Source: Iphione sp. A-MEVVRFRX5 (taxonomy: Eukaryota). From it: DNA of 64,000 nt. Below, piece by piece: positions 1-64,000 of the stretch. The notes below the pieces were generated by a model that did no database searches, was not told the DNA's origin, and saw only the letters and a program-made list of their open reading frames with translations. The translations under genes and the position numbers were made by a program. Each line of letters begins with the position of its first letter. The stretch's first letter is position 1. Location of the stretch: NCBI GenBank assembly GCA_976226885.1, contig OZ320315.1, positions 97,092,001 to 97,156,000 of the forward strand. Reading direction: 5' to 3'.

Positions 1-664
1 TGGCAACAATGGTTGTCTTTGCTGTCAAAGAGCTGGCCCTGTCTTCCAACGTGTGGTGCCGATTCGACCACTGCGTGGCAGATGAGTCTCCCTTTCCTTC
101 TCTCTGCAGGTCCTACTCCTGTTCTGGTCTCTGGTTGGGATCTCCTTTGCTTTTGCATTTAGAGTTGTCTGACCCTTAGGCTTCAGGGCGGTTGGGATGG
201 TAGGGCCATTCTTGGGCTCAGGAGTGGCAGTGACATCCAGGGGGGGATGTGGGGGGGGAGTTGGGTGCTCACTGAGCTCCTGCTTCTTGTGATCATCTTG
301 ATGGATGTCAACTGCACATGACCTGAAATACCTGAGGAGCCCAGAAGAGAATGCCTAGCCAAGTCACCTGCAGGAGGTATCTTAACTTTGCAGAGGATAA
401 CTGTACTGCCTACAGAGTTTCCTATATTCATATTTTGATTATTTCTTAGTCTCATGATGAGTGTTTGTATCATATTGCTTTGATTTGCGTTTATAAATTA
501 GGAGAAATCAATGAGTGTCCCTTCTAATGAAGTGGTCTTTTGGGGGAATGTTGTCAACTGAAGTACTGACTGTGAAGCCTCCTATGTCAAAAATAGTGTC
601 TTCCATCATTTCAGATTTATTTCATCGAGGTTCGTAAAATTAAGCATATTGCTTCTGTAATTGA

Positions 665-1025
665 TAAGAAAACCTCCTCCTGTAACCTCTGCGATTGTAC
701 CTGCCCCTGCCCCTGCCTCTGTAACGGCCTGAATAGCCCCTGGCAGGGAACTGAGGTTGGCACCTGACAAAACCCCATGAGGCGAGTCATAGTCTCCGGA
801 GATTCGATGTCTCTAAACTGTCCCCAAAAAGCATCATAGCTAATGCAGGAGCGTCTGGAGACACCAATCTTTTGTGTTCAGGGGCAAGAAAGGGTTTAAT
901 GTCATCTCTCGGCATTTTTATAAAGTAAGAATCAATGAGACCCAAGACAAAACCAAGGACATTATGGTACATATGGTACAACCCTTTCCAGATCTGTAAC
1001 AGCGATACAAGATGCTGGGTGTTAA
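665..1025 (-). pseudogene. DIRS-type gag (ORF1) C-terminal fragment
   Basis: ORF 787..1077 from FNTQ onward reads ...FIKMPRDDIKPFLAPEHKRLVSPDAPALAMMLFGDSLE (RRxxIKPxL...LFGDxL motif of DIRS gag). It is followed by an RG-rich tail GRYRGRGRGRYNRRGYRRR (my translation, ~670-730). The same motif occurs at 58417..58743. Confidence 0.7.
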
Positions 1026-1521
1026 AGAGGTCATCTACGGTAGGTAAAACGTGTGTGAGAGATACCATTGACAACATTTTTCTGAATGTAACTTTTCACG
1101 TCATACACCTCTGCATACGACAGATCAACAATTACCCTTTTGGTGCCATCACTCTTGTCCCTGGTCATGAGGGGGGCACTACAGACCACGGGGAAAACGG
1201 AGGTATGACAAACTGTGGATGGCGCGAGCCATAGGGGTGGTTGTCGAGTTGCCCCCCCTCCCAGCAGTAGGGGGGCTTGCGTACTGCATAGAAAAGCCGA
1301 ACTCTCTGCCGTTGAGGACTAGCTCATCATCAGGATGTCTTGTAGCAATTGCTCACCAGAAGGGGAGTGAAAGGGTCAAGGGGGATCTGGGCACTGCAGG
1401 CATTGTTGACGCCACGAACCTCGACTGCATCATACAGGTACTGAAGGTGAGGCTGGGCGAGCGGTGTTAGATGTGGCCACACATAAGCCCTACGGTTACA
1501 GAGAGCATCGCTGTACACCAC
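1025..1521 (-). pseudogene. Ngaro-type reverse transcriptase, N-terminal part
   Basis: YLYDAVEVRGVNNACSAQIPL (ORF 1330..1521), then in shifting frames LVLNGREFGFSMQY, DNHP, PFSPWSVVPPLMTRDKSDGTKRVIVDLSY and HVLPTVDDL; parallels 61549-62382. Confidence 0.85.
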
Positions 1522-2481
1522 GACAGGTGGCTGCTCCCTGAAATTAGAAAAGAAAATGGGGGAAAGGCCGGCTGTGTCGGGGGAGGTCTGGTGTACTACA
1601 ACCCGACGTGAGTAGTGATGGAGGGGGGCTGGGCTGTTGGCGGGGCTGTTGGGGCAACAACAGCCCCGCTGTCGTTGATGGAATTGGGATAGATGCCAGG
1701 TCTGGGTGAGGTGTTATGGTATGGGCCCCTACCCCCGCTCATCAATGGTTGGGCGGGGGCCCAAGCTCCTGGACTTGTTGTGGAGGTTCGGCTGTAGGTG
1801 CAGAGCCGGTGGGACAAATGACTGCAGACTTGCACCAGCTGGATATGCAGTACCGACCTGTTGTAGCGGGGTAGAGTGCACATGCGCTGCCGAGAGTTAG
1901 TTACAGTTGCAGGGTGACGTATTGACGACGTTGGGGCTTCACCTATAAGGCAGCCCAATGCTGGAACGCAGCAGCGTGTGCAGTGTACCGAGGTGCACGT
2001 GCACTCACCCCCTCTCGCCAGGGTTACAGTGGGCTGGGATTCCCACCGGTGTGCTGCGCGTAGTCTTTGCCAGCCGAGGCTGGACTTGATGTGGTGGGTA
2101 CTCACTCGGATGGTCGAGGATTGCTGGCGTTGATCAGTACTTTCGGAAGCCTGCACACAACAACAAAACGGTTGTCCTCAGGGCCCCCCCCCCCCGGACT
2201 ATATTTAACGTCGGGCCGGGGGAAGAACGACGGCGGGCAAGCCCAGATGTGGCCGGGAGAGACGTAACGATGATTGACAGGTGTCAGCGCAGTGTGAGTG
2301 GATGTGCAACCAGGCGTGACGAGTGTACGAGCACCCGTCACTCGCCCACCAGTCCAGTGCAACAGTGGTTGGGCCGACCACCGGCGTCTGGTTACACGAA
2401 AATTTGCTTCAACCGGTGGGGGGACACCACCGGGAAGTCTTCTGAATTGTACATGACCAAAGTAACATGTCTGCCACCACA

Positions 2482-2647
2482 ACATTCATGTCACTCACCC
2501 CCCAGTACCAGGGTTACAGCAGGTGGGCATGTCTGCCGGTGTAGGTCAGTACGGTTGTATAGTCAGTAGTGACACGTCTGTTTTCACATTCATGTCACTC
2601 ACCCCCCAGTACCAGGGTTACAGTAGGTGGGCAGGCCTGCCGGTGTA
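2482..2647. repeat. 62-bp direct repeat, 2 copies (2482-2543, 2586-2647), partial third copy near 2002-2030
   Basis: acattcatgtcactcaccccccagtaccagggttacagYaggtgggcaKgYctgccggtgta read directly twice, 104 bp apart. Confidence 0.9.
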
Positions 2648-3099
2648 CTGAACTATACGTGCAACAACGTAAATGTTCATGAGTTAGGGGTCACTACTCC
2701 CTTCCTCAGAACTGGCACCACTCAGTTTGGGTTACAGGCTGGTCAGACCATCGGCCCTGCCTATACGTTGTGCACAAGTAAGGATAGGGTTCCACTCACA
2801 CTAACACTAGACACCTACCTCTCAAAGCACGTCTGCTCCCTTCCAAGCCTGGGACCGTCCTGATGCCGAGAGGCAACTGAGGCCCCTTTATATACAGTGG
2901 CAGCCTGCCATGCAACAGCATCATGCCACCCCCATGGCTCAGCGGAGTGAGAAGGAGAGGTGGTTGAGCATAGGCTGATGGTCCGTGGTCGCTGACAAAT
3001 GGGGACTAGGGACTAGGGCTTGGGGAGTGGTGGCTCGACCTGCTGTCTAGTGCCTATTTCCTCGTAGCGGCAGGTCGTTGCTAATGAGTAGAGTTCTCA

Positions 3100-4265
3100 G
3101 GCTTATTGGTTTTCTTCTGCCTCTGCTGGTCAGGAGAGCGCTGGCGTGGAGGACGCTGCTGATCATCTCGTTTCACCATCTTTTGCTATCTCACACAGGC
3201 GTGGGCCACATGCTGGCACTCACGATTACCGATGCCATACCAGCATACGGCACACTTGTGGTGAAAGGTCATTCCTGCGTTGCCGTGCTGATCATGTTGG
3301 TCACACGTTGAGGAATTATACCACTGGCACAGCTATTGTCTTTGCTCATAGGACAAGGTGCCCCTAACAACTGAGAGTTGCATGTGTAGGGCCTAGATCC
3401 TCGCGGAGTCCTTCCACCTAAATGCCCCCTGTCTCTATACGTTCGTCGAGAAGCATAGACCTGTTACGACCATGAGGCCACCTCATCACAGCTGTATCCT
3501 CACATATATCGGCAATATGTCCCACTAGGGATGCGGCCTGAGACGTTGGGCGCAACTTCGTTGCAGCATGCATGCTCAATTCATAGACATACGCAGTAAG
3601 AGGGTCAGAGGCTGGCCTGTCCTCGATAGACTGCATCACATCAAATGGGACTGACATAAACAGCCTGCAGTAACGAACGAATGACCTCTTGATAGGGTCA
3701 TAAAATGGCTTACTGGCCGAATGTTTGAAGGGAACTATCCCAATCAGGACGGCATGTATTCTGGGTGAGCTGATCACCTACTTAATGCGTCGTCTGGGTG
3801 GAGAATCCTGGACGGGGCCTCTGTCTGCTCGCTGTCAGAGTCAGTGACGACAGTATGGCGCAGGCGTCCACGTGCTGAGGTGCATGGTTCTCGGGCTAGA
3901 CGAAGGCGAACGGCGAAGAGGGCCTATACATAGCTATGAACCCTCTGCCTGTTCTTCTTATGGTGTTTCTTAGGCCTTGTCAATTGTGTGCACAGGTCAT
4001 TGATGGTTTCTTCCATCCGCCCAAGACGGGCTGCAAGGTTTCGCACCGAATGCTGTGTAGCATCGGGACTTTGTGACTGTGAATAAACGATTGGCGAGGT
4101 GAGTTGATCTGACAATCCTGACATCTCAGACACAAAATATCGAAGTGAGTGAGTGGCAGTAGTCGTAGTAGAAGTACGGGTTCGGGCCCCGAAGGGGCCC
4201 AGGTGCTTCGCCCAGCAAGAGGTTTCCGGGCATGGAGTAGAGTGTCTCAGTTCAGTGCAGTGCAC
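3100..4265 (-). pseudogene. Ngaro-type gag with Cys/His cluster
   Basis: IADICEDTAVMRWPHGRNRSMLLDERIETG (ORF 3418..3777) and YNSSTCDQHDQHGNAGMTFHHKCAVCWYGIGNRECQHVAHAC (my translation, ~3190-3330) match the gag at 62937..63479 (ICEDATNGDWPAVRNWS; YNSSTCSEHDGH...HRCAVCWYG). Confidence 0.75.
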
Positions 4266-4276
4266 TATTAGAGAGG

Positions 4277-4322
4277 TTTGATTTGATTTGGAAAATGTTT
4301 ATTGAGGTGAAATATCACCCTC
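4277..4322 (-). terminator. LINE 3' end: stem-loop, AATAAA, (CAAAT)n tail
   Basis: Minus strand reads gagggtgatatttcacctc-aataaa-cattttc-caaatcaaatcaaa. Confidence 0.8.
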
Positions 4323-4745
4323 CAATGATGCTTTTCAACAACAACTCAGTGAAGTAGACACGGTACATCAGTAAGGTTGACAGTGCGTCAATATCTATGT
4401 TATGACAGAAATTGTATAAGTTTTAGGCTTAACATACAACTTACAGCTCATAATGTACTCCTATTAAACAATTCTTCATCAATCATATGCTAAATTTCAC
4501 TAATACGATTTCTCTATTATCTCAGTACATTCAATGTTTATAATGTACTCTAACCGGTCTTTTCCTTCCTCTAGATACAGAATTTAGCCGCTTAATTTTA
4601 AGTTCAATTGAACGTATGAAAGTTAAACCATCATCAATCATATACCCCAGAAACTTAAATCTTTCCACATGTTCTAGCAATCTCCCTCTGAGATACACAT
4701 CAAGATCAAAATTGCAGGCCTTTCCTAGCATCATATACTTACATT
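4277..4745 (-). mobile_element. 5'-truncated CR1/L2-group LINE 3' fragment
   Basis: Post-RT region MLGKACNFDLDVYLRGRLLEHVERFKFLGYMIDDGLTF (4531..4734); minus-strand AATAAA followed by (CAAAT)3 tail at 4277-4303. Confidence 0.8.
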
Positions 4746-5439
4746 TATCAGTGTCGAATTGAATTGAATTGAATTCTTTTATTGAGCGTCTCCGAGTGTA
4801 CAGAGCTGTTCTTGCACAATATGAGTAGTAAATGAGCTGACACAGGTATTGAAACAGTTAGAAAATTGCAGCAGTCAGTGGCATAACCAGTTATCAATTG
4901 ACCCAGAGGCAATACATAAGCACATGTCTTGGTATCAACAATTGACACGATATCAGCAATGCTGAGTAATGGACGCTAATGAGTTAATGTATCACAGCCG
5001 GCGTCAATATACATCTTAAGCTTCATTAACCGAATTAAATAAAGAGATACATTGATTACAAAAGTTACATAAGTTACATAAGTTGGCCATGAGCAATCCA
5101 CATGCAAGAAGACCCTATGCTCTCCAAGACACAGCTGTGGCTCCTGGCGACACAAAGCCTCCCTATAATAACACATCCCAGTACAGTAACTGTTTCAGAA
5201 GGCTCATAACTTGATCATGACTATGCCCCACTACCCTCTCAGCGTGTCACACAATTACCTTCATTCACATAACACAATTAACCTATCACATTCAGCACAA
5301 TATCATCCATCATTGTCATATCTCTTCTTGAACCATACCGCACCATAGGTGCAATCTGTCATTCACGACATGACATGTTCATTCATGACATGTTAAGATG
5401 GAGTTTCCAGGGTGCCTACTGATACTGGCCACAGGCAGC

Positions 5440-7737
5440 TCACGGCAGTCTCTTAGACTGTTTGAGGTTTGGCGGTAGACCATTCCACCTACGAGCACCC
5501 TGGTATCCCAGTGACTTGGCGAAAGCATCTGTCCTAGGCTTCCTCAACCTCACTCTAGGACTTACACTTGAACGAGTGCGCGTTTTCCCTTCCAGTGGGA
5601 AGTGACCCACTGTCACTAGCCTGTGGACAGCACAAAGACCCCGGTAACGGATAGTATCATCCACCGTTGCTATCTGCAGTAGGTCCCTTAGGCGGGATGC
5701 ACTCAAGAAATCTCCAACCTGCATGGCCATTCAGCAGCATCGATTCATATGCACCTGAAGATCTCGGAGTATGCTTCGTTTACATCCATAGTAGATCGCT
5801 GCATTATAGTGCAAGTGGCTCAATACCAGTGCTTTGTACAGTACTGCCCTTGCCCAGAAGGGAAGCACCCTCTTTGCTCTCGCAAGCATAGCCGCAATAC
5901 CCCAGGTTTTTGCCTGTTAAGAACTAGCTTGCACCATTCTTCAATTCGAGACAGTGATAGTTGTGTTTTCCGAGATAATGCCAAGGCACTACTGCCCCAA
6001 GTCACTATCGTAATATCGTCAGCGTACATATATACTCTATTCCACATCTTCCTAGTCACTAAGCGATGATTAATCAGGTCAAAGGCTTTACTCATGTCCA
6101 AAAAGGCACATGAGGCATGGCGGCCATAGTTAATGTCAGCCAGGACACCCTTTAGGAACATTGAGCATGCGACCGAGGTACCTCTCCCTTCTACAAAACT
6201 GTATTGGTGTTTTGAGAATATTTTGTTCTTCAAAGTGAATTTATTCAATTGGTCTATCACTATGCAGCAATTGGCAGGATACTAACTGGCTTATAATTCT
6301 TCGGGTCCAATGGCGAACCTCTCCTTAACAATGGAGTTATGGTAGCTAATTTCCAGGCCTGGGGGAAAATTGCTTCCCTCAGACACATGTTGATCAAATT
6401 TGTAAACCATGGTAGCATAACATTGAGCGCATCTTAATATTTGCATCGATAATCTTATTATACCGCTCGGTTTGGTTATCTTTGTGATCGAATTACCTTG
6501 CTTACAGCTTTACAAGTAAATGCATCAAAATTGTTCATAGGTTCATAATCATTTGCCATAATTTTAGCTGGGACATTGATGTTTAGATTAGCAGCCGGTT
6601 TAGTTACTGAGTCGAGGAAGTTTCTATTTAATGTTTCCGCTACATCATTCTTCTGTATGTCAGCCCTGTTCATTCTCAGAGCTATTTCTTTGTATTCTTT
6701 ATTCTTCCCGAAGACCATATAATTTAAGTTACCCCATAGTTTACTTTGGTTAGTCAAACTGTTTTCTATTTTTGTTCTGTTATGGTTTCGTTTGATGAAC
6801 CTTATTTCTTTGTTGTACAGATTACGAAAGAAACAGTATATCCTCTTATCGTCAGTATCTCTTGTGCGATAATATTTACGTCTGTAATAGTCCCTTTCAC
6901 ATCTCTTCTCACCTTTTTTAGTGACCACGGGGCTATACTATCAACTGCATTTATCAATTTATTACTGAACGTGTCCCATTGGTCATCTACATTCATATTA
7001 CCAAGATCCCAGTCATTTCCGTCCAATTTTGTTTTCAAATTTATGTACGAATAGTTACGGTAGGACCGAGCCCATATTGACTCCTCCGTAACTTTTGGCC
7101 GCTGATGTTTAATGTCAACTACTAACGGTACCTGGTCACTACCCCCATACTTGAACACCATTGCGTCCCTAACTGTTAAATCATTAGTTAAAAAACGATC
7201 TGGAGTTATCAGTTGTATAAGACCAAGGCCGCTTGCCCACGATTTTTAGCGTTGAAGCTCACGACTTTTCTTCAACCAATTCAAAGTAATATCTCCCATA
7301 ATATTAATTAATGGTTGGCTTCTGCTACGTAGTTGCTCTACTGATTTCTCCAACTTGGAGAGGAGTAGTTCTAGCCGAGATGCCGGTCTGCGATATACCA
7401 CAAAGTTGTATCTATTCTGACGCATTCCTACCTTTGTCCTACAACATACGTCTGCTGTCTGATCCGAATATTCAGGCAAAAGGTCATACTCACAGCTAGA
7501 TTTAACATATATCCCTACTCCTCCACCAGTTTTTTTGCCCGTCGCACCCCTCTCCATATCTACCCGGAGGAAGTCATACCCACGAGTGGCTACGAGTCCT
7601 GTTGGAATATACAGGCTTAACCAGCTCTCTGTAATTCCCAGAATATCAATTTTCTTATCTAATAGTAATAAGCTCACCTGATCTACTTTCCCAAGCAGAC
7701 TCCTTACATTCCAAACCCCAAACCGTAAGACTGTCAT
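5440..7737 (-). pseudogene. LINE ORF2 (APE endonuclease + RT), frameshifted and internally deleted
   Basis: APE: WNVRSL, ITESWL, GGGVGIY, VYRRP, MGD (7246..7737). RT: QYSFVEGRGT, FLDMSKAFD, YADD (5820..6260) with the GVPQGS segment missing. C-terminus KPRT...SLGYQGARRWNGLP. Confidence 0.9.
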
Positions 7738-7786
7738 GTATGTGGGTAGACTGTTTTATTTTAAAGAGACCTAAAATAAAACAGAC

Positions 7787-8330
7787 CTAGGCGTTACCTT
7801 TCTCCTTTGAGTTGCCCCCGAGAAGATACATCGCATTGTGTTCCCGAAGCATTACCGCTGCTGCAGCCTGGAAGTGAAGCCCCCAAATCGCTGCAGTCTC
7901 ATCTGTTGCATGGCATCCATCTCTCAGAAGTGAGTACCTTGATTTCAGCCTAGCTGCACAAATCCTATGTACGGGCCCATCAGTACCTGGTGTATATACT
8001 GAATGTTTTTGATTAAAGTCCCTAAAATCATGTTCATATTATAGACACATCTGTTTACACATGACTGGAAACGATTATCAAATGTACCAGGGCTATATCT
8101 CTTTAGATCGATCCCTGTAACTGGTGCAAATCCAAGTGGAACTTTTTCTAATATAGAGCGCAGTCTCACCTCAAACAGGGTAATAAATGCTTGTAACCAT
8201 AGAGTAAAAACTGTTGCATCATCATGCTGAGGAAATAATTCCCCAGTAGTTCTCACCTTCCTTATATATGTCAGTTGGGAACATGCCAGTATATGTACGC
8301 TCAAAATAAATTGTCACTATGCTCTACACA
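7787..8330 (-). pseudogene. SGNH/GDSL esterase ORF (family A), N-terminus missing
   Basis: ORF 7945..8304 (TLWLQAF...VPLGFAPVTGIDL), then LRDGCHATDETAAIW (block V DxxH); aligns with 45303-45896. Confidence 0.75.
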
Positions 8331-8499
8331 ATGTATGGAAACATGCTGTTACATACTTATCTTTCACATAGTTCCATAGCTGTGCGAGTGCTCTCTCCAT
8401 GCAGTTCAAAGCGGACGTCACCCATTGGCGTCAAAGGTGACACCCGTCACGCAGGCACACATACCGGTGGCGCCAATGACCATTATTTCTAGAGTGAAT

Positions 8500-9000
8500 C
8501 AGAGACATTGTGCAGGGAAATGGCACATTGTTGTGTAGATTGATGTGCACTATGAGACAATTTAGTTGCACGATCGCCTTTGAATGTGTATTGCCACTCC
8601 TCCCCGGTTCATATACCCATTCAGGCGATGGTTCAATGTTGAGTAATCAGAGCTGAAAATAGTAGATATTATCACATAGCTACCTGGGAAAGTATTCCTT
8701 AATAGATCTATCACCTCTGTATATTGCGCATCTATGTTGGATACTGCTTCTTCTACACTGTAGTGCCTTGGGGTCACATTCCTATTGTGTTGGCCCTCTA
8801 CACGCATTCGGTGCATGCTGGTCACATCATTCCAATCGGTCCATAGTATTATCGCCCAGGGACATGGTCCTCAATAGTTGATACATCCCCGCTGCGATAT
8901 ATCACATATATGTCCTCCAGGATAGAACAGTATCCTCGCATCCCATCGATTGTCTGTGAATAAATGGCATATGCCTCTGCCATGGCTACTGGTGAGCATC
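8500..9000 (-). pseudogene. SGNH esterase ORF (family D-like), degenerate
   Basis: TSSHGRG and ILFYPGG (my translation, ~8900-9000) and VIISTIFSSDYSTLNHRLNGY (8562..8825) align with the intact ORF 23584..24276. Confidence 0.8.
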
Positions 9001-9303
9001 AAGACCGGTCGTCTCATGGTCAGTCCATTCTCCTACTGACCCACAGCGTTTGAATGCGATTGTAACTGTTCATTGCCTCACAATCATAGGTTGAATTGAA
9101 TTGAATTGAATTTTATTGTCACAGAAAATAACATCTCCTAATATTGGAGCTCTTCAGAACTGGACAACTAGTGCATACAGTCAATGTGTCTTCACATACA
9201 GTAACATAATACATTGTATACTTTCTACATTGTGAAATGTATTACATGTCTTTCGATAAGGCATTCAGTAAATTACAGAAGTTTTTCATGGATTTGCAGT
9301 TTC

Positions 9304-11960
9304 TTAGAGAGAGTGGCAGCTCGTTCCACCACGTTGCACCAACTTCAAATAAAGATCTTCGAAAATACTGTGTTTTGACTTATACATGCATATTTTCGTA
9401 TTAGTGCTAGATCTGGTTTTGGTTTTTGCTCTTAATGATATTTTGTCAGATAGTACTAGGAGGTGGATCAGTTGTAAGGTGGATACTGTAATACGCCGTT
9501 CAAGTTTGTCTATGTCATAGACGAGTAGTGGGTTCTGTTTGTTTCCAGTCAGATTCTTACACATCATTACCCTAGCACATTTGTTGTAGTTCCTTTGTAG
9601 TTTGTTGAGATATTGTTTTTTAACACCACAGAGTAATGGGGATAGGTAATCTACGAAAGGGTATATATACAGTTTGTATAGTGTAGTCATCAATTGTGTC
9701 GGTATATATCTCTTTATTTTCCAAGTCTATATGCAGAGTACCACATTTTGCTTATTGTGTCATTTATAGTTTCTTTCCATGTCAGTTTTTTGTTCAAAAT
9801 GTAACCTAGAATTTTGATACTTCCCTGCCGCTTTATGGAATGCCCCTGATACGTAATGATATTCAAATTATCAGAGATATTTCCGATGGTACAGAAGGTG
9901 CTCTTTTCATGACTTAGTAGTAGGTTGTTTTTGTTACACCAGTCTACAGTATGGGCATGTGCTTTCAAAAGGTTTTCTCTAAGTTCCCCTTCGTTTTTTC
10001 CACTAACCACGAATGTAATGTCATCTGCATATAGGGTGATTTGAGTTTTTGGTGGGATGTTATCAACAATGTCATTGATGCACATGGCAAATCCCAGAGG
10101 CCCCATGGTACTTCCTTGTGGAATACCATGGGACTGGGGTAGTATCTTAGACCATTTACCATTTACATGTACATACTGTTTCTGTTGGTGGAAATATTCA
10201 TCAACAAGTGAAGTTATACTGTTTGCTGCCCCTTCCTTTTCAAGAATTTTGACCTTGGTTAGGTCAAAGGCAATTACAGCCGTGAGCTGTCCTGTCTCAA
10301 TGCTGTCAAGAATATTTTTAATAATTTCAGTAATGGCTGTTTTGGTAGATCGGTTCGGAAGGAAGCCATTGATTCACCGACCAAAAGTTGATCCTAAATA
10401 AATCATTAGTTAGCTGTTTACACAGCAACTGCTCAAATAATTTGCCTGGCAGAGGCAAGTTACTGATGGGCCTGTAGTTTGGAATTTTCTCCCGTTCTCC
10501 CTTCTTAAATATCGGTACCGCTCTTGCTAGTTTCCAGTCATCAACATATTTACCTTGACTCAGGATATCATTGAACAAAGTTGTGAGTTCAGGAATTAGC
10601 ATAGTCAGAGAATCTTTCAGTAGTCTAGTGGTTATATCGGGAATCTTGCTAGATTTAGTAAGGTTGATTCTGCTTACCACTTTGGTTACATCTTGCATAC
10701 TAAAAGGCTTAATGCAGATATTGTCATTTCCCATACGCCTTTTGAGGATCGTGTTGGTAGGCATTTCTTTTTTAATCTTATCTATGGTATCAATGAAATA
10801 ATTGTTGAAAGCATCAGGTATATGATCATGGCATAGTGGTACGTCTTCTAAAGTTATGAGTTCATGTAGTGTTCCCCATAATTTGGACTGGTTACCTTGA
10901 TATTGTAAGAGTTTTCTGAAATAGTACTGTTGGTAAACTATACGTACCTCTGTTTTTACCTTTTTATCCAGGTATCTATATATGTTGCATGCATCAGCGT
11001 CACCGTAATGTCTGTATTTGCGTAGAAAGTATTGTCCGTCTTTTATTAGCTCCTGCAGGCTTTTTGGTATGGGAACCTTTCTTCCTTGTTTACCACCCTC
11101 CTTTTGTTGTTTAATTCTACATGCCCCTTGTATACTCTTTTTTATTACTTCTGTAATACTATCCCAGAAATCTTTTGAATCATTTCCCCTTCTGATAGTC
11201 GCTCTAAGTTCTTGTATCTTTGATTGAAACTTACTGCTGGAGTAATTACTAGTATCATAATGTGTTGTAGTGACATAGCGACTATTTCGATACCGTGTAC
11301 CCGTCTTATAGTTCAAGCTTATTCCCAAATGATCACTATATGAGGTATCTAATATGCAAGCATAATGGAACACCTCTGTATTGGAGAAAATTAGATCATT
11401 CATTTTGTTTGTATTTACCATTGTACTTTCTTGAATCAGTTGATTGAAGCCAAGGTTACTCAAAACACTAGCTAACGATTTAAATTTACCACTCATTTCA
11501 GACCAGTCAACATTAAAATCACCTATAAGTAACATACGCATGTTGTTGTGTTTCTGCCAACTCGTAATAGTTGTCTGGAGAGAGTCAGCAAATTTGGTAA
11601 CTGAACTGTCTGGCAGCCTATATATGATCATTAGCACTACGGGCCTGAATTTTTTATACGAGACTCTGAGTGACAGAGATTCGAACACATCGTTGTTAAC
11701 AGACAGTGCATCTACTATGGTTGTGCTACAGTCGTCATTAACATAGGCTAAAATACCTCCACCTGTCGATTTTTTCAATGAGAGTCTATCTTGTCTGAAC
11801 AGTTGGTACCCCTCTAGAGAGATAGTTGCGTCAGCAGTGTGGCGGTTTAGCCAGGTTTCTGTGAAACAGTTTATAATGTAGTCACCTGTGGTAATGTCGT
11901 CATGTATGTATCTCAGCTTTTTGTAGATACTACGTACGTCATGATGGACAATGGCGATTG
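9304..11960 (-). pseudogene. LINE ORF2 (APE + RT), several frameshifts
   Basis: FTETWL (~11850); GGGILAY, IYRLP, IGDFNVD, SYSDH, NYRPISNLPLPGKLFE (10327..11778); GVPQGSTMGP and LYADD (9714..10162). Confidence 0.92.
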
Positions 11961-12029
11961 CATCTTAACACATCAGTGTATAGTAGATATACCAGAAGTA
12001 GTGTCAATAAGCAACGCAGTAGTTGTCCA

Positions 12030-12611
12030 CAAGAAAACTTTCTATCTCGTGATACCACTTACTTATCGCATCATAGTGCACCTCATCCTTGTGATTCAGT
12101 AGGTCGTCTCTGAACACAACATTGTAGCCAATGATTTCATTGACTGGGGCTGCCGTCTCTGGCGTCCTGTATCCATTCTTGTGTTCATGGATGTGATCAG
12201 ATTGTTCATGATGCATACATGTAGGTTCAGATCGAGCTGTTGTCTGGTGAAGGGGCCATCCACCTCGATGCCATGTATTGGTAGGAATACAGGCACATGG
12301 GAGTAGGGTCTGAATACCATGCTTGTGATAGTTGAGAGTGACTCCCATATGTCATATTCCAGAGCAAGTGAGGTGGTATAACGGGTTGAGAGATCATTCG
12401 CGTATTCTACCAGATCATAGAAACCGAGATAAATAAATGTAACATCATAGTCAAGTATGGGGTAGTGACTAAGTCTTTTAGCAAGGTTTACATATTTGAT
12501 TTCAGGGATAATTGTTGTCGTCCAGTTGAATCGGTTCCCTAATGTGTGCTCAACCATCCTTCCGAAATCGTTACCACGGTTGTCTGTGATGAAATTGATC
12601 CTCGTAGTCAT
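12030..12611 (-). pseudogene. SGNH-fold ORF, catalytic Ser replaced (TDNRG), one frameshift
   Basis: MTTRINFITDNRG (block I position), IYLGFYD (block III), PIHGIEVD, and NHKDEVHY (block V-like) in the shifted frame 12004..12348. Same position as SGNH ORFs of other units. Confidence 0.65.
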
Positions 12612-12657
12612 AGCGTGCCTGCAAGCAGACAGCCAACAAAAGTTTCAATATAGTTGC

Positions 12658-14256
12658 TTACTGATTTAGTAGCAATTCCCCTCTCAATAGTACTAGGGAG
12701 TCACCCACATAGTTTCTTCCAGTGAAGGCGCCTAGTGCAACAGAACTGTCGTGAAGCCCACAAGCGCTCCTGTACACACTATGTGACGATATCTCAATAA
12801 GTTTCTTACCGTGCGTGTTGTATAGGTAGTCTGCACTGGCAGGGTGCTGCTCCAAACGTGTACGTAGGATATTACAGAGTGTGTCTTTCTCTGCGTTCTC
12901 CCAGATGTCAGTAGTGGATATTGAGTCGCCTATTCGTCTCACTCGTGTGGGGTCCTGTGTCTGAAGAATTTTTTGCTCGGCCTGAGAATCCTTACATTCA
13001 CGTGCTTTTGTGGTTTGGAACGCATGCTCAGCCGTTGGATACGACACTCCTTGTATAGTGACCGTTATGGGGTGGAGTGGTGACAGTATGCATGAGTGAC
13101 CACGAAATGCTAACATGTCGTTAGTGCACAGGGTGTTGGCACTTTCCAGTGTTAATCCATGCGGTAGCATGTCAATGGCGGTGTGGTTGTGTAATTTTCC
13201 TTCAAGGAGCAGAGACAGTCCTACCACGCCTGCCTTTAGCCCCTTTTTCCGAGCATAACTGGCTATTTCATGCAGATTTTGATGTTTCATTCTTGCTTCA
13301 CTGGGTACGTCCTCTCTAAGAAATATGTATGCATACTCATCAATCCCTCGAAGCTTCGATCTTTGAGAATAGATGATGTTTCTGGACTTTACTGAATTAA
13401 ACTCAATTTTAACCAGTCTTTCTCTCCCCTTTTGAAATGCTCCCAGTCTCATGACATTCCTCACGTCAGATGTATCAAACTTGGGGTCAATACAATTCAG
13501 AATGTCGTATACTGTTTCAGAGAGATTATAGGCTGTGCTATCCAGTAGGCCTGACACTATCAGATTTTTTCTTCTACTGTACGTTTCTTGAGTTAGCCGG
13601 TCTGGCTGTTGGTTGTTATTGTTTGTATCTGAACTTGACATGCTGGTCTGATTCGTCTCTTGTTCAAGTTCATGTGCTTCTTTTGTGTAGCTTGGCTTAA
13701 TGGGTTCTTTTTGTGCACATGTGATTGATTCATTATCATAATGTTCTGTCTTAGTGTGTTTTTCGAGGGATCCTATCTGTTTTTCTAGGTGGTCAATTCT
13801 CTCGTTTGCTATGGATAGGAGGTCCGCTAGCTTTATATTGTCTTGGACTAATTTTGCAATAGTGCTTTCTAGACTTTTTGTAGCAGTGTCTGTAATTTTC
13901 CTGATTTTTTCAACCTCCTGCAGTATGAAAATTTCATTGTCTAGGATGCTAGATGCAGAGATACAGTCTTGTAACATTGAACCGTTACCTCCGTAGGGGT
14001 TTGGCTCCATGCGGTCGCCCATGTCGTGTTGGCCGTGTTTGCTGCTCCCGGCTCCCAGTCTAGTGGGCGATTTTGTAGGAGGGCGCATGGTAGTCTTGTA
14101 TGCTGTACTCTTCCCTGAGTCTATCCAGTCCGGCTCAACCGATTTTGCACCCAGTATACTGATAATCTTGTTTTTCATGCACTTATGCCTATTTGAAATG
14201 TGGTCATATTCTTGTTGCCTTGCTTTGGTTGTCTTAGTTCCTGTCTTTCGAGGCAT
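12658..14256 (-). CDS. LINE ORF1p: coiled coil + L1-type RRM/CTD + C-terminal NADAR (YbiA-like) domain
   Basis: Uninterrupted ORF (track 12658..14277; first ATG 14256). Heptads LESTIAKLVQDNIKLADLLSIANERIDHLEKQI; RRKNLIVSGL...VMRLG...RLVKIEF...IFLREDVP; NADAR from ~13116: LAFRGHSCILS, YPTAEHAFQTTKA, DP..VRRIG, LIEISS, FTGRNYVGDSLVLLRGEL. Confidence 0.85.
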   Translation of the reverse strand: MPRKTGTKTTKARQQEYDHISNRHKCMKNKIISILGAKSVEPDWIDSGKSTAYKTTMRPPTKSPTRLGAGSSKHGQHDMGDRMEPNPYGGNGSMLQDCISASSILDNEIFILQEVEKIRKITDTATKSLESTIAKLVQDNIKLADLLSIANERIDHLEKQIGSLEKHTKTEHYDNESITCAQKEPIKPSYTKEAHELEQETNQTSMSSSDTNNNNQQPDRLTQETYSRRKNLIVSGLLDSTAYNLSETVYDILNCIDPKFDTSDVRNVMRLGAFQKGRERLVKIEFNSVKSRNIIYSQRSKLRGIDEYAYIFLREDVPSEARMKHQNLHEIASYARKKGLKAGVVGLSLLLEGKLHNHTAIDMLPHGLTLESANTLCTNDMLAFRGHSCILSPLHPITVTIQGVSYPTAEHAFQTTKARECKDSQAEQKILQTQDPTRVRRIGDSISTTDIWENAEKDTLCNILRTRLEQHPASADYLYNTHGKKLIEISSHSVYRSACGLHDSSVALGAFTGRNYVGDSLVLLRGELLLNQ

Positions 14257-14280
14257 TGTGCGGGATAACCAGTGCAATTT

Positions 14281-15270
14281 TTACAGAGCGCCAGACAGGC
14301 ACGTCCGACGCCATGGTATGAATGGTGCTTGAGTAGCTTCAGTGCAAGGCTTCTGCAGTTCACTCCTGACTTCTTCGAGTACGTTGCCCATAGTATTTCT
14401 CCCCTTGTAACCTCGCCGATTTGTTTGGAGGTCATCTCGACACCCGCCCACCAGTATGGGTGTTTGGTTGCCTCTACTATGATTCTGTTACCAGTAAACT
14501 TTATTCTCGAGGCCTTTGTTCTTTGTGATTTGTGTACCAGGATGTCTTTCATTATCGATCTGCACTCCTTTTTCCATGTTTCATTTCTATTTATTTTTCT
14601 CCTGATTGTGGCCAATGAGGTATTGTCTTCAATGTGTTCTGTAACTCTGGCTTTCACATCATCGCCATGTTTTGCAGCCTTTGCCCAGGAATATGGCTGT
14701 TCTGCAGATATAAAGCTAGTCTCACACCATTCAAACTTTGATCTGGTTAAATTCGAAAAAGGGGCTCCGTCGCCTGCAAAGACCACTCTGTCTTCATCTG
14801 TGCATTGTCTCGCAGCAGATATTCTGTATTCATGTTGCAGTGCGCTTAGTGATTTGTTGCTGTACCAGCTGTTGTCAATTTGAACTTTATTCTCTTAGAC
14901 GCAGGTCCTTGTCTGGGGCCACTTATTTTACTCAGCCAGCTACCGTCTGCAGGTCTTGACTTATCTTCTGCTCCGATTGACTCTCATCTTTATTTATCCA
15001 AATATTCTTTCCGCGTAGGCTTTTCTTTGCAGATAGGACCTTTTCCTAAGCTGCCAATCTTGTAAAGCGGAGGAAGATACCTCTTTTCCCATCTTTGTTT
15101 TTCCTCACTGTCCTGTAGGCTATGTCTAACTTTCTGTCAGAGACACCCCGATCAATGTGAATAGTCCCAGACACATTGCTAGTGTTGATTCACCTGGGAT
15201 TTTATCTAAACCATCTATATAGATTTTATATTTGCGATATCCCTTGTCAACTGCTGCTGTGTTGGTCATA
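14281..15270 (-). pseudogene. Second, upstream ORF1 module (RRM/CTD + NADAR), frameshifted
   Basis: RKYKIYIDGL, IDIAYRT, KKSLRGKNIWINKDES, QIDNSWYS (my translations, 14800-15270); VFAGDGAPFSNL, SAEQPYSWAKA, IVEATKHPYW (14175..14786); RNTMGNVLEEVRSEL in the next frame. Confidence 0.8.
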
Positions 15271-15299
15271 TCGGTTGTAGAATTACATAAGAGAGTTTA

Positions 15300-17050
15300 A
15301 TGGAATCAACATTTATTGTATCCAACAAGTCGAAGTAAACGTATCAGATTTGAAAAATAAATTGAGAATACATAAGTTGAAAATACATGGTACATACACA
15401 GATAATATAACATGACAAATAAGTATCAATATATGGATGAAAACATCAATACAAATATGTGAAATGGATCACAACTGGACTAGAATTTTCCTGCCATTTT
15501 TGATGACTGCAACATGAGTAACATCATCAGGGACTAGCAAAGTGAACACTATCTTGTTGATCAAAGACAAAAAGTGTTCATCATTGGACACATCAACATG
15601 AGAGTGTGTGGGACAATGTCATTGGTATCCTCATTCGAGGAGTTGGGTGGGACACTCACTCTTTCTGCTGGTTTACTGACCTTCTTAGGCAATGGAGGTT
15701 GAAGAGAGTTACTAATACATTGCTCCAGTTCGAGAGAGGGCCTTTTGTAGGTTCTTACTGCTGTAGACCTGTGACCACTACGTGATGTAATAGCCTGGTC
15801 GTCAAATTCTGCCCCAGACAATGTGGTGCAACAGGTGACTTTACCAGAGTGATCTAATATATTTCGCCCCTCTGTATTAATGCCAGCAGCCTGAAACATA
15901 GCTTGCATGCAAGTTGATAATTTGTTTATACCAACATTTTGGCTTGAAAAGGTGATCTTACAATTTACATTGGGCAGAGGCCTCTTGTAGAACCTATCGT
16001 TACTTAGAATGCAGTGGAGGTATTTCTGAAACATTCTGACAATACACCTGGGGCGTGAGGGCTGGACGTAGTGTCGTATTACATGTGGTGCTGCTTTGAA
16101 ATTCAAATGCCCAGTGACTTTTTTGGCTAATCTGCCATTGTACTCTAGGTACGTTCGTCCATCTCTTTCTTGACTGACACTATACTGTTCAGCCATCAGG
16201 TTGGAGTGTTCGTCTTTTGCCCAGAATCCGAAAACCTTGCAATTGTAAAAGTAAACGAAATAGGACATTGAGAGAGCAGACTCATCCCCAATAACCCCAG
16301 TTTCCCATAGTCTCTTCATCGTCCACCGTGACAGGGTCTTCCCATTGTGGTGTGGTGCTGATTCCGTGGGGAAACAACACTTTCCTGCATGCATCGAGTG
16401 CATCTCGGAAGATTTTAAACTGTGGGCAGTCTTTCTTGAGTAACCACACTTTAGATTAATGCAGGTTATCCCTCATGTGTGTTTGTATCCCGGCGGAAAC
16501 ATCTGTGAGTGTTCCTGAAAGTGAGAAATATATATTTAGATAAGGTGATTGAGGGCTACTTAAGTGACTATACTTATACTGGAATATTTACCTGGTGGAT
16601 AGTCCTAGTTGTCTTTTTCCCTTATCTCGCTGATGAATTGTGCCAGGCAATAATATTTTGGCAGAATCTGAGGTGTCAAATCTGGAATGGGCCACTGAGG
16701 ATCATGTTTTGATTGAGGTTTCCATGACATCTGATTATGCATTCTTTAAATAAGGCCTCTGCCCACTGTCAGGCCATCTGTCTATTCTTGGGAATCCTCT
16801 GATTGAGATGCGACTGAAATTTGATGGGTGACTGAACTGGTGGAAATCGACTGTCTAATTGGGAGTAATCCAATTCCTCCTGATTTGAACAATCGCTGAC
16901 TTCACTCTGTTGATATTGTTGACTTTGCGAGGCATAAATGTTGTTGTTCGATGGCGTCTATTTGTGTAAGAATGTGTAAGGATGACAAAAATCAGCTCGA
17001 AATTTGGTTTGTCCACATTGACTCCCAGGTCAGAAAGGTTGGTCAATGTG
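15300..17050 (-). mobile_element. Crypton-type (DUF3504/KCTD1-ZMYM-like) tyrosine-recombinase DNA transposon remnant
   Basis: YR ORF 15561..16403 plus degenerate N-terminal helices upstream (IPKN...WA, FISEIREKD..YPPG, my translation ~16580-16810); minus-strand AATAAA at 15312-15317. Confidence 0.8.
15561..16403 (-). pseudogene. Crypton tyrosine recombinase catalytic domain
   Basis: RLWETGVIG, FYNCKVFGFWAKDEH, RCIVRMFQKYL, FYKRPL, FSSQNVGINKL, DHSGKVT, SRSGHRSTAVRTYKRPS; the expected first catalytic Arg is read as Trp. Confidence 0.85.
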
Positions 17051-17198
17051 TCTTATGTAATGACTGACAACCGCTAAAAGGGGGGACTCATGCTTTAAGT
17101 GAGATATATACCTCGTTTGGCGTGTACTTGATATAGTCATACTTCAGGGATGTACGCACTTGCCTGTGCCTCAGGCTAATCCCTTCTGTGCGAATATA

Positions 17199-19240
17199 TT
17201 TTTTAAATTTTTTTTATTCAATTCTTTTCTTTTTTTTTATTCAGATAATTTACCTGGCGACACTGCCGTCAGGATTTGACTACATCAAGGTACATTCAAG
17301 TTTCTTAAGTACTATGTACATCTTATTTACAAAATATATACAGGTATATTTTACAAAATATTTACATATAGACATATGTACAAATGATGTGATGAGTCAT
17401 TATATAGGACTACATTAAGCTTGTTGTTAAGAGTGGAGCTTGTGAAATTTCTTTATTCTATAGAGAAAAGCTCCTATTTAACCAAGAATATCTCCTTCGA
17501 GAGCTTGTTAAGTAGGTGTTTTTTCAGTTCTTTTTTGAATTGTGATTTAGGTAGTTTGTTCCAGTCTACAAGAGCTCGGTATAGTGGGTTGTGTGTGTAT
17601 TGGGTAGTGTTTGGTTTTCGCCTTGGTAAGTTTGTTTGTCTCAGTATACTCTCTTCTTTGAGTTGTTGATATGAGCTATGTAGCTGATTGTGGTGTAGCG
17701 TCAGTGTATAGTAAGTACTCTTGTATCAAAATGGCATTATAATGTTTTCTAACATCAGTTTTTTATGATCATAGCAGATTGTTTTCACGGCTCTGATTAA
17801 TTGGTTCTCAAGTTTTACAAATAATTGGGAGCTTATACATTTGATTGATCCTATTCCATACTCTAGATTTGGTATGAAATATGATTTTAGAACTGTGACA
17901 CAGGTTTTTTTGTCTACTAATCTTCTGATGTGTCTAAGTAGATTTAGTAAAGAGTATGATTTCTTCAATTTTCTATCGAGTTCTGAGTTCATGCTTAAAG
18001 TTGAGTCTATAATGAAGCCAAGGTATTTATACTGATTTACTTGTCTGATATGGTTGTCACCGATTTTTATATTCAGTTCTTTCCCATTGTATTTGCTTCT
18101 TGGCCGGGTAAATAACATCGATTCGGTCTTTGTATAATTGATGGATATTCCATTTACTTGGCACCAGTTGTCCAACTGTTTGATATTCGAGTTCAGTCCA
18201 TCTTGTATTTCTTTCAATTTTTTTCCACTGTACAGAATTACCGTGTCATCGGCGTACATTACGGTAAGACAATCTTTTAACTCAGCTAAACAGTCATCTA
18301 TGAATAGAGTGAACAACATCGGCCCTAATATGCTACCTTGGGGCACTCCTACCTTTAGTTCGTGATTATCAGAGCGTGATCCATTGACTTTTGTGTTTAT
18401 ATTTCTATTCATTAGACAGACTCGCCTAAACCCATTTTTTTCAATTTTCTTATTAATATAGAGTGCTGCAATGAGTCGAAAGCTTTTTTGTTGTCAATGA
18501 ATATTGCTCCTACGATGTTGCCTTGATCAAGCTTTTCGTATATGTAACCCAATACTTTATCTAGAGCCAGAACAGTAGATCGACGCTTGCGAAAGCCAAA
18601 CTGGTTGTCTGATAAAAGATTGTTTTTTTCTATATATATCATTGTTTGGTTGAAGACTATTCGTTCCAGTATCTTACTGGGCAAGGGCAGTATGCTAATA
18701 GGGCGGTAGGAGTTCGGATCTGATTTTGCTCCCTTTCCCTTATATAAAAGGGTGATAGTGGCAGTTTTCCATAAGCTTGGCACCATATTGCTTTCTAGTG
18801 AGCAGTTAATTAGATGAACAAATTCCTTGATAAGAATTGTGATTCCCCTGATGAAAATGGCAGAATTGCAATACCCTAACCCACTCGGTTTTGTCTTGTC
18901 CAGGCTTTTGATAATTTTCAATACATCGGCTTCGCTTACTTTCTGTAGTTTCAGGACAGAGTCTGCTTTCTTGACCCCTGAGGTTGTTAGTTTGTTCTCA
19001 ATGCAATATCTAGAGTTGCCTACAGTCGCAAAGTGTCGATTTAGAGTACTCTGCCACCTGTATATCGCTCAGTTGCAGATTATTTTCACACAGCGTGATT
19101 GTTTGTGAACTCTTACCTTTGCCCAACAGATTGGATAATATTTTCCAGTAACTTTTGGGGTTATTAATGTTCAACAGTAACTGTTCTTTGATATATGCAG
19201 CTTTCTCCTCTTGCAGTCTAATTCTTACCCGAGCACCTAT
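17199..19240 (-). mobile_element. 5'-truncated CR1/L2-group LINE (unit C), RT region + A-rich tail
   Basis: YRPISILPLPSKILE, QFGFR, DNKKAFD (18412..18921); GVPQGSILGP, MYADD, YKYLG (17726..18412). T-rich tail 17199-17241 and hairpin 17253-17273. Confidence 0.92.
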
Positions 19241-19878
19241 CTGTTTTGCTCTATTTTTTTTTTTTAAACTCGTTTATTTATCCTGAACATATACACATAT
19301 GTGTTTGTATCCAGCTGTAATACACATCCTTACATATTATTAAGCATAGTTATCAATCAATCAATCCGTATCATCATATATATATGTCACTTTCACAAAG
19401 TGCATTGTATGATACGTGTTTGGATATTCCCATTTTCCCGTATTGTCTATAACTGAATAACATTCAGTATAGTGCATGCCAGACCATCCTTCCATGGTAT
19501 TTATTTATTTATAGTTAGTTTAATATTGAATATAGTATTTGTAATTATACCGTAGCAGGTCATAATGTTTTCATTAGGAGATATGGTCATCTGAATAACA
19601 TCCAGTGACCCAGTTATATGATATAATATGGTATGGTATTATTAGATATATCACTATGACGTGGTATGATATAATATAATATGATGCTGAATCACATCCA
19701 GCTCACTTGGTAGATATTATCAGACAACTTTACAATTCCTAGGTTACACACTTTTATAGAGTAATTTCAATTTAAACGTTGGCTATGTATACGATGCTGA
19801 ATCACATCCAGCTCAGATCAGATTGCCTCAGACAAAAAATGTTACAACTACCCAATTTAACTCAATTTAACTCACGGA

Positions 19879-22653
19879 TCAGATTTTAGCCCCCTTTCTT
19901 TTCTTACGTAGGACATTTTTGAATTGGCTATATAGTAGCCAGGTTTCTGTATCTTTTAGTTCATTCCATTTCAATACAGATTTGTACAGAGGACTATTTC
20001 TAAATTTCTCTGTTCTTGGTCTACTACATTTCACATTTCGCCTAGTTTTTGAGCGAGTACATCATTCATTGTTAATCTGTGTATTATCCATTACATAACA
20101 TTTACCCCAATCAAGTTGCAGCTTCAACAATCTTAATAATGTACAATCTCTGTTAACTCTAAATTCTTCCATAACTTTTGGGGTGTTAACAGCTTCAACA
20201 TTCCCATACATGACCAAGTATATCTTCTTTCTTAATGTCATTAGCTTCTTGTAATACATATTACGTTCATTCGTAAGTACATAATGACCATAGTCTATTA
20301 TTGGTAATATCATGGTATTAACTATATTCTGTGCGCAATTCAGGGTCATATACCTACGTATAACTCTAAAGTACCTCAATTTCTGTGTACCCTTATGTAA
20401 TATCTGTTTTACATGCAATTCCCATGTTAGCTTATTGTCAATAACTACTCCTAGATACTTCATATTGTCTACCTGTTTAATTTTGACACCATTCATAAAC
20501 AGTTTTAGTTGGTAGGTAGGTTTCATATACGCAATTTGCATACACGTGGTCTTTGCTGCATTAATTAGTATTTTACTACTTCTTGCCCAATTCTCTAGTT
20601 TTTCCAGTTCACCTTGCATTTTTGCCTCAGCATTTTCAATAGTATCGCCAACAGTGATTAATGCCACGTCATCTGCATACATAAGACATTTAGAATTTGT
20701 AAATATACTAGGTAGACTATTTATAAAGATCAAAAAGAAGGTAGGTCCTAACACGGACCCCTGTGGTACACCACATGTCACCTCTTCATATTCCGAGTAG
20801 TCATTGTCAATTTTGACTCTTTGTCTTCTATTCTTTAGATAATCAATGAACCAGTCTAGAATTACCTCAAATCCCATACTCTCTAAACGTTGTATTATTA
20901 TCTTATGAGATACTGAATCAAAAGCTTTTGAAAAATCAACGAATGTTACTAATACTTTCTGATTGTTATTTAAATGTTCATGTACATAGCTTAGGAATTC
21001 AAATATCGCTAGATCGGTTCCTCTCCTCCGCCTGAACCCATATTGCTCCTCTGATAGAAGTCTATTTTCTTCCAAGTATTTGTGGATTCTGTCATTAACT
21101 ATTGATTCTACCAACTTCGCTACTGTGGACAATGTACTGATGGGCCTATAATTTAGGCAGTCATTTTTATCACCTCCTTTGTATATGGGGACTACATCAG
21201 CTTTTTTCCAGTCATCATGGACTAACGAAGTATTGAAACTCGTATTAATTATATGCTTTAGTTCAAATATATGTATCAATAAAATATCCTTCAATACCTT
21301 GCCTGGAATGTCATATATTTTTGTTGATTTGTGTTCCGATATATTATTAACCTTTTTTAACAGTTCATCTAACTCAATATCCTCCCATCGAAAGTGTCTA
21401 CCACAATGAGGAACAGTTATCTCACCACTATTTATTAGGGATGCAGCTATACTTCGCCCTACATTGATGAAACAATTATTCATTCTTGTTGCAATATCTC
21501 TGTTCTGCAATTGTTCTTTGTTCACATCATGCATTACAATCTGTGAATGGGTTTTCTGAAACCCTAGTTCTCTCTTTAAAGTGTCCCAAAATTTGTGAGG
21601 ATTGTTTTTATGGTCAATACACTGTGTGGCTAGGTAATTTTGTCTAGCTGTGATTATACTATTTCGCACCACATATTTCATTTTAGTAAGTTCACGCTTA
21701 GTATCTTCACTGCCATTCCTTTTGTATTGTCTATTCAGCTTGTTTCTTGCTCTTATCTTCTGATCGATATCTGCCTCATACCAGGGTATTGTATTTCTTT
21801 TTCGTCGTTTTCTTACGACTGGCAATTCTTCATTGAACTTTGATATAATTCTGTTTATAAAGGCATCCCACCCTTCTGTTACATCATTTCCATATATTTT
21901 ACCCAAATCATCATCAGTAAAAATATTAAGCATATGTGCTTTATTTAATTCTTTATATTTTCTGTATTCAAAAAGAGGCGAAGTAGTTGTATAGGAGATT
22001 ACTAGTTCCAGAATGACAACATTATGATCACTAGGTGATTCATCTACGACATCTGTCCAATATTCATAATTCTTACTTCGGATCATGACGATATCTATTA
22101 TTGTAGACGTTTTGGGTGTTACCCGCGTAGGCTTTTTCACAATTTGTGTCAAACCATATTCATACATAAATAGCTGTAAATTATCTTTTGCTTTACTGGC
22201 ATTATTTTTCATATCACAATTAATGTCACCAACTATTATCAAATCAGTCATCTCTTTAATACCTATACTTTTAATATCTGAGTGCATTCCATCAATTAAC
22301 TCATCTATATTTTTATCTGGTGGCCGATATATATTACTGAAATATAGTCTATGATTATTCTGAGTTAACATCAGCCATTGCCTTTCATATGCATCAGTGT
22401 TCTCAAGCCTACTTCCAATATCAGTTAGTGTTATTTCATTTCGGCAGTATAATAGTAATCCTCCTCCCGTTCTATCTATTCTATCCTGTCTAATTATATA
22501 ATATCCCCGTATCTCCAAAAAGCTTTCCGAATGGAATTCTTTTAGCCATGTCTCCTGAATAAACACGATGTCTGGTTTATGCTTCAATACCAATATCCTT
22601 AGTTCATCTATCTTTCGCACTATACTACGTATGTTTAGTGATACAATCTTCAT
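19879..22653 (-). CDS. LINE ORF2 (APE + RT), 863-aa ORF plus a short C-terminus in another frame
   Basis: LNIRS, IQETWL, IYRPP, VGDIN, IIDIV, SPSDH; YRPIS, QYGFR, VDFSKAFD, GVPQGSVLGP, MYADD, KYLG. The expected end (RPRTEKFRNSPLYKSVLKWNEL...) is in a different frame ending at 19879, so there is at least one frameshift near 20060-20170. Confidence 0.92.
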
Positions 22654-23172
22654 GGAACGATTGTAATATAAAATATAGATAATTAATCCCTCCTGTAACC
22701 GGTATAAGAAACGCTATCGAAGATCTGTACCTCCCGCCCTACCAATTATTTTGGTACCGGTAGGTGTGTGGCTGTATTTTGTAGTCAGGGCAGACCGAAA
22801 TTAAATAGCATCCATTTTTTACCTTCTGGTGGCTAACATATACTCATGCTGCTCGCGTTCATCCTTCTCTTTCACTTGGTATAGGACAGCGGAATAATAT
22901 CCTGCAACAAAATACTCAGGAACAATTTTTATTAGCATTGGGTCACCCAGTAAGATATATCTCATTACATCTCATAACACTAAAAATCAGTATTAGCCTT
23001 CTTAGTTGTAACTATCATAACTCAAACTATACAATCAGTTCTCAATAGTTAAGTATCTACATAATCAAGTTTTATACTACATACTACATATGGCGCTCAA
23101 TAACATCAAGCCCACCATATTACTATCAGACATCAAAATTTTCAAAACATCAAACCTTATCACGTTTACCCG

Positions 23173-23391
23173 GGTGATCAATAACATCGATCCCCGTTTG
23201 TACTATTAAACAGATCTATTATCAATTGAGTAATACCGAGTACTTTTTTATATACATATTTATGTGATTGGGTGATCAATAACATCAATCCCCAATGGTA
23301 CTAGCAAGTGTTTCATTATACATTTAAGTTGGTGATCAATAACATCGATCCCAGTTCATAACTTAGGTTGGTGATCAATAACATCGATCCC
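23173..23391. repeat. Four dispersed copies of a 22-bp motif GGTGATCAATAACATCRATCCC
   Basis: Copies at 23173-23194, 23271-23292, 23331-23352 and 23370-23391, in the SGNH-ORF2 spacer of unit D. Confidence 0.95.
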
Positions 23392-23583
23392 AATTCATAA
23401 CTCAGCTTGTCATTCAATATTAACAATCAAGAAGCGGATCTACCCTTTCTATTTAATCATGTACAGTTAAATCCAGTCTTTACCTCTTTCAGTCTCTGTC
23501 AGTTTAAATGTCCGTCGCCAACCATGAGGGTTGGGCAGGGCGGCACAGGCAAATGACCATGTGTACCCGGTGAGATAGTCTTT

Positions 23584-24276
23584 CTACCAGAATATTAGCT
23601 TTTGTAGAGCTCTGATAATCTTTTTTACAGCTTTTGTCTTCCAGTGTGGTCTAAGATGGCATCCATCTTGAAGTCTAGCAAGTCGATAATGCCAATTCCT
23701 ACGATTACGAGTGTAGAGCACCGCATTTATCCATGGTGTTGGTATTCCTCTTGCACGGTTTAGCTGGACAATTCGGTGATTCACATTTGTTACAGTGGCA
23801 TTGATCATGTCTTGTATTCGTATATTAGCACCGTTGGATCCCCTGTAGCCATTCAGACGGTAATTGTACGTGGTATAGTCACTTGGGAATAGGGTGCTTA
23901 TCATCAGGACACTGTCTGTGAATAGACCCTGGATAATGTTCATTGCTTCTATATATGAGTCATATATTCTGTCGACCGCAATTATTGACGAAGAGTAACG
24001 AGGAACAAGGTAATGCACGTTCCTACCTGAGTTTGCCGGCATAGTCATTCGTCGGGTGATGTCGTTTCCTCCCAAACAGTAAACAATAATGTCCGGTCTG
24101 CGGCTGAGTTGTGTCCATTGCAGCTGGCGCGCCACATCGACAATTCTCCCACCGGGAAAGTATATTACTTCAATGTCACATCCCAGTTGTTCGAATATAT
24201 CCTGCATGCCTCTTCCGTGGCTTGAGGCAACAACTAAAACGTGTGGGTAAGACATATTTCCTAGTTCTTCCTGCAC
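23584..24276 (-). CDS. Stand-alone SGNH/GDSL esterase (230 aa) of LINE unit D
   Basis: VLVVASSHGRG (block I Ser), YFPGG (II), CLGGND (III), LQDGCHL (V, Asp-x-x-His); intact ORF. Confidence 0.88.
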   Translation of the reverse strand: MQEELGNMSYPHVLVVASSHGRGMQDIFEQLGCDIEVIYFPGGRIVDVARQLQWTQLSRRPDIIVYCLGGNDITRRMTMPANSGRNVHYLVPRYSSSIIAVDRIYDSYIEAMNIIQGLFTDSVLMISTLFPSDYTTYNYRLNGYRGSNGANIRIQDMINATVTNVNHRIVQLNRARGIPTPWINAVLYTRNRRNWHYRLARLQDGCHLRPHWKTKAVKKIIRALQKLIFW

Positions 24277-24421
24277 CGGTCAGTTCACTACTCTCGTAGT
24301 CGCCTCGTTTCGGGTTACGGTCTCCTCACCTGTGCCCCCACCCAACCCCCAATGGGTCAGTCGTTCGTGTAGTCAGCTCAGTTTTCCGTCCAATGTTAAT
24401 GTATTGAGTCATTCTACCGAA

Positions 24422-24895
24422 CTAAGTGGCTAAGTCAGTGTTGAATTCTGCTCGGATATTTTCAAGAATTTTTCCCATTTTGTTTTTACCCTTGAATTTG
24501 TCTCCACAGATTAATTTCGAGGTAATGGACGCTCCCGCCCCCCAGTACATGTCATTAGTTGCCTCCACAATTTTTTTCTGGCCTGTTGCTAACAGAATTT
24601 CCAGTAGTTTCTGATTAGCCTCAAATTTTGCCCTCACTAACTCTGTCATAATCGAGTCTTTTTCTGCAGTCCAAACGTCGTTTTCTTTGATTTGTTTTTG
24701 TAGGACATTTACTGCATCATTATTGTCTGCAAGTTGAATTTCCCTGGCTAGATCCCCTTTTCCACATATGTCGGCTTTAACTGCACAATAGGCTTGTTTC
24801 ACTGAGAAATATTCAACATCCTTCCAGTCAAATTTACTAATATACAAGTTCGAGAATGGAGCATGTTCAGAAGAGAATAATATCTTACCATTGTC
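24422..24895 (-). pseudogene. NADAR domain (C-terminal end of a 5'-truncated ORF1)
   Basis: ILFSSEHAPFSNLY, YFSVKQAYCAVKA, MTELVRAKFEANQKLLEILLATG, IVEATNDMYWGAG, FKGKNKMGKILENIRAEF. Confidence 0.9.
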
Positions 24896-26229
24896 CTCAA
24901 ACTGAGAACAACTTGTTAAATCAAGTCCTACTGTCTATAGCAGATGGTAGGATTTGTTCATCTCAAACCTGCTCTGAATAATCAGTTCTTTTCATTTATC
25001 AATTTTCTAGTGCCTTTGGATATCCAAATGCATTCTGTGTTGTACGTTTTTGAATGCTTTAGTGGCTTTAGTTTATGGCATTTTCTAGAGTTCCCGCTAA
25101 GAAGTTCCATAGATAGTCTGGGTCTTTTGCTTTGTGATATCGAGACCAGTCAGATTGTGATATGACATTCATTAAGTTAATGTCATGATTCTTGTTCCAG
25201 GGTCTATACAGTATCGGAGAGATCATAGTTGCCTTTGATTCTATCTGAATTATTAATTTAACACTGTAATGATCACTTATAAAAGTTTTCTTAATCTTTG
25301 GGGTTACCTGTAGTAAGCTACTTACAAGTGCCAGGTCTAGACAGCTACTCGTTGTTTTTATTTAATGCATCTATGTTGTAGTCACCAATTAGTATAGCAT
25401 TGGTGGTGGTATTTGTTATATGGTCTAGGTGAGAGTCAGTTATTTCCAGAAAGTCATTCGGGTGTTTACGAGGCGGACGGTAAACTACTCCTATGCTAAA
25501 CTGTCTTTTCGATACAGTAATTAGAATAACCCAAAGTATTTCAATAGTAATGTTACAGATTGATAAATTACTATAGGTGTGATTGTCTATATCTAAGTTT
25601 GCCTTTGTATACATCATGATTCCTCCTCCATTTCCATATGCTCTATCTAACCGAGTGACATTATATCCTGGAATGTTGACACATGCGTTCGGGATAGTAT
25701 TGGTTAGCCATGTCTCAGTAATGGCAGCCACGTCTGTATTTGTTTCTTTAAGTAGTAGTTCAAGTTCATTAATCTTATTCTTTATGCTCCTGATGTTTAG
25801 ATGGAGAACATTCAGTTATTTTCTATTTTGTTCATAGAATGAGTCTAGTGATTCGAGGACCAGATTGGAATGTGATAATGAAAAAAAGCCTTATATGTTA
25901 TATACGTATGTAGTGGTGGACCGGGGGAGACATTTACCAATAAAATACTATTCAACCAGGTCTCACATCGAGGCCAGTGGTGGTCATGAGCAGATTTTAA
26001 TAACACAGATTTAAAGTACATAAACAATATTTACATAAATAACTTATCGTAGACATTTAAATGAATAAATGGCAGAATGCAGTGACCAGAGTCGGCATTA
26101 ATGGTAGTAGTCATCATCTTATTTACATAAGTGGGGGACGATGAAGTCGAGCTAGAGGCACAAAGGGTCTCATAAGGTGAGGCCTGCATGGTGCAAACAC
26201 AAGGTGATCGTACCGTGATTGGGAAAGAG

Positions 26230-26913
26230 TCACTCATGAAGCTTCCCCAAGAATTTTACCGTTTTGTTCACCATTTCCAGTCGTCCTTGTCTGTCGAGGT
26301 GACAACCATCCACTAGAAGTTGATGTTGGTTGGTGTCCCTGCCGTTCGACCTGCCATGAATTATACTGCCGATGTGGAGTGTTGGTAGGCCATGGGACCG
26401 GTTGAATACCCGAATGCCGTTGTTCACCTCATGCATCGCGTCATTCAATGCGTGTTGTACAGCATTCCTCGATTTCCCTGAAACAATTTCTCCGCGTAGA
26501 TGACTGTTATACTTTTGTATATCAGGACAAAAGAATTCGGAGAAAACAACAAAAGTGCGGGGAAGATGTTTGGTTATTCTAGTGTAACTGGTTTGAAACA
26601 AAAGCGATAGTCTGAGCGGCACATTGGAGATATCCTCGTCAGGTAGGTAGATTTGTCTGCAGAACCATCCCTTGGCTACCTCACAATTTTTGTTCATTGC
26701 TGTAACATCATTAGTGCCTGCCAGCAAAACAATGTAAGATGGTATGCAATTGAACTCGTAATGAATTACCCTGCGAGTCAGATCTCAAATTTCGATGCCG
26801 GGGTAGGCGCTAACCGTCACCGAGATACCCTGATCCCTCAACTCTTGCTCCATGTTCCTCCCATGTGAGTCCGTAAAGAAGTAAACTGACTCCGGACACC
26901 ACGGGGAATTCAT
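26230..26913 (-). pseudogene. SGNH esterase (family E), one internal stop
   Basis: MNSPWCPESVYFFTDSHGR, AYPGI, LLAGTND, LLVDGCHL; ORF track covers 26230..26727. Confidence 0.88.
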
Positions 26914-27114
26914 AGTATGCGTATGTGGCTAGAGCTTTGTGGCGAGTAAACTGGTGGTCTCTTTGGTGAGGCCCGACTCAGTTTGTCTCGCGGTGTGTGT
27001 TGGTTGGGTGTAATGTGTCGCTAGAGTGTCATACTGTGCTGGTATGGTGTTTGGTTGTGCTTTTGTGTTTAGGTGTCGTCTCGGTTTTCTAACCGGGCAT
27101 GTCGCTACAGTAGG

Positions 27115-27200
27115 TACTGAGTTACTCCCTCTAATTTCTGTTCTGACGTTAGAGAGTATTTCACCCACCCAGTTTGTGGCCGGCCTCGACAGGTGACATT
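27115..27200 (-). pseudogene. NADAR C-terminal remnant
   Basis: NWVGEILSNVRTEI matches the terminal GxNxxGxxLxxVRxEL helix of the other NADAR copies, and lies directly upstream of the SGNH ORF as in other units. Confidence 0.6.
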
Positions 27201-27214
27201 GCTCCAAGCTTGCC

Positions 27215-27630
27215 TTGCCAAACACGACGCGCTCGTAGGTCATCGCGTTGTCGCTGCTGGTCATCTCGTTTCACCATCTTTTGCTTTCTCACTCAGGTGT
27301 GGGCCGCATGCTGGCACTCACGATTACCGATGCCATACCAGCATACGGCACACTTGTGGTGAAAGGTCATGCCTGCATTGTCCTGCTGATCATGTTGCTG
27401 AATTATACCACTGGGACAGCTGTTGTCTTTGCTCATAGGACAAGGTGCCCCTAACAACCAAGAGGCGCATGTGTAGAGCCTGGATCTTTGTGGCGTCCTT
27501 CCACCTAAATGCCCCTCTCTATACGTTCGCCTACAAACATAGACTACTTACGAACATTAGACCACCTCGTCACAGCTGCATCCTCACAGCTATTCTTGAT
27601 AGCATATAGCTCCTCTGCCATACGCTCTCC
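27215..27630 (-). pseudogene. Ngaro-type gag fragment (Cys/His cluster)
   Basis: Nucleotide sequence is visibly a close paralog of ~3150-3520; even the antisense shadow ORFs 27193..27438 and 3146..3367 match. Confidence 0.8.
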
Positions 27631-29700
27631 CTCATGTGTTGGACCTGCACCTTCCATGGTCGAGCCTGAAGCCTAGCAATTTAGGATTCAGGTCAAGTTT
27701 TAATTCTTTCCATTTAAATACAGGTCTAAATCATGTCTTCCCTCCCTTACCAAAGAAAGCAGGTGTTGTTTTGTTCTCATTTATTCTAATTCTTATGCCC
27801 TTACCCTTACAAAATCCGTGTGGCTTCTTCGACATCTGGTTGGCATCGTTTAGCATCCTTACCAATTGGTTGTAGAGCAGTCTTGCCTATAACTGGTAAT
27901 ATGGCAACCAGTCTATAGTTTTTCTTCTCATACCTTGACCCCCCTCTGGGATTTGTGCTTGGACAATACCCTTTTGCGTCTTTACAGTTTGCGAACTTCT
28001 TTGCCCAATATTGAGACTTTGCATTATTTACCAGCCTTCTCACTAAGTCTTTATAGAAGCTCGCTAACCTATAATCGTCCAGGTTACGATCTTTCATGTT
28101 CCTAATGTTCTCTAGTATCTCCCTGGTCATCCAAGGGCGGCCCTTTTTTTGTGATTTCTACTTCATAGGACACAGAGCCTCACATGCTTTCCTGATAGAA
28201 TCCTCTATATTGTCTCAGGTTACCCCTGCAGAATCAGGCAATTCTGTTTTTGCAAGGTTGAGATGAGACAAATGATCCCGAAGATCAATTGGATTATAGT
28301 GTTTCCAGCACATGTTGATGTCATTCTCTTCACCCCCCCCCCCTTTTTATCTTTCTCTTGCCCAGCAGACTAGTATGTATCGGCAAGTGGTCACTAATGT
28401 AAATATCCAGTATACCCCCACTAATATCCTAAGGACATTAGTGAAAATTATATCTAGAATTGATTTAGATGTTTTATGTATGTAAGTTGGAGACTAGATC
28501 AGCTGCCTAGTTCCAAATTGTCCCATTATATTTTCCCTATCCCAGTTTATATTGAAATCATCCCCTACTAACAGGTGCATCCTGTTTAGCTTCCTAATGC
28601 TTCTTAATCTCTCAAATATGTTTTCGAGGAACCTAAAAAAATCACCATCCGGTGGCCGATAGATCATGACCAATACTAGGGGTTTCTGGTTTAGTCTAAT
28701 TATTTTCAACCAAAGACTCTCGTATGTCTGTAAGTGGGGTTGGGCATGTGATTTCCTCTACCACAACTGTGTCCATGACATAGACCAAAATCCCCCCCTA
28801 CCCTTTTTTAAGGAGCTGCTCTTACCTTGCCTAAAAGTGTTACACCCATCCCTCGACAAGATATTATTGTTGTTAGCATTCAGCCAGCTCTCAGTTATCG
28901 AGACTATTAACGGGCTACCCTTAAAAAGCCCGTCGATATCCAGGGTTACTCTAAACTATCGGCATTCCAGAAAATCACTGTTTTCTGATCTGGGCATAGA
29001 TGTATCTTTACTTTAGAGCAGTATATGTAGTGAGATAACAGCATCGTTCCCCCCTCCCCTTAAAGAAAGAAATCATATCTTAACTCTAGTTTCTCTGCAT
29101 TCTTAACAAGAGCTAACCGCAGCTGACTTGTCCACTCCCGGGAAACCTCTGGTGACAACCATCATTCTTCTTCTTACCATGCTTTGTCATATGTACTGGG
29201 CTCCACATACTCCTAGTGAAACAATTGTCGCTTATTGAAGTCTAGCATAATTTCTTCACTTTCCGGATGATCTGCATTTATTGTGTGTATGACTCTACGC
29301 TAAACGTCTGGGGGCTGTATCTCTCAAGGCTCAACCGAACTATGGGGCAAAGAACTATCATGACACCCAACCTTTTTGTTTTGTGCCCTTTTTTCGTAAT
29401 GTCGCAAATGCCCATACATATATAAACTGAATCCTCTCAAGTACCGCAACACTATCTGCTATGTCAGGCTAGGGATAACAATGTTGGTTCTTATCTGTTG
29501 AAATGTCAGTTCCTCCCGACTTTCAGCCAGTCCCCGTCCTCGCGAATCAGCCAAGATCAATGCTTTGTTCCATTTTTTTGCATCTGAAATGTATTTGTTA
29601 TTATATGATAAAAATTTGTGGATAATAATTGCGTAAAAGGCAAGCCAATTTTCTTCTAATTTGATAGAAAAAGATCCTGCCATCTCATTGAAATGCCTTA
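27630..29700 (-). mobile_element. Degraded LINE: SGNH remnant, APE and tether fragments
   Basis: APE VMIYRPPDG...VGDDFN (28494..28709); tether/RT0 NNAKSQYW, NYRLVAILPVIGK (27807..28130). Confidence 0.75.
29130..29570 (-). pseudogene. SGNH esterase remnant
   Basis: KALILADSRGRGL (29459..29683), GICDIT and NDGCH in shifted frames (my translation). Confidence 0.7.
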
Positions 29701-30129
29701 GGACTTTGTCCTATCTCGACATACGTCACACACAGACCAGTATTAGTAAGTCCAACATTTGTTCTTTCAATGGCAGCCCTGGAGGAGATGAAATGCCATT
29801 AGGGGAAGGTGTGACTTGTGATCAGTCTTGTTCATTTGGCTGGCTTGGTCCATCCACTTGGCTAGGTCCCGCTCAAGCCCCCGGTACAGGCCCTGTGTTG
29901 TCGGCCTGGGGCAGCTCCCGCCACTAGGTACACCCAGCTGTCTGGGCAGTATTGGCGTTCTTGGTGCATTCCGGCCACTGTCATGGTTCCCCGTCTTTTT
30001 TCCAGGCCCGGTGTTCTTACTATCGTCTCCTGGGGTGATTTGTTAGTTTCCTTTCCACGTCTAGTGTTTCTGGTTAACATTTTACATGCTCCAAGTATTT
30101 TTTCTGTACTTTTTTGATCGGGAGAGCCG

Positions 30130-30715
30130 CTGTGCTATTTCAAACATGTCCTGCTCTGGCCATAGTCGTAAATAATTACCCAATGCGTAGACATACTCAG
30201 TAAGTTTAAGAGAGTCAGGGGTTGGCTGGTCCTTGATAAACTGCATTACGTCAGAAGGGACTGATATAAACGGCCTGCAGTAACGAACGAATGACCTCTT
30301 GATAGGCTCAAAAAATGACTTACGGGCCGAATGTTCCTCTGTCTGCTCGCTGTCAGTATCAGTGTTGACAGTATGGCGCTGCCGTCCACGTGCTGAGGTG
30401 CACGGTCCTCGGGCTGGACGAAGGTGAATTGCGAAGAGGCCCTATAACATAGCTATGAACCCTCTGACTCTTCTTCTTATGGTGTTTCTTAGGCCTTGTC
30501 AATTGTTTGCGCAGGTCTTCCATCCAGCCAAGACGGGCCACAAGGTCTCCCATCGAATGCAGCATTGGGGACCTTGTAACTGTGAATGAACGAAGTGTGA
30601 GATGAGTTGATCCGATAATTCCGACATCTCAGACACAAAATATCGAAGAGAGCTTATATACCCAGTTGTTGACACCGCTGAGTGCATAATGACCTGGCGT
30701 GATGCACACAACATG
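30130..30715 (-). pseudogene. Ngaro-type gag fragment
   Basis: LVARLGWMEDLRKQLTRPKKHHKKKSQRVHSYV matches 3924..4265; nucleotide similarity to ~3650-4140. Confidence 0.8.
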
Positions 30716-30759
30716 AAGACTCATTTTCCCTGTAGTAGGGCATTGTATTCGTCGTCTAG

Positions 30760-31643
30760 AAAGTAGAATTGTGTTGTAATGAGATGTTGTGAACTAGGAT
30801 TTTGTGCAGGGCTGATTGTGACGCCCAGCTGAGCACATCAGCGAGTGTCATCTTCCAGGGCGGTGTTGCCGGGACATGAATGACTTGCATGTTTCCAAAT
30901 GAAACGCAACTCTCGCAAAGGTAGCCATGACGTGATCGCAGACCCTCGCACTGGTTAGGACATCGATGGTTGCTGAGTTGTCGCAGACGATCCGCACAAA
31001 GGCGCCCCCTGCGGTCTCGTCGACAAATGTTCTCACAGCCGCTAGGCAGTTTACGGCCTCAAGCTGGGAGGTATGGTGGTGGGAAGACACATCGGGCCAT
31101 GGGAAGCTGGCGTGGGTGTGGTCGTGGGAGCATTCTCTGGTGAGGGATGCGTTGCCATCAACAGTGATTGCTGGTTCATCCGGAGGGAAAACTGTGCGGA
31201 GAGGTCCCGCAGCCAGTATAGGGCGGTGTGGGACTCATCAGTGACTGGGTAAAGAGGTCCCCCAGTCCTAAGGGTGTCAAGGATGCGAGCCATAAAGGGG
31301 CGGGCTGCAGGGATTGCCTTTGCCATATGGTTTACCTTCCCCACGATGCTTTGAATCTGTTTTTTGGATGCTGGATAGTCTGGTGGAAAATCGCCTGGTA
31401 CTCCGACACCTTCTTCTCCGGTATGGTGAGGGTAGCATATAGTACGTCAATAGTGATGCCCAACCAGTTGAAGGCTGTGCTGGGACCTTGTAGGTTTGGG
31501 ATGGCCACCATGAGGCCCAGGGCCTGGAAGGTGCTGATTGCGATGTCAATGTTACCCTTTGGCTGTTCTTGGTTCTTGGCGCAGCTGTGCCAGTAGGTAA
31601 CGGGGCTCTTTGGATGACCATCGAACTCGTAGCATGTGCCCAC
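30760..31643 (-). pseudogene. Ngaro-type RT C-terminus + RNase H fragment
   Basis: GPSTAFNWLGITID...LTIPEKK; MGKVNHMAKAIPAARPFMARILDTLR; QLEAVNCLAAVRTF...IVCDNSATIDVL (DIRS-type RNase H); ADVLS near 30825. Confidence 0.88.
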
Positions 31644-31699
31644 ACAACGGGGGCGTTTCTGGTCTTCTTTTCATGACAGACAATCTGTTCCTGGGTCAT

Positions 31700-34000
31700 T
31701 GAATCTGTTTTTTCTAACTCACATATTTTACCTGGTGATCCATTGATACCAGGATTTTACTACATCAAGATTGTCATTTTACTAATGTCTATGTACATGC
31801 TAAGTATGCTTCCGTCTTTGATCATCTGGTACTTTATGTACAGTTGTTCGTGATGGAGCGTTATGGTATAATAGGTACTTCTCAGTCTAAAAGGTAAAAT
31901 GTTATGCTGCTTTATTAATGTGTCACTGCCTTTACGAGTTGTTGTGGCTGGTCAAAACATTAAATTGAACCAATGCCATATTTCAAATTGGGAATTAGGT
32001 ACGATTTGAGATCACCAAGTGTAGCTACATCGAGGAGTAGGTTTAATTGCTTGTATGATTTGCTCAGTTTACTCTGTAATTTTAGCGAATGTTTAGGTGA
32101 GAGCCAAGGGTGAAGCCCACCTATTTATATTTGGGTACCCGATTTTTACTTTCAAGGCCGTATTTCTGAATTTACTGTGGTTACTTGTAAATAACATTGT
32201 TTCTGTCTTACTGTAGCTGATTTTGATACCATTTGCCTTGCACTATTCATCTAGCTTTATGATTTCAGTCTTCAATTTCCTACGTACATCCTGCATACAT
32301 TTGCCCCCAAAGATGAGATAAGAAACAATTTTATTCATCATCCAACGTTTGCCTAGATAAGGCGGTGCTAAGGTTATGGATGGTACATTAACTAATATAT
32401 AGTGTGATGTCATACAGATACAAGGACCAGAATGTTGTTACATAAGTCAATAATAATCGAAAGTCTCTCTAATCAAAACAATGTCTGTAGTGAATTATTG
32501 TATGAATCTGGATAATTGTGTGAATTGACTGGTATTGCTACTACTCCTCAGAATTATGTCCAGACTATTCCAGTCTTTTATACTGTTGTAATGAACAGAT
32601 TTTCATACTAATTCTGACCTCAGGGTTGGCAGATATAGCAGATCTGCATCATGCTGTCTGGTTGCTTGTTTATTTTGCTTTGGTAGTAAGTTTAACAGAT
32701 ACAGATTGTGAACAGTGTTCACTGAGAACCATCACCTTCTTTGATAGGTATTCACTATATCAAACTTGATATGAAGCATTTTGCTAGATGGCATTGACTT
32801 GTTGGTATTGTACAACCTTGTTCTACTGTGGGCTAGTGCTAGAGCACGATCTTGCAGTTTTTGCAACTTGTCCAACTCTTTCTTGTTGCAGCAGTTCATT
32901 AGCACTGTTGAGCAATCAACCTGGGGCTGGATGAATGCTTTGATCAGTCTGATAATATCTATTGCACTAAAATACATTCTTAATCTATATAGCATGCTTA
33001 ACTTCTGTGAGACCATATTTATTACCTTTTTGGCTTCTAACTCAAATTTCATGCTGCTATCAAAGATCACACCAAGGTATGTATATTGATTTACATGTTC
33101 CACCTCGTCATCGCCAATCTTAATGCTAGTGCATATTGTGTCTTTACTTGGGTAAATGGGCAATACTTTTGTTTTACTGATGTTCATGTTTGCTTCTCCA
33201 AGTTGACCGTGTTAGATTCACTGCATATTATAAGAGTGTCATCAGCAAATAATGTTGTATCTCCATTTATGTTGCTTGGCAAGTCATTTATATAGGGAGA
33301 AAAGGAGTGGTCCGAGGGTCAAGCCCTGAGGAACACCTATTCCTACCTCCTTTACAGAGGACACTAATTTGTTGACAAGACAATATTGCTGCCAATGGCT
33401 GAGGTAGTCTTGGAACCATTTCATTGATTTCTGATCAAAATGAAAGCCTTTTCCACTTTTCTGAGGAGCAGGTGATGATCTACTGTATCGAAGGCTTTTT
33501 TAAAGCCTATAAATATTGCATTAGTAAAAAGTCCATTGTTCAAGCCAGCATACAGTTTGTTGGCCACACTGAAGATGGCATCACGAGTACCTCTGACCTT
33601 TCTAAACCCAAACTGCTCAGATGCTAGTAGATTGTTGTCCTCAAGGGATGAGTAAATTTTGTTAAATACTGTTTTTTCCAAGATTTTTGCTGGTGCAGGC
33701 AGCAGCGAGATCGGCCTATAGTTGTCAGTTGACAGAGTCACTCTTTAAAAAGTGGGATCACTTTGGCAATCTTCCATCGACTTGGAAAGGAACCAGTCTG
33801 TAGATTGAATAAGTGTGTTAGTTGGTTAATACAGATGGATATACAGTGCCAGAAAGGTTGAGATAGGAACCAGATAGGAAATTTCTTCCTATCACTACAT
33901 TTAATGCTATTCATATTGATGTTGGCATCACCTAATACATAGATGCTGTTAATTCCTTTTAGTACAGTATCCAGTTCAGTTATGAATTCATTAACTAGAA
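31700..34000 (-). mobile_element. CR1/L2-group ORF2 fragments (at least two pieces)
   Basis: NYRPISLLPAPAKILE, QFGFR, FKKAFD (33421..33741); GVPQGLTLGP and LFADD (~33230-33340); YTYLGVIFD (32732..33187); a second post-YADD piece at ~32100-32420. Confidence 0.85.
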
Positions 34001-34112
34001 TAAACTTTATTAACCAATCTTTGTGATTAATACAAAGTTCTCCTGGTTAATATTGAACTACAAGTCGTGGGTAAAGTTAACATTGAAGAGATTGGTAAAC
34101 ACATATGACACC

Positions 34113-34220
34113 GGTACATTACAGCGGGACAAATGTACAATTACAACACAGATACAACAGGGAAGCACGGTTACAGTACATGGAGACAAGTATACAATTA
34201 CAACACAGATACAACAAGGA
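34113..34220. repeat. Two-copy ~57-bp tandem repeat
   Basis: tacaattacaacacagatacaaca at 34136-34159 and 34193-34216. Confidence 0.85.
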
Positions 34221-35399
34221 GGCAATACATAGATTAGCACGGGCACTGACAGGAGCACAAAATTATCGACAAATACACATATAATTACGTTAATTGAGCA
34301 CTGCACAGCACAAGCGATACCGACATAGACAATAGCAATTTTACTTGAAGGACATGCATGGACATGTGTTGCATGCAATAACAGTGAGCACCTTAGAGTT
34401 TCATACCACACGATAGAACAGCACATCTTAATATACAGCTGTACAGCATTCTTGCGAACCATACATCATAACGTTTGGAACAGTCAAACACACCCAGTTT
34501 GATCTAAGTCGGAGTGCACATGGAGATACATGTAGACATCATGCAGTCTGTACGGTCGAGACATTATATATACATATAACAGCAATCCTCAGGGTTGGAG
34601 TTATACTCCCCATACGAACACCACAGGTATTCATTTCATAGCTAGGGTCATGCCCAAATGCAGAAGGCTATTCAACACATTGTTGGTGCACAGATTGTGC
34701 ACTCCTGGGCTACACATGTTCAACCATGACACATTCATAATCACACCTATAGCCGACATTTCACATGCCAGATCACGTTCACATACAAATCTTCTTGTGT
34801 AGTTTTCGTTACGGTGCAATGATACTTCTAACCATTAGTAGAAACCGACTTCACATGCCTTTCCACTACACTGTTATTCACATACGCTCATGCAATATTA
34901 CGTATCAATTTGTTACATACATAGTGACGAGTTAGATGTGGTCAATAGTATCACAATCATACGCAGTCACACCAGAGCAGTCTCTACCTATAGTAAAACA
35001 GATGTTGCCGTTCATACTGCAGTTGTATGTGTGCTTGTATAGATAGTTTAACCATATTCCCCATTGCGATCTTCCTAATTCATGCGAATGTGGATATACA
35101 TGGCTCGTGAAAATGAACTTGTTTCCCCACAGATTTTGCCCATTTATTTACCCCTACTAGCCCCATCCTTCCTCGTGTTGAAGATTGCATCTTAACGCGT
35201 TACCATACATATCATCTGGCAACAGTGCAATGAGACCCCATCTTCTAATCACTTGAGTGTTACCATAACCAAGACTCACCCCATAGGCCCCAGTTTTACA
35301 GCTAACTAGTCAGTTAAAGAAATTCCCTTCATGTGCGTGTCGTACCTCCCTAGGTTTGGCACTACTAACACCAGTCACGGCTGCCGTGGAACTAGTGCA

Positions 35400-38174
35400 C
35401 TACCTATTTGCAGACCTTCCCAGTAGCCAATTGCCTAGTTTAGGCACCTTGGCCTCTCTAAGTTCCTTTGGGATCTTATTCCACGTTGAGGCAGCTCCAT
35501 AACAGAGGCTGGTCAGGAACTTTCTACTCCTGGGTTTTGGGACCAATGCCCTCATGCTTCCACCCTCCCTTGTCCTAGACCTAGTTGCCATAGGGAAAAG
35601 TCCCAAGTGTACTAGTCTGTGAAGAGCAGAGACCGCTCTGAGGTCAATCATGTCGACCACCCTACTGATGTGAAATCTTTCTGCTAGCCGCTTTGTCGAT
35701 GACTGCACACTGGATTGCATTCCAACTCGAATGCACCTGTTTAGGTGCACCTGCAATTTCCTCTTGTCCGATAAGGAGGATCCATATAGCACTGCAGCCC
35801 CGAACAATAGGTGTGGGAGGACTAGAGCCTTGAAAAGTCTTGCCCGTACGTGTAGCGCGAGAAGCTGCTTGGCCCTTCCCAAGCTGAGCGCGGCCGCCCA
35901 CATTTTAGCTTTGACCTCCTTTATCTGCTCCTTGAATGTTAGCCGAGCATCGATCATGTAACCAAGCAGTCGTGCCTTGGGAACTAACTCCAGTTTAGAT
36001 CTTCCAATGTTTAGGTCCAGTTCGGTATTCGCAGCCTTCCCCAGTACCATGTACGAGCATTTACCTTCGCTAAGTCTCAAGCCTGTATCTTTACACCAAC
36101 AAGCAACCGCATCAATGGTCTTCTGCGATGCTGCACGTAGCCGTAGGAGATCGGGAGCTGATACGATGATGGACATATCATCTGCATAAAGAGTGACGTC
36201 ACTGTTTGGAGGCAACCTCTCAACTATTTCGTCGATGACCAACGCGAAGGCACTAGGCCCAAACACAGAGCCCTGTGGGACCCCATGTTTGACAGCACGC
36301 AAGTGTGAATCCTCACCATTGCAGCGGACAAATTGTCTTCTGTTGGTGAAGTAACTTGCAACCAGCTTGCGAATGGCGATACTCGCACCCGCAATTTCAA
36401 GGCGATTAAGGACCCCTGCAGGCGGCACCAGATCAAACACCTTTTTTAAGTCAAATGCTAATAGACTACAATACAGGCCCGAATTTAGCTTTGACTGGGC
36501 TTGGACAATCAAGCTTACTATGGCAGTTTCCGTGCTCCTTCCTGCCCGAAAACCATGCTGTCTTTTATTTATGAAGTCCCTCTCTTCAAGATTTTTCATC
36601 AGTAGGCCCACATACCATGCCTCAAAGATTTTGCCGGGCAGCGGCAGAATCGAGACAGGTCTGTAATTGGAAACGCTCTCCTTGTCCCCCTTCTTGTAGA
36701 CGGGCGTCACTCTAGCAACCTTCCAAGCATCCGGGTATGAGCATGTCTCAAGAATTTTGCAGAAAAGCGCTGATATGAAGTCTGCTTGACGAAGTAGAAG
36801 TGGTTTCAGGATGATGGTCGGTATACCTGCCACACCGGATGATTTCCTAGAGTTCTGTTTCTGAATGAACGGGAACACTGTGGCTGGGGTGGGTGCCGCG
36901 ATGTCGAATGGCTGTTGGCGTCCCGGTGCAACCCATCTTCGTATCGATGGTGTTACTGCCAGTCTTGCTACTTCATCAACAAAATGATCATTAAACTCAG
37001 CTGCTAGACAAATCTCATCTTTGCTACCATCTTTGTTGCGGGTTGGTAGGGTTTCCTTTCGATTTCCGCGCCCAAGTACTGAATTTAGAACTCCCCACAG
37101 TTTTGAGGAGTCAGTACCAGCTTCCGCTACCTTGTTCATCCAGTAGTTCCGCCTGGCTGCCTTGATTGCCGTCTTCACTTTTTTGTCCAGAAACCTGAAG
37201 ATTCGCTTCGAGTCTATGCATCTTTCGGTTCGCCACTTAGTGTAGAAGTACTGTCTATCAGCAATTAACTCCCGGGTGTCGCTATCCAATTCAGGACCCT
37301 CTGTCACTTTGCGCCGTGTGATCTTTCTTACTGGACATTTTTCCTCCAGGATCCTTCTTGTTCGGTCTTCGTACTGTTCCCACGCTAAGCCAGGGTCGTC
37401 TCCAACGATCGTCAGGCCCTCCTGCCTCAATTGCAAATCGAGATCTTCTGGATTGATGTCTCCCCACCTCCTAATCTCAAATTTTTCTTGGACGACTTTA
37501 GGTGCACCTTTTTTAACCTGGAGAATAACCGGTAGATGGTCACTCAAGAAGCATAGCGGGGTGTGCACGCGCGAGCGTCCATGATAGTTGACCCACAGGT
37601 GATCGAGGCAATGGTCGCCACCTACCATAGTGGGAACTTGAGTTAATTGAGTCATACCGTAACTGCTGAATAACTCAGTTAGGCGCTGGCTAACTCTCTC
37701 TTTCTTGCTGTAGTCGTAGTTTAGATCGCCAGCAATCGTCACGTCACAGCGCGCCATTTTATTGACATCTTTCAGTAATGACTCTAACGCAACAGCAGAA
37801 TGTTTCAACTTGTCGTGTGGTGGACGGTAAACCGCAGCCACGTAATGTGGTCTCCGTTTGCCAACCCTGAGCCTTACTCCCAGGATTTCACAAAGACTCT
37901 CCTTGTTGTTATGGTTAGTAACCCCTTCCACTAGAATTCCCTCTTTAATAAACATCAAAAGTCCCCCACCTTTCTGTCCCGAACCTCCCATTCGGTCCTG
38001 TCTAATCAATTGAAATCCTTTGATGTCAATTTCTCCCATAGTGTGGGTGGAATTCAACCAGGATTCAGTGATTACAGCAATATCTACCTTTTCTTCCCGG
38101 AGTAACTCCCTGAGACCCTCCATCTTTTTACGTACACTTCTTACATTGTAATTCAGTAGCCGAAGATAGCCCAT
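35400..38174 (-). CDS. Intact LINE ORF2p (APE endonuclease + reverse transcriptase), 924 aa
   Basis: APE catalytic motifs NVRS, TESW, YRPP, GDLN, CLDH, SDH; RT YRPVSILP, QHGFR, DLKKVFD, GVPQGSVFGP, LYADD, LLGYMID; C-terminal KPR...SLCYGAASTWNKIP. Confidence 0.95.
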   Translation of the reverse strand: MGYLRLLNYNVRSVRKKMEGLRELLREEKVDIAVITESWLNSTHTMGEIDIKGFQLIRQDRMGGSGQKGGGLLMFIKEGILVEGVTNHNNKESLCEILGVRLRVGKRRPHYVAAVYRPPHDKLKHSAVALESLLKDVNKMARCDVTIAGDLNYDYSKKERVSQRLTELFSSYGMTQLTQVPTMVGGDHCLDHLWVNYHGRSRVHTPLCFLSDHLPVILQVKKGAPKVVQEKFEIRRWGDINPEDLDLQLRQEGLTIVGDDPGLAWEQYEDRTRRILEEKCPVRKITRRKVTEGPELDSDTRELIADRQYFYTKWRTERCIDSKRIFRFLDKKVKTAIKAARRNYWMNKVAEAGTDSSKLWGVLNSVLGRGNRKETLPTRNKDGSKDEICLAAEFNDHFVDEVARLAVTPSIRRWVAPGRQQPFDIAAPTPATVFPFIQKQNSRKSSGVAGIPTIILKPLLLRQADFISALFCKILETCSYPDAWKVARVTPVYKKGDKESVSNYRPVSILPLPGKIFEAWYVGLLMKNLEERDFINKRQHGFRAGRSTETAIVSLIVQAQSKLNSGLYCSLLAFDLKKVFDLVPPAGVLNRLEIAGASIAIRKLVASYFTNRRQFVRCNGEDSHLRAVKHGVPQGSVFGPSAFALVIDEIVERLPPNSDVTLYADDMSIIVSAPDLLRLRAASQKTIDAVACWCKDTGLRLSEGKCSYMVLGKAANTELDLNIGRSKLELVPKARLLGYMIDARLTFKEQIKEVKAKMWAAALSLGRAKQLLALHVRARLFKALVLPHLLFGAAVLYGSSLSDKRKLQVHLNRCIRVGMQSSVQSSTKRLAERFHISRVVDMIDLRAVSALHRLVHLGLFPMATRSRTREGGSMRALVPKPRSRKFLTSLCYGAASTWNKIPKELREAKVPKLGNWLLGRSANR

Positions 38175-38349
38175 CTATACTAGTATACACTGAGTAGTCC
38201 AATGATATCGAGCCCCCACTACCATATACCGAGATCATCAAATTATTACCTATTTTGCGAAATTCGCTCCGGGTAAGGTCAATTAGTGATGAAAAAACAC
38301 AGACTAGAGTTTGTATAAGGTCAAATATATTAGTCACAGGAATGGTAGA

Positions 38350-38900
38350 ACGACAAGCATGTAACACCAGGTTTAGACTCCCTCAGATGCTAGTAGTCAC
38401 ATAGAACATTCGCGTCCTAGTTCCTATTTCCTCAACCAGGTCAGTCTACTTGGGCACTATTATACCAAGAGATGAAAGCTTGGTGTCGCACCGTTCAAGC
38501 AATCATTACAGCCTTCAATGGAAAGCAATTATTCCACATTGTAGTTGGAAAATTCTAAGGAGTGAAATAAGGATCATGGTATTCTACCCTGTTACCAGAC
38601 TGTGGTAATGTTAATTTTGAGCAACCACAACAGAAAGTTTGAATTAACTCATCACAAATTCTAGCACCTGTAGAATGCAGTGAAAAACCCAAAAGTATCG
38701 AATACTAGAAATGACCTAGGATCATTGCAGGGCCATATCCTGAAAAGTCAGGGTTTGACACTAACATCTTGCCAGTTTTTACCGCACAGGATACATTACT
38801 CATGCTACATATCGTCTAGAACAAATTAAATGCATAAGGATGATATGAGAATCAGGTTCTTAGTCTACAAGAATCAAAGCATAGTCATGTCAGGCAGATA
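38350..38900 (-). pseudogene. Possible heavily decayed SGNH ORF upstream of ORF2
   Basis: Only weak traces (LILVD*, VMYP, EFSNYNV, TPSFHL) with many stops; supported mainly by position. Confidence 0.3.
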
Positions 38901-39917
38901 GCGGTTTATCCTGCCTATGTCTAATTCGTGTAAGAAGGTGAAGAAATAACTTGTACGTAAGCTTGAAACATCTGGGATAAGATTGAACTTTCTTCAAACA
39001 ATCTTTGGGACCTGCATGTCACATAGTGCGACTTTATGAGTCATAAATGCCTATGTCTCAGTAATCCTGGTCGTCGATATACACTTCTTCATTTTGCCAG
39101 GTGTAATTTCCACAACTTGAAGTTCAATATGTTCAGTGATCTTGTTCCAAATATTGTTCATAGTATTACATTTGAAGTGATTTTTACAGTAGATAATTAG
39201 GCCACCTCCATTTTTCTTGGCAACTGAATCAGACTGACTGTTTCCTCTATCTAGACAGAAATGATTGTAATTTTTTAGAGATATAAGCTCATTGCAATAA
39301 GTGCTGTTTAGCCAACTTTCTGACATGTTTATCATGCAGGCTGCATGTGTTTTGTTGGGCAATCAATAGACCTTTCTTGTTGGATTTGATGTTAATGTTA
39401 TACATCATAGATGAAAACAATTAAGACAAGTATTATCTACACACACAAAAACTTAGAACAATAGTCACAATATTCATGATAGCTACTAAGACGCAAGAGA
39501 TTTTAAAAAGTTCCAGAAGAATAATTAGAATTATTAGAATCGTTAGAGCAATGGAGGAGAGAGACAACACTGATAATTTCAGCCAATACAAAAGGGGTCC
39601 AATTCAATAACACAAAGACAAAAGTTGTTATCAAATGCATTGGTTAATATAAACATTGCACAGTACACAATAGGGGTCAAGCAGTAAATGACATTGAAAA
39701 CAGATAATGCGCTAGGTCATGTAAAAAGCAATTAGCAGTCAAAGAAATTTGGTGATTGAATTACAGTGTATGCTCAATGTATTAGCCATCTATAGGCTTC
39801 ATGGGTCAGTATCAAATTTTATGATTTTAAGATTTGTGATATATATATATATATCTATAGTTGAGTGATCAACAAACACAAAGGCGTCTAGTTGATGGGC
39901 TGATTGATCAGCACGCA

Positions 39918-40535
39918 TCAATCCATGGTTGTCACATACCAATGGCTGACTGTTTCATTGGTTGGATGGAGTCCATCATAAAGTTTGTTAAAACATGACC
40001 TGTAGACCTTCTTTTGATATCTATGCACAGGTGTCTCAATCCATGGAGTTACATAGTGGTAGATCTGATTTGTCTTAACGATGGTGTTGTTAATTTGCCT
40101 GATGGCTTCATTGAACTCAGCCCGGGTGGTCCGAGAAACATCCTGCATAACCATGTCTGGTAGCCTGAATGTGTTGTATTTGTTGAAATCAGCTGAGCTC
40201 ATTTGGCACCATATGAATTTGGTTGATAGATCCAAACTATCAATTTTTCTCACATGGTACCTCATTATTGATGTAAAATGGTTGTATAGCTCAGTCGCAC
40301 TGTTGAATAACGGGTAGGTTGGATCATTCCTGGACTCCCTATACATCAGATTATTGATGCCTGCAAATATGAGAACCAATTTGTATGAGGGTAAGTCTTC
40401 ATGATGATAGGCCAGGTTCATCACTTGGTCCAACTTGGCCCCAGGCTGAGCATATACATCAACTCGTAGTTTCAGGCCTCTGGAGTCTGTCACAATAAGA
40501 ACCTTTGTGATCGATACCAAATCTTTAGCAGCCAT
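39918..40535 (-). CDS. Stand-alone SGNH esterase (205 aa)
   Basis: VLIVTDSRG, AQPGA, FAGINN, LYDGLHP; intact ORF. Confidence 0.88.
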   Translation of the reverse strand: MAAKDLVSITKVLIVTDSRGLKLRVDVYAQPGAKLDQVMNLAYHHEDLPSYKLVLIFAGINNLMYRESRNDPTYPLFNSATELYNHFTSIMRYHVRKIDSLDLSTKFIWCQMSSADFNKYNTFRLPDMVMQDVSRTTRAEFNEAIRQINNTIVKTNQIYHYVTPWIETPVHRYQKKVYRSCFNKLYDGLHPTNETVSHWYVTTMD

Positions 40536-41500
40536 CTGGTAAAAAAAATATTGTATGTGTGTTCAAAATCGTCCCCAAAATATTTTTACCATTCCACTTC
40601 AGCAATGTGACTAGGTCCTGGTTTAACACTGACTCGGTACCCCAGCGATCACTCTTGGCTGCATATACAATAGATTTATTTTTTGAATGAATGATCGTGT
40701 TTTGGAGCTGGTAGTTACTATTGATCTTATCAATAAGTATCTTTTTGAGCAACGCACCTTCGCTTAGGTTTTCTGGTAGGTCTTTTCGTAACTGATCTTG
40801 TATATTCGATAACTCTTGGGAGTTTGTTGTGCTGAGGATATGTTGTTTTAAATTGTCGCGCTTGACCTTCTTTGCCGGGTCATAGGTCAAGGCTTGCTCA
40901 ACCGTCGCTGCCATGTAGTCGCTGTGTTTGAATGGCATTACATAATCACCTGCTAACGGGTGGCCACTTTCCTCAATGAAGAAGTGGGTCTTCATAACGC
41001 GAGAAAATGCATTTTCTACAGTGATTCCTTAGGGTAATTGATGAATTTGGTTGTGACTATATTTCTTTCCATCAATATTTAAGTACAGCCCATAAGAAGT
41101 TGCCTTGTGCCCTTTACTGATTGCTAGTCTTGCTAGCTTCTTTAAGGTTGTATAAGTTTTTTGAGCACAGGCAGGGATATCTTCATTCACCCATACATCT
41201 GATAGTTCTCGACTTTTGCTCAGATTGGATCTGTGCTTATAGAAGTCGTCACGATCTGAGTATCAATAGTGGACTTAGAGTAGGCAAGTTCACCTCTGAG
41301 CCCCTTAATCTCGTTTTCAGGTTTAATTGTTGACTTTTTGACTCATTGAGGGTGATGTTCATATTATTGATTGTGGCTTGCATAATATCAAGTTGGTTGG
41401 TGAGATTTTTTAGTGCTTGGGTTAGTCCTGGTACCTCATTTGTCTGGGTCATTTTACCAGCTGTATTGTTAACACAATTCGTCATGCTGTCAGTTAGCAC
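40525..41500 (-). pseudogene. ORF1 (coiled coil, partial RRM/CTD) + divergent NADAR
   Basis: Coiled coil 41249..41500; VWVNEDIP...LNIDGKKY...QLP*GITVENA (my translation); GHPLAG, TVEQA, LLKKILIDK, KSDRWGT, WNGKNILGTIL (40525..40995). Confidence 0.75.
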
Positions 41501-41829
41501 TGAGAACCTATTAGAAATAGGAGTACTTACTATATGACCAGCAAACAGCAGTGTTTGATGCTTAGACGGACTTACTGCTGGGAGACCAGCCTGGTCAGCG
41601 CTTTGTTAAACGGACTGATGCATGGGTGCCCCTTGGACGCTACTGGACGCTGTTCCTTTGTTTGCACTCCCTTTGTTCGCATTCAAACAGCTAGATGTCT
41701 GTTGCTTGGGTTTCCCTCTTACCACTGTATAATCCGAGTTCCTGACCATTTCTTCAGTAAGACCCATTCACAGTATCGACAGGTATACTTTTGCACTTCA
41801 AAGATGATTACAATCAAAGTTGCGGTAAC

Positions 41830-43728
41830 ATAAAATCCACTTGTTGCTCTCCAATTGTCCTGCCTTGAGGAACTCCTTGGTTTAGTGCTGTTCTTTCAGG
41901 ATATACATTGCCAACCTTGGTACATATACTTCTGTTTGATAGCTAATTTTCGAACTAAGCAACTGATGGTCCTAGGCCCATTTTCTTTAACCTTTTTTGT
42001 AGTACGTCATGTTGTATGGAGTCAAAGGCCTTTCTATAGTCAATGAATATGGCCCCTACTATGATACCAGAGTCCCAACTGTTCATATATGTAGTTTAGG
42101 ACCTTGTCAATAGCTTTAGTTGTGGATTTCACTGACCGGAAGCCAAATTGATTCTCAGACAATAGTCAATTATTTTCCACATGGGTCCTCTTGCTAGGTA
42201 GAGGTAGTATGCTTATAGGTCGGTATGAGTTTGGATCTCATTTGGACCCTTTTCCCTTATACAGTGGTGTTATGCATGCATTTTTCCATTCTTTTAGGAC
42301 AATACCGGCCTCTGGCGAGAAGTTAATCAGATAGGTGAATTGTTCAATAACTGAAGTGAGTCCAGTGATAAGTATTTTTGAGTAACAGTATTTCAGACCG
42401 CTCGGTTCTGATAAAGCTTTTTAATATTTTGGATACGTCTACACTGACTGGTCACAGAATTAGCTCAGTATTGGGCTTTCTAACATTTGATATAATGCTT
42501 GGATGATTCAGATTAGAGTACCCTATGGTTGCAAAGTGTTTATTCAGTTTTGTGGCTGTTTCTAATGTGGACATATGATTTCCATCACGTGCTAGGGAGA
42601 TCTCTTGGGGCCGCTTGTTCTTTCCTATGAGATTCTGTAGCACCCCCCAGTATTTTTTTGCATTGTTTCGATTCAATTCTAGGCTATACCTAATATGCTT
42701 TGAATTTTCTTCTAGTTTTTTCACTACTATTTTCTTTAGATAAATGGCATACATTCGTTATTTTTGTCGTTCACCAGCTCGCGAATTCCTTTTGTTAGCC
42801 AAAGATTCTTATCTGAGAAATTCTTTGTGCATATTTCAAAGGTGAGATTGCTGATATCGATAGCTCTAATATTTTGTCTAGAAATGGTACTTAGGGCCTC
42901 TTAAAGACCATTCATGCTTACCTAGCTGTCTCTTCAGCTCCATGGTTTGTGTTTCTGACCAGGGACAATACAGTCTGTGTGCTTTTCCATGAGGGCCCGT
43001 ATCTACTCTTTTTATTGCGAAGTGATCACTAATGGATATTTTGAGCATTCTAGTTTTAACATCGAGTGTATTGCTTACAAATGATAGGTTTATGCCACTA
43101 CTGCTTCTTATACCTACCCTTGTCGGTCCATCAGTTACATGTTGTAGGTCATAGTCTTTACAGACATGACTTAGTTCATCATATTGCACATTGTTCTTCC
43201 TCATTTCATCGATGTTAAAATCTCCCATTACTATGATATTCGAGGAGCTTTCTGAAATTTTCGTAAGATGTAGGTCTAGTATTTTCATAAACGTTTCAAT
43301 ATTACCACGGGGTGGGCGATATATTAAGCCAAAAAGTTTTTTGTTCTACCAATTGTTATCTTTACCCATAATATTTCTGCGTCTGGCCTGCAATGGGTAA
43401 GAGTATGGTAGCAGATGTTGTCAAATCATATATCACTTTTGAGGTATAGTAATATTCCTCCTCCAATACCATATTCCCTATCTAATCTCACAATATTGTA
43501 ACCTTTGATCGTTATACATACATCAAGAATATTTTTTGTCAACCATGACTCCGTTATACCGATAATGTCAGGAGTATGTTGTGAGAGTAACATTTCAAGC
43601 TCTGGGATCTTATTCTTTATGCTTTGAACATTGAGATGGAGAACCTTTAATTTGCTACTAGATCTACCGGTGGTATCAATGATGATTGTATGAGCATTTG
43701 AAAATTGAAAGTGAAAGTGTAAAGTCAT
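41830..43728 (-). mobile_element. Degraded LINE ORF2 (APE, tether, RT domains 0-4)
   Basis: LHLNVQS, ITESWL, GGGILLY (43426..43728); MGDFN, PTRV, ISDH (42878..43288); IDYRKAFD and GVPQG at ~41860-42050. Confidence 0.88.
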
Positions 43729-43732
43729 TGGT

Positions 43733-45896
43733 TTTGATTTGATTTGATTTTTATTGAGAAAATGATGTCATCCTTACGATGCTATTCGACCGTTCCTCCT
43801 CGACTACAGCAAACTTTCTCACATCAATTAAACATAATTAATAGATATCAAACACAATTAATCAACTGCTAAACGAAACTCTTCTTCCACAGCCCTCTTG
43901 CAGCTTTCCTTCTCAGTCAGTGCACGGATTGTGGCTGGGAGATTATTCCACAGGACACGTCCTTGATAATCAAAGTATCTCAGGTACTGGCTGCTTCTGG
44001 GTCTCTCCAAGGATAATCTCCTTGCTCTTCCCTTCCTTGTGACACTTATTGGTTGCAATTTGCTTGTCTGCAATAAAGATAGATCATACATACATAAGCA
44101 TGTAAAATATTGTATTCTGGCAGTCAAGGTCTGTAGTCCATTTCTCCTCATGCAGTCTACAGTATCTCATCAGCATCCATCAGGCAATGCTTTGTTGCCT
44201 TATGATAGCAACATTCCAATTTTTGTACCTGCCCTGCATGGGCCCCCTGTTTAAATACTAGCCCATAATCTATTATTGAGAGCAAACAAGCCTTGAATAT
44301 CATCAATCTTTCCTTGTCAAGAATAATAAGAATATCAGACGCCTGATTTTTGCATCAATTGCAGGTCCTTATCCAGCATGAAGCTAAGGAATTTGAAGAT
44401 GGTAACCTTCTCAAGTTTTAGTTGTTTCAGCCTGAGATCTAAACTGAAATTCTTAGTCCTCCCAAATGTCATATACTTACATTTTTTGGCATTTAACACA
44501 AGGCCATTTTTATCACACCAGTCACTAACCGCAGTTAGTGAATGTTGTGCTTTTAATGAAAGGGATAGGGCACTGCTGCCCCATGTGTAGATGGTGATGT
44601 TGTCTGCATAAATGTATACCTTACTTGGGAATGATACAAGTGGTAAGTCATTAATGACTGCCAGGAATAGCCAGGGTCCCAAGATCGATACCTGTGGGAC
44701 CCCATGAGCTACTGACTTAGACAGACTTCATCAGCAATAGCCTGTGGCTTACCAAATCGAATGCCTTACTCATTTCTAAAAATTAGCAGGCAATGTATCT
44801 TCCCAAGTACAGGTCAGAATACATTTCCCTTAGTTGGCTAAGTTTGTATGTGGTCTCCTATAATATGCTACTACGTACTGAGGTTTTCTTTTTCCTGCTT
44901 TAACCTTCATACATAGAACATCCCCTTCAAGCTTAGACCAGGTATGGGCTGGTATTACCTGTGTAATATACTCGGTCCTACAATATATTGCTACTCCCCC
45001 ACCCATCTTCCTTCCTGTTTCCTGCCTGTCCATGTCTTGTCTTGTCAATGTATATCCGGGCACTGATACTAGTCCACTCGGTATGTTTTCCTAGCCAAGT
45101 TTCATTTACACATAAAATGTCTGTGCTGTTGATTTAGCATTTTACCCAAAAGACTCCTAGCATTCCATGCGCATATTTTGAGAACTGTCATAATTAATCG
45201 AGAAACGGGATCCATAGGCTCAATTGCTAACTACTACATTCCATTTGAGTTGGAACCCCCTTGTTTGGTTAGACACATTACCGTGAAGCAGTGGAGCATC
45301 CTCTATTTGCTTGGCTCACGTAGCATCACTGCCACCGCAGATTGCAGACTCCTACACCAGTCTGCTGCAGTGGCATCCGTGGCGTGGCAACCATCCCAGA
45401 GTCTGTTATACCTTTATTGGAACCGCTTGCCGTCCATGCTGTGAACTGGATTTTCTGTTCCTGGAGTATAGACTGAATTCAACCAGTTGAATTCTCTATA
45501 ACACTCCAATTTACATACCCCTGAAACTTGCTTGTGTATGTCGATTCACTATATTTCTTCAGTCTACACCAGTGACTGGCATAAAACCCAGTGGGACTGA
45601 AGCTATCAGATCTTTAAGTGTTGCTTTAACCTGTGTTAGAAAGGCCTGTAACCACAGAGTGCATGTAATTGTGTCATTGTGACAGGGAGATAGTACCCAT
45701 GTCAGCTATCTATCCAACAAAGACATAGATTAACGAGTACTTTATCTGCTGGAGCAGTCTTAAAGCCTGTTCTGGAGTGCGTCCTGGATGATAGTCAATC
45801 TCCAGATAAAATCGTTTTGATTCATACCAATCAAAAGTCAGCCGCTGCTAACAAATCGCGACCCCTTGAGTCAGATATTACATAAATCCACTTCAT
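43733..45896 (-). mobile_element. LINE family A copy 2, internally deleted (APE joined to RT domain 4), (AATCA)n tail
   Basis: MTVLKICAWNARSLLGK at 45191; VYIYADNITIYTWGSS (44335..44682) matches copy 1; tail (TTTGA)3 43733-43747 with TTTATT 43750-43755. Confidence 0.9.
45303..45896 (-). pseudogene. SGNH esterase (family A), several stops
   Basis: My translation: MKWIYVISDSRGRDL, LIYVFVG, TLWLQAFL...VPLGFMPVTGVD, RLWDGCHATDATAADW. Confidence 0.82.
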
Positions 45897-46059
45897 ATTC
45901 TCTGTAAATAGAAACATTCTTAACATTTAACTGACATTATATCATTAAGTGAATGGTAGAATTCAATTTCCATGCCAGCCGGGAAGGATATGTTGGCATG
46001 AAAACGCACAGTCCAGATCTCCTATTCGAGACCAGTGTAAATTAAATTAATTAGATTAA

Positions 46060-47330
46060 TGATACATCATATATGAGAAAGTTGAAAAGGAAAAATAAAG
46101 GAAAAATAAAAACAAGATAAAAATAAAAAAAATTAATAAAAAATTGGATAATAAAAAGTTCTGTAATGTCCATTGCACACGTATGACACGTGGGTCTCCT
46201 AATACGAGGCCGACATATCTGTCTGTCATACTAAAGACAAAGTCACTCATGCAGTTTGCCCGAGAATTTTACCAGTTTATTGATCATCTCCTCCTTTCCT
46301 TGCTCGTTTAGGTGACACCCGTCCTTTAAATAGTAGCTGATAGCGGTTTGTGTCACGACCATTCGACCTGGCATGGATTATGCTGCAAATATTGGGTGTT
46401 GCGAGACCATGTGACTTGAGTGCCCAAATCCCATTGTTCACCTCGTGCATTACCTTGTTCAGCATATGTTGTATGGCATTAGTCGGTTTACCTGAAACAT
46501 ACTCTCCGCACAAGTAACTGTTTTATTTCTGTATGTCTGGACAGAAAAATTAAGAAAATACAAGGAAAGAGTACGGGTAATGTCATGCTAATCTGTCGAA
46601 ATGTATGTAGTATTGTTGTGACTGAACGAACATTTGTATGTGCTTGCAAATGGGTGATTCTTTCCATAGAAAGCCAGTGTGGCCTGTTGTTCTTTCTGAC
46701 GCTCTTTCTAGGCTCATCTCTAGGTATACACTCCCATTTATGATTACATAATGTACCTTGTTACCATCTTGTTTTTGTCGTATTTCAGACTTTTTGTTGA
46801 TGAATACTTCTCATTTTTCCCGATGGCATGAGGTTATCATTAACCCAGACCCCTCGTAGTGTTTTCAGGTTTGCCCTACCCTGCAGTATTTTCCTACGTG
46901 AGTGCAGTTTTGTGAAGCGAACCCTTATGTCTCGGACCCTGTTTTCAAGTTTTCGACCTATTCTGTAGCTTTCCATCAGTCTGGCAATCAGCCGTTGGTG
47001 GGTTTCACCCCCCTCCTTTGAAAGGCCTGACACAATCAAATTGTTTGCTCTTGCATCTTTTTTAAGCTCTCAATCTGATCCCCAAGACTATTAATTTTGT
47101 TTAATATGCTCGGCGGGAGGGTGGGCTCCACTCTACATGACCGTTCTAAGATGTCTACCCTAGCCTTGAGTGCCGTGTTTTCAGATTCAAGGGTAGCAAT
47201 TTTTTGTCCTTTTGATTGATGAGACTGGTCAGTATATACAACTATGTACAGAGAATGAGTGCTGTTATGGACTAAGTAAGCATATGATAACGATATTGTC
47301 ACCATTTTTGCGTACATTTTCATTCAAATC
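46060..47330 (-). mobile_element. LINE family E copy 2: ORF1 fragment, NADAR start, deletion into SGNH C-half
   Basis: Coiled coil (47036..47323); LIVSGL...LQGRANLKTLRGVWVND (46785..47039); TLAFYGKNHPFASTY (46624-46680); FFCPDIQK...HEVNNGI...SNGRDTN aligns with 26230..26727. Confidence 0.85.
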
Positions 47331-50300
47331 CAGATGCTCTTCAATGAACCTTCCAGTTTTCGTTTAAGATTTCTTTTGAATGTAACCTTGTTCTCAAAGG
47401 GTGTTAATATTAATAAATTCCACTGTTTAATTGCAAAATGTTTTGTATCTTGACAATATAATGTACAATTTGGACGGTCTGATGTTAATGTCGGTCGCCT
47501 AAGTCTACAACTTTGTGATTCGACCCTGAAAATGGGTGCCAACACATCATAATGGACAGATAACAAATAGCACGTACCTCTCAGTTCAAAAGGGAGGATT
47601 ATTGCGAATAAATAGATCTCTGTCAAATGTATTGAAACCCCATATTATTCTCGGAAAATTTCAATAGCTGCCTTTCAAGTTTTTTGAATGTTGCACTGTT
47701 ATAGCAGTATACTGAGCCAATTCCATAGTCTAAGTTGGGTATTTTTTTTTTTATAACTTTTATTTCACCTGGGGTGATACATACATTTAACATGTACATT
47801 GGGCCAAGGTCCATTTACAGATAACAACATATCTGTATAGAAAAACAATTGTTTATAATACGGTATAGTGCATAGTAAAGAATATACTACAGATTGATAC
47901 TTCACATAGTCAAAAGATCACCTAATCAACATGGAAATTTTCCGATGCATACCTATCAACAATGTATTTCTCGAGCTTCTTTTGAACAGTGTTCTGCCAC
48001 CTTCATCATCACCTTTATTCTTCGGTGCATCAGTAACTGTTGCATACAAACCCTATATTCAAATGGTACTAATTTTAACTTTGCTTGGATTTGGTGATTG
48101 CTAATTTCATCACAGCGATAACCTAATGCACGTCGATAGACTCTACGTAGCATTACATCAACTTTTCTTTGCATACTGATAGGCAGGAGGAAACATCCAT
48201 ATTTGGCTAAAGGTACAATATATGATTTTAACATTTGTATCATTGTTTTCTTTGATATCAGTTGTCTTACTCTATAGAGAAGGTTAGCTTTTGTATTGAT
48301 TTTCTGAATATCCGCCTTAGGTAGTGTTCAAATGTCATCATTTCATCGAGATCAACTCCCAAATACTTACAGGAAGAATTTCTTTTGAGCATCCTATTAC
48401 CTATACAGAGCTGAATATCAACACAATCTTTAAGCTTGGCCTTAGTACCAAAGACAACATATTCTGTCTTGTCCATGTTCACCTCAATTTTGTTTTTATC
48501 ATACCACTTCTCGACTCTTATCAGATCATTTTGTAGTTTCTGTTGTAGGGTGCCCTTTGTTTTTGCACTGGCATAAATCACAGTATCGTCAGCGTATAGT
48601 AAAATGTGGCTCTGTGTAACTGTTTCCACTATATCATTTACAAAAATAGAAAACAATAGCGGCCCCAGGGTAGATCCCTGGGGTACTCCGCATGTTATTA
48701 ATCCAGGTTCAGATTCTTTGCCATTTACCGTAACCACTTGCAATCGCCCTGATAAAATAATCCTCAAACCATTTTACCTCCGCACCCAACCCCAAATGAT
48801 ATAATTTTTGGAGTATAATACTATGATTTACAGAATCGAAGGCCTTCCTGCAGTCTACGAACACTGCCCCTACTAACATACCCTCATTTATACTCTCATA
48901 TATAAATGATGTCAAACTCGCCAGGGCAGTGCCCGTGCTGCAGTTAGGCCTAAAACCATGTTGTCGATCTGACAGCTTATTATTTTCTAACATAAAATGC
49001 ATAACCTGGTTGGCCACAAATTTTTCAACTATCTTAGCAAATACATTCAAGACACTAATAGGGCGATAATTACCTACTTGAGTTTTACTCCCCCCTTTGT
49101 ATATGGGAGTCACTGTTGACTGCTTCCACTCAAGTGGCATTCTTTTTTCTAGTATCGACTGGTTAATAATATTTATCACCTCATACAGCATTAGCACCAA
49201 GACTTCCCCTGTTACTGCCATGTTAAGTTTTAACCACCCACTAGATTTATTCTTGGGTATTCCATTTAAAATTGCCATATAACACTTTTCTGTTAGTAGA
49301 TCAAAACTAAAAGTTTGGGGCACATGCAACATTGGCGATGATATGGGGGCCCCAAATTTTCCAATTATGTTTGTACCTATGTTTAAGAAAAAATCATTTA
49401 TGTAACTAGGGACCTCTTCTCTTGTTACTATTTGTCTGTTATCCTTCTGCAAATCTATCTCCAGAATCGTCTACCATTCGCAACATTCTCTTGAAGCGAC
49501 TTTTCTAAGAAAAACCCTTTTTTCCTGCGTATTACTTTCTTAACTAATTTCCTAATTTGGGTTGCCTGATGATACTTCCCTTTATCCTCGGTTTGGATCG
49601 ACTCTCGAAATAATCTATTTCGCTTGTCTATTAGTTGCTTACATTCCATATCAAACCATAAGAATTGCCTAGGATGGTCCCTACTATATCTGAAAGGGCA
49701 GATCTTATCTATTATGCTTTTAATTTTTTGATTAAAGTAATTCCATTTTTCATCCACAGTAGAATTACATCAATATAGTAAGTCCCAATTTTCCTTTTCC
49801 AACAGGTTCACTAAGCGAGCTTTATCATAGTATTTCATAGTCCTAAATAGTTGCCTTACAGTCTTTTTCTTTTCAGTCAATGTATTTAATTTAATAACTA
49901 CTGTGTAATGGTCACTAAATGTTGTTTTATCTATATATGTCGTTAGAAGTTCTGGGGTATTACTTAGGACAATATCTATGATAGATTTGCTGGTGTATGT
50001 CTCTCTGGTCGGCTCCTTCACAGTCTGTACAACCCATATGTATTCAGAAATAACTGTAGCCTATCCTTATTGTATGTATATGCTGTTCGTGAACAATTAA
50101 TATTCATATCGCCTAGGATTAGTGCTTTTTTACCAGGTCCTAAATTGTTCATAGTATTCTCTAATTTTTTTAAAATAATATGTCTGATCCAAGTAATGGT
50201 GGCCTATAAACTCCCATAATTAAAAACCTTTTCCCATCTATTAAACTGATTTCAACTGTAACTAGTCTCTTCCAACCCGTTCTCGGTCATCCTTATTTAC

Positions 50301-50573
50301 CTGAATAGCAACAGCATCATTCCTTACATACATAAGTACCCCACCCCCCTTTGTCCTAGTTGCTCCAATGTTACGGTCACACCGTAATATATTGTATTTA
50401 TCAATCCTGAGGAGGGCGTCATTTACATCTGAACCTAACCATGTTTCAGTGACTACAACCACAACCGGCTTATACTTACTAATCGTTTCTGAAATCTCTA
50501 CCACCCTACTCAACAAACTCCGAGCATTTATCAATAAAATGGTTTCACCGTCCATTACTAGTTTTTTGACCAT
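47330..50573 (-). pseudogene. LINE ORF2 (APE + RT), multiple frameshifts
   Basis: INARSL, VTETWL, KGGGVLMY (50262..50573); PTRET...IIDIV...FSDH; NYRPIS, QHGFR, VDCRKAFD (48709..49452); GVPQGSTLGP, LYADD, KYLG (48267..48767). Confidence 0.92.
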
Positions 50574-50782
50574 TGTATATCATCGTAATGTTAAAAAAAA
50601 ATGTCACAAATGGTTTTGGACATAAGTCATATATTATGGTCTGTAAGTGTGAAGAGCAATGATGATTGATAAATGGTAATAATGAATATGAATATGAATG
50701 ATATGAATAACTATTATGGTTCAATATGAGCAGCTTATGTTGTAGGGGGGAGTCACCATAAAAAACACAAAAGACAGATAAA

Positions 50783-50804
50783 TTTTACCTCCACCGAGGT
50801 AAAA
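50783..50804. promoter_or_regulatory. Perfect 9-bp hairpin in the SGNH-ORF2 spacer
   Basis: TTTTACCTC-cacc-GAGGTAAAA, 24 nt past the SGNH stop; function unknown. Confidence 0.55.
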
Positions 50805-50828
50805 ACTACCTCCAGACAGTCTCTTCAT

Positions 50829-51485
50829 TTACACAACAAGTCCATGGAAATACTTATCCAGTTTAGTCTCATATTCTCCTTGGTGTTCAACTGCGAGATT
50901 AATACCATCTCTTAGTTTGTGGTATCGTGTATGCCATACCTGGTGATTTAAGCGATGTATCAGATAGAATGACCATATTGTTGGTAAACAAGCTTTCTTA
51001 TTTAATTCAACCAGGTATTTCATAATTTCAACACATAACTGGTCAAGTTTCGTTTGCTGTATCTCTGTACAGGTTGCATAAAAAAAACCATTAGATGCAT
51101 TTAGTATTTCGAAGGAAACACCCCAAAAGGGTGCCCAAACAATTGGTATACCACATTCAGCAATCTTAGCATTTGTATCTTCAACTTTTACACAAAAATC
51201 AACCAATAGAGTTTCTAATTTGCCAGGTGGCATAGTAAAGTGTTTATATTGTTTCCGATCAGCATAGATATCTTCAATTCTGATAATATCATGATTTCCA
51301 CAGTCTATGACTAATAGTTTGGTGTTGGACGGCATGACATGGCTTCGTATTACTTGTGCCATCACTGCAAGTGTCGCACGGTTTACTACCTCAAAGTGTA
51401 CCTCGTAGCCGCTTTTAACGGCTGTGTACGACACAGAAGTATTTCGTCCGTCTGTGAAAAAATATACTGTACCTTTACCTGCCAT
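50829..51485 (-). CDS. SGNH-fold protein with catalytic Ser and His replaced (218 aa)
   Basis: VYFFTDGR (vs TDSHG/TDSRG), DCGNHD (block III), KLRDGINL (vs DGCHL); intact ORF at the SGNH position. Confidence 0.78.
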   Translation of the reverse strand: MAGKGTVYFFTDGRNTSVSYTAVKSGYEVHFEVVNRATLAVMAQVIRSHVMPSNTKLLVIDCGNHDIIRIEDIYADRKQYKHFTMPPGKLETLLVDFCVKVEDTNAKIAECGIPIVWAPFWGVSFEILNASNGFFYATCTEIQQTKLDQLCVEIMKYLVELNKKACLPTIWSFYLIHRLNHQVWHTRYHKLRDGINLAVEHQGEYETKLDKYFHGLVV

Positions 51486-51856
51486 ATCAAGTATAATAAG
51501 ATAGCACTTATCATATTAGCTTAGTGCACGGCCGAGACAGTTCGTTGTTCCTTATCCTCTCACAGGCTCATGTCCGCAGTGCTCAACTAGGATAGTCCGA
51601 TATTCTTAGTCTGCACACTCATATGAGTTATATCCCTGGAATGATAGGTGGTTCAACACATGAACTCGTAATCCTTACGAACTGTCCCAAGTTGACAGAC
51701 ACAGGTATCAGGATGGATGTTAGTATCCTCGAGTCCATATAATATCCATTGACCAGTCAATATGGCTGCTCGTGAAAACATGCGTTGCCAAATAAGCTAC
51801 TCGCTCCTTTGACACACAATATCCTAGGAAGGCAAGTTCAAGCTACCTGCTCAAAC

Positions 51857-53404
51857 TTAGTACAATTCCTCGTCTTCCTCCTCCTTTCGAAGAATATCCC
51901 TTATTGTCATGAGCAACCTCCCAAGGTAGTTCTTCCCTGGATACTGTCCCTTACCAAGACTCGACGCTTTGTAGTTCGTACCGGTGCTCCAGTAGTGATC
52001 TGTACTTGCCACGATTAGCTTGTAAGGCCACGTGAATAAGAGTCGGTGTTTCAAATCAGTATTGTTAGTGAATTTGCTATACAACAGCATCTTCATAATT
52101 TTGTTTTGGTCTTCCTCCCAAGCTTTGGTAGACTTCACTTTCTGACCAAGTCGTCGTGCAACTATCGGACGTGTCGATTCTAGTATCTCTTGCTTTTTCG
52201 GCTCCTCCCCTGAGTAATACGCCTTGGACCACTGCAGAGCCTGTTTGACAGAAGTAAACTCCAAGCCCTCTAGCTGCACTTGACTAATATATAGATTGGA
52301 TGGTGCCAAATTTGCACAGTTGAAAGCTATGCCTGCATTATTCTCCAACTGCATCTCCTCATCAACATTCTCAAGCCCCACTTCCTTTCTGCCTATGACG
52401 GAGACAGACGTTGGTGTTTCTGGAAGTTCAGTCAATCTGGCTGATGTTTCCTGACTCTTCCCCTCCCAGTCATCATTGTCTCCATTAGCTTCTGAGTCCT
52501 CATCCATGCGTTCAGCCCAGGTTGCTCCAGATACCTCATTTGTCACTGCCACTTCTTCCTCTCCGTCAATCTGTTTTGGGATGGTTTGTTCATCTGTTTC
52601 TTCACGATTCTGTTGTCGCTTGCCAGATAAGTTACTCTGTGTGGCCCTCTTCGCATCTCTACGGCGCAGTGCCTCCTCTCGGTCTTCCTTGGTCTGATCT
52701 CTGTTGATCCAAATGTTGCGTCCTCGTAGTGCACTTTTAGCTACCATTATATTGTTGATCGACCTAATACTTTTAAGTCTCCAAAATATATGCCTACTCT
52801 TCCCAAGTAGTCGCCTTCCTACCCAATAGCAGATGTCAGTATCATCTCTCTGTATTACAACCTTAATCTCTCTGCACAATGCCATTAGCTTATTTTCAAG
52901 GTTTTCTCCCTCTTCTTCCTGAATTCCAACGACATAGAGGTTGTAGCGCTTGTATTTCCTGGTGCTGTCTCTGTCTCTCAACTTCACGCCGTAGCGTTGC
53001 GTTTTCTTCCTTCAAACATTTCACTTCTGCTTCTAATCTTCCTGTCGCCTTAATATTTTTCACCAATCCCCTGTCAAGTGCCTTAATATTCTCATTATTT
53101 CCTTTAGATTGTCGTTGTAATGCTAGCAGGGTCATTGAGAGATCCCATATCATTTCTGAGTGACTGGAAACCTTCCCTGCTTTCTCGCATACTTCGCTCA
53201 AGCATGGCGCTCAGTCTCCTCGATGTCTTCCTCCTTGTTCATTTTTTTCTTAGGGTTATCTGACGGTGAAGGAGTAGATGTTGTACTTGTATGCGATGAT
53301 AGATTAGAGCTTTTGCGCTTCCTTGCATCTACAGTGTCAAGATCCTTCACAGGCACCAAAGGTCTTACTAGACTTGGCCTAGGTTGTCGGCTCATCGCAA
53401 TCAA
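51857..53404 (-). pseudogene. ORF1p: basic N-terminus, coiled coil, RRM-like, acidic linker, NADAR; two frameshifts
   Basis: 53198..53404; coiled coil 52896..53201; KRYNLYVVGI...LRGRNIWINRD and NADAR (~51880-52335) IAFN...APSNLY, FTSVKQALQWSKA, MKMLLYSKFTNNTDLKHRLLFT, STDHYWSTG, YPGKNYLGRLLMTIRDIL in 51857..52987. Confidence 0.88.
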
Positions 53405-53671
53405 CAGTCATGGTTGGGTCAGTATTGCATAAGACACTTCATCGAGTGTGCCCTGAAAAGCCGCTGCCCCACGCTGCCTCACGTTGTAGTTCCAATTCTC
53501 AACGTTTTTCACTATTTCTTCCTCTTAAGGTAAGTCTTTCCACTCACTACGCAGTTTAGTCTGATCCTGGTATCCTATATTATATATGTTCAACCGCCAC
53601 CAGATTATTGTTGTGTTTTCCAAGCACACCTGCTCAAATAACACTCCCCCTTGTTCTGCGTATGTCACTCT

Positions 53672-53682
53672 GCCGCCATATT
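53672..53682 (-). promoter_or_regulatory. YY1-consensus site near the likely 5' end of unit I
   Basis: GCCGCCATATT (+) matches the YY1 consensus GCCGCCATNTT, ~270 nt upstream of ORF1. Confidence 0.4.
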
Positions 53683-54869
53683 GAAACCAAAATTACAAGC
53701 CTTCAAGACACATACAGCTGTTTTTGAGTCACTCGAGTCAATGTCATTTGACTTGTCTCGGCATATGGGTTAAGCTGAATGATTTTTGAATTTTTCTGTT
53801 CAATTCCTCCTGTAAACTTAGGTGGCTATCAAGAGTGAATACTAAGTATTTTTACACAGTTACTTTCTCTAGTTTATGGCCATTAACCTAAATATTCAGG
53901 AGGGATTTCTTGTGCTTATTATGTTTGGAGGTAAATAACATTGACTGCGTCTTTTGGTAGCTGATTTTCACCCCGTTAGCTCTACACCGAGTCAAGTCTA
54001 CTAATTTCTTCATTGAGAGTTTTCGTTATGTTGTAAAGTATCACAGTGTCGTCTGCGTACATAATGCATTTGCTTTTGGTGAAACAGGAAATACTATCAT
54101 TAATGAATAGTGCAAACAACATCGGACCCAATATGCCTCCTTGGGGTACACCTAGCCGCAGCATAGTTTCAGGTGAAGTATGTCCATTTACTTTTGTTCT
54201 TATGCTTCTATTAGTTCAGTAATTATCAAAGTACATTACCCCCTTACCCCCTTGTGCTTTGATTGTTTTAGTAAAACTGAGTGCTGGAGGGAGTCAAATG
54301 CTTTTGCATAATCTATGAAAACAGCACCCGTTAACTTTGCAGTATTTAAACCCTCCATTATATAGTGAATCACATCATCTATGGCATGCATGGTTGATTT
54401 GCCTCGTCGTTGTGGGGATAATAGGTTGTTCTCTTCTATGAATTTTTTGGTCTGGCTGTGTACTATTTTTTCTAGGATTTTTGCAGGCAGGGGTAAAATA
54501 CTAATTGGGCGGTATGAGTTAGCAGGTCTCGTACAGCCCTTGCCCTTATATAGAGGGGTTATATGTGCGCACTTCCACATTTGTGGCATCCTGTTCATTT
54601 CCAATGATCTATTCATTAGCGATGTCACAATACTGCTCAGCGATTTCAGGCATGGTAATATACTTTGTGCTGGGTACAAGTCAATACCACTTGGTTTATC
54701 TGGGGATAATTTTTCAATTATTTTTTTGACTCTAAATCAGTTAGTATTTTCTAGCTGTAATGTGATCCAGCATGTAATAAAATAGACACTGCTTATCCGG
54801 TCTCAGTCTGCACGTCCTTTCTCTCCCAGATGGCAGCCATTGTGTAGCTTCTGAAGCTTGTTCGTGTGT

Positions 54870-55463
54870 CTACCGTTGGCATGACCATGGACTATGCTCC
54901 CAACGTGCCAAGTCGCCGTGATGTCGATTCATCCTTCTGATGTAACCATTTATACGATAGCCACAATCGTTCATCAATATCTGGTCCCTTGATGGTGGCG
55001 ATTTTTTCTGAAACAGGCCCTCCAAGCAATACTTAGTTATATCTGAATATGTGTGGGCATAGAGTTTCAGCGAAGACATGTAACGTTTCTTTATTCTGGC
55101 ATAACAAGTATCCAGTAGGAGACATAAATGCATGTAAGTCAGATCAATATCATAATCTGGCAGATATATTTGCCTACGAATAGTGCGGTCCGGCAGCATT
55201 GCCTGTCGATCTAAGTTAGTAATGTCATTAGTACCAGCCAGGATTGCAATATACAGTGGGTCTGATGGGAAATGATACGATAGTACCTTGTCTGCTATCC
55301 CTGCGAGTCCTATGCCGGGCTGCGATATTACCGGTAGAGTCACCCCAGAGCGAAGTAAATCAGTGTGTAGCTGCTTCCCATGGGAGTCAGTGAAGAAGTA
55401 CAGGTCAGGTGGATGTGCATTATTCTGTGCCATTGTCTCCCTCTGAACCATGCTCTGTGACAC
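54870..55463 (-). pseudogene. SGNH esterase (family E), C-terminal frameshift
   Basis: LYFFTDSHGK, SQPGI, ILAGTND, RQIYLPD; shifted frame ends LHNGCHL. Confidence 0.88.
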
Positions 55464-55479
55464 CGGTCTCTTGACTGAG

Positions 55480-55790
55480 ACCTAACCTCAACCGGTCTAG
55501 TCTCACCTGTCCAATTTTGACCTTCGAATTTGCTATTGCCCACAGCTCTTGAGTGCAGAGTGGCCCCTGCTCCCCAATGTGTGTCTAGCGACGCTTCAAC
55601 CAATGGGAACAGGCCTGTGGACATCAGCCTATCCAAAAGAGCTTTGTTCTGTTCAAATTTCACATGTGTTAACTTGAACATTAGTGTCTCTATACAGTCT
55701 CTTGGCTTTGTGACGGTTCGGTGGTTCCCATTACCTCGGCATAGAGAGTGTGGTCATTCACTTCCCTTGCTAGGGTTGCTGGGAGCTCTT
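55480..55790 (-). pseudogene. NADAR C-terminal half
   Basis: LTHVKFEQNKALLDRLMSTG...LVEASLDTHWGAG...FEGQNWTG (55340..55681); cut upstream by a poly(A) tail at 55805. Confidence 0.9.
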
Positions 55791-58244
55791 ATTCAATTGA
55801 ATTGTTTTTTTTTTTAAACTTTTATTTTTCCTGGCGAATTGTCACCAGGCCATAACAACACAGTCAATACATTGATAAAATTCTGGTATATTACGTACAT
55901 TAAACAAACATAGAATGAAAAAATGATTGGTCGTACCTCCTCTCTTGAGAGGTACCATATATACGATGACCTATTAGTATCTGTCTAAATAACCAAATAA
56001 GTAAACACTGTTTTAATGTGTGGAAAGACATGAGAGCGTATCCCAACATCAAATGTCTGGTAACATTATATGCGTTACTAGTTGGTGTTGAACTATCCAT
56101 TAGGAGACTTTCCAATTCTCCTTCAGCCTTTTATTCAGTAGATAATATTGCAATCTATTTCTGAAACTAATGTATGGTAAACTTTTGAAACTTCTATGCA
56201 GCTCATTCCATATATATATGCTATGATAACTGGAACTATGTTTGTATAGATTTATTAATGGCTTCGGTAGGGGTACCTGGGGATTTCGGTTACGTGATTC
56301 ACACTTCAGGGTTAACTCAAGAAGTCTAGGATGATGTAACATCAGTATAAAATACTTATTTCTCTCCTTTAGGCCCATTATTGAAAATCTCTCAATACCT
56401 GTAACGTAGTCTTGGGTTGCTATTCTCAGTGCCTTACTTAGCTGTCTTTCCAGTCTAATGAATAATCCATTATCGGTATAAAAAAAGATTTTATTAATTG
56501 TATTGTCACATTTATGTTGCTCTTCTTGCGGACCTGTTGAAACAGATTCAACATACTATAGGTCTTGTTCAATTTGCTTTCAAGTTCCATACTCATACTA
56601 AGATGGCTGTCCAATGTCACTCCTAAGTATTCAAATTGTGTAACCTGTATTAATTCCACTTCATTTAACTTCAGCCCCAGCTTAAATTTCTTGCGTTTAC
56701 TCTTATTCATTAACTATTATTCCATTTAGTCTGCACCATTCAGATAATTTTCCTATGTCATATTGCAGTTTATCTTTGATAATTAATGGATCAGTCCCTT
56801 TGGCATATAGTACTGTATCATCTGCATACATAAGACTTTCACACTCTGTGTAAGAACTTATGCTATCATTAATAAACAGATTAAACATTATTGGACCCAA
56901 GATGTTTCCTTGTGGAACACCAGTCCGCAGAGGTAGTTTCTCAGATATAGTACCATTTGCTTTAGTCCTTATCATTCGATTTGACAGGTATGAGCTAAAC
57001 CATGGGATTACATCTTTAAAACCCATTTTACCTAATTTACGTAATAGGATACTATGATTAATGGTATCAAAAGCTTTACTATAATCGATAAAGACTGCAT
57101 CAACTATTTGTCTATTGTTAATTGCATCATATATGTACGAGGTTAAGTGGTCTATTGCCTTTATTGTCGATTTTCCCTTCTGGAATCCAAATTGTTTCTT
57201 CGATGTTTTAAATGACAAATTTATTTAGTTGACCAAATACTATACTCTCTAAAATTTTTGCAGTTATGGGTAATATAGATATTGGTCGGAAGTTAGTTGC
57301 TTCAGTCTTTTTCCCTTTCCCTTTATAAATTGGAGTGATTATTGCAGAATTCCATTCCTCTGGGACAATTGATTAAGTGAGTAAAGATGTCTATACATTC
57401 ATACAATATATCTTTCATTATTTGTGTATTGCAGAAATCAAGCCCACTTGGTTTAGTTTCTTTTTGTTTACGAATATAATTCTTTACTTCTTCTGGAGTC
57501 ACAGGGGTAAAAGCAAAACTTTTTAATGGACATAGTACATTCTGTAACTGTAGTTGATGTGTACCATGAAAGGGAGTTTCACCAATTGAGGCGAAATACC
57601 GATTCAAAGTGGTTGCCACATCTGAAGTGTCATCTGTACAGATATATATAGGTGCCTGCTTCTTGGTTGTACCCATTAAATTTTTTAATACTCCCCAATA
57701 CTTTTTTGGTGTACCCTTAGTCTCTGAGATTTTTTTAGCAAAGAAGACTGCAATGTCTTTCTGAATCTTCTTCACCACCACTGCCTGTGCCCTGGCATTT
57801 CTCAACTTCAAGCTATCTTTGTCTAAATAAGCTTGTTTAAATAATTGATTTTTTTCACTAATCAATTTTCTGGTACATAGACTAATCTGGTGTGATTCAG
57901 CTGTACTTGGTTTGCTACAACGTTGGGGTGTATTTTCATTTAGAAAGCGAGTTATTAATTCCTTAAAGGAGTACCATTGATAATCAACATCCTCCGATCG
58001 CATTAATACTTGGGACGATGTCGCAGTCAAATATAAATTTAGTTTGTTTTTATTTCCTCATTCCAGTGTCTATATCTAATAGACATTAGCGGGGGTATAT
58101 TCAGCTCAAATTTAACGATGGTGAAGATTTCATAGTGATCGCTTAGAAATAATCTATTCATGTTAGTATTACAATAGATATGACGATCTAATAAAACCAA
58201 GTCTATACAAGTCGATGTTTGCTGTATGTGTGATTCTAATAAGT

Positions 58245-58400
58245 GAAATTAGTTTTGTAAGTGCGGGAGAAAGCTTGGTGTTTACCATAGAATGCAATAT
58301 AAGTGCCTGTATGGCACTCTGACGCCTTTTCTAGACTAATCCCGGGGGGAAGAGAGTGTTTTGCTTGTATAGACACTACCATTGATGACCAGTAAGCTGC
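58245..58400 (-). pseudogene. ORF1 CTD end and NADAR N-terminal remnant
   Basis: My translation: LVINGSVY, then LPPGISLEKASECHTGTYIAFYGKHQAFSRT; parallels 46624-46760 and LPHGLTLESA...LAFRG in unit B. Confidence 0.7.
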
Positions 58401-58760
58401 TTCTGAGACAGCTGCATCAGAGGCTGTGGTTGTTGCTGCTGTTTTGGTCCCGACTGGTTGGGGGACTGCACCTGAAGGTAAGGGGTTTGCCCCTGTAACC
58501 CCGAGGGTAACGGTATCTCCCTCTGTACCTGGAATAACCTCTGGGGTATTGACCTCTCTGAAACCCCCCCCCCCTTTTAGATCGAAAGTCTACCCTATTG
58601 CAAAGTTTTGTCATACTTTCTGAAGACCTGAGAGAACTTTCCAACGTGTCTCCAAAGAGAAGGGTAGATGAAGGGGGGCAATCCAAAGATGCAAGCCGTT
58701 TATGTTCGGGTAAGAGATGTGGTTTTATTTCATCTCTCCTCATTTTTATGAGATGAGTTG
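58400..58760 (-). pseudogene. DIRS-type gag C-terminal fragment
   Basis: MRRDEIKPHLLPEHKRLASLDCPPSSTLLFGDTLE followed by an RG/Y-rich tail (58417..58743). Confidence 0.75.
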
Positions 58761-60265
58761 CCAGGTGTCAAATCCTCGTTCACCCATACTCCTTTTAAGG
58801 TCTTGAGATTTGCCCTGCCCTGCAACATTTTTGATTATGATAATGTTTTACATAGGCACACCTTGATATCTCGGTGTTTGCCGATTTGTTTCTGGCCTAG
58901 ACCGTAACAATTGTCAATTTTGTGTAGTCTGAATGACCGGTTGGCCTTTTGGAATACATCACATATTTTCTTACATACCGCATCGTATGTTTCACCTACT
59001 TCTTCAGTGAGTCCCGCTACAATGAGGTCTCCCTTTTTAGAGCGTTAATATGGTCATTTCTTTCTGTGATATATTTTAGTGTTTTCTGGGCCATTTTCCA
59101 CTTGTTACTCCCTTCGCTTCTAGTTCACTGATCTTTTGCTCTTAAGGTTTCATTCTCCGATTCAAGTTTCAATATTTTGTCTTTGTGTTTACCCACGTTT
59201 GATTAGATCACAATAAGCTTTTCTTTGTTTTCCTGGATACCCTTAGAAAACAGCTCATGCATTTTTTTTGTCTCAGCTGTATGCTCTGTAAGTGCATGAG
59301 TTACATATTCTGAAACACTGAGTGTAATTCTGTTCTGAATAGGCTCTGAAGTTCAGCTCCCATTTCCCTGAACATATTTCCTATGGAGGACTCATCACCC
59401 ACTCCCTGTAGTGTTGCTGTGTTGCCCTTAGCCATTTCAAGTTCAAGCTTAGATGGATTTTCATTACCTGATTCACATAGACAACCAGCGCTATCTGAAT
59501 ACGCAGCTGAATCATCTTTGATTTTCTCAGTGTCATTGTCAATATCAATCGGACTTACCGCAGTTCATTTTACTCCAGCTCCCTTCAGAGAGTTAGCGGC
59601 TAGTGGAAACTCCTCTCGCTGTTGACTTGATGACGGTTGAGGTGTTGAGACTAGTGGTGTATTCATTAAAGTGTCAACATAGTCTGCGGCAGAGTGAGTG
59701 GAACAGTCCAGGACTAAGCTGTTTCCATCTTCTTGCTTAGGGCTACGAGACAATAATTCGGTTCTTTTTGTCGTCGTAGCTGAGTAATTTTACATTATCT
59801 TTTACGAGGACCTTACTCGATACGTATTGTTTTCCTTGTTCGAGTATATTGTGTATCTAGGCCGATGATAATGGATTGTGTCTTCCCCCCAGCCTCGACA
59901 CGTCTGCTCAGCTCGACGCCATCATATCACTATTTATATTTGACTTAGCCTTTGCTAAGATTTCAAAACATCACCTCGATCAGGGGTTTAGCATATTAAG
60001 GATTCAGAGTATGTTAGGGAGTCATCTCAGTTCTTTTTGTGTTCAAGGTTGGTATCAACTGGGCTTACCTCTTTCCTCTTTACTCCTGCTTCTCCTGTTC
60101 CTCTCGGTTGCGGTTTCTTAGTGTTCTGGTCTGGTGTTGACTGCTCTGAGGCTTGCTGTACCAGTGTCGAGACTGTAGATGACGCGATTACTGCCTCCAC
60201 ATAGCTCGCGGAGGTGTCTAGTAGAATGTTTTGGTCGAGACAAAATCCAGAAACTACGGCTTTAT
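58760..60265 (-). pseudogene. LINE ORF1 fragments (S/T/P-rich N-termini, coiled coil, RRM-like)
   Basis: LIVAGL...QGRANLKTLKGVWVNEDLTP (my translation, ~58770-59030) matches 46785..47039; N-terminal pieces at 59565..59753 and in the distal part of 60027..60371. Confidence 0.65.
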
Positions 60266-61310
60266 TCAGGAGGGCATGGCATTTTTCCATGTGGAGCCAA
60301 ATCCCTCTGGCGCAGGTGGCGATGACCTGATCCCTGATCCTAGGATGTCCACGGTGGCCGCGTTGTTGCACAGAAGGCTGACGTGATGTCCGGCATCTTC
60401 TTCCATTACCAGCGAGTGCACTGCAGCCAGGCAGTTCATTGCCTCAAGTTGGGAGATGTGCTGGTTGGTCGCTATGTCATCAGGCCATTCGAGGCTGTAG
60501 TGCCTGATGCCATCCTCAGCACCTGCCCCAGTCAGGCAGGCGTCTGCCGCGATGGTACGGTGTGGTATGCCCTGGGGGACACACCGTTATGTTGGCCTGA
60601 GAAGTCCTTAAACCAACGTAGGTCCGCTCTGAACTCATGGTCAACCTGTATGTAGTCATCCCCTGTCCTGAGCTTCTCCAGGATGCGGGCAATGAACAGT
60701 TAAGCCATGGGAATGGCTTTCACCACGTGGTTCACCTTCCCCATGACTGACAGTACCTGGCGCCGCGTGAGCTGGCTGTACTGTAGGATGTTGGCAAATA
60801 GTGTGTGGTACTCGACCAGCTTCTCTCATGGGATCGTGAGTGTCGTGGCCATGGTGTCGACTTGGATTCCTAGCATGTCACGGTTGTGGCAGGTCCTTGG
60901 ACCTTGTGTGAGGCCAAGCGACCGGAGGAAGCGTATGACTAAGTCGGTGTGGGCGCCGGTGTGGCGATGATCTGGTGCTGTGAGTACGAGGTCGTCCAGG
61001 TACATCAGTGGTGATACTCCATGCCCTCGTAGGTGCGTGCCTTAGTATGAACTCAGCCGCTTTTTGCATGACGACAGCACTGAGGCGGGTGCCGAACAGG
61101 AGCGCTGTGTCTATGTAGTACTTGTCATCAACTTGGGGACACAGCGGGGGCCAATGGGACGGGCACACCAGAAGGTGTCGGTATGCCCGTTTAAGGTCCA
61201 CCACTGCCAGGTAGCAGGGTTCTTCATTTGCCTTGATCACGTCAACGAGCTGTGTGCCTGCTTCATGGTAATGGAGTGCTGCTGTGCCGCCCGTCTGAAG
61301 TAACTGAGAT
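60265..61310 (-). pseudogene. Ngaro-type RT + RNase H (second lineage)
   Basis: VVDLKRAYRH...YYIDTALLFGTRLSAVVMQK (60878..61366); MYLDDL near 61000; LGIQVDT...MGKVNHVVKAIP; RIRDQVIATCARGIWLH. Confidence 0.9.
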
Positions 61311-61830
61311 ACGCACGTACCTTTTCTATTAGGGATAGAGATGTGGCCGGCCTGAATGTTGATCACCGCTCCAAGCCATTTGTTCGTTCTCGTGTGTGGC
61401 TGGTGCTTGGAGGCTGACTGTTAGTCCCAGAGCACTGATCTTTGTGCGAGCGTGATCTGTTCATGTGCCGATTCCTTATCGGGAGAGGCTATGAACAAAT
61501 CGTCCAAGTACATCAATGCACATATATTTTCTTTTCTTAGCATACAGATTATAAATTCCGCCACCCGCTGCATACATACTGCAGAGCACCTGGCTCCAAA
61601 TGGGAGCGCGGTATCAATGTAATACTCTCCGTGAGTGCAGAGTCCGAGGAGAGGCCAGTCGCCTGGCGAAACCCTGAAGTGTTGATATAAGCGTGCTTGA
61701 GATCTACAACTGAGATGTATGGTGGGTTGTCAAAGCACAGCATCATTTCAACTGCCAAGTCAACTGTCGGTAGGGAGTGGTGGTAATATATCCCGTTGAT
61801 GGTATTCTTCTCCACATAGCGGTTGAGATT

Positions 61831-61876
61831 GGCATCTTCTGCGTACGACAAGTGGCATCTTCTGCGTACGACAAGT
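61831..61876. repeat. Exact 23-bp tandem duplication that frameshifts the RT
   Basis: ggcatcttctgcgtacgacaagt twice; removing one copy joins MDLSYAEDA to NLNRYVEKN. Confidence 0.95.
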
Positions 61877-62936
61877 CCATGTTGACCCATCTAGCTCCAT
61901 CTGCCTTGGGCTGTGTCATGATTTGAGCGATATTGCACCAAGGCATGAGTGGCAGATGTGGGAATGGACCTATGAGTGCACCGTGCTCCCGCTCTGTGAA
62001 ATGCCAGTGCTGACGGATGGTTGTCTTGGAAAACCGGATGTAGTGGGGGACCTCTGTATCCCAGCGAAAAACCAAATGCCACGCCGTTTAAGACAAACTG
62101 GTCGTCTGGTTGACCCATTGCTGTATTTATCCACTTGTCCAGCTTGAGCGTGGAGTCGAGGTGTAGTCTCGCCCCTGCAGCATTTTGTACTCTAGTGCTG
62201 GCCACAACATTGTACAAGTATGCCAATTTCTTCAGGAACTGTGCAACCGGCTCGGGCCAGGTCTCCGATGCCCCGCCAGGATATACTGCGGCAGCGGCAG
62301 GACGATGGCGGTATCCTGGTATCTTGAAGGCCGTCACTGTCATAGTCCACTGAATGGGAGGACTCGATATCAGTGACAACATAACCTTGTTCGTGTGTCG
62401 AGTGCCGGTGCACCTTCACATATGGGAGGGGGATGACCGCATGTAGCGAATAGTCCTTGGACATGGCCAAATTGTTTCGATGACCTAATAATGGTGTCGA
62501 TGTGAGAAGCGGGGGCCCCAGGTCAAATAGTACTGCTGTAGCATCTAGTTTTTTTGGCTCCTTTTCTTGCTTCTCTTCTCGTCTCCACTTTGGCTCATCT
62601 TGCTTCTCATTACGTTGTAGTTGCTGTTGCAGCTGAGCCTGTTGGTCTGATTCCTTTAAGCCAGGCGTACCGGCCAGGGGGGTGGGTGCGCTAATTGGTG
62701 CGCCGGTAGTGGTTTCTGACCCTACTGGGTCACCACAGGCAGCAACAGAGACAGAAACAGGTATCATGGACACACCAACAGACACAGTACTGAGGGAGCA
62801 TTCTACCCCCTCTGCACTGGTCTGTTTAGTCTTTTTAGCAAATCTGCCAGAGGAAGATCTCTTGCCTCTCTTTTGCTGACTAGGCTGCTCAGCTGGCATG
62901 CCCATGATAGAGGAGGCCAAGTCCATGATACCACAA

Positions 62937-63888
62937 TCACAAAAGCAATAAACACAAAATCAACAAAGCAAAGTTGAAAAAATACTCCCTTTGATGATCC
63001 TGATAGCAATAGAAATAGCAGAAAGATAGAACAGTGACAGAACAGTAAGTCTTCATGCACCCCTTCCTGGCACAGGCCATAGCGGTGTCCTGGCAGTCTT
63101 TGTTTTGCACACCGTACCAGCACACTGCGCACCTGTGCCAGTACATAAGTGGACCTTCCTTGTGGCCGTCATGTTCGCTACATGTTGACGAATTGTACAT
63201 GGGACATGGATGTCGCCTTTGGTCCTCCGTAAGGTTGCCCTTGATTAACGAGAGACGAGTATGGAGGCGATGAATATGGTCCTCCTGGAACCATGAGAGT
63301 TTTCCCTGGTCGATGTTATCAATAGTTGTGAGGGACCAATTCCTCACCGCCGGCCAGTCCCCATTGGTTGCATCCTCACATATCTCTGAGAGATGTATCA
63401 GGACATGGCATAGCTCGAATTCCATAGAGAAATCATCCAAGATCCGCACACAGAAGCCGAGGATATACTCCGAAAGCAAGAGGGTGTTTCCTAACAGGGA
63501 CAGCTAAATCTCGTGGAAGTGACACATAAGGACGCCATCTTAGATAAGTGTCCTGAGTGACTGGGTCTGGATATATCTTACCCGTCGCCGATCCAAAGTT
63601 GATATTCTCCCGTTCCAACCAGTTTCTTCTGCCATATTCTGAGTATCTGCCATTACGGTAGTCCTCAAGCGAGCGATACTGGTACGACTCAGTTCTGTGG
63701 TCGCAGTCATCCTTTGCCGATCTGCATTCCTCGCCTTTTGTTCGGTGCTCATGACTGCCCTCTCGGGAGCCTCGCTCCACCTCGCTACGTTTAGACTTGG
63801 ATTTGGACTTGGTTGTTGACTTGGGCGTCGAGGTCTTGACTATGCATTTCGCCTTGGTTTTCACGGCCTTGGTCTTTTTCCGACTCAC
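62937..63888 (-). pseudogene. Ngaro-type gag with Cys/His cluster, one frameshift
   Basis: PYVSLPR; HLSEICEDATNGDWPAVRNWS...IDQGKLSW; CPMYNSSTCSEHDGH...HRCAVCW...C...AMAC. Confidence 0.82.
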
Positions 63889-64000
63889 CTCATGCTTCTG
63901 CTCCTCATGTTGAGGAGATTAGCAATGCACTCCTCAATACGCTTTTGGTCCAGGGTACCAGTAGACAGAACTGAGGGAGTAGAATCCGAGTTCTAGGGCT

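Follow-up and report, generated by a model that had tools for sequence, protein, structure and literature searches.

A dense, strictly one-strand array of LINE insertions in Iphione sp., possibly a unistrand piRNA cluster

Why should every mobile element with a readable direction in 64 kb of the Iphione sp. genome lie on the same strand? The window, by which we mean the whole stretch of 64,000 nucleotides that was analysed, belongs to an array in which independent insertions are densely packed and keep strictly to one strand, and which has a real edge. An earlier note on this DNA had placed all elements on the minus strand and described the plus-strand open reading frames (ORFs) as antisense shadows. 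None of the 104 plus-strand ORFs of at least 70 aa in the whole window matches any Pfam family, and transposon protein homology amounts to 34,346 bp on the minus strand and 0 bp on the plus strand. The minus-strand placement holds for at least 14 LINEs and for one ORF with a DUF3504 domain; several GC-rich pieces have no readable strand. The 124 minus-strand ORFs gave Pfam matches to RVT_1 (14), NADAR (6), two endonuclease families (5 and 4), DUF3504 (1) and GDSL (1). Among ORFs of at least 150 aa, 29 of 30 are on the minus strand; the protein-level self-matches of minus-strand ORFs within the window (tblastn) fall on that strand in 262 of 262 cases, and weak matches, with E from 1e-4 to 1, divide into 22 minus and 2 plus. 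Homology to transposon proteins covers 54% of the window and the remainder is unclassified, so that "almost no non-TE DNA", as the locus had been described, is borne out for about half of it.

Collinear chaining of ORF2 matches separates 14 or more LINE copies, each of them on the minus strand, and the features that follow, in window order, share that orientation. The leftmost is an RT fragment at 4591-4770 (ORF2 aa ~697-757), which tblastn chaining distinguishes from LINE A. LINE A itself (5056-9005; Pfam Exo_endo_phos, tblastn, TRF) comprises an esterase-type ORF1 (8377-9005), an EN-RT ORF2 (5452-7737) and a candidate 3' microsatellite tail (5056-5084). LINE B (9091-14280; Pfam NADAR 1e-16, Exo_endo_phos_2) has a NADAR-bearing ORF1 (12661-14280), an EN-RT ORF2 (9361-11988) and a (TTGAA)n tail (9091-9112), and is followed by a piece of the NADAR ORF1 of another LINE (14415-15126; Pfam NADAR 8e-8). 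LINE C (17492-19231; Pfam RVT_1) is 5'-truncated and retains ORF2 aa ~349-914, and LINE D (19853-24934; Pfam RVT_1 2e-37 plus EN) is full length, with NADAR (24452-24904), esterase (23587-24279) and an intact ORF2 of 863 aa (20062-22653). LINE E (25134-26895) preserves an endonuclease fragment (25351-25815) and an esterase-type ORF1 (26239-26895). Next come the endonuclease fragment of LINE F (28434-28934), the C-terminal RT fragment of LINE G (31924-32323; tblastn) and, by tblastn chaining, the RT half of LINE H (32777-33845; ORF2 aa ~452-853). LINE I (35403-41253; Pfam), full length and the youngest, carries NADAR (40564-41253), a GDSL esterase (39921-40562) and an intact 924-aa ORF2 (35400-38174). 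Chaining also recovered the 3'-truncated LINE K (41850-43650; ORF2 aa 21-656) and the EN and RT pieces of LINE L (44347-45191); an esterase-type ORF1 fragment at 46246-46600 is 64-71% identical in amino acids to 26233-26784. LINE M (47659-53011; Pfam NADAR 8.5e-25, RVT_1) is near full length, with a NADAR ORF1 (51860-53011), an esterase remnant and an ORF2 in pieces (48279-50540). LINE N (53747-55690; tblastn) consists of an RT piece, an esterase-type ORF1 and a NADAR remnant, and LINE O (56456-59038) of an RT (Pfam 1e-25) and an ORF1 remnant. Candidate tails, read on the sense strand, vary by lineage and include (TTCAA)n, (AATTC)n and (CTTATGTAA)n (TRF). Two other tracts were considered as tails and set aside: (ATGAAT)3 at 50682-50699 actually lies in the spacer between ORF1 and ORF2 of LINE M, and a plus-strand A-rich tract at 46038-46145, which might have marked a plus-strand retroposon, is embedded in 1 kb that is single-copy in the genome.

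Since the LINE copies share only 22-57% protein identity with each other and tandem duplication was not found, they represent separate insertions. Self-BLASTN of the window returned only seven short direct repeats (1.55 kb in total, 69-95% identity) and no inverted repeats, and tandem or segmental duplication was rejected for want of in-register blocks of high identity. For the 15 orientable insertions of the window alone, the two-sided binomial probability of complete co-orientation is 6e-5 (the earlier note had put it at roughly 0.0005 for 12 insertions); it falls to 2e-6 once a sample at 97.00 Mb, described below, is added. These values, together with the absence of N runs and duplicated blocks from the window and the mutual divergence of its elements, make chance, or an error of assembly (contig collapse or chimerism, for instance), an exceedingly improbable source of the pattern. 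Rfam and tRNA scans of the window were empty.

The variety of elements is narrower than had been claimed, and consists of LINEs and one tyrosine-recombinase (YR) element. The latter, the sole non-LINE element with a readable direction in the window, is a Crypton-like ORF on the minus strand (15564-16472; Pfam DUF3504 3e-12); a frameshifted paralogue, also minus, occurs in the 97.00 Mb sample. What the earlier note called four Ngaro fragments and two pieces of DIRS gag proved unverifiable; these correspond to GC-rich segments (~0.8-4.3, 27.2-31.8 and 58.4-63.9 kb). Pfam gave them no match with E allowed to reach 1, the 1.84 billion representative proteins searched contained no real homologue, and the Atlas score was below recognition level. 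The lone hit in the protein search, of 42.6 bits, was judged spurious, the 906-aa target carrying unrelated acyltransferase domains. The segments are three copies of an unclassified repeat: copy A (805-4298); copy B (27252-31756), which is 83-86% identical in DNA to copy A and is split by a 2.6-kb insertion carrying LINE F; and copy C (58420-63918), which contains a 390-bp high-copy repeat at 62658-63049. The copies are direct to one another; no other orientation can be read from them, and their coding strand is unassignable. The argument that elements of differing integration chemistry share the bias accordingly stands on the DUF3504 ORF and its 97.00 Mb paralogue, the Ngaro and DIRS part of it not being verifiable.

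The earlier note had also proposed comparing the strand bias of the window with the genome average and finding where it ends. The control was a set of 10-kb samples, one per 100 kb, from 95.1-96.9 Mb of the same contig (C4), in which seven elements are plus and four minus; intact Gypsy elements occur there in either orientation. In the 97.00 Mb sample, ~82-92 kb to the left of the window, five fragments were found and all are minus. Fisher's test against the control gives P = 1.3e-4. The mixed samples up to 96.9 Mb and the all-minus sample at 97.00 Mb place the left edge of the array between 96.91 and 97.00 Mb. From the 97.00 Mb sample to the end of the window (C4, 97.00-97.156 Mb), a distance of at least 156 kb, the data show no exception to the bias. 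Elsewhere in the genome, two of the LINE families of the window are distributed as 24 plus and 14 minus and as 13 plus and 18 minus, and this presence on both strands rules out an artefact of family or assembly. The LINE I family has copies that are 90-95% identical on six other contigs, on both strands, and the one further copy seen within the array, at C4:97.2485 Mb, is co-oriented; the closest genomic DNA relatives of LINE D, again on both strands, are only 67-74% identical genome-wide. The fragments thus belong to families that are, or formerly were, active elsewhere in the genome. Their ages extend from frameshifted relics to the family with 90-95% identical copies, and this range, combined with the diversity of lineages, indicates that the orientation rule is long-standing and has applied up to recent insertions.

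A neutral bias of insertion would account for such a rule with no transcript at all, if target-primed reverse transcription (TPRT) preferentially used the tails, or the T-rich antisense strand, of resident LINEs, so that head-to-tail insertion reinforced itself. Because the window is almost purely LINE with a single YR ORF, a LINE-specific bias of this kind is possible on the window alone. Its plus strand is indeed T-rich, with an AT skew of -0.15 in the TE-covered DNA and T7 runs numbering 38 on the plus and 12 on the minus strand, and several 5'-truncated copies start within ~100 bp of the microsatellite tail of the preceding copy, as LINE A does after the LINE B tail, (TTGAA)n at 9091-9112. 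However, the candidate tails differ between lineages, so that tail homology cannot link the copies, and a threefold excess of T runs is insufficient to yield 15 of 15. Several copies are 3'-truncated, which is not a product of such a mechanism; the recombinase ORFs, in the window and at 97.00 Mb, are oriented alike, and the same LINE families occupy both strands elsewhere. We regard this explanation as improbable.

The reading that we favour, at a probability of roughly 45%, is that the array marks a long plus-strand transcription unit that retains only antisense insertions, and that this unit is most probably a unistrand piRNA cluster. RNA polymerase II would start near 96.91-97.00 Mb and proceed rightwards, giving a plus-strand transcript. 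Insertions in the sense direction would bring polyadenylation and splice signals into the transcript and be lost, while antisense insertions would be retained, and perhaps even favoured if antisense piRNAs directed at the same families are made from the transcript. The same purifying logic underlies the antisense bias of LINE and LTR elements in introns, and a similar layout could arise within a giant intron, or several, of a coding or long non-coding gene on the plus strand, through selection against sense signals and with no role for small RNAs. Short exons would evade an ORF test at 70 aa or more. In long introns the antisense retrotransposon bias is partial, LINEs being the most affected, and exons flank the TE-filled stretches. 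The array resembles this situation in that insertions appear to be selected by their direction with respect to a long unit of transcription, but it differs in the completeness of the bias over at least 156 kb, a near-100% level far above what is usual in introns; among ORFs of at least 70 aa in the window no exon was detected, and none of the 104 on the plus strand matches Pfam. An intronic origin seems unlikely. As regards the putative transcript, the plus strand contains 29 AATAAA motifs against 24-26 expected from composition; the motif is not depleted beyond composition and so adds no further footprint of selection for read-through. Neither a promoter nor a first exon was recognised in the DNA covered, which comprised the window and the samples to its left.

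Unistrand clusters with near-complete antisense orientation of their elements are documented mainly in Drosophila and mosquitoes. Those of Aedes and Anopheles hold co-oriented TE and viral fragments, and the array shares with them a one-strand arrangement of unrelated mobile-element fragments outside Drosophila; they differ in being defined by small RNA mapping and in usually measuring tens of kb to ~100 kb. A sequence criterion alone has served in Drosophila to locate regions, 227-1,085 kb in size, that are rich in TEs and biased to one strand, and the flam-like unistrand clusters among the candidates were confirmed by small RNA data in both species having such data (van Lopik et al. 2023, PMC10643416). 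The array has in common with flamenco and these clusters the dense, fragmentary and nested TE copies, nearly all opposite to the presumed transcript, and the sharp edge on what would be the promoter side. However, flam-like clusters are enriched in Gypsy-type endogenous retroviruses, and Gypsy alone drives their strand bias (PMC10643416), whereas the window is without LTR elements and contains CR1/L2-like LINEs, with NADAR and esterase ORF1 proteins, and the recombinase element. Searches with the Pfam rve, RNase H and gag-protease models found no match on either strand of the window. With no Gypsy-type enrichment in the window, the locus is not flam-like in the strict Drosophila sense, which does not bar a unistrand cluster of other content. 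Somewhat more tentatively than the favoured reading as a whole, then, we suggest that this may be a master unistrand piRNA locus of a non-arthropod invertebrate, built from LINEs and tyrosine-recombinase elements and not from endogenous retroviruses.

If the array is a piRNA cluster, this architecture would be known from one more phylum and in a form dominated by LINEs; the "antisense trap" of the flamenco type would not be confined to insects and would be able to police non-LTR elements. New chromosome-level assemblies could then also be searched for such loci by sequence alone, with strict co-orientation as the marker. If, alternatively, the region is not transcribed, strictly co-oriented independent insertions would call for a new explanation of how orientation is enforced. 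Against the cluster reading, a study that profiled one annelid, Capitella, found no large piRNA cluster in it (PMC8915122). The Iphione genome contains five multi-exon loci with a Piwi domain, the PIWI and AGO clades being pooled in this count, and one Maelstrom-domain exon that scores above the curated cut-off.

All transposable elements of the window whose orientation can be read lie on the minus strand of C4 (OZ320315.1), a 118.4-Mb contig of a 1.18-Gb assembly in 89 contigs, and no N runs occur within the 64 kb. The stop-to-stop ORFs of at least 70 aa (104 plus, 124 minus) were all cut from the window, and each strand set was compared with Pfam; none of the 104 plus-strand ORFs had a match at E up to 0.001, and the 124 minus-strand ORFs matched RVT_1 (14), NADAR (6), Exo_endo_phos (5), Exo_endo_phos_2 (4), DUF3504 (1) and GDSL lipase (1). 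The minus strand also holds 29 of the 30 ORFs of at least 150 aa. When every ORF of at least 100 aa was searched as protein against the window itself, all 262 non-self matches of minus-strand queries fell on the minus strand, and the 8 matches of plus-strand queries fall as shadows on those LINE regions. Homology to transposon proteins covers 34,346 bp on the minus strand versus 0 bp on the plus strand, sub-threshold matches (E between 1e-4 and 1) number 22 minus versus 2 plus, and in 57 of 64 one-kb bins the plus strand has more T than A. The earlier note had placed every element on the minus strand; for the orientable ones these counts bear it out, and the one-strand layout, the Ngaro and DIRS labels excepted, is real and highly non-random. 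The sole plus-strand feature of the window resembling a retroposon tail is an A-rich low-complexity tract at 46038-46145 in otherwise single-copy DNA; as no repeat family ends there, it gives no evidence of such an element.

Tandem or segmental duplication was rejected because self-BLASTN of the window found no inverted repeats and no direct matches beyond seven short ones that total 1.55 kb. Collinear chaining of matches to two intact ORF2 proteins distinguishes at least 14 separate LINE copies, and their pairwise protein identity of 22–57% indicates that they belong to different lineages. Three minus-strand copies are complete or almost complete and carry NADAR, esterase and endonuclease-reverse transcriptase (EN-RT) regions: LINE D (19.9-24.9 kb, 19853-24934; ORF2 of 863 aa), LINE I (35.4-41.3 kb, 35403-41253; ORF2 of 924 aa) and LINE M (47.7-53.0 kb, 47659-53011). 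The other copies are 5'- or 3'-truncated and frameshifted. The one non-LINE element of readable orientation in the window is a minus-strand DUF3504 ORF at 15564-16472 (303 aa, identified by Pfam), a Crypton-type tyrosine recombinase. A two-sided binomial test on these 15 insertions gives P = 6e-5; with this value, and with no duplicated blocks in the self-comparison, chance or misassembly is a very unlikely explanation.

The gene order in the full-length LINEs is NADAR-domain ORF, GDSL-esterase ORF and EN-RT ORF2, so that NADAR and esterase occur in one element; LINE B (9361-14280) has NADAR without the esterase, and LINE A (5452-9005) the esterase only. The ORF2 of LINE D (20062-22653, minus) is fully open, yet among the 40 genomic copies that score best against it even the closest at DNA level are only 67–74% identical; either a lineage of very low copy number inserted here recently, or selection has preserved the reading frame.

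The four Ngaro fragments and two DIRS gag pieces that had been counted among the co-oriented elements presumably correspond to three GC-rich segments at 0.8-4.3, 27.2-31.8 and 58.4-63.9 kb (copies A, B and C). These are in direct orientation, A and B sharing 83–86% DNA identity and C resembling both at 40–60% at the protein level. Relaxing the Pfam cut-off to E up to 1 brought no match, and Atlas offered no usable lead; the single match among 1.84 billion representative proteins, at 42.6 bits, was treated as spurious because the matched protein bears unrelated acyltransferase domains. The labels are thus not borne out, the sense strand of these segments is unreadable for want of a Pfam or credible protein match, and the diversity of transposon classes is thinner than first stated. 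Inside copy C, a 390-bp segment (62658-63049), whose minus strand has an open frame starting with ATG, has about 900 candidate genomic copies of 89–96% identity on both strands; short, young and present in high copy number, this repeat is of unassigned class. The approximately 90-bp segment at 31709-31800, with many genomic copies (75–88% identity, both strands), is probably a MITE or SINE fragment.

The strand bias was compared with its surroundings in 10-kb samples taken at 100-kb intervals over 95.1-97.0 Mb of C4, using a small library of Pfam-verified transposon proteins from the window and samples. The 19 samples from 95.1 to 96.9 Mb gave 7 plus and 4 minus matches, whereas L020, the 97.00-Mb sample some 82-92 kb to the left of the window (AT skew -0.149), contained four LINE fragments and one DUF3504 fragment, all five minus (array vs flank, Fisher's P 1.3e-4). 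This places the left edge of the array, the one-strand block containing the window, between 96.91 and 97.00 Mb; with the window itself (97,092,001-97,156,000), these data support the array over 97.00-97.156 Mb. Across the genome, members of the LINE I and LINE D families occur on both strands (24 plus/14 minus and 13 plus/18 minus among the matches listed), which excludes a family-level or assembly-level strand artefact; the single further in-array copy among those matches, at C4:97,248,172-97,250,710, is co-oriented. If new LINEs preferred to insert into the tails of LINEs already present, or into their T-rich antisense strand, mechanism alone could generate such an array, and the LINE dominance of the window, a 3:1 surplus of plus-strand T runs and some tail-to-5' junctions between copies suggest it; yet candidate tails differ between lineages, several copies are 3'-truncated, the recombinase ORFs of the window and L020 are co-oriented, and the same families use both strands elsewhere, which together make this explanation improbable.

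Besides orientation, array and flank differ in transposon class and age. Intact Gypsy polyproteins are present on both strands in the flank samples (95.1-96.9 Mb), and no LTR-element domains were found in the window.

The observed layout is what a long plus-strand transcription unit would produce if it lost its sense insertions and either tolerated or favoured those in antisense. The best available reading of the array, to which we give a probability of roughly 45% on sequence evidence, is a unistrand piRNA cluster; of the earlier proposal of a cluster-like trap, the one-strand array of independent insertions stands and the Ngaro/DIRS diversity is not confirmed. In Drosophila, TE-rich regions of 227-1,085 kb with a strong strand bias, chosen by sequence alone, gave one-strand piRNAs in both candidate species with small RNA data (PMC10643416). 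A piRNA pathway is plausibly present in the host, as the genome encodes five Piwi-domain loci and one Maelstrom-domain exon. Since LINE I, the youngest element (relatives elsewhere in the genome are 90–95% identical), is co-oriented with the rest, whatever enforces the one-strand rule acted recently. Against or neutral to a piRNA cluster are the LINE content, unlike the Gypsy content of flamenco-type loci, the lack of a large cluster in an annelid small RNA survey (PMC8915122), and the lack of plus-strand AATAAA depletion relative to composition in the window (29 observed, 24-26 expected). The same orientation filtering would operate in a giant intron, or in another long transcript that yields no piRNAs, but this is unlikely, if somewhat less so than insertion preference, as plus-strand coding signal was not found among the 104 ORFs and complete bias is unusual over such a span. 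If the array is indeed a piRNA cluster, it would add to a known kind of locus a member from a new host group whose content is LINE instead of retroviral.

Several features of the flank may be recorded. The sample just left of the array (L019, 96.900-96.910 Mb), which has no orientable transposable element, is packed with long di- and tetranucleotide microsatellites, e.g. (AG)154, (TC)69 and (AC)40, and has a strong positive AT skew. Apparently intact Gypsy elements, on both strands, lie in the samples at 95.10, 96.40 and 96.60 Mb (L001, L014, L016), with long open pol frames of up to 1,318 aa (L016). At about 95.905 Mb (L009:4871-5890, minus), an uninterrupted and apparently intronless ORF of 340 aa encodes an EamA-type transporter (Pfam 1.4e-13); bacterial and fungal clusters are among its nearest in Atlas.

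What the first reader, a model, noticed from the sequence alone, without database searches (positions are those of the whole stretch)
9091..58400. LINE lineage with a three-cistron NADAR + SGNH-esterase + APE-RT design (candidate retrotransposon counter-defence system)
Seen: the order ORF1-NADAR, then a separate SGNH ORF, then APE-RT recurs in diverged families. It is seen in units B, D, G, I and in the family E copies (24930-27210, 46060-47330, 53800-55790; unit K keeps only the NADAR start). In B the NADAR is part of one uninterrupted ORF with a coiled coil and an L1-type RRM/CTD, so it is a real ORF1p fusion. The families differ strongly in sequence, so this is an old, maintained architecture, not one chance capture. 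Most esterases keep Ser, Gly, Asn and Asp-x-x-His. Known: SGNH esterases occur inside ORF1p of some CR1/L2 elements such as zebrafish ZfL2-1. NADAR proteins are N-glycosidases: E. coli YbiA acts on riboflavin intermediates, and DarT1-linked NADAR antitoxins remove ADP-ribose from guanine in DNA. Guanine DNA ADP-ribosyltransferases exist in animals (pierisin, clam CARP-1). I do not recall NADAR among described LINE ORF1 types, nor an esterase as its own middle cistron, but this needs a literature check. Inference: ORF1p delivers an ADP-ribose eraser or reader to the LINE RNP to protect RNA or nascent cDNA from host ADP-ribosylation, and the esterase acts as a separate subunit.
Basis: partly seen in the sequence, partly recalled or inferred. 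Interest (0 to 1): 0.9.

Follow-up and report, generated by a model that had tools for sequence, protein, structure and literature searches.

The report
Three-gene LINEs with NADAR and esterase
This stretch is a pile-up of jumping genes (LINEs) from an old, abundant lineage that carries three genes instead of two: an L1-like RNA-binding protein ending in a NADAR enzyme domain, a separate small esterase-fold protein, and the usual endonuclease/reverse transcriptase. The design is real and barely described, and its purpose is untested.

Summary
Pfam finds NADAR in six minus-strand ORFs of the window. In eight units the order is (RRM)-NADAR, then a separate ~220-aa ORF, then APE-RT.

All 18 full-length copies fetched from the same 1.18-Gb genome have three separate ORFs, and 11 have all three intact. 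The middle protein has an SGNH-hydrolase fold (AlphaFold2 plus Foldseek). By ORF2 the lineage forms one deep clade. The same layout occurs in two unrelated public assemblies. Synonymous sites are saturated, while NADAR is the most conserved part (omega about 0.02).

New here: two large lineages (B-type and I-type) keep intact, selected middle ORFs that have lost Ser, Asn and His. The same lineages carry changed NADAR active sites (E125 to Ala; D130 to His with W133 to Tyr). Canonical catalysis is therefore dispensable there.

Prior art is thin. One 2025 paper notes in passing that oyster 'Tx1' LINE ORF1 proteins in Repbase carry NADAR. I found no description of the three-ORF design.

The counter-defence idea (erasing ADP-ribose from nucleic acids) is plausible but untested. 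No RNA data were available, and the complex prediction gave no verdict.

This scan had already noted the same design 23 times elsewhere in this genome.

The parts
12661..14277 (-). Unit B ORF1 (539 aa): coiled coil, L1-type RRM (13186-13608), C-terminal NADAR (12664-13116). The NADAR is the B-lineage variant with D130->His and W133->Tyr.
   Evidence: (PF08719 E 1.1e-16)
12099..12644 (-). Unit B middle ORF: an SGNH-derived pseudo-esterase (TDN for Ser, GFYD for Asn, no D-x-x-H). This copy is frameshifted after about residue 150.
   Evidence: 543 genomic candidates, intact relatives 203-235 aa; hhalign vs canonical middle ORFs, prob 94.7%, E 6e-8
9361..11958 (-). Unit B ORF2 (APE endonuclease + reverse transcriptase), split into three frame pieces.
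9091..9125 (-). Unit B 3' end: AATAAA followed by (TTCAA)4. The other families end in poly(A).
14347..15254 (-). 5' half of the older element A/C: RRM remnants (14938-15254) and NADAR (14347-14786). It was cut off from its middle ORF by the insertion of unit B.
   Evidence: PF08719 E 1e-7
4582..9016 (-). 3' half of the older element A/C: middle ORF (8434-9016, with TSSHG and DGCH motifs, frameshifted) and decayed APE-RT (4582-7737).
24425..24934 (-). Unit D NADAR ORF (ORF1 truncated at the 5' end just upstream of NADAR).
   Evidence: (PF08719 E 4e-24)
23587..24279 (-). Unit D middle ORF (231 codons): SGNH fold with Ser, Gly, Asn and Asp-x-x-His kept.
   Evidence: weak Lipase_GDSL E 2e-4; E 7e-78 to the family HMM
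19897..22713 (-). Unit D ORF2: APE-RT, open for 883 codons.
   Evidence: (RVT_1 E 2e-37, Exo_endo_phos)
25074..26892 (-). Unit E1: middle ORF (26239-26892, with TDSHG, GTND and DGCH) and the start of APE (25074-25812). A possible NADAR C-terminal remnant lies upstream at about 27130-27270, seen by eye only.
17753..19264 (-). RT fragment (ORF2 profile positions 328-837). It is probably the rest of unit E1, separated from it by the insertion of unit D (inference).
40528..41256 (-). Unit G: RRM remnant (41056-41256) and NADAR (40558-40962, active-site residues degenerate).
   Evidence: PF08719 E 1.6e-10
39921..40562 (-). Unit G middle ORF (TDSRG, PG, GINN and DGLH kept).
35403..38174 (-). Unit G ORF2: APE-RT, 924 aa open.
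46252..47066 (-). Unit E2 remnant: RRM (46794-47066), NADAR start (46594-46680) and middle-ORF end (46252-46522).
51860..53011 (-). Unit I ORF1 (384 codons, 5'-truncated): RRM (52517-52963) and NADAR (51866-52333). The NADAR is the I-lineage variant with E125 replaced.
   Evidence: (PF08719 E 8.5e-25)
50832..51515 (-). Unit I middle ORF: an I-lineage pseudo-esterase (TDG, GNHD, DGIN). The open frame is kept.
   Evidence: fold of a lineage member
47971..50555 (-). Unit I ORF2 (APE-RT) in several frame pieces.
53897..55753 (-). Unit E3: NADAR fragment (55499-55687), middle ORF (54815-55409) and RT fragment (53897-54730). The APE domain is deleted.
   Evidence: PF08719 E 1e-8
56106..59041 (-). 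Unit K: RRM remnant (58733-59041) and ORF2 (56106-58224). No NADAR or middle ORF was detected.

Best explanation
The window is a one-strand pile-up, partly nested, of copies from an old and recently active clade of autonomous LINE retrotransposons. Each element is 6-7 kb long and makes three proteins from one poly(A)-tailed RNA.

Shown:
- ORF1p is an L1-type coiled-coil/RRM(/CTD) RNA-binding protein with a YbiA-type NADAR N-glycosidase domain at its C-terminus.
- A separate ~220-aa SGNH-fold protein follows, 9-383 nt downstream.
- An APE endonuclease/reverse transcriptase ORF2 follows after a further 185-1011 nt.
- All three ORFs are under purifying selection, and NADAR is the most constrained.

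Inferred:
- The downstream ORFs are translated by reinitiation, as L1 ORF2 is.
- ORF1p coats the element's own RNA and so brings many NADAR copies to the RNP. In families with the canonical active site, NADAR removes ADP-ribose from guanine or cytosine bases of the RNA, the nascent cDNA or the target DNA. This would keep the template readable and counter host nucleic-acid ADP-ribosylation.
- The SGNH protein is an accessory factor comparable to the esterase domain of CR1/L2 ORF1p (lipid or membrane binding, deacylation).
- In the B and I lineages both modules have lost key catalytic residues but are still conserved. There they most likely act by binding rather than by catalysis.
For: Architecture:
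- All 18 full-length genomic copies have three separate ORFs, and 11 have all three intact.
- The same order is seen in eight window units and in two unrelated ENA assemblies.

Domains:
- NADAR scores Pfam E 1e-16 to 1e-26.
- The NADAR domain aligns to YbiA (2b3w) and to P. nicotianae NADAR (8bau), with the E43, K50, E125, D130 and W133 equivalents present in canonical families.
- The ORF1 profile hits L1 ORF1p at E 8e-8.
- Middle-ORF models have pLDDT 86.8 and 94.8. All significant Foldseek hits are SGNH hydrolases, including the ZfL2-1 ORF1 esterase 4c1b.
- The middle-ORF profile finds 1307 relatives, mostly stand-alone proteins of 200-235 aa with Ser, Gly, Asp and His conserved.

Selection:
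- For L012 vs L027, omega is 0.017 for NADAR, 0.10 for the middle ORF, 0.09 for the ORF1 N-terminal part and 0.06 for ORF2.
- In the other pairs pS is saturated, and pN is lowest in NADAR in 5 of 7 pairs.

Age and activity:
- ORF2 forms one clade with 100% support and deep branches.
- L021 and L025 are 96.4% identical over 7.2 kb.
- 86 of the 150 scored NADAR hits lie in open frames of 500 aa or more.

Biochemical precedent:
- NADARs, including eukaryotic and YbiA-type ones, hydrolyse ADP-ribose from guanine and cytidine in DNA and RNA (PMC11543638, PMC12945103).
- Shellfish CARP-1 writes the same N2-guanine linkage (cited in PMC11543638).
- The genome has at least one ARTC-family gene.
Against: - No enzymatic, expression or interaction data exist. 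No RNA run was listed, and the complex prediction gave no verdict.
- Two large, successful lineages lack E125 (I lineage) or D130/W133 (B lineage). L018, L023 and L019 also vary at these sites. Mutating the E125-equivalent residue abolished efficient guanine de-ADP-ribosylation in E. coli C7 NADAR (PMC11543638). Canonical erasing therefore cannot be the universal function.
- No host enzyme is known to ADP-ribosylate LINE nucleic acids. The one ARTC hit says nothing about its substrate.
- The middle ORF does not reach the Pfam gathering score for any GDSL family.
- The middle ORF is only generically similar to the CR1-type ORF1 esterase (hhalign 70.8% over 44 columns), so the analogy to ZfL2-1 is by fold, not by descent.
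Confidence: 0.55

Rival explanations
1. Both extra modules are mainly non-catalytic binding or scaffold modules. NADAR would be a reader of ADP-ribose/NAD-derived ligands or of a nucleic-acid feature. The SGNH fold would be a lipid, membrane or protein-binding module. Together they would steer RNP assembly or localisation, and catalysis, where retained, would be secondary.
For: - The I lineage (E125->Ala/Thr/Val in NADAR; Ser, Asn and His lost in the middle ORF) and the B lineage (D130->His, W133->Tyr/Phe; triad lost) are abundant, with many intact ORFs.
- Within the I lineage, NADAR omega is 0.017 and middle-ORF omega is 0.10.
- The 'dead' middle ORF still folds as SGNH with pLDDT 94.8.
- The ZfL2-1 esterase binds phospholipids and liposomes (PMC3905857).
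Against: - Most families keep every canonical NADAR active-site residue and the full Ser-Gly-Asn(or Cys)-Asp-His set.
- Among about 160 database relatives, Ser, Asp and His are nearly invariant. This argues that catalysis matters in most of the clade.
Confidence: 0.25
2. NADAR serves the element's own RNA or nucleotide metabolism rather than counter-defence. For example, it could process an NAD-derived cap or end, an ADP-ribose by-product of RNA repair or splicing, or a reactive small molecule as YbiA does with riboflavin intermediates. The esterase could act in the same pathway, for example by deacylating an ADP-ribose derivative.
For: - The domains are YbiA-type (best PDB match 2b3w).
- PMC12477816 suggests RNA processing for NADAR domains in retroelements.
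- An Atlas cluster of 449-aa annelid proteins carries NADAR and also matches the middle-ORF fold. Other clusters fuse a 2OG-Fe(II) oxygenase to GDSL. These hint at functional coupling of SGNH with base-modifying enzymes (leads only).
- Both lineages with a dead esterase also have an altered NADAR.
Against: - No such substrate is known for NADAR on RNA ends.
- The coupling of losses rests on only two independent events. Three lineages alter NADAR while keeping an intact esterase.
- The Atlas fusions could be merged gene models.
Confidence: 0.15
3. The three-ORF look is an artefact: frame decay splitting a two-ORF element, or a functionless captured host fragment.
For: Many window copies are frameshifted or truncated.
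Against: - The three ORFs are separate in 18 of 18 full-length copies from families with saturated synonymous divergence.
- The spacers and frame relations vary.
- Stand-alone relatives of ~220 aa fill hundreds of clusters.
- All modules are under strong purifying selection.
Confidence: 0.02

Closest known systems
Crassostrea gigas 'Tx1' LINE families in Repbase whose ORF1 proteins carry YbiA-family NADAR domains (noted in passing in PMC12477816, Genome Biol 2025)
   Same: A LINE ORF1 protein with a YbiA-type NADAR domain in a lophotrochozoan. These are probably the same or a sister group of elements. Atlas look-alikes of the ORF1 and middle proteins here are mollusc and annelid.
   Different: - The paper mentions neither a middle esterase ORF, nor three cistrons, nor selection, nor active-site variants.
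- Here ORF2 groups with CR1/L2-like neighbours and far from L1-like sequences. It has no C-terminal Cys/His motif. The 'Tx1' label therefore could not be confirmed.
- Repbase itself could not be queried.
Esterase-type ORF1p LINEs (CR1, L2 such as zebrafish ZfL2-1, RTEX); PDB 4c1b
   Same: - An SGNH-fold esterase encoded upstream of APE-RT.
- 4c1b appears among the fold hits and weakly by profile.
- The nearest labelled ORF2 relatives found carry a PHD / coiled-coil / esterase / CCHC ORF1.
   Different: - There the esterase is a domain of ORF1p behind a coiled coil, and no esterase ORF1p in Repbase has an RRM (PMC3905857).
- Here the esterase is a free-standing second cistron without a coiled coil, and it co-exists with an RRM-type ORF1p.
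- Sequence similarity to the CR1-type esterase is only generic.
- Two lineages here are pseudo-esterases.
Mammalian LINE-1
   Same: - ORF1p with coiled coil, RRM and CTD (2ykp hit).
- Polycistronic RNA with inter-ORF spacers.
- AATAAA plus poly(A).
- APE-RT ORF2, whose best PDB match is L1 ORF2p.
- A YY1-box-like ATGGCG motif at the 5' terminus.
   Different: - L1 has two ORFs and no enzymatic domain in ORF1p.
- ORF2 here is about 950 aa without the Cys-rich C-terminus, and it is phylogenetically distant from L1-like ORF2s.
Bdelloid rotifer Vesta LTR retrotransposons and Athena Penelope-like elements with a separate GDSL esterase ORF3 (PMC5408684)
   Same: A GDSL/SGNH esterase as its own ORF in a retroelement. 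Some Athena-L derivatives lack the catalytic residues.
   Different: - These are different element classes (LTR, PLE).
- The ORF lies downstream of pol, not between ORF1 and ORF2.
- There is no NADAR partner.
DarT1-NADAR toxin-antitoxin systems, free-standing eukaryotic NADARs, and the Ectocarpus Gypsy lineage with NADAR in Pol
   Same: - The NADAR fold and active-site residues are shared.
- Free-standing and DarT1-linked NADARs have shown de-ADP-ribosylation of guanine and cytidine (PMC11543638, PMC12945103).
- Ectocarpus shows an independent capture of NADAR by a retroelement (PMC12477816).
   Different: - Here NADAR is fused to an RNA-packaging protein.
- No cognate ADP-ribosyltransferase is encoded nearby.
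- It is the YbiA type (Glu at position 125), not the DarT1-associated type (Asp).

Membership tests
APE-type non-LTR retrotransposon (LINE) | ORF2 with an N-terminal APE endonuclease and a reverse transcriptase | tested here: met
   Exo_endo_phos / Exo_endo_phos_2 plus RVT_1 in window and genomic ORF2s. The ORF2 profile hits L1 ORF2p at E 3e-46 and R2 at 1.5e-30.
APE-type non-LTR retrotransposon (LINE) | No LTRs; 3' tail; 5'-truncated copies; many dispersed copies | tested here: met
   AATAAA plus poly(A) in 10 of 11 families. 5'-truncated units D, G and I. 3677 NADAR candidates across the chromosomes. Target-site duplications were not established.
NADAR superfamily, YbiA family (PF08719) | Profile match above the curated cut-off | tested here: met
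   Scores of 36-94 bits against a 35.1-bit cut-off in five window ORFs and all genomic ORF1s tested. One decayed copy scores 32.8 bits.
NADAR superfamily, YbiA family (PF08719) | Conserved active site: E43, K50, the YbiA-signature E125, D130 and W133 (P. nicotianae numbering, PMC11543638) | tested here: inconclusive
   All five residues are present in the canonical families (L015-17, L021/22/25, ENA loci). In the I lineage E125 is Ala/Thr/Val. In the B lineage D130 is His and W133 is Tyr/Phe. L018, L023 and L019 each vary at one or two sites.
NADAR superfamily, YbiA family (PF08719) | N-glycosidase / de-ADP-ribosylation activity | not testable with these tools
   Needs recombinant protein and ADP-ribosylated oligonucleotides.
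SGNH/GDSL hydrolase | SGNH alpha/beta/alpha fold | tested here: met
   AlphaFold2 models have pLDDT 86.8 and 94.8. The 47 and 26 Foldseek hits at E<=1e-3 are all SGNH hydrolases.
SGNH/GDSL hydrolase | Blocks I, II, III and V with catalytic Ser, Gly, Asn and Asp-x-x-His | tested here: inconclusive
   Met in units D, G, E and A and in eight genomic families. Among about 160 database relatives, Ser, Gly, Asp and His are near-invariant, but the Asn position is Cys in 91 and Asn in 57. Not met in the B and I lineages.
SGNH/GDSL hydrolase | Pfam GDSL family match above the gathering score | tested here: not met
   Only sub-threshold Lipase_GDSL / Lipase_GDSL_2 hits (16.7-25 bits against cut-offs of 23.6 and 32.9), or none at all.
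L1-type (type II) ORF1p | Coiled coil followed by RRM and CTD | tested here: met
   The ORF1 profile matches human L1 ORF1p 2ykp/2yko over the end of the coiled coil, the RRM and the CTD (E 8e-8). It also matches 2ldy (7e-5) and 2w7a (9e-4). In the I lineage and L015 the second half of the CTD is replaced by a low-complexity linker.
L1/Tx1 clade | ORF2 groups with L1/Tx1 reverse transcriptases; Cys-rich C-terminal motif | tested here: inconclusive
   In a FastTree of ORF2 the clade sits next to elements with CR1-type esterase ORF1, and far from the three L1-like rows. There is no conserved Cys/His at the C-terminus. No curated clade references were available.
Esterase-type (type IV) ORF1p LINEs (CR1/L2/RTEX) | Esterase is a domain of ORF1p preceded by a coiled coil; no RRM | tested here: not met
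   The esterase is a separate ORF in 18 of 18 copies, and ORF1p has an RRM.

The most novel reading that the evidence does not exclude
Nucleic-acid ADP-ribosylation on guanine or cytosine, by CARP-1/pierisin-type or other host transferases, is an animal defence against retrotransposons. This LINE clade answers it by tethering a NADAR eraser to its RNA-coating protein. The I and B lineages would represent a later shift to decoy or reader function. That would make this the first transposon-encoded counter-defence enzyme against a nucleic-acid modification in animals.
Probability: 0.15. Interest if true: 0.9.

Novelty: new variant of a known kind. Interest (0 to 1): 0.66.

Why it matters
LINE ORF1 proteins are usually seen as RNA chaperones without enzymatic activity. 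Esterase-type and RRM-type ORF1 proteins were thought never to co-occur (PMC3905857). This clade combines an L1-type RRM protein, a nucleobase de-ADP-ribosylase domain and a free-standing esterase-fold protein, and has kept them over deep divergence.

It offers a natural system for three questions:
- Does nucleic-acid ADP-ribosylation act on retroelements in animals?
- What do the enigmatic LINE esterases do?
- How does a eukaryotic tricistronic RNA get translated?

The two pseudo-enzyme lineages are ready-made natural 'mutants' for separating catalytic from binding roles.

Tried and rejected
- The search for homologous proteins with one ORF1 (L015) returned nothing at E<=1e-5. This reflects the word-index and length limits and says nothing about absence.
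- Complex prediction of the NADAR domain with the middle protein scored 0.52, but one control scored 0.66, so there is no verdict. It is not evidence either way.
- The look-up of sequencing runs listed no RNA run. Expression, transcript structure and splicing could therefore not be examined, and read laying was not used.
The test of association between NADAR and esterase states therefore rests on few lineages.
- Pfam families Enterotoxin_a and ADPrib_exo_Tox gave no hit in the genome, and the controls did not ring either, so this is uninformative. Only the ART family PF01129 gave one hit.
- I tested whether the middle ORF descends from the CR1-type ORF1 esterase. Only generic similarity was found, so this is not supported.
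- I considered programmed readthrough or frameshift joining ORF1 to the middle ORF. The frame relations differ between families, and many spacers are 94-383 nt, so I rejected it as a general mechanism.
- DNA from the non-LINE flanks of the two ENA assemblies did not match this genome. They are probably other species, but the tool warns that a blank shows nothing.
- One MAFFT tree run timed out. It was redone on an HMM alignment.

Full report
WHAT IS IN THE WINDOW

The window is G000:C4:97092001-97156000 of a 1.18-Gb, 89-contig genome. Almost all long ORFs between 4.5 and 59 kb lie on the minus strand.

Pfam finds NADAR (PF08719) in six of them:
- 12661-14277 (E 1.1e-16)
- 14178-14894 (1e-7, just under the cut-off)
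- 24425-24847 (4e-24)
- 40528-41028 (1.6e-10)
- 51860-52987 (8.5e-25)
- 55343-55753 (1e-8)

APE plus RVT_1 is found in 20065-22653 and 35403-38174.

I built HMMs from full-length genomic copies for the RRM, NADAR, middle ORF and ORF2. These mapped about 75 segments, all on the minus strand. They resolve into units A/C, B, D, E1, G, E2, I, E3 and K, plus several ORF2-only fragments.

In eight units the order is (RRM)-NADAR, then the middle ORF, then APE-RT. Unit K shows only an RRM remnant and ORF2.

Unit B (about 9091-14313) is a full-length insertion. It sits exactly between the NADAR stop and the middle-ORF ATG of the older element A/C. Unit D appears to split E1 in the same way.

IS THE THREE-ORF LAYOUT REAL?

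A NADAR query gave 3677 first-look candidates in the genome. All 150 scored were significant at 30-69% identity, and 86 lie in open frames of 500 aa or more.

I fetched 18 full-length copies. Every one has three separate ORFs:
- ORF1 of 540-713 codons
- a middle ORF of 219-258 codons
- ORF2 of about 900-1000 codons

Eleven copies have all three intact.

The distance from the ORF1 stop to the middle-ORF ATG is 9-13 nt in five families and 94-383 nt in the others. The distance from the middle ORF to ORF2 is 185-1011 nt. Frame relations differ between families. The layout is therefore not a decayed fusion, nor a uniform frameshift or readthrough device.

Elements begin with (A)ATGGCG 140-300 nt before the ORF1 ATG in 10 of 11 families. 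They end in AATAAA plus poly(A) in 10 of 11. Window unit B ends in AATAAA plus (TTCAA)4.

L021 and L025 are 96.4% identical over 7.2 kb, so at least one family moved recently.

THE THREE PROTEINS

ORF1p. The ORF1 profile (A2) hits E. coli YbiA (2b3w, 2e-21) and P. nicotianae NADAR (8bau, 7e-19). Over the end of the coiled coil, the RRM and the CTD it hits human L1 ORF1p (2ykp, 8e-8). Pfam NADAR scores E 1e-24 to 1e-26 at the C-terminus of the intact ORF1s.

Middle ORF. It has no Pfam hit above threshold. Other evidence places it firmly in the SGNH fold:
- An AlphaFold2 model of L021 (pLDDT 86.8) gives 47 Foldseek hits at E<=1e-3, all SGNH/GDSL hydrolases.
- A profile search of 1.84 billion representatives finds 1307 relatives (550 at E<=1e-10). 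Nearly all are stand-alone proteins of 200-235 aa.
- In those relatives Ser, Gly, Asp and His are near-invariant. The block III Asn position is Cys in 91 and Asn in 57.

ORF2. The profile matches L1 ORF2p (3e-46) better than R2 (1.5e-30) in the PDB.

SELECTION AND AGE

Between L012 and L027, omega is 0.017 for NADAR, 0.10 for the middle ORF, 0.09 for the rest of ORF1 and 0.06 for ORF2. In six further pairs synonymous sites are saturated (pS 0.73-0.93), while pN is 0.15-0.46. pN is lowest in NADAR in five of the seven pairs.

In an ORF2 tree, 12 of 13 elements from this genome plus two ENA proteins form one clade with 100% local support and long internal branches. The ORF2 of window unit G is a long branch of unsure place.

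OUTSIDE THIS GENOME

Middle-ORF relatives in two ENA long-read assemblies (ERZ26222911, ERZ25767047) are flanked by a NADAR ORF upstream and Exo_endo_phos/RVT_1 downstream. My HMMs confirm the order rrm -> nadar -> mid -> orf2 there.

Their non-LINE flanks do not match this genome. Atlas look-alikes are mollusc and annelid clusters.

THREE ACTIVE-SITE CLASSES (NEW HERE)

Canonical families. These are L015-17, L021/22/25, units D and E, and the ENA loci. They keep the NADAR equivalents of E43, K50, E125, D130 and W133 (numbering of PMC11543638; alignment). They also keep the esterase Ser, Gly, Asn (or Cys) and Asp-x-x-His.

I lineage (window unit I, L001-L014, L026-28):
- NADAR has E125 replaced by Ala, Thr or Val.
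- The middle ORF lacks Ser, Asn and His.

B lineage (window unit B, L034-L045):
- NADAR has D130->His and W133->Tyr/Phe.
- The middle ORF reads TDN and GFYD and has no D-x-x-H.
- Its homology to the canonical family needed profile-profile comparison (hhalign 94.7%, E 6e-8).

Both lineages are abundant and have many intact ORFs. The I-lineage middle protein is predicted with pLDDT 94.8 and still matches SGNH hydrolases, including the ZfL2-1 ORF1 esterase 4c1b.

L018, L023 and L019 alter one or two NADAR sites while keeping the esterase motifs. The joint loss is therefore suggestive, resting on two events, but it is not established.

WHICH LINE CLADE?

L1-like traits:
- the ORF1p type
- the poly(A) signal and tail
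- the ATGGCG 5' motif

Traits pointing away from L1:
- ORF2 is about 950 aa.
- ORF2 has no conserved Cys/His C-terminus.
- ORF2 hits Exo_endo_phos_2.
- ORF2 lies far from the three L1-like rows in the tree.
- Its nearest labelled neighbours carry a PHD / coiled-coil / esterase / CCHC ORF1 directly upstream of ORF2 and have (AAAT)n-type tails.

I could not place the clade against curated references. A module swap (L1-type ORF1 on a CR1/L2-like ORF2) is a reasonable inference, not a result.

LITERATURE

Only one paper in the searchable library links NADAR domains to transposable elements. PMC12477816 describes NADAR in an Ectocarpus Gypsy lineage. It adds that Repbase ORF1 proteins of several C. 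gigas 'Tx1' LINE families also appear to carry YbiA-family NADAR domains.

Esterases are known in two settings:
- as ORF1p domains in CR1, L2 and RTEX, with the explicit remark that none of those ORF1ps has an RRM (PMC3905857)
- as separate ORF3s in bdelloid LTR elements and Athena PLEs (PMC5408684)

I found no description of a LINE with an esterase as a middle cistron.

NADARs hydrolyse guanine- and cytidine-linked ADP-ribose on DNA and RNA. The erasing of CARP-1/pierisin marks is assumed, not shown (PMC11543638, PMC12945103).

MECHANISM

Shown: the anatomy, the domain identities, the selection, the clade and the active-site classes.

Inferred:
- One polycistronic RNA with reinitiation at the downstream ORFs.
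- NADAR delivered to the RNP by ORF1p, acting on base-linked ADP-ribose in canonical families.
- A binding-only role in the I and B lineages.
- An accessory lipid or deacylation role for the SGNH protein.

Not obtainable here: RNA evidence, an interaction verdict and a larger copy sample.

The genome has one ARTC-family match. That shows only that a transferase of that superfamily exists.

EARLIER NOTES OF THIS SCAN

A word search returned 23 notes on the same design elsewhere in this genome, several with follow-ups reaching the same reading. They agree with what I tested independently here.

RESTRAINTS

Noticed in passing
window 4582-59041: Every LINE segment detected lies on the minus strand: about 75 HMM hits from at least 14 separate insertions of different families. 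The chance of one shared orientation is about 1e-4. This looks like a one-strand transposon graveyard. It could be a uni-strand piRNA-cluster-like locus, or the antisense side of a long intron.
   Followed up: partly
window 9091-14313 within 4582-15254; window 19897-24934 within 17753-27270: Nested insertions of like into like. Unit B sits between the NADAR stop and the middle-ORF ATG of the older element A/C. Unit D appears to split element E1.
   Followed up: partly
L012:732, L027:911, L021:785, L025:829, window about 14313, and 6 further loci: Full-length elements of very diverged families all begin with (A)ATGGCG, 140-300 nt upstream of the ORF1 ATG (10 of 11 families). This resembles the YY1 box at the 5' end of human L1 (from memory). 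It may be a conserved internal-promoter or start-site motif.
   Followed up: partly
window 9091-9125: Unit B ends in AATAAA plus (TTCAA)4 rather than the poly(A) tail of the sister families.
   Followed up: no
window 15564-16472 (-): A 303-codon ORF with DUF3504 (PF12012, E 4e-12). This domain is typical of Crypton / tyrosine-recombinase-derived sequences. It is another mobile-element remnant on the same strand.
   Followed up: no
L046 (NCBI GCA_040793965.1 contig), L048, L050: Related LINEs with a PHD / coiled-coil / SGNH esterase / CCHC ORF1 directly upstream of ORF2, and (AAAT)n-like tails. L046 is a 5.8-kb contig filed under a 'Candidatus Thiodiazotropha' MAG, so it is probably host (clam) DNA binned with the symbiont.
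   Followed up: partly
L033:7001-8287 (P0147): A 428-aa protein whose N-terminal 200 aa match the LINE middle-ORF profile (E about 4e-20). It is followed by low-complexity sequence, lies beside an RCC1-repeat gene and has no LINE context. It could be a host or domesticated relative.
   Followed up: no
ESM Atlas clusters: A cluster of 449-aa annelid proteins carries NADAR in all members and also matches the middle-ORF fold over 166 residues, which suggests a possible NADAR-SGNH fusion. Another eukaryotic cluster fuses a 2OG-Fe(II) oxygenase with GDSL.
   Followed up: no
P0001-P0150: In most database relatives of the middle ORF the block III oxyanion Asn is replaced by Cys (91 Cys, 57 Asn), while Ser, Gly, Asp and His stay conserved.
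   Followed up: no
L032 (Tara Oceans contig, ERR599310): A middle-ORF relative lies 620 nt downstream of an ORF2 3' end, not downstream of NADAR. This is either two adjacent elements or a different gene order.
   Followed up: no
window 60030-63918 (-): A run of overlapping minus-strand ORFs of 138-255 codons in a GC-richer stretch (about 0.50-0.52). Five of the longer ones were scanned and gave no Pfam hit. Nature unknown.
   Followed up: no
G000:C22:19330202-19330666 (-): The single genomic match to the ARTC-type ADP-ribosyltransferase family PF01129 (E 7e-16), in a 308-codon open frame. Its substrate is unknown.
   Followed up: no
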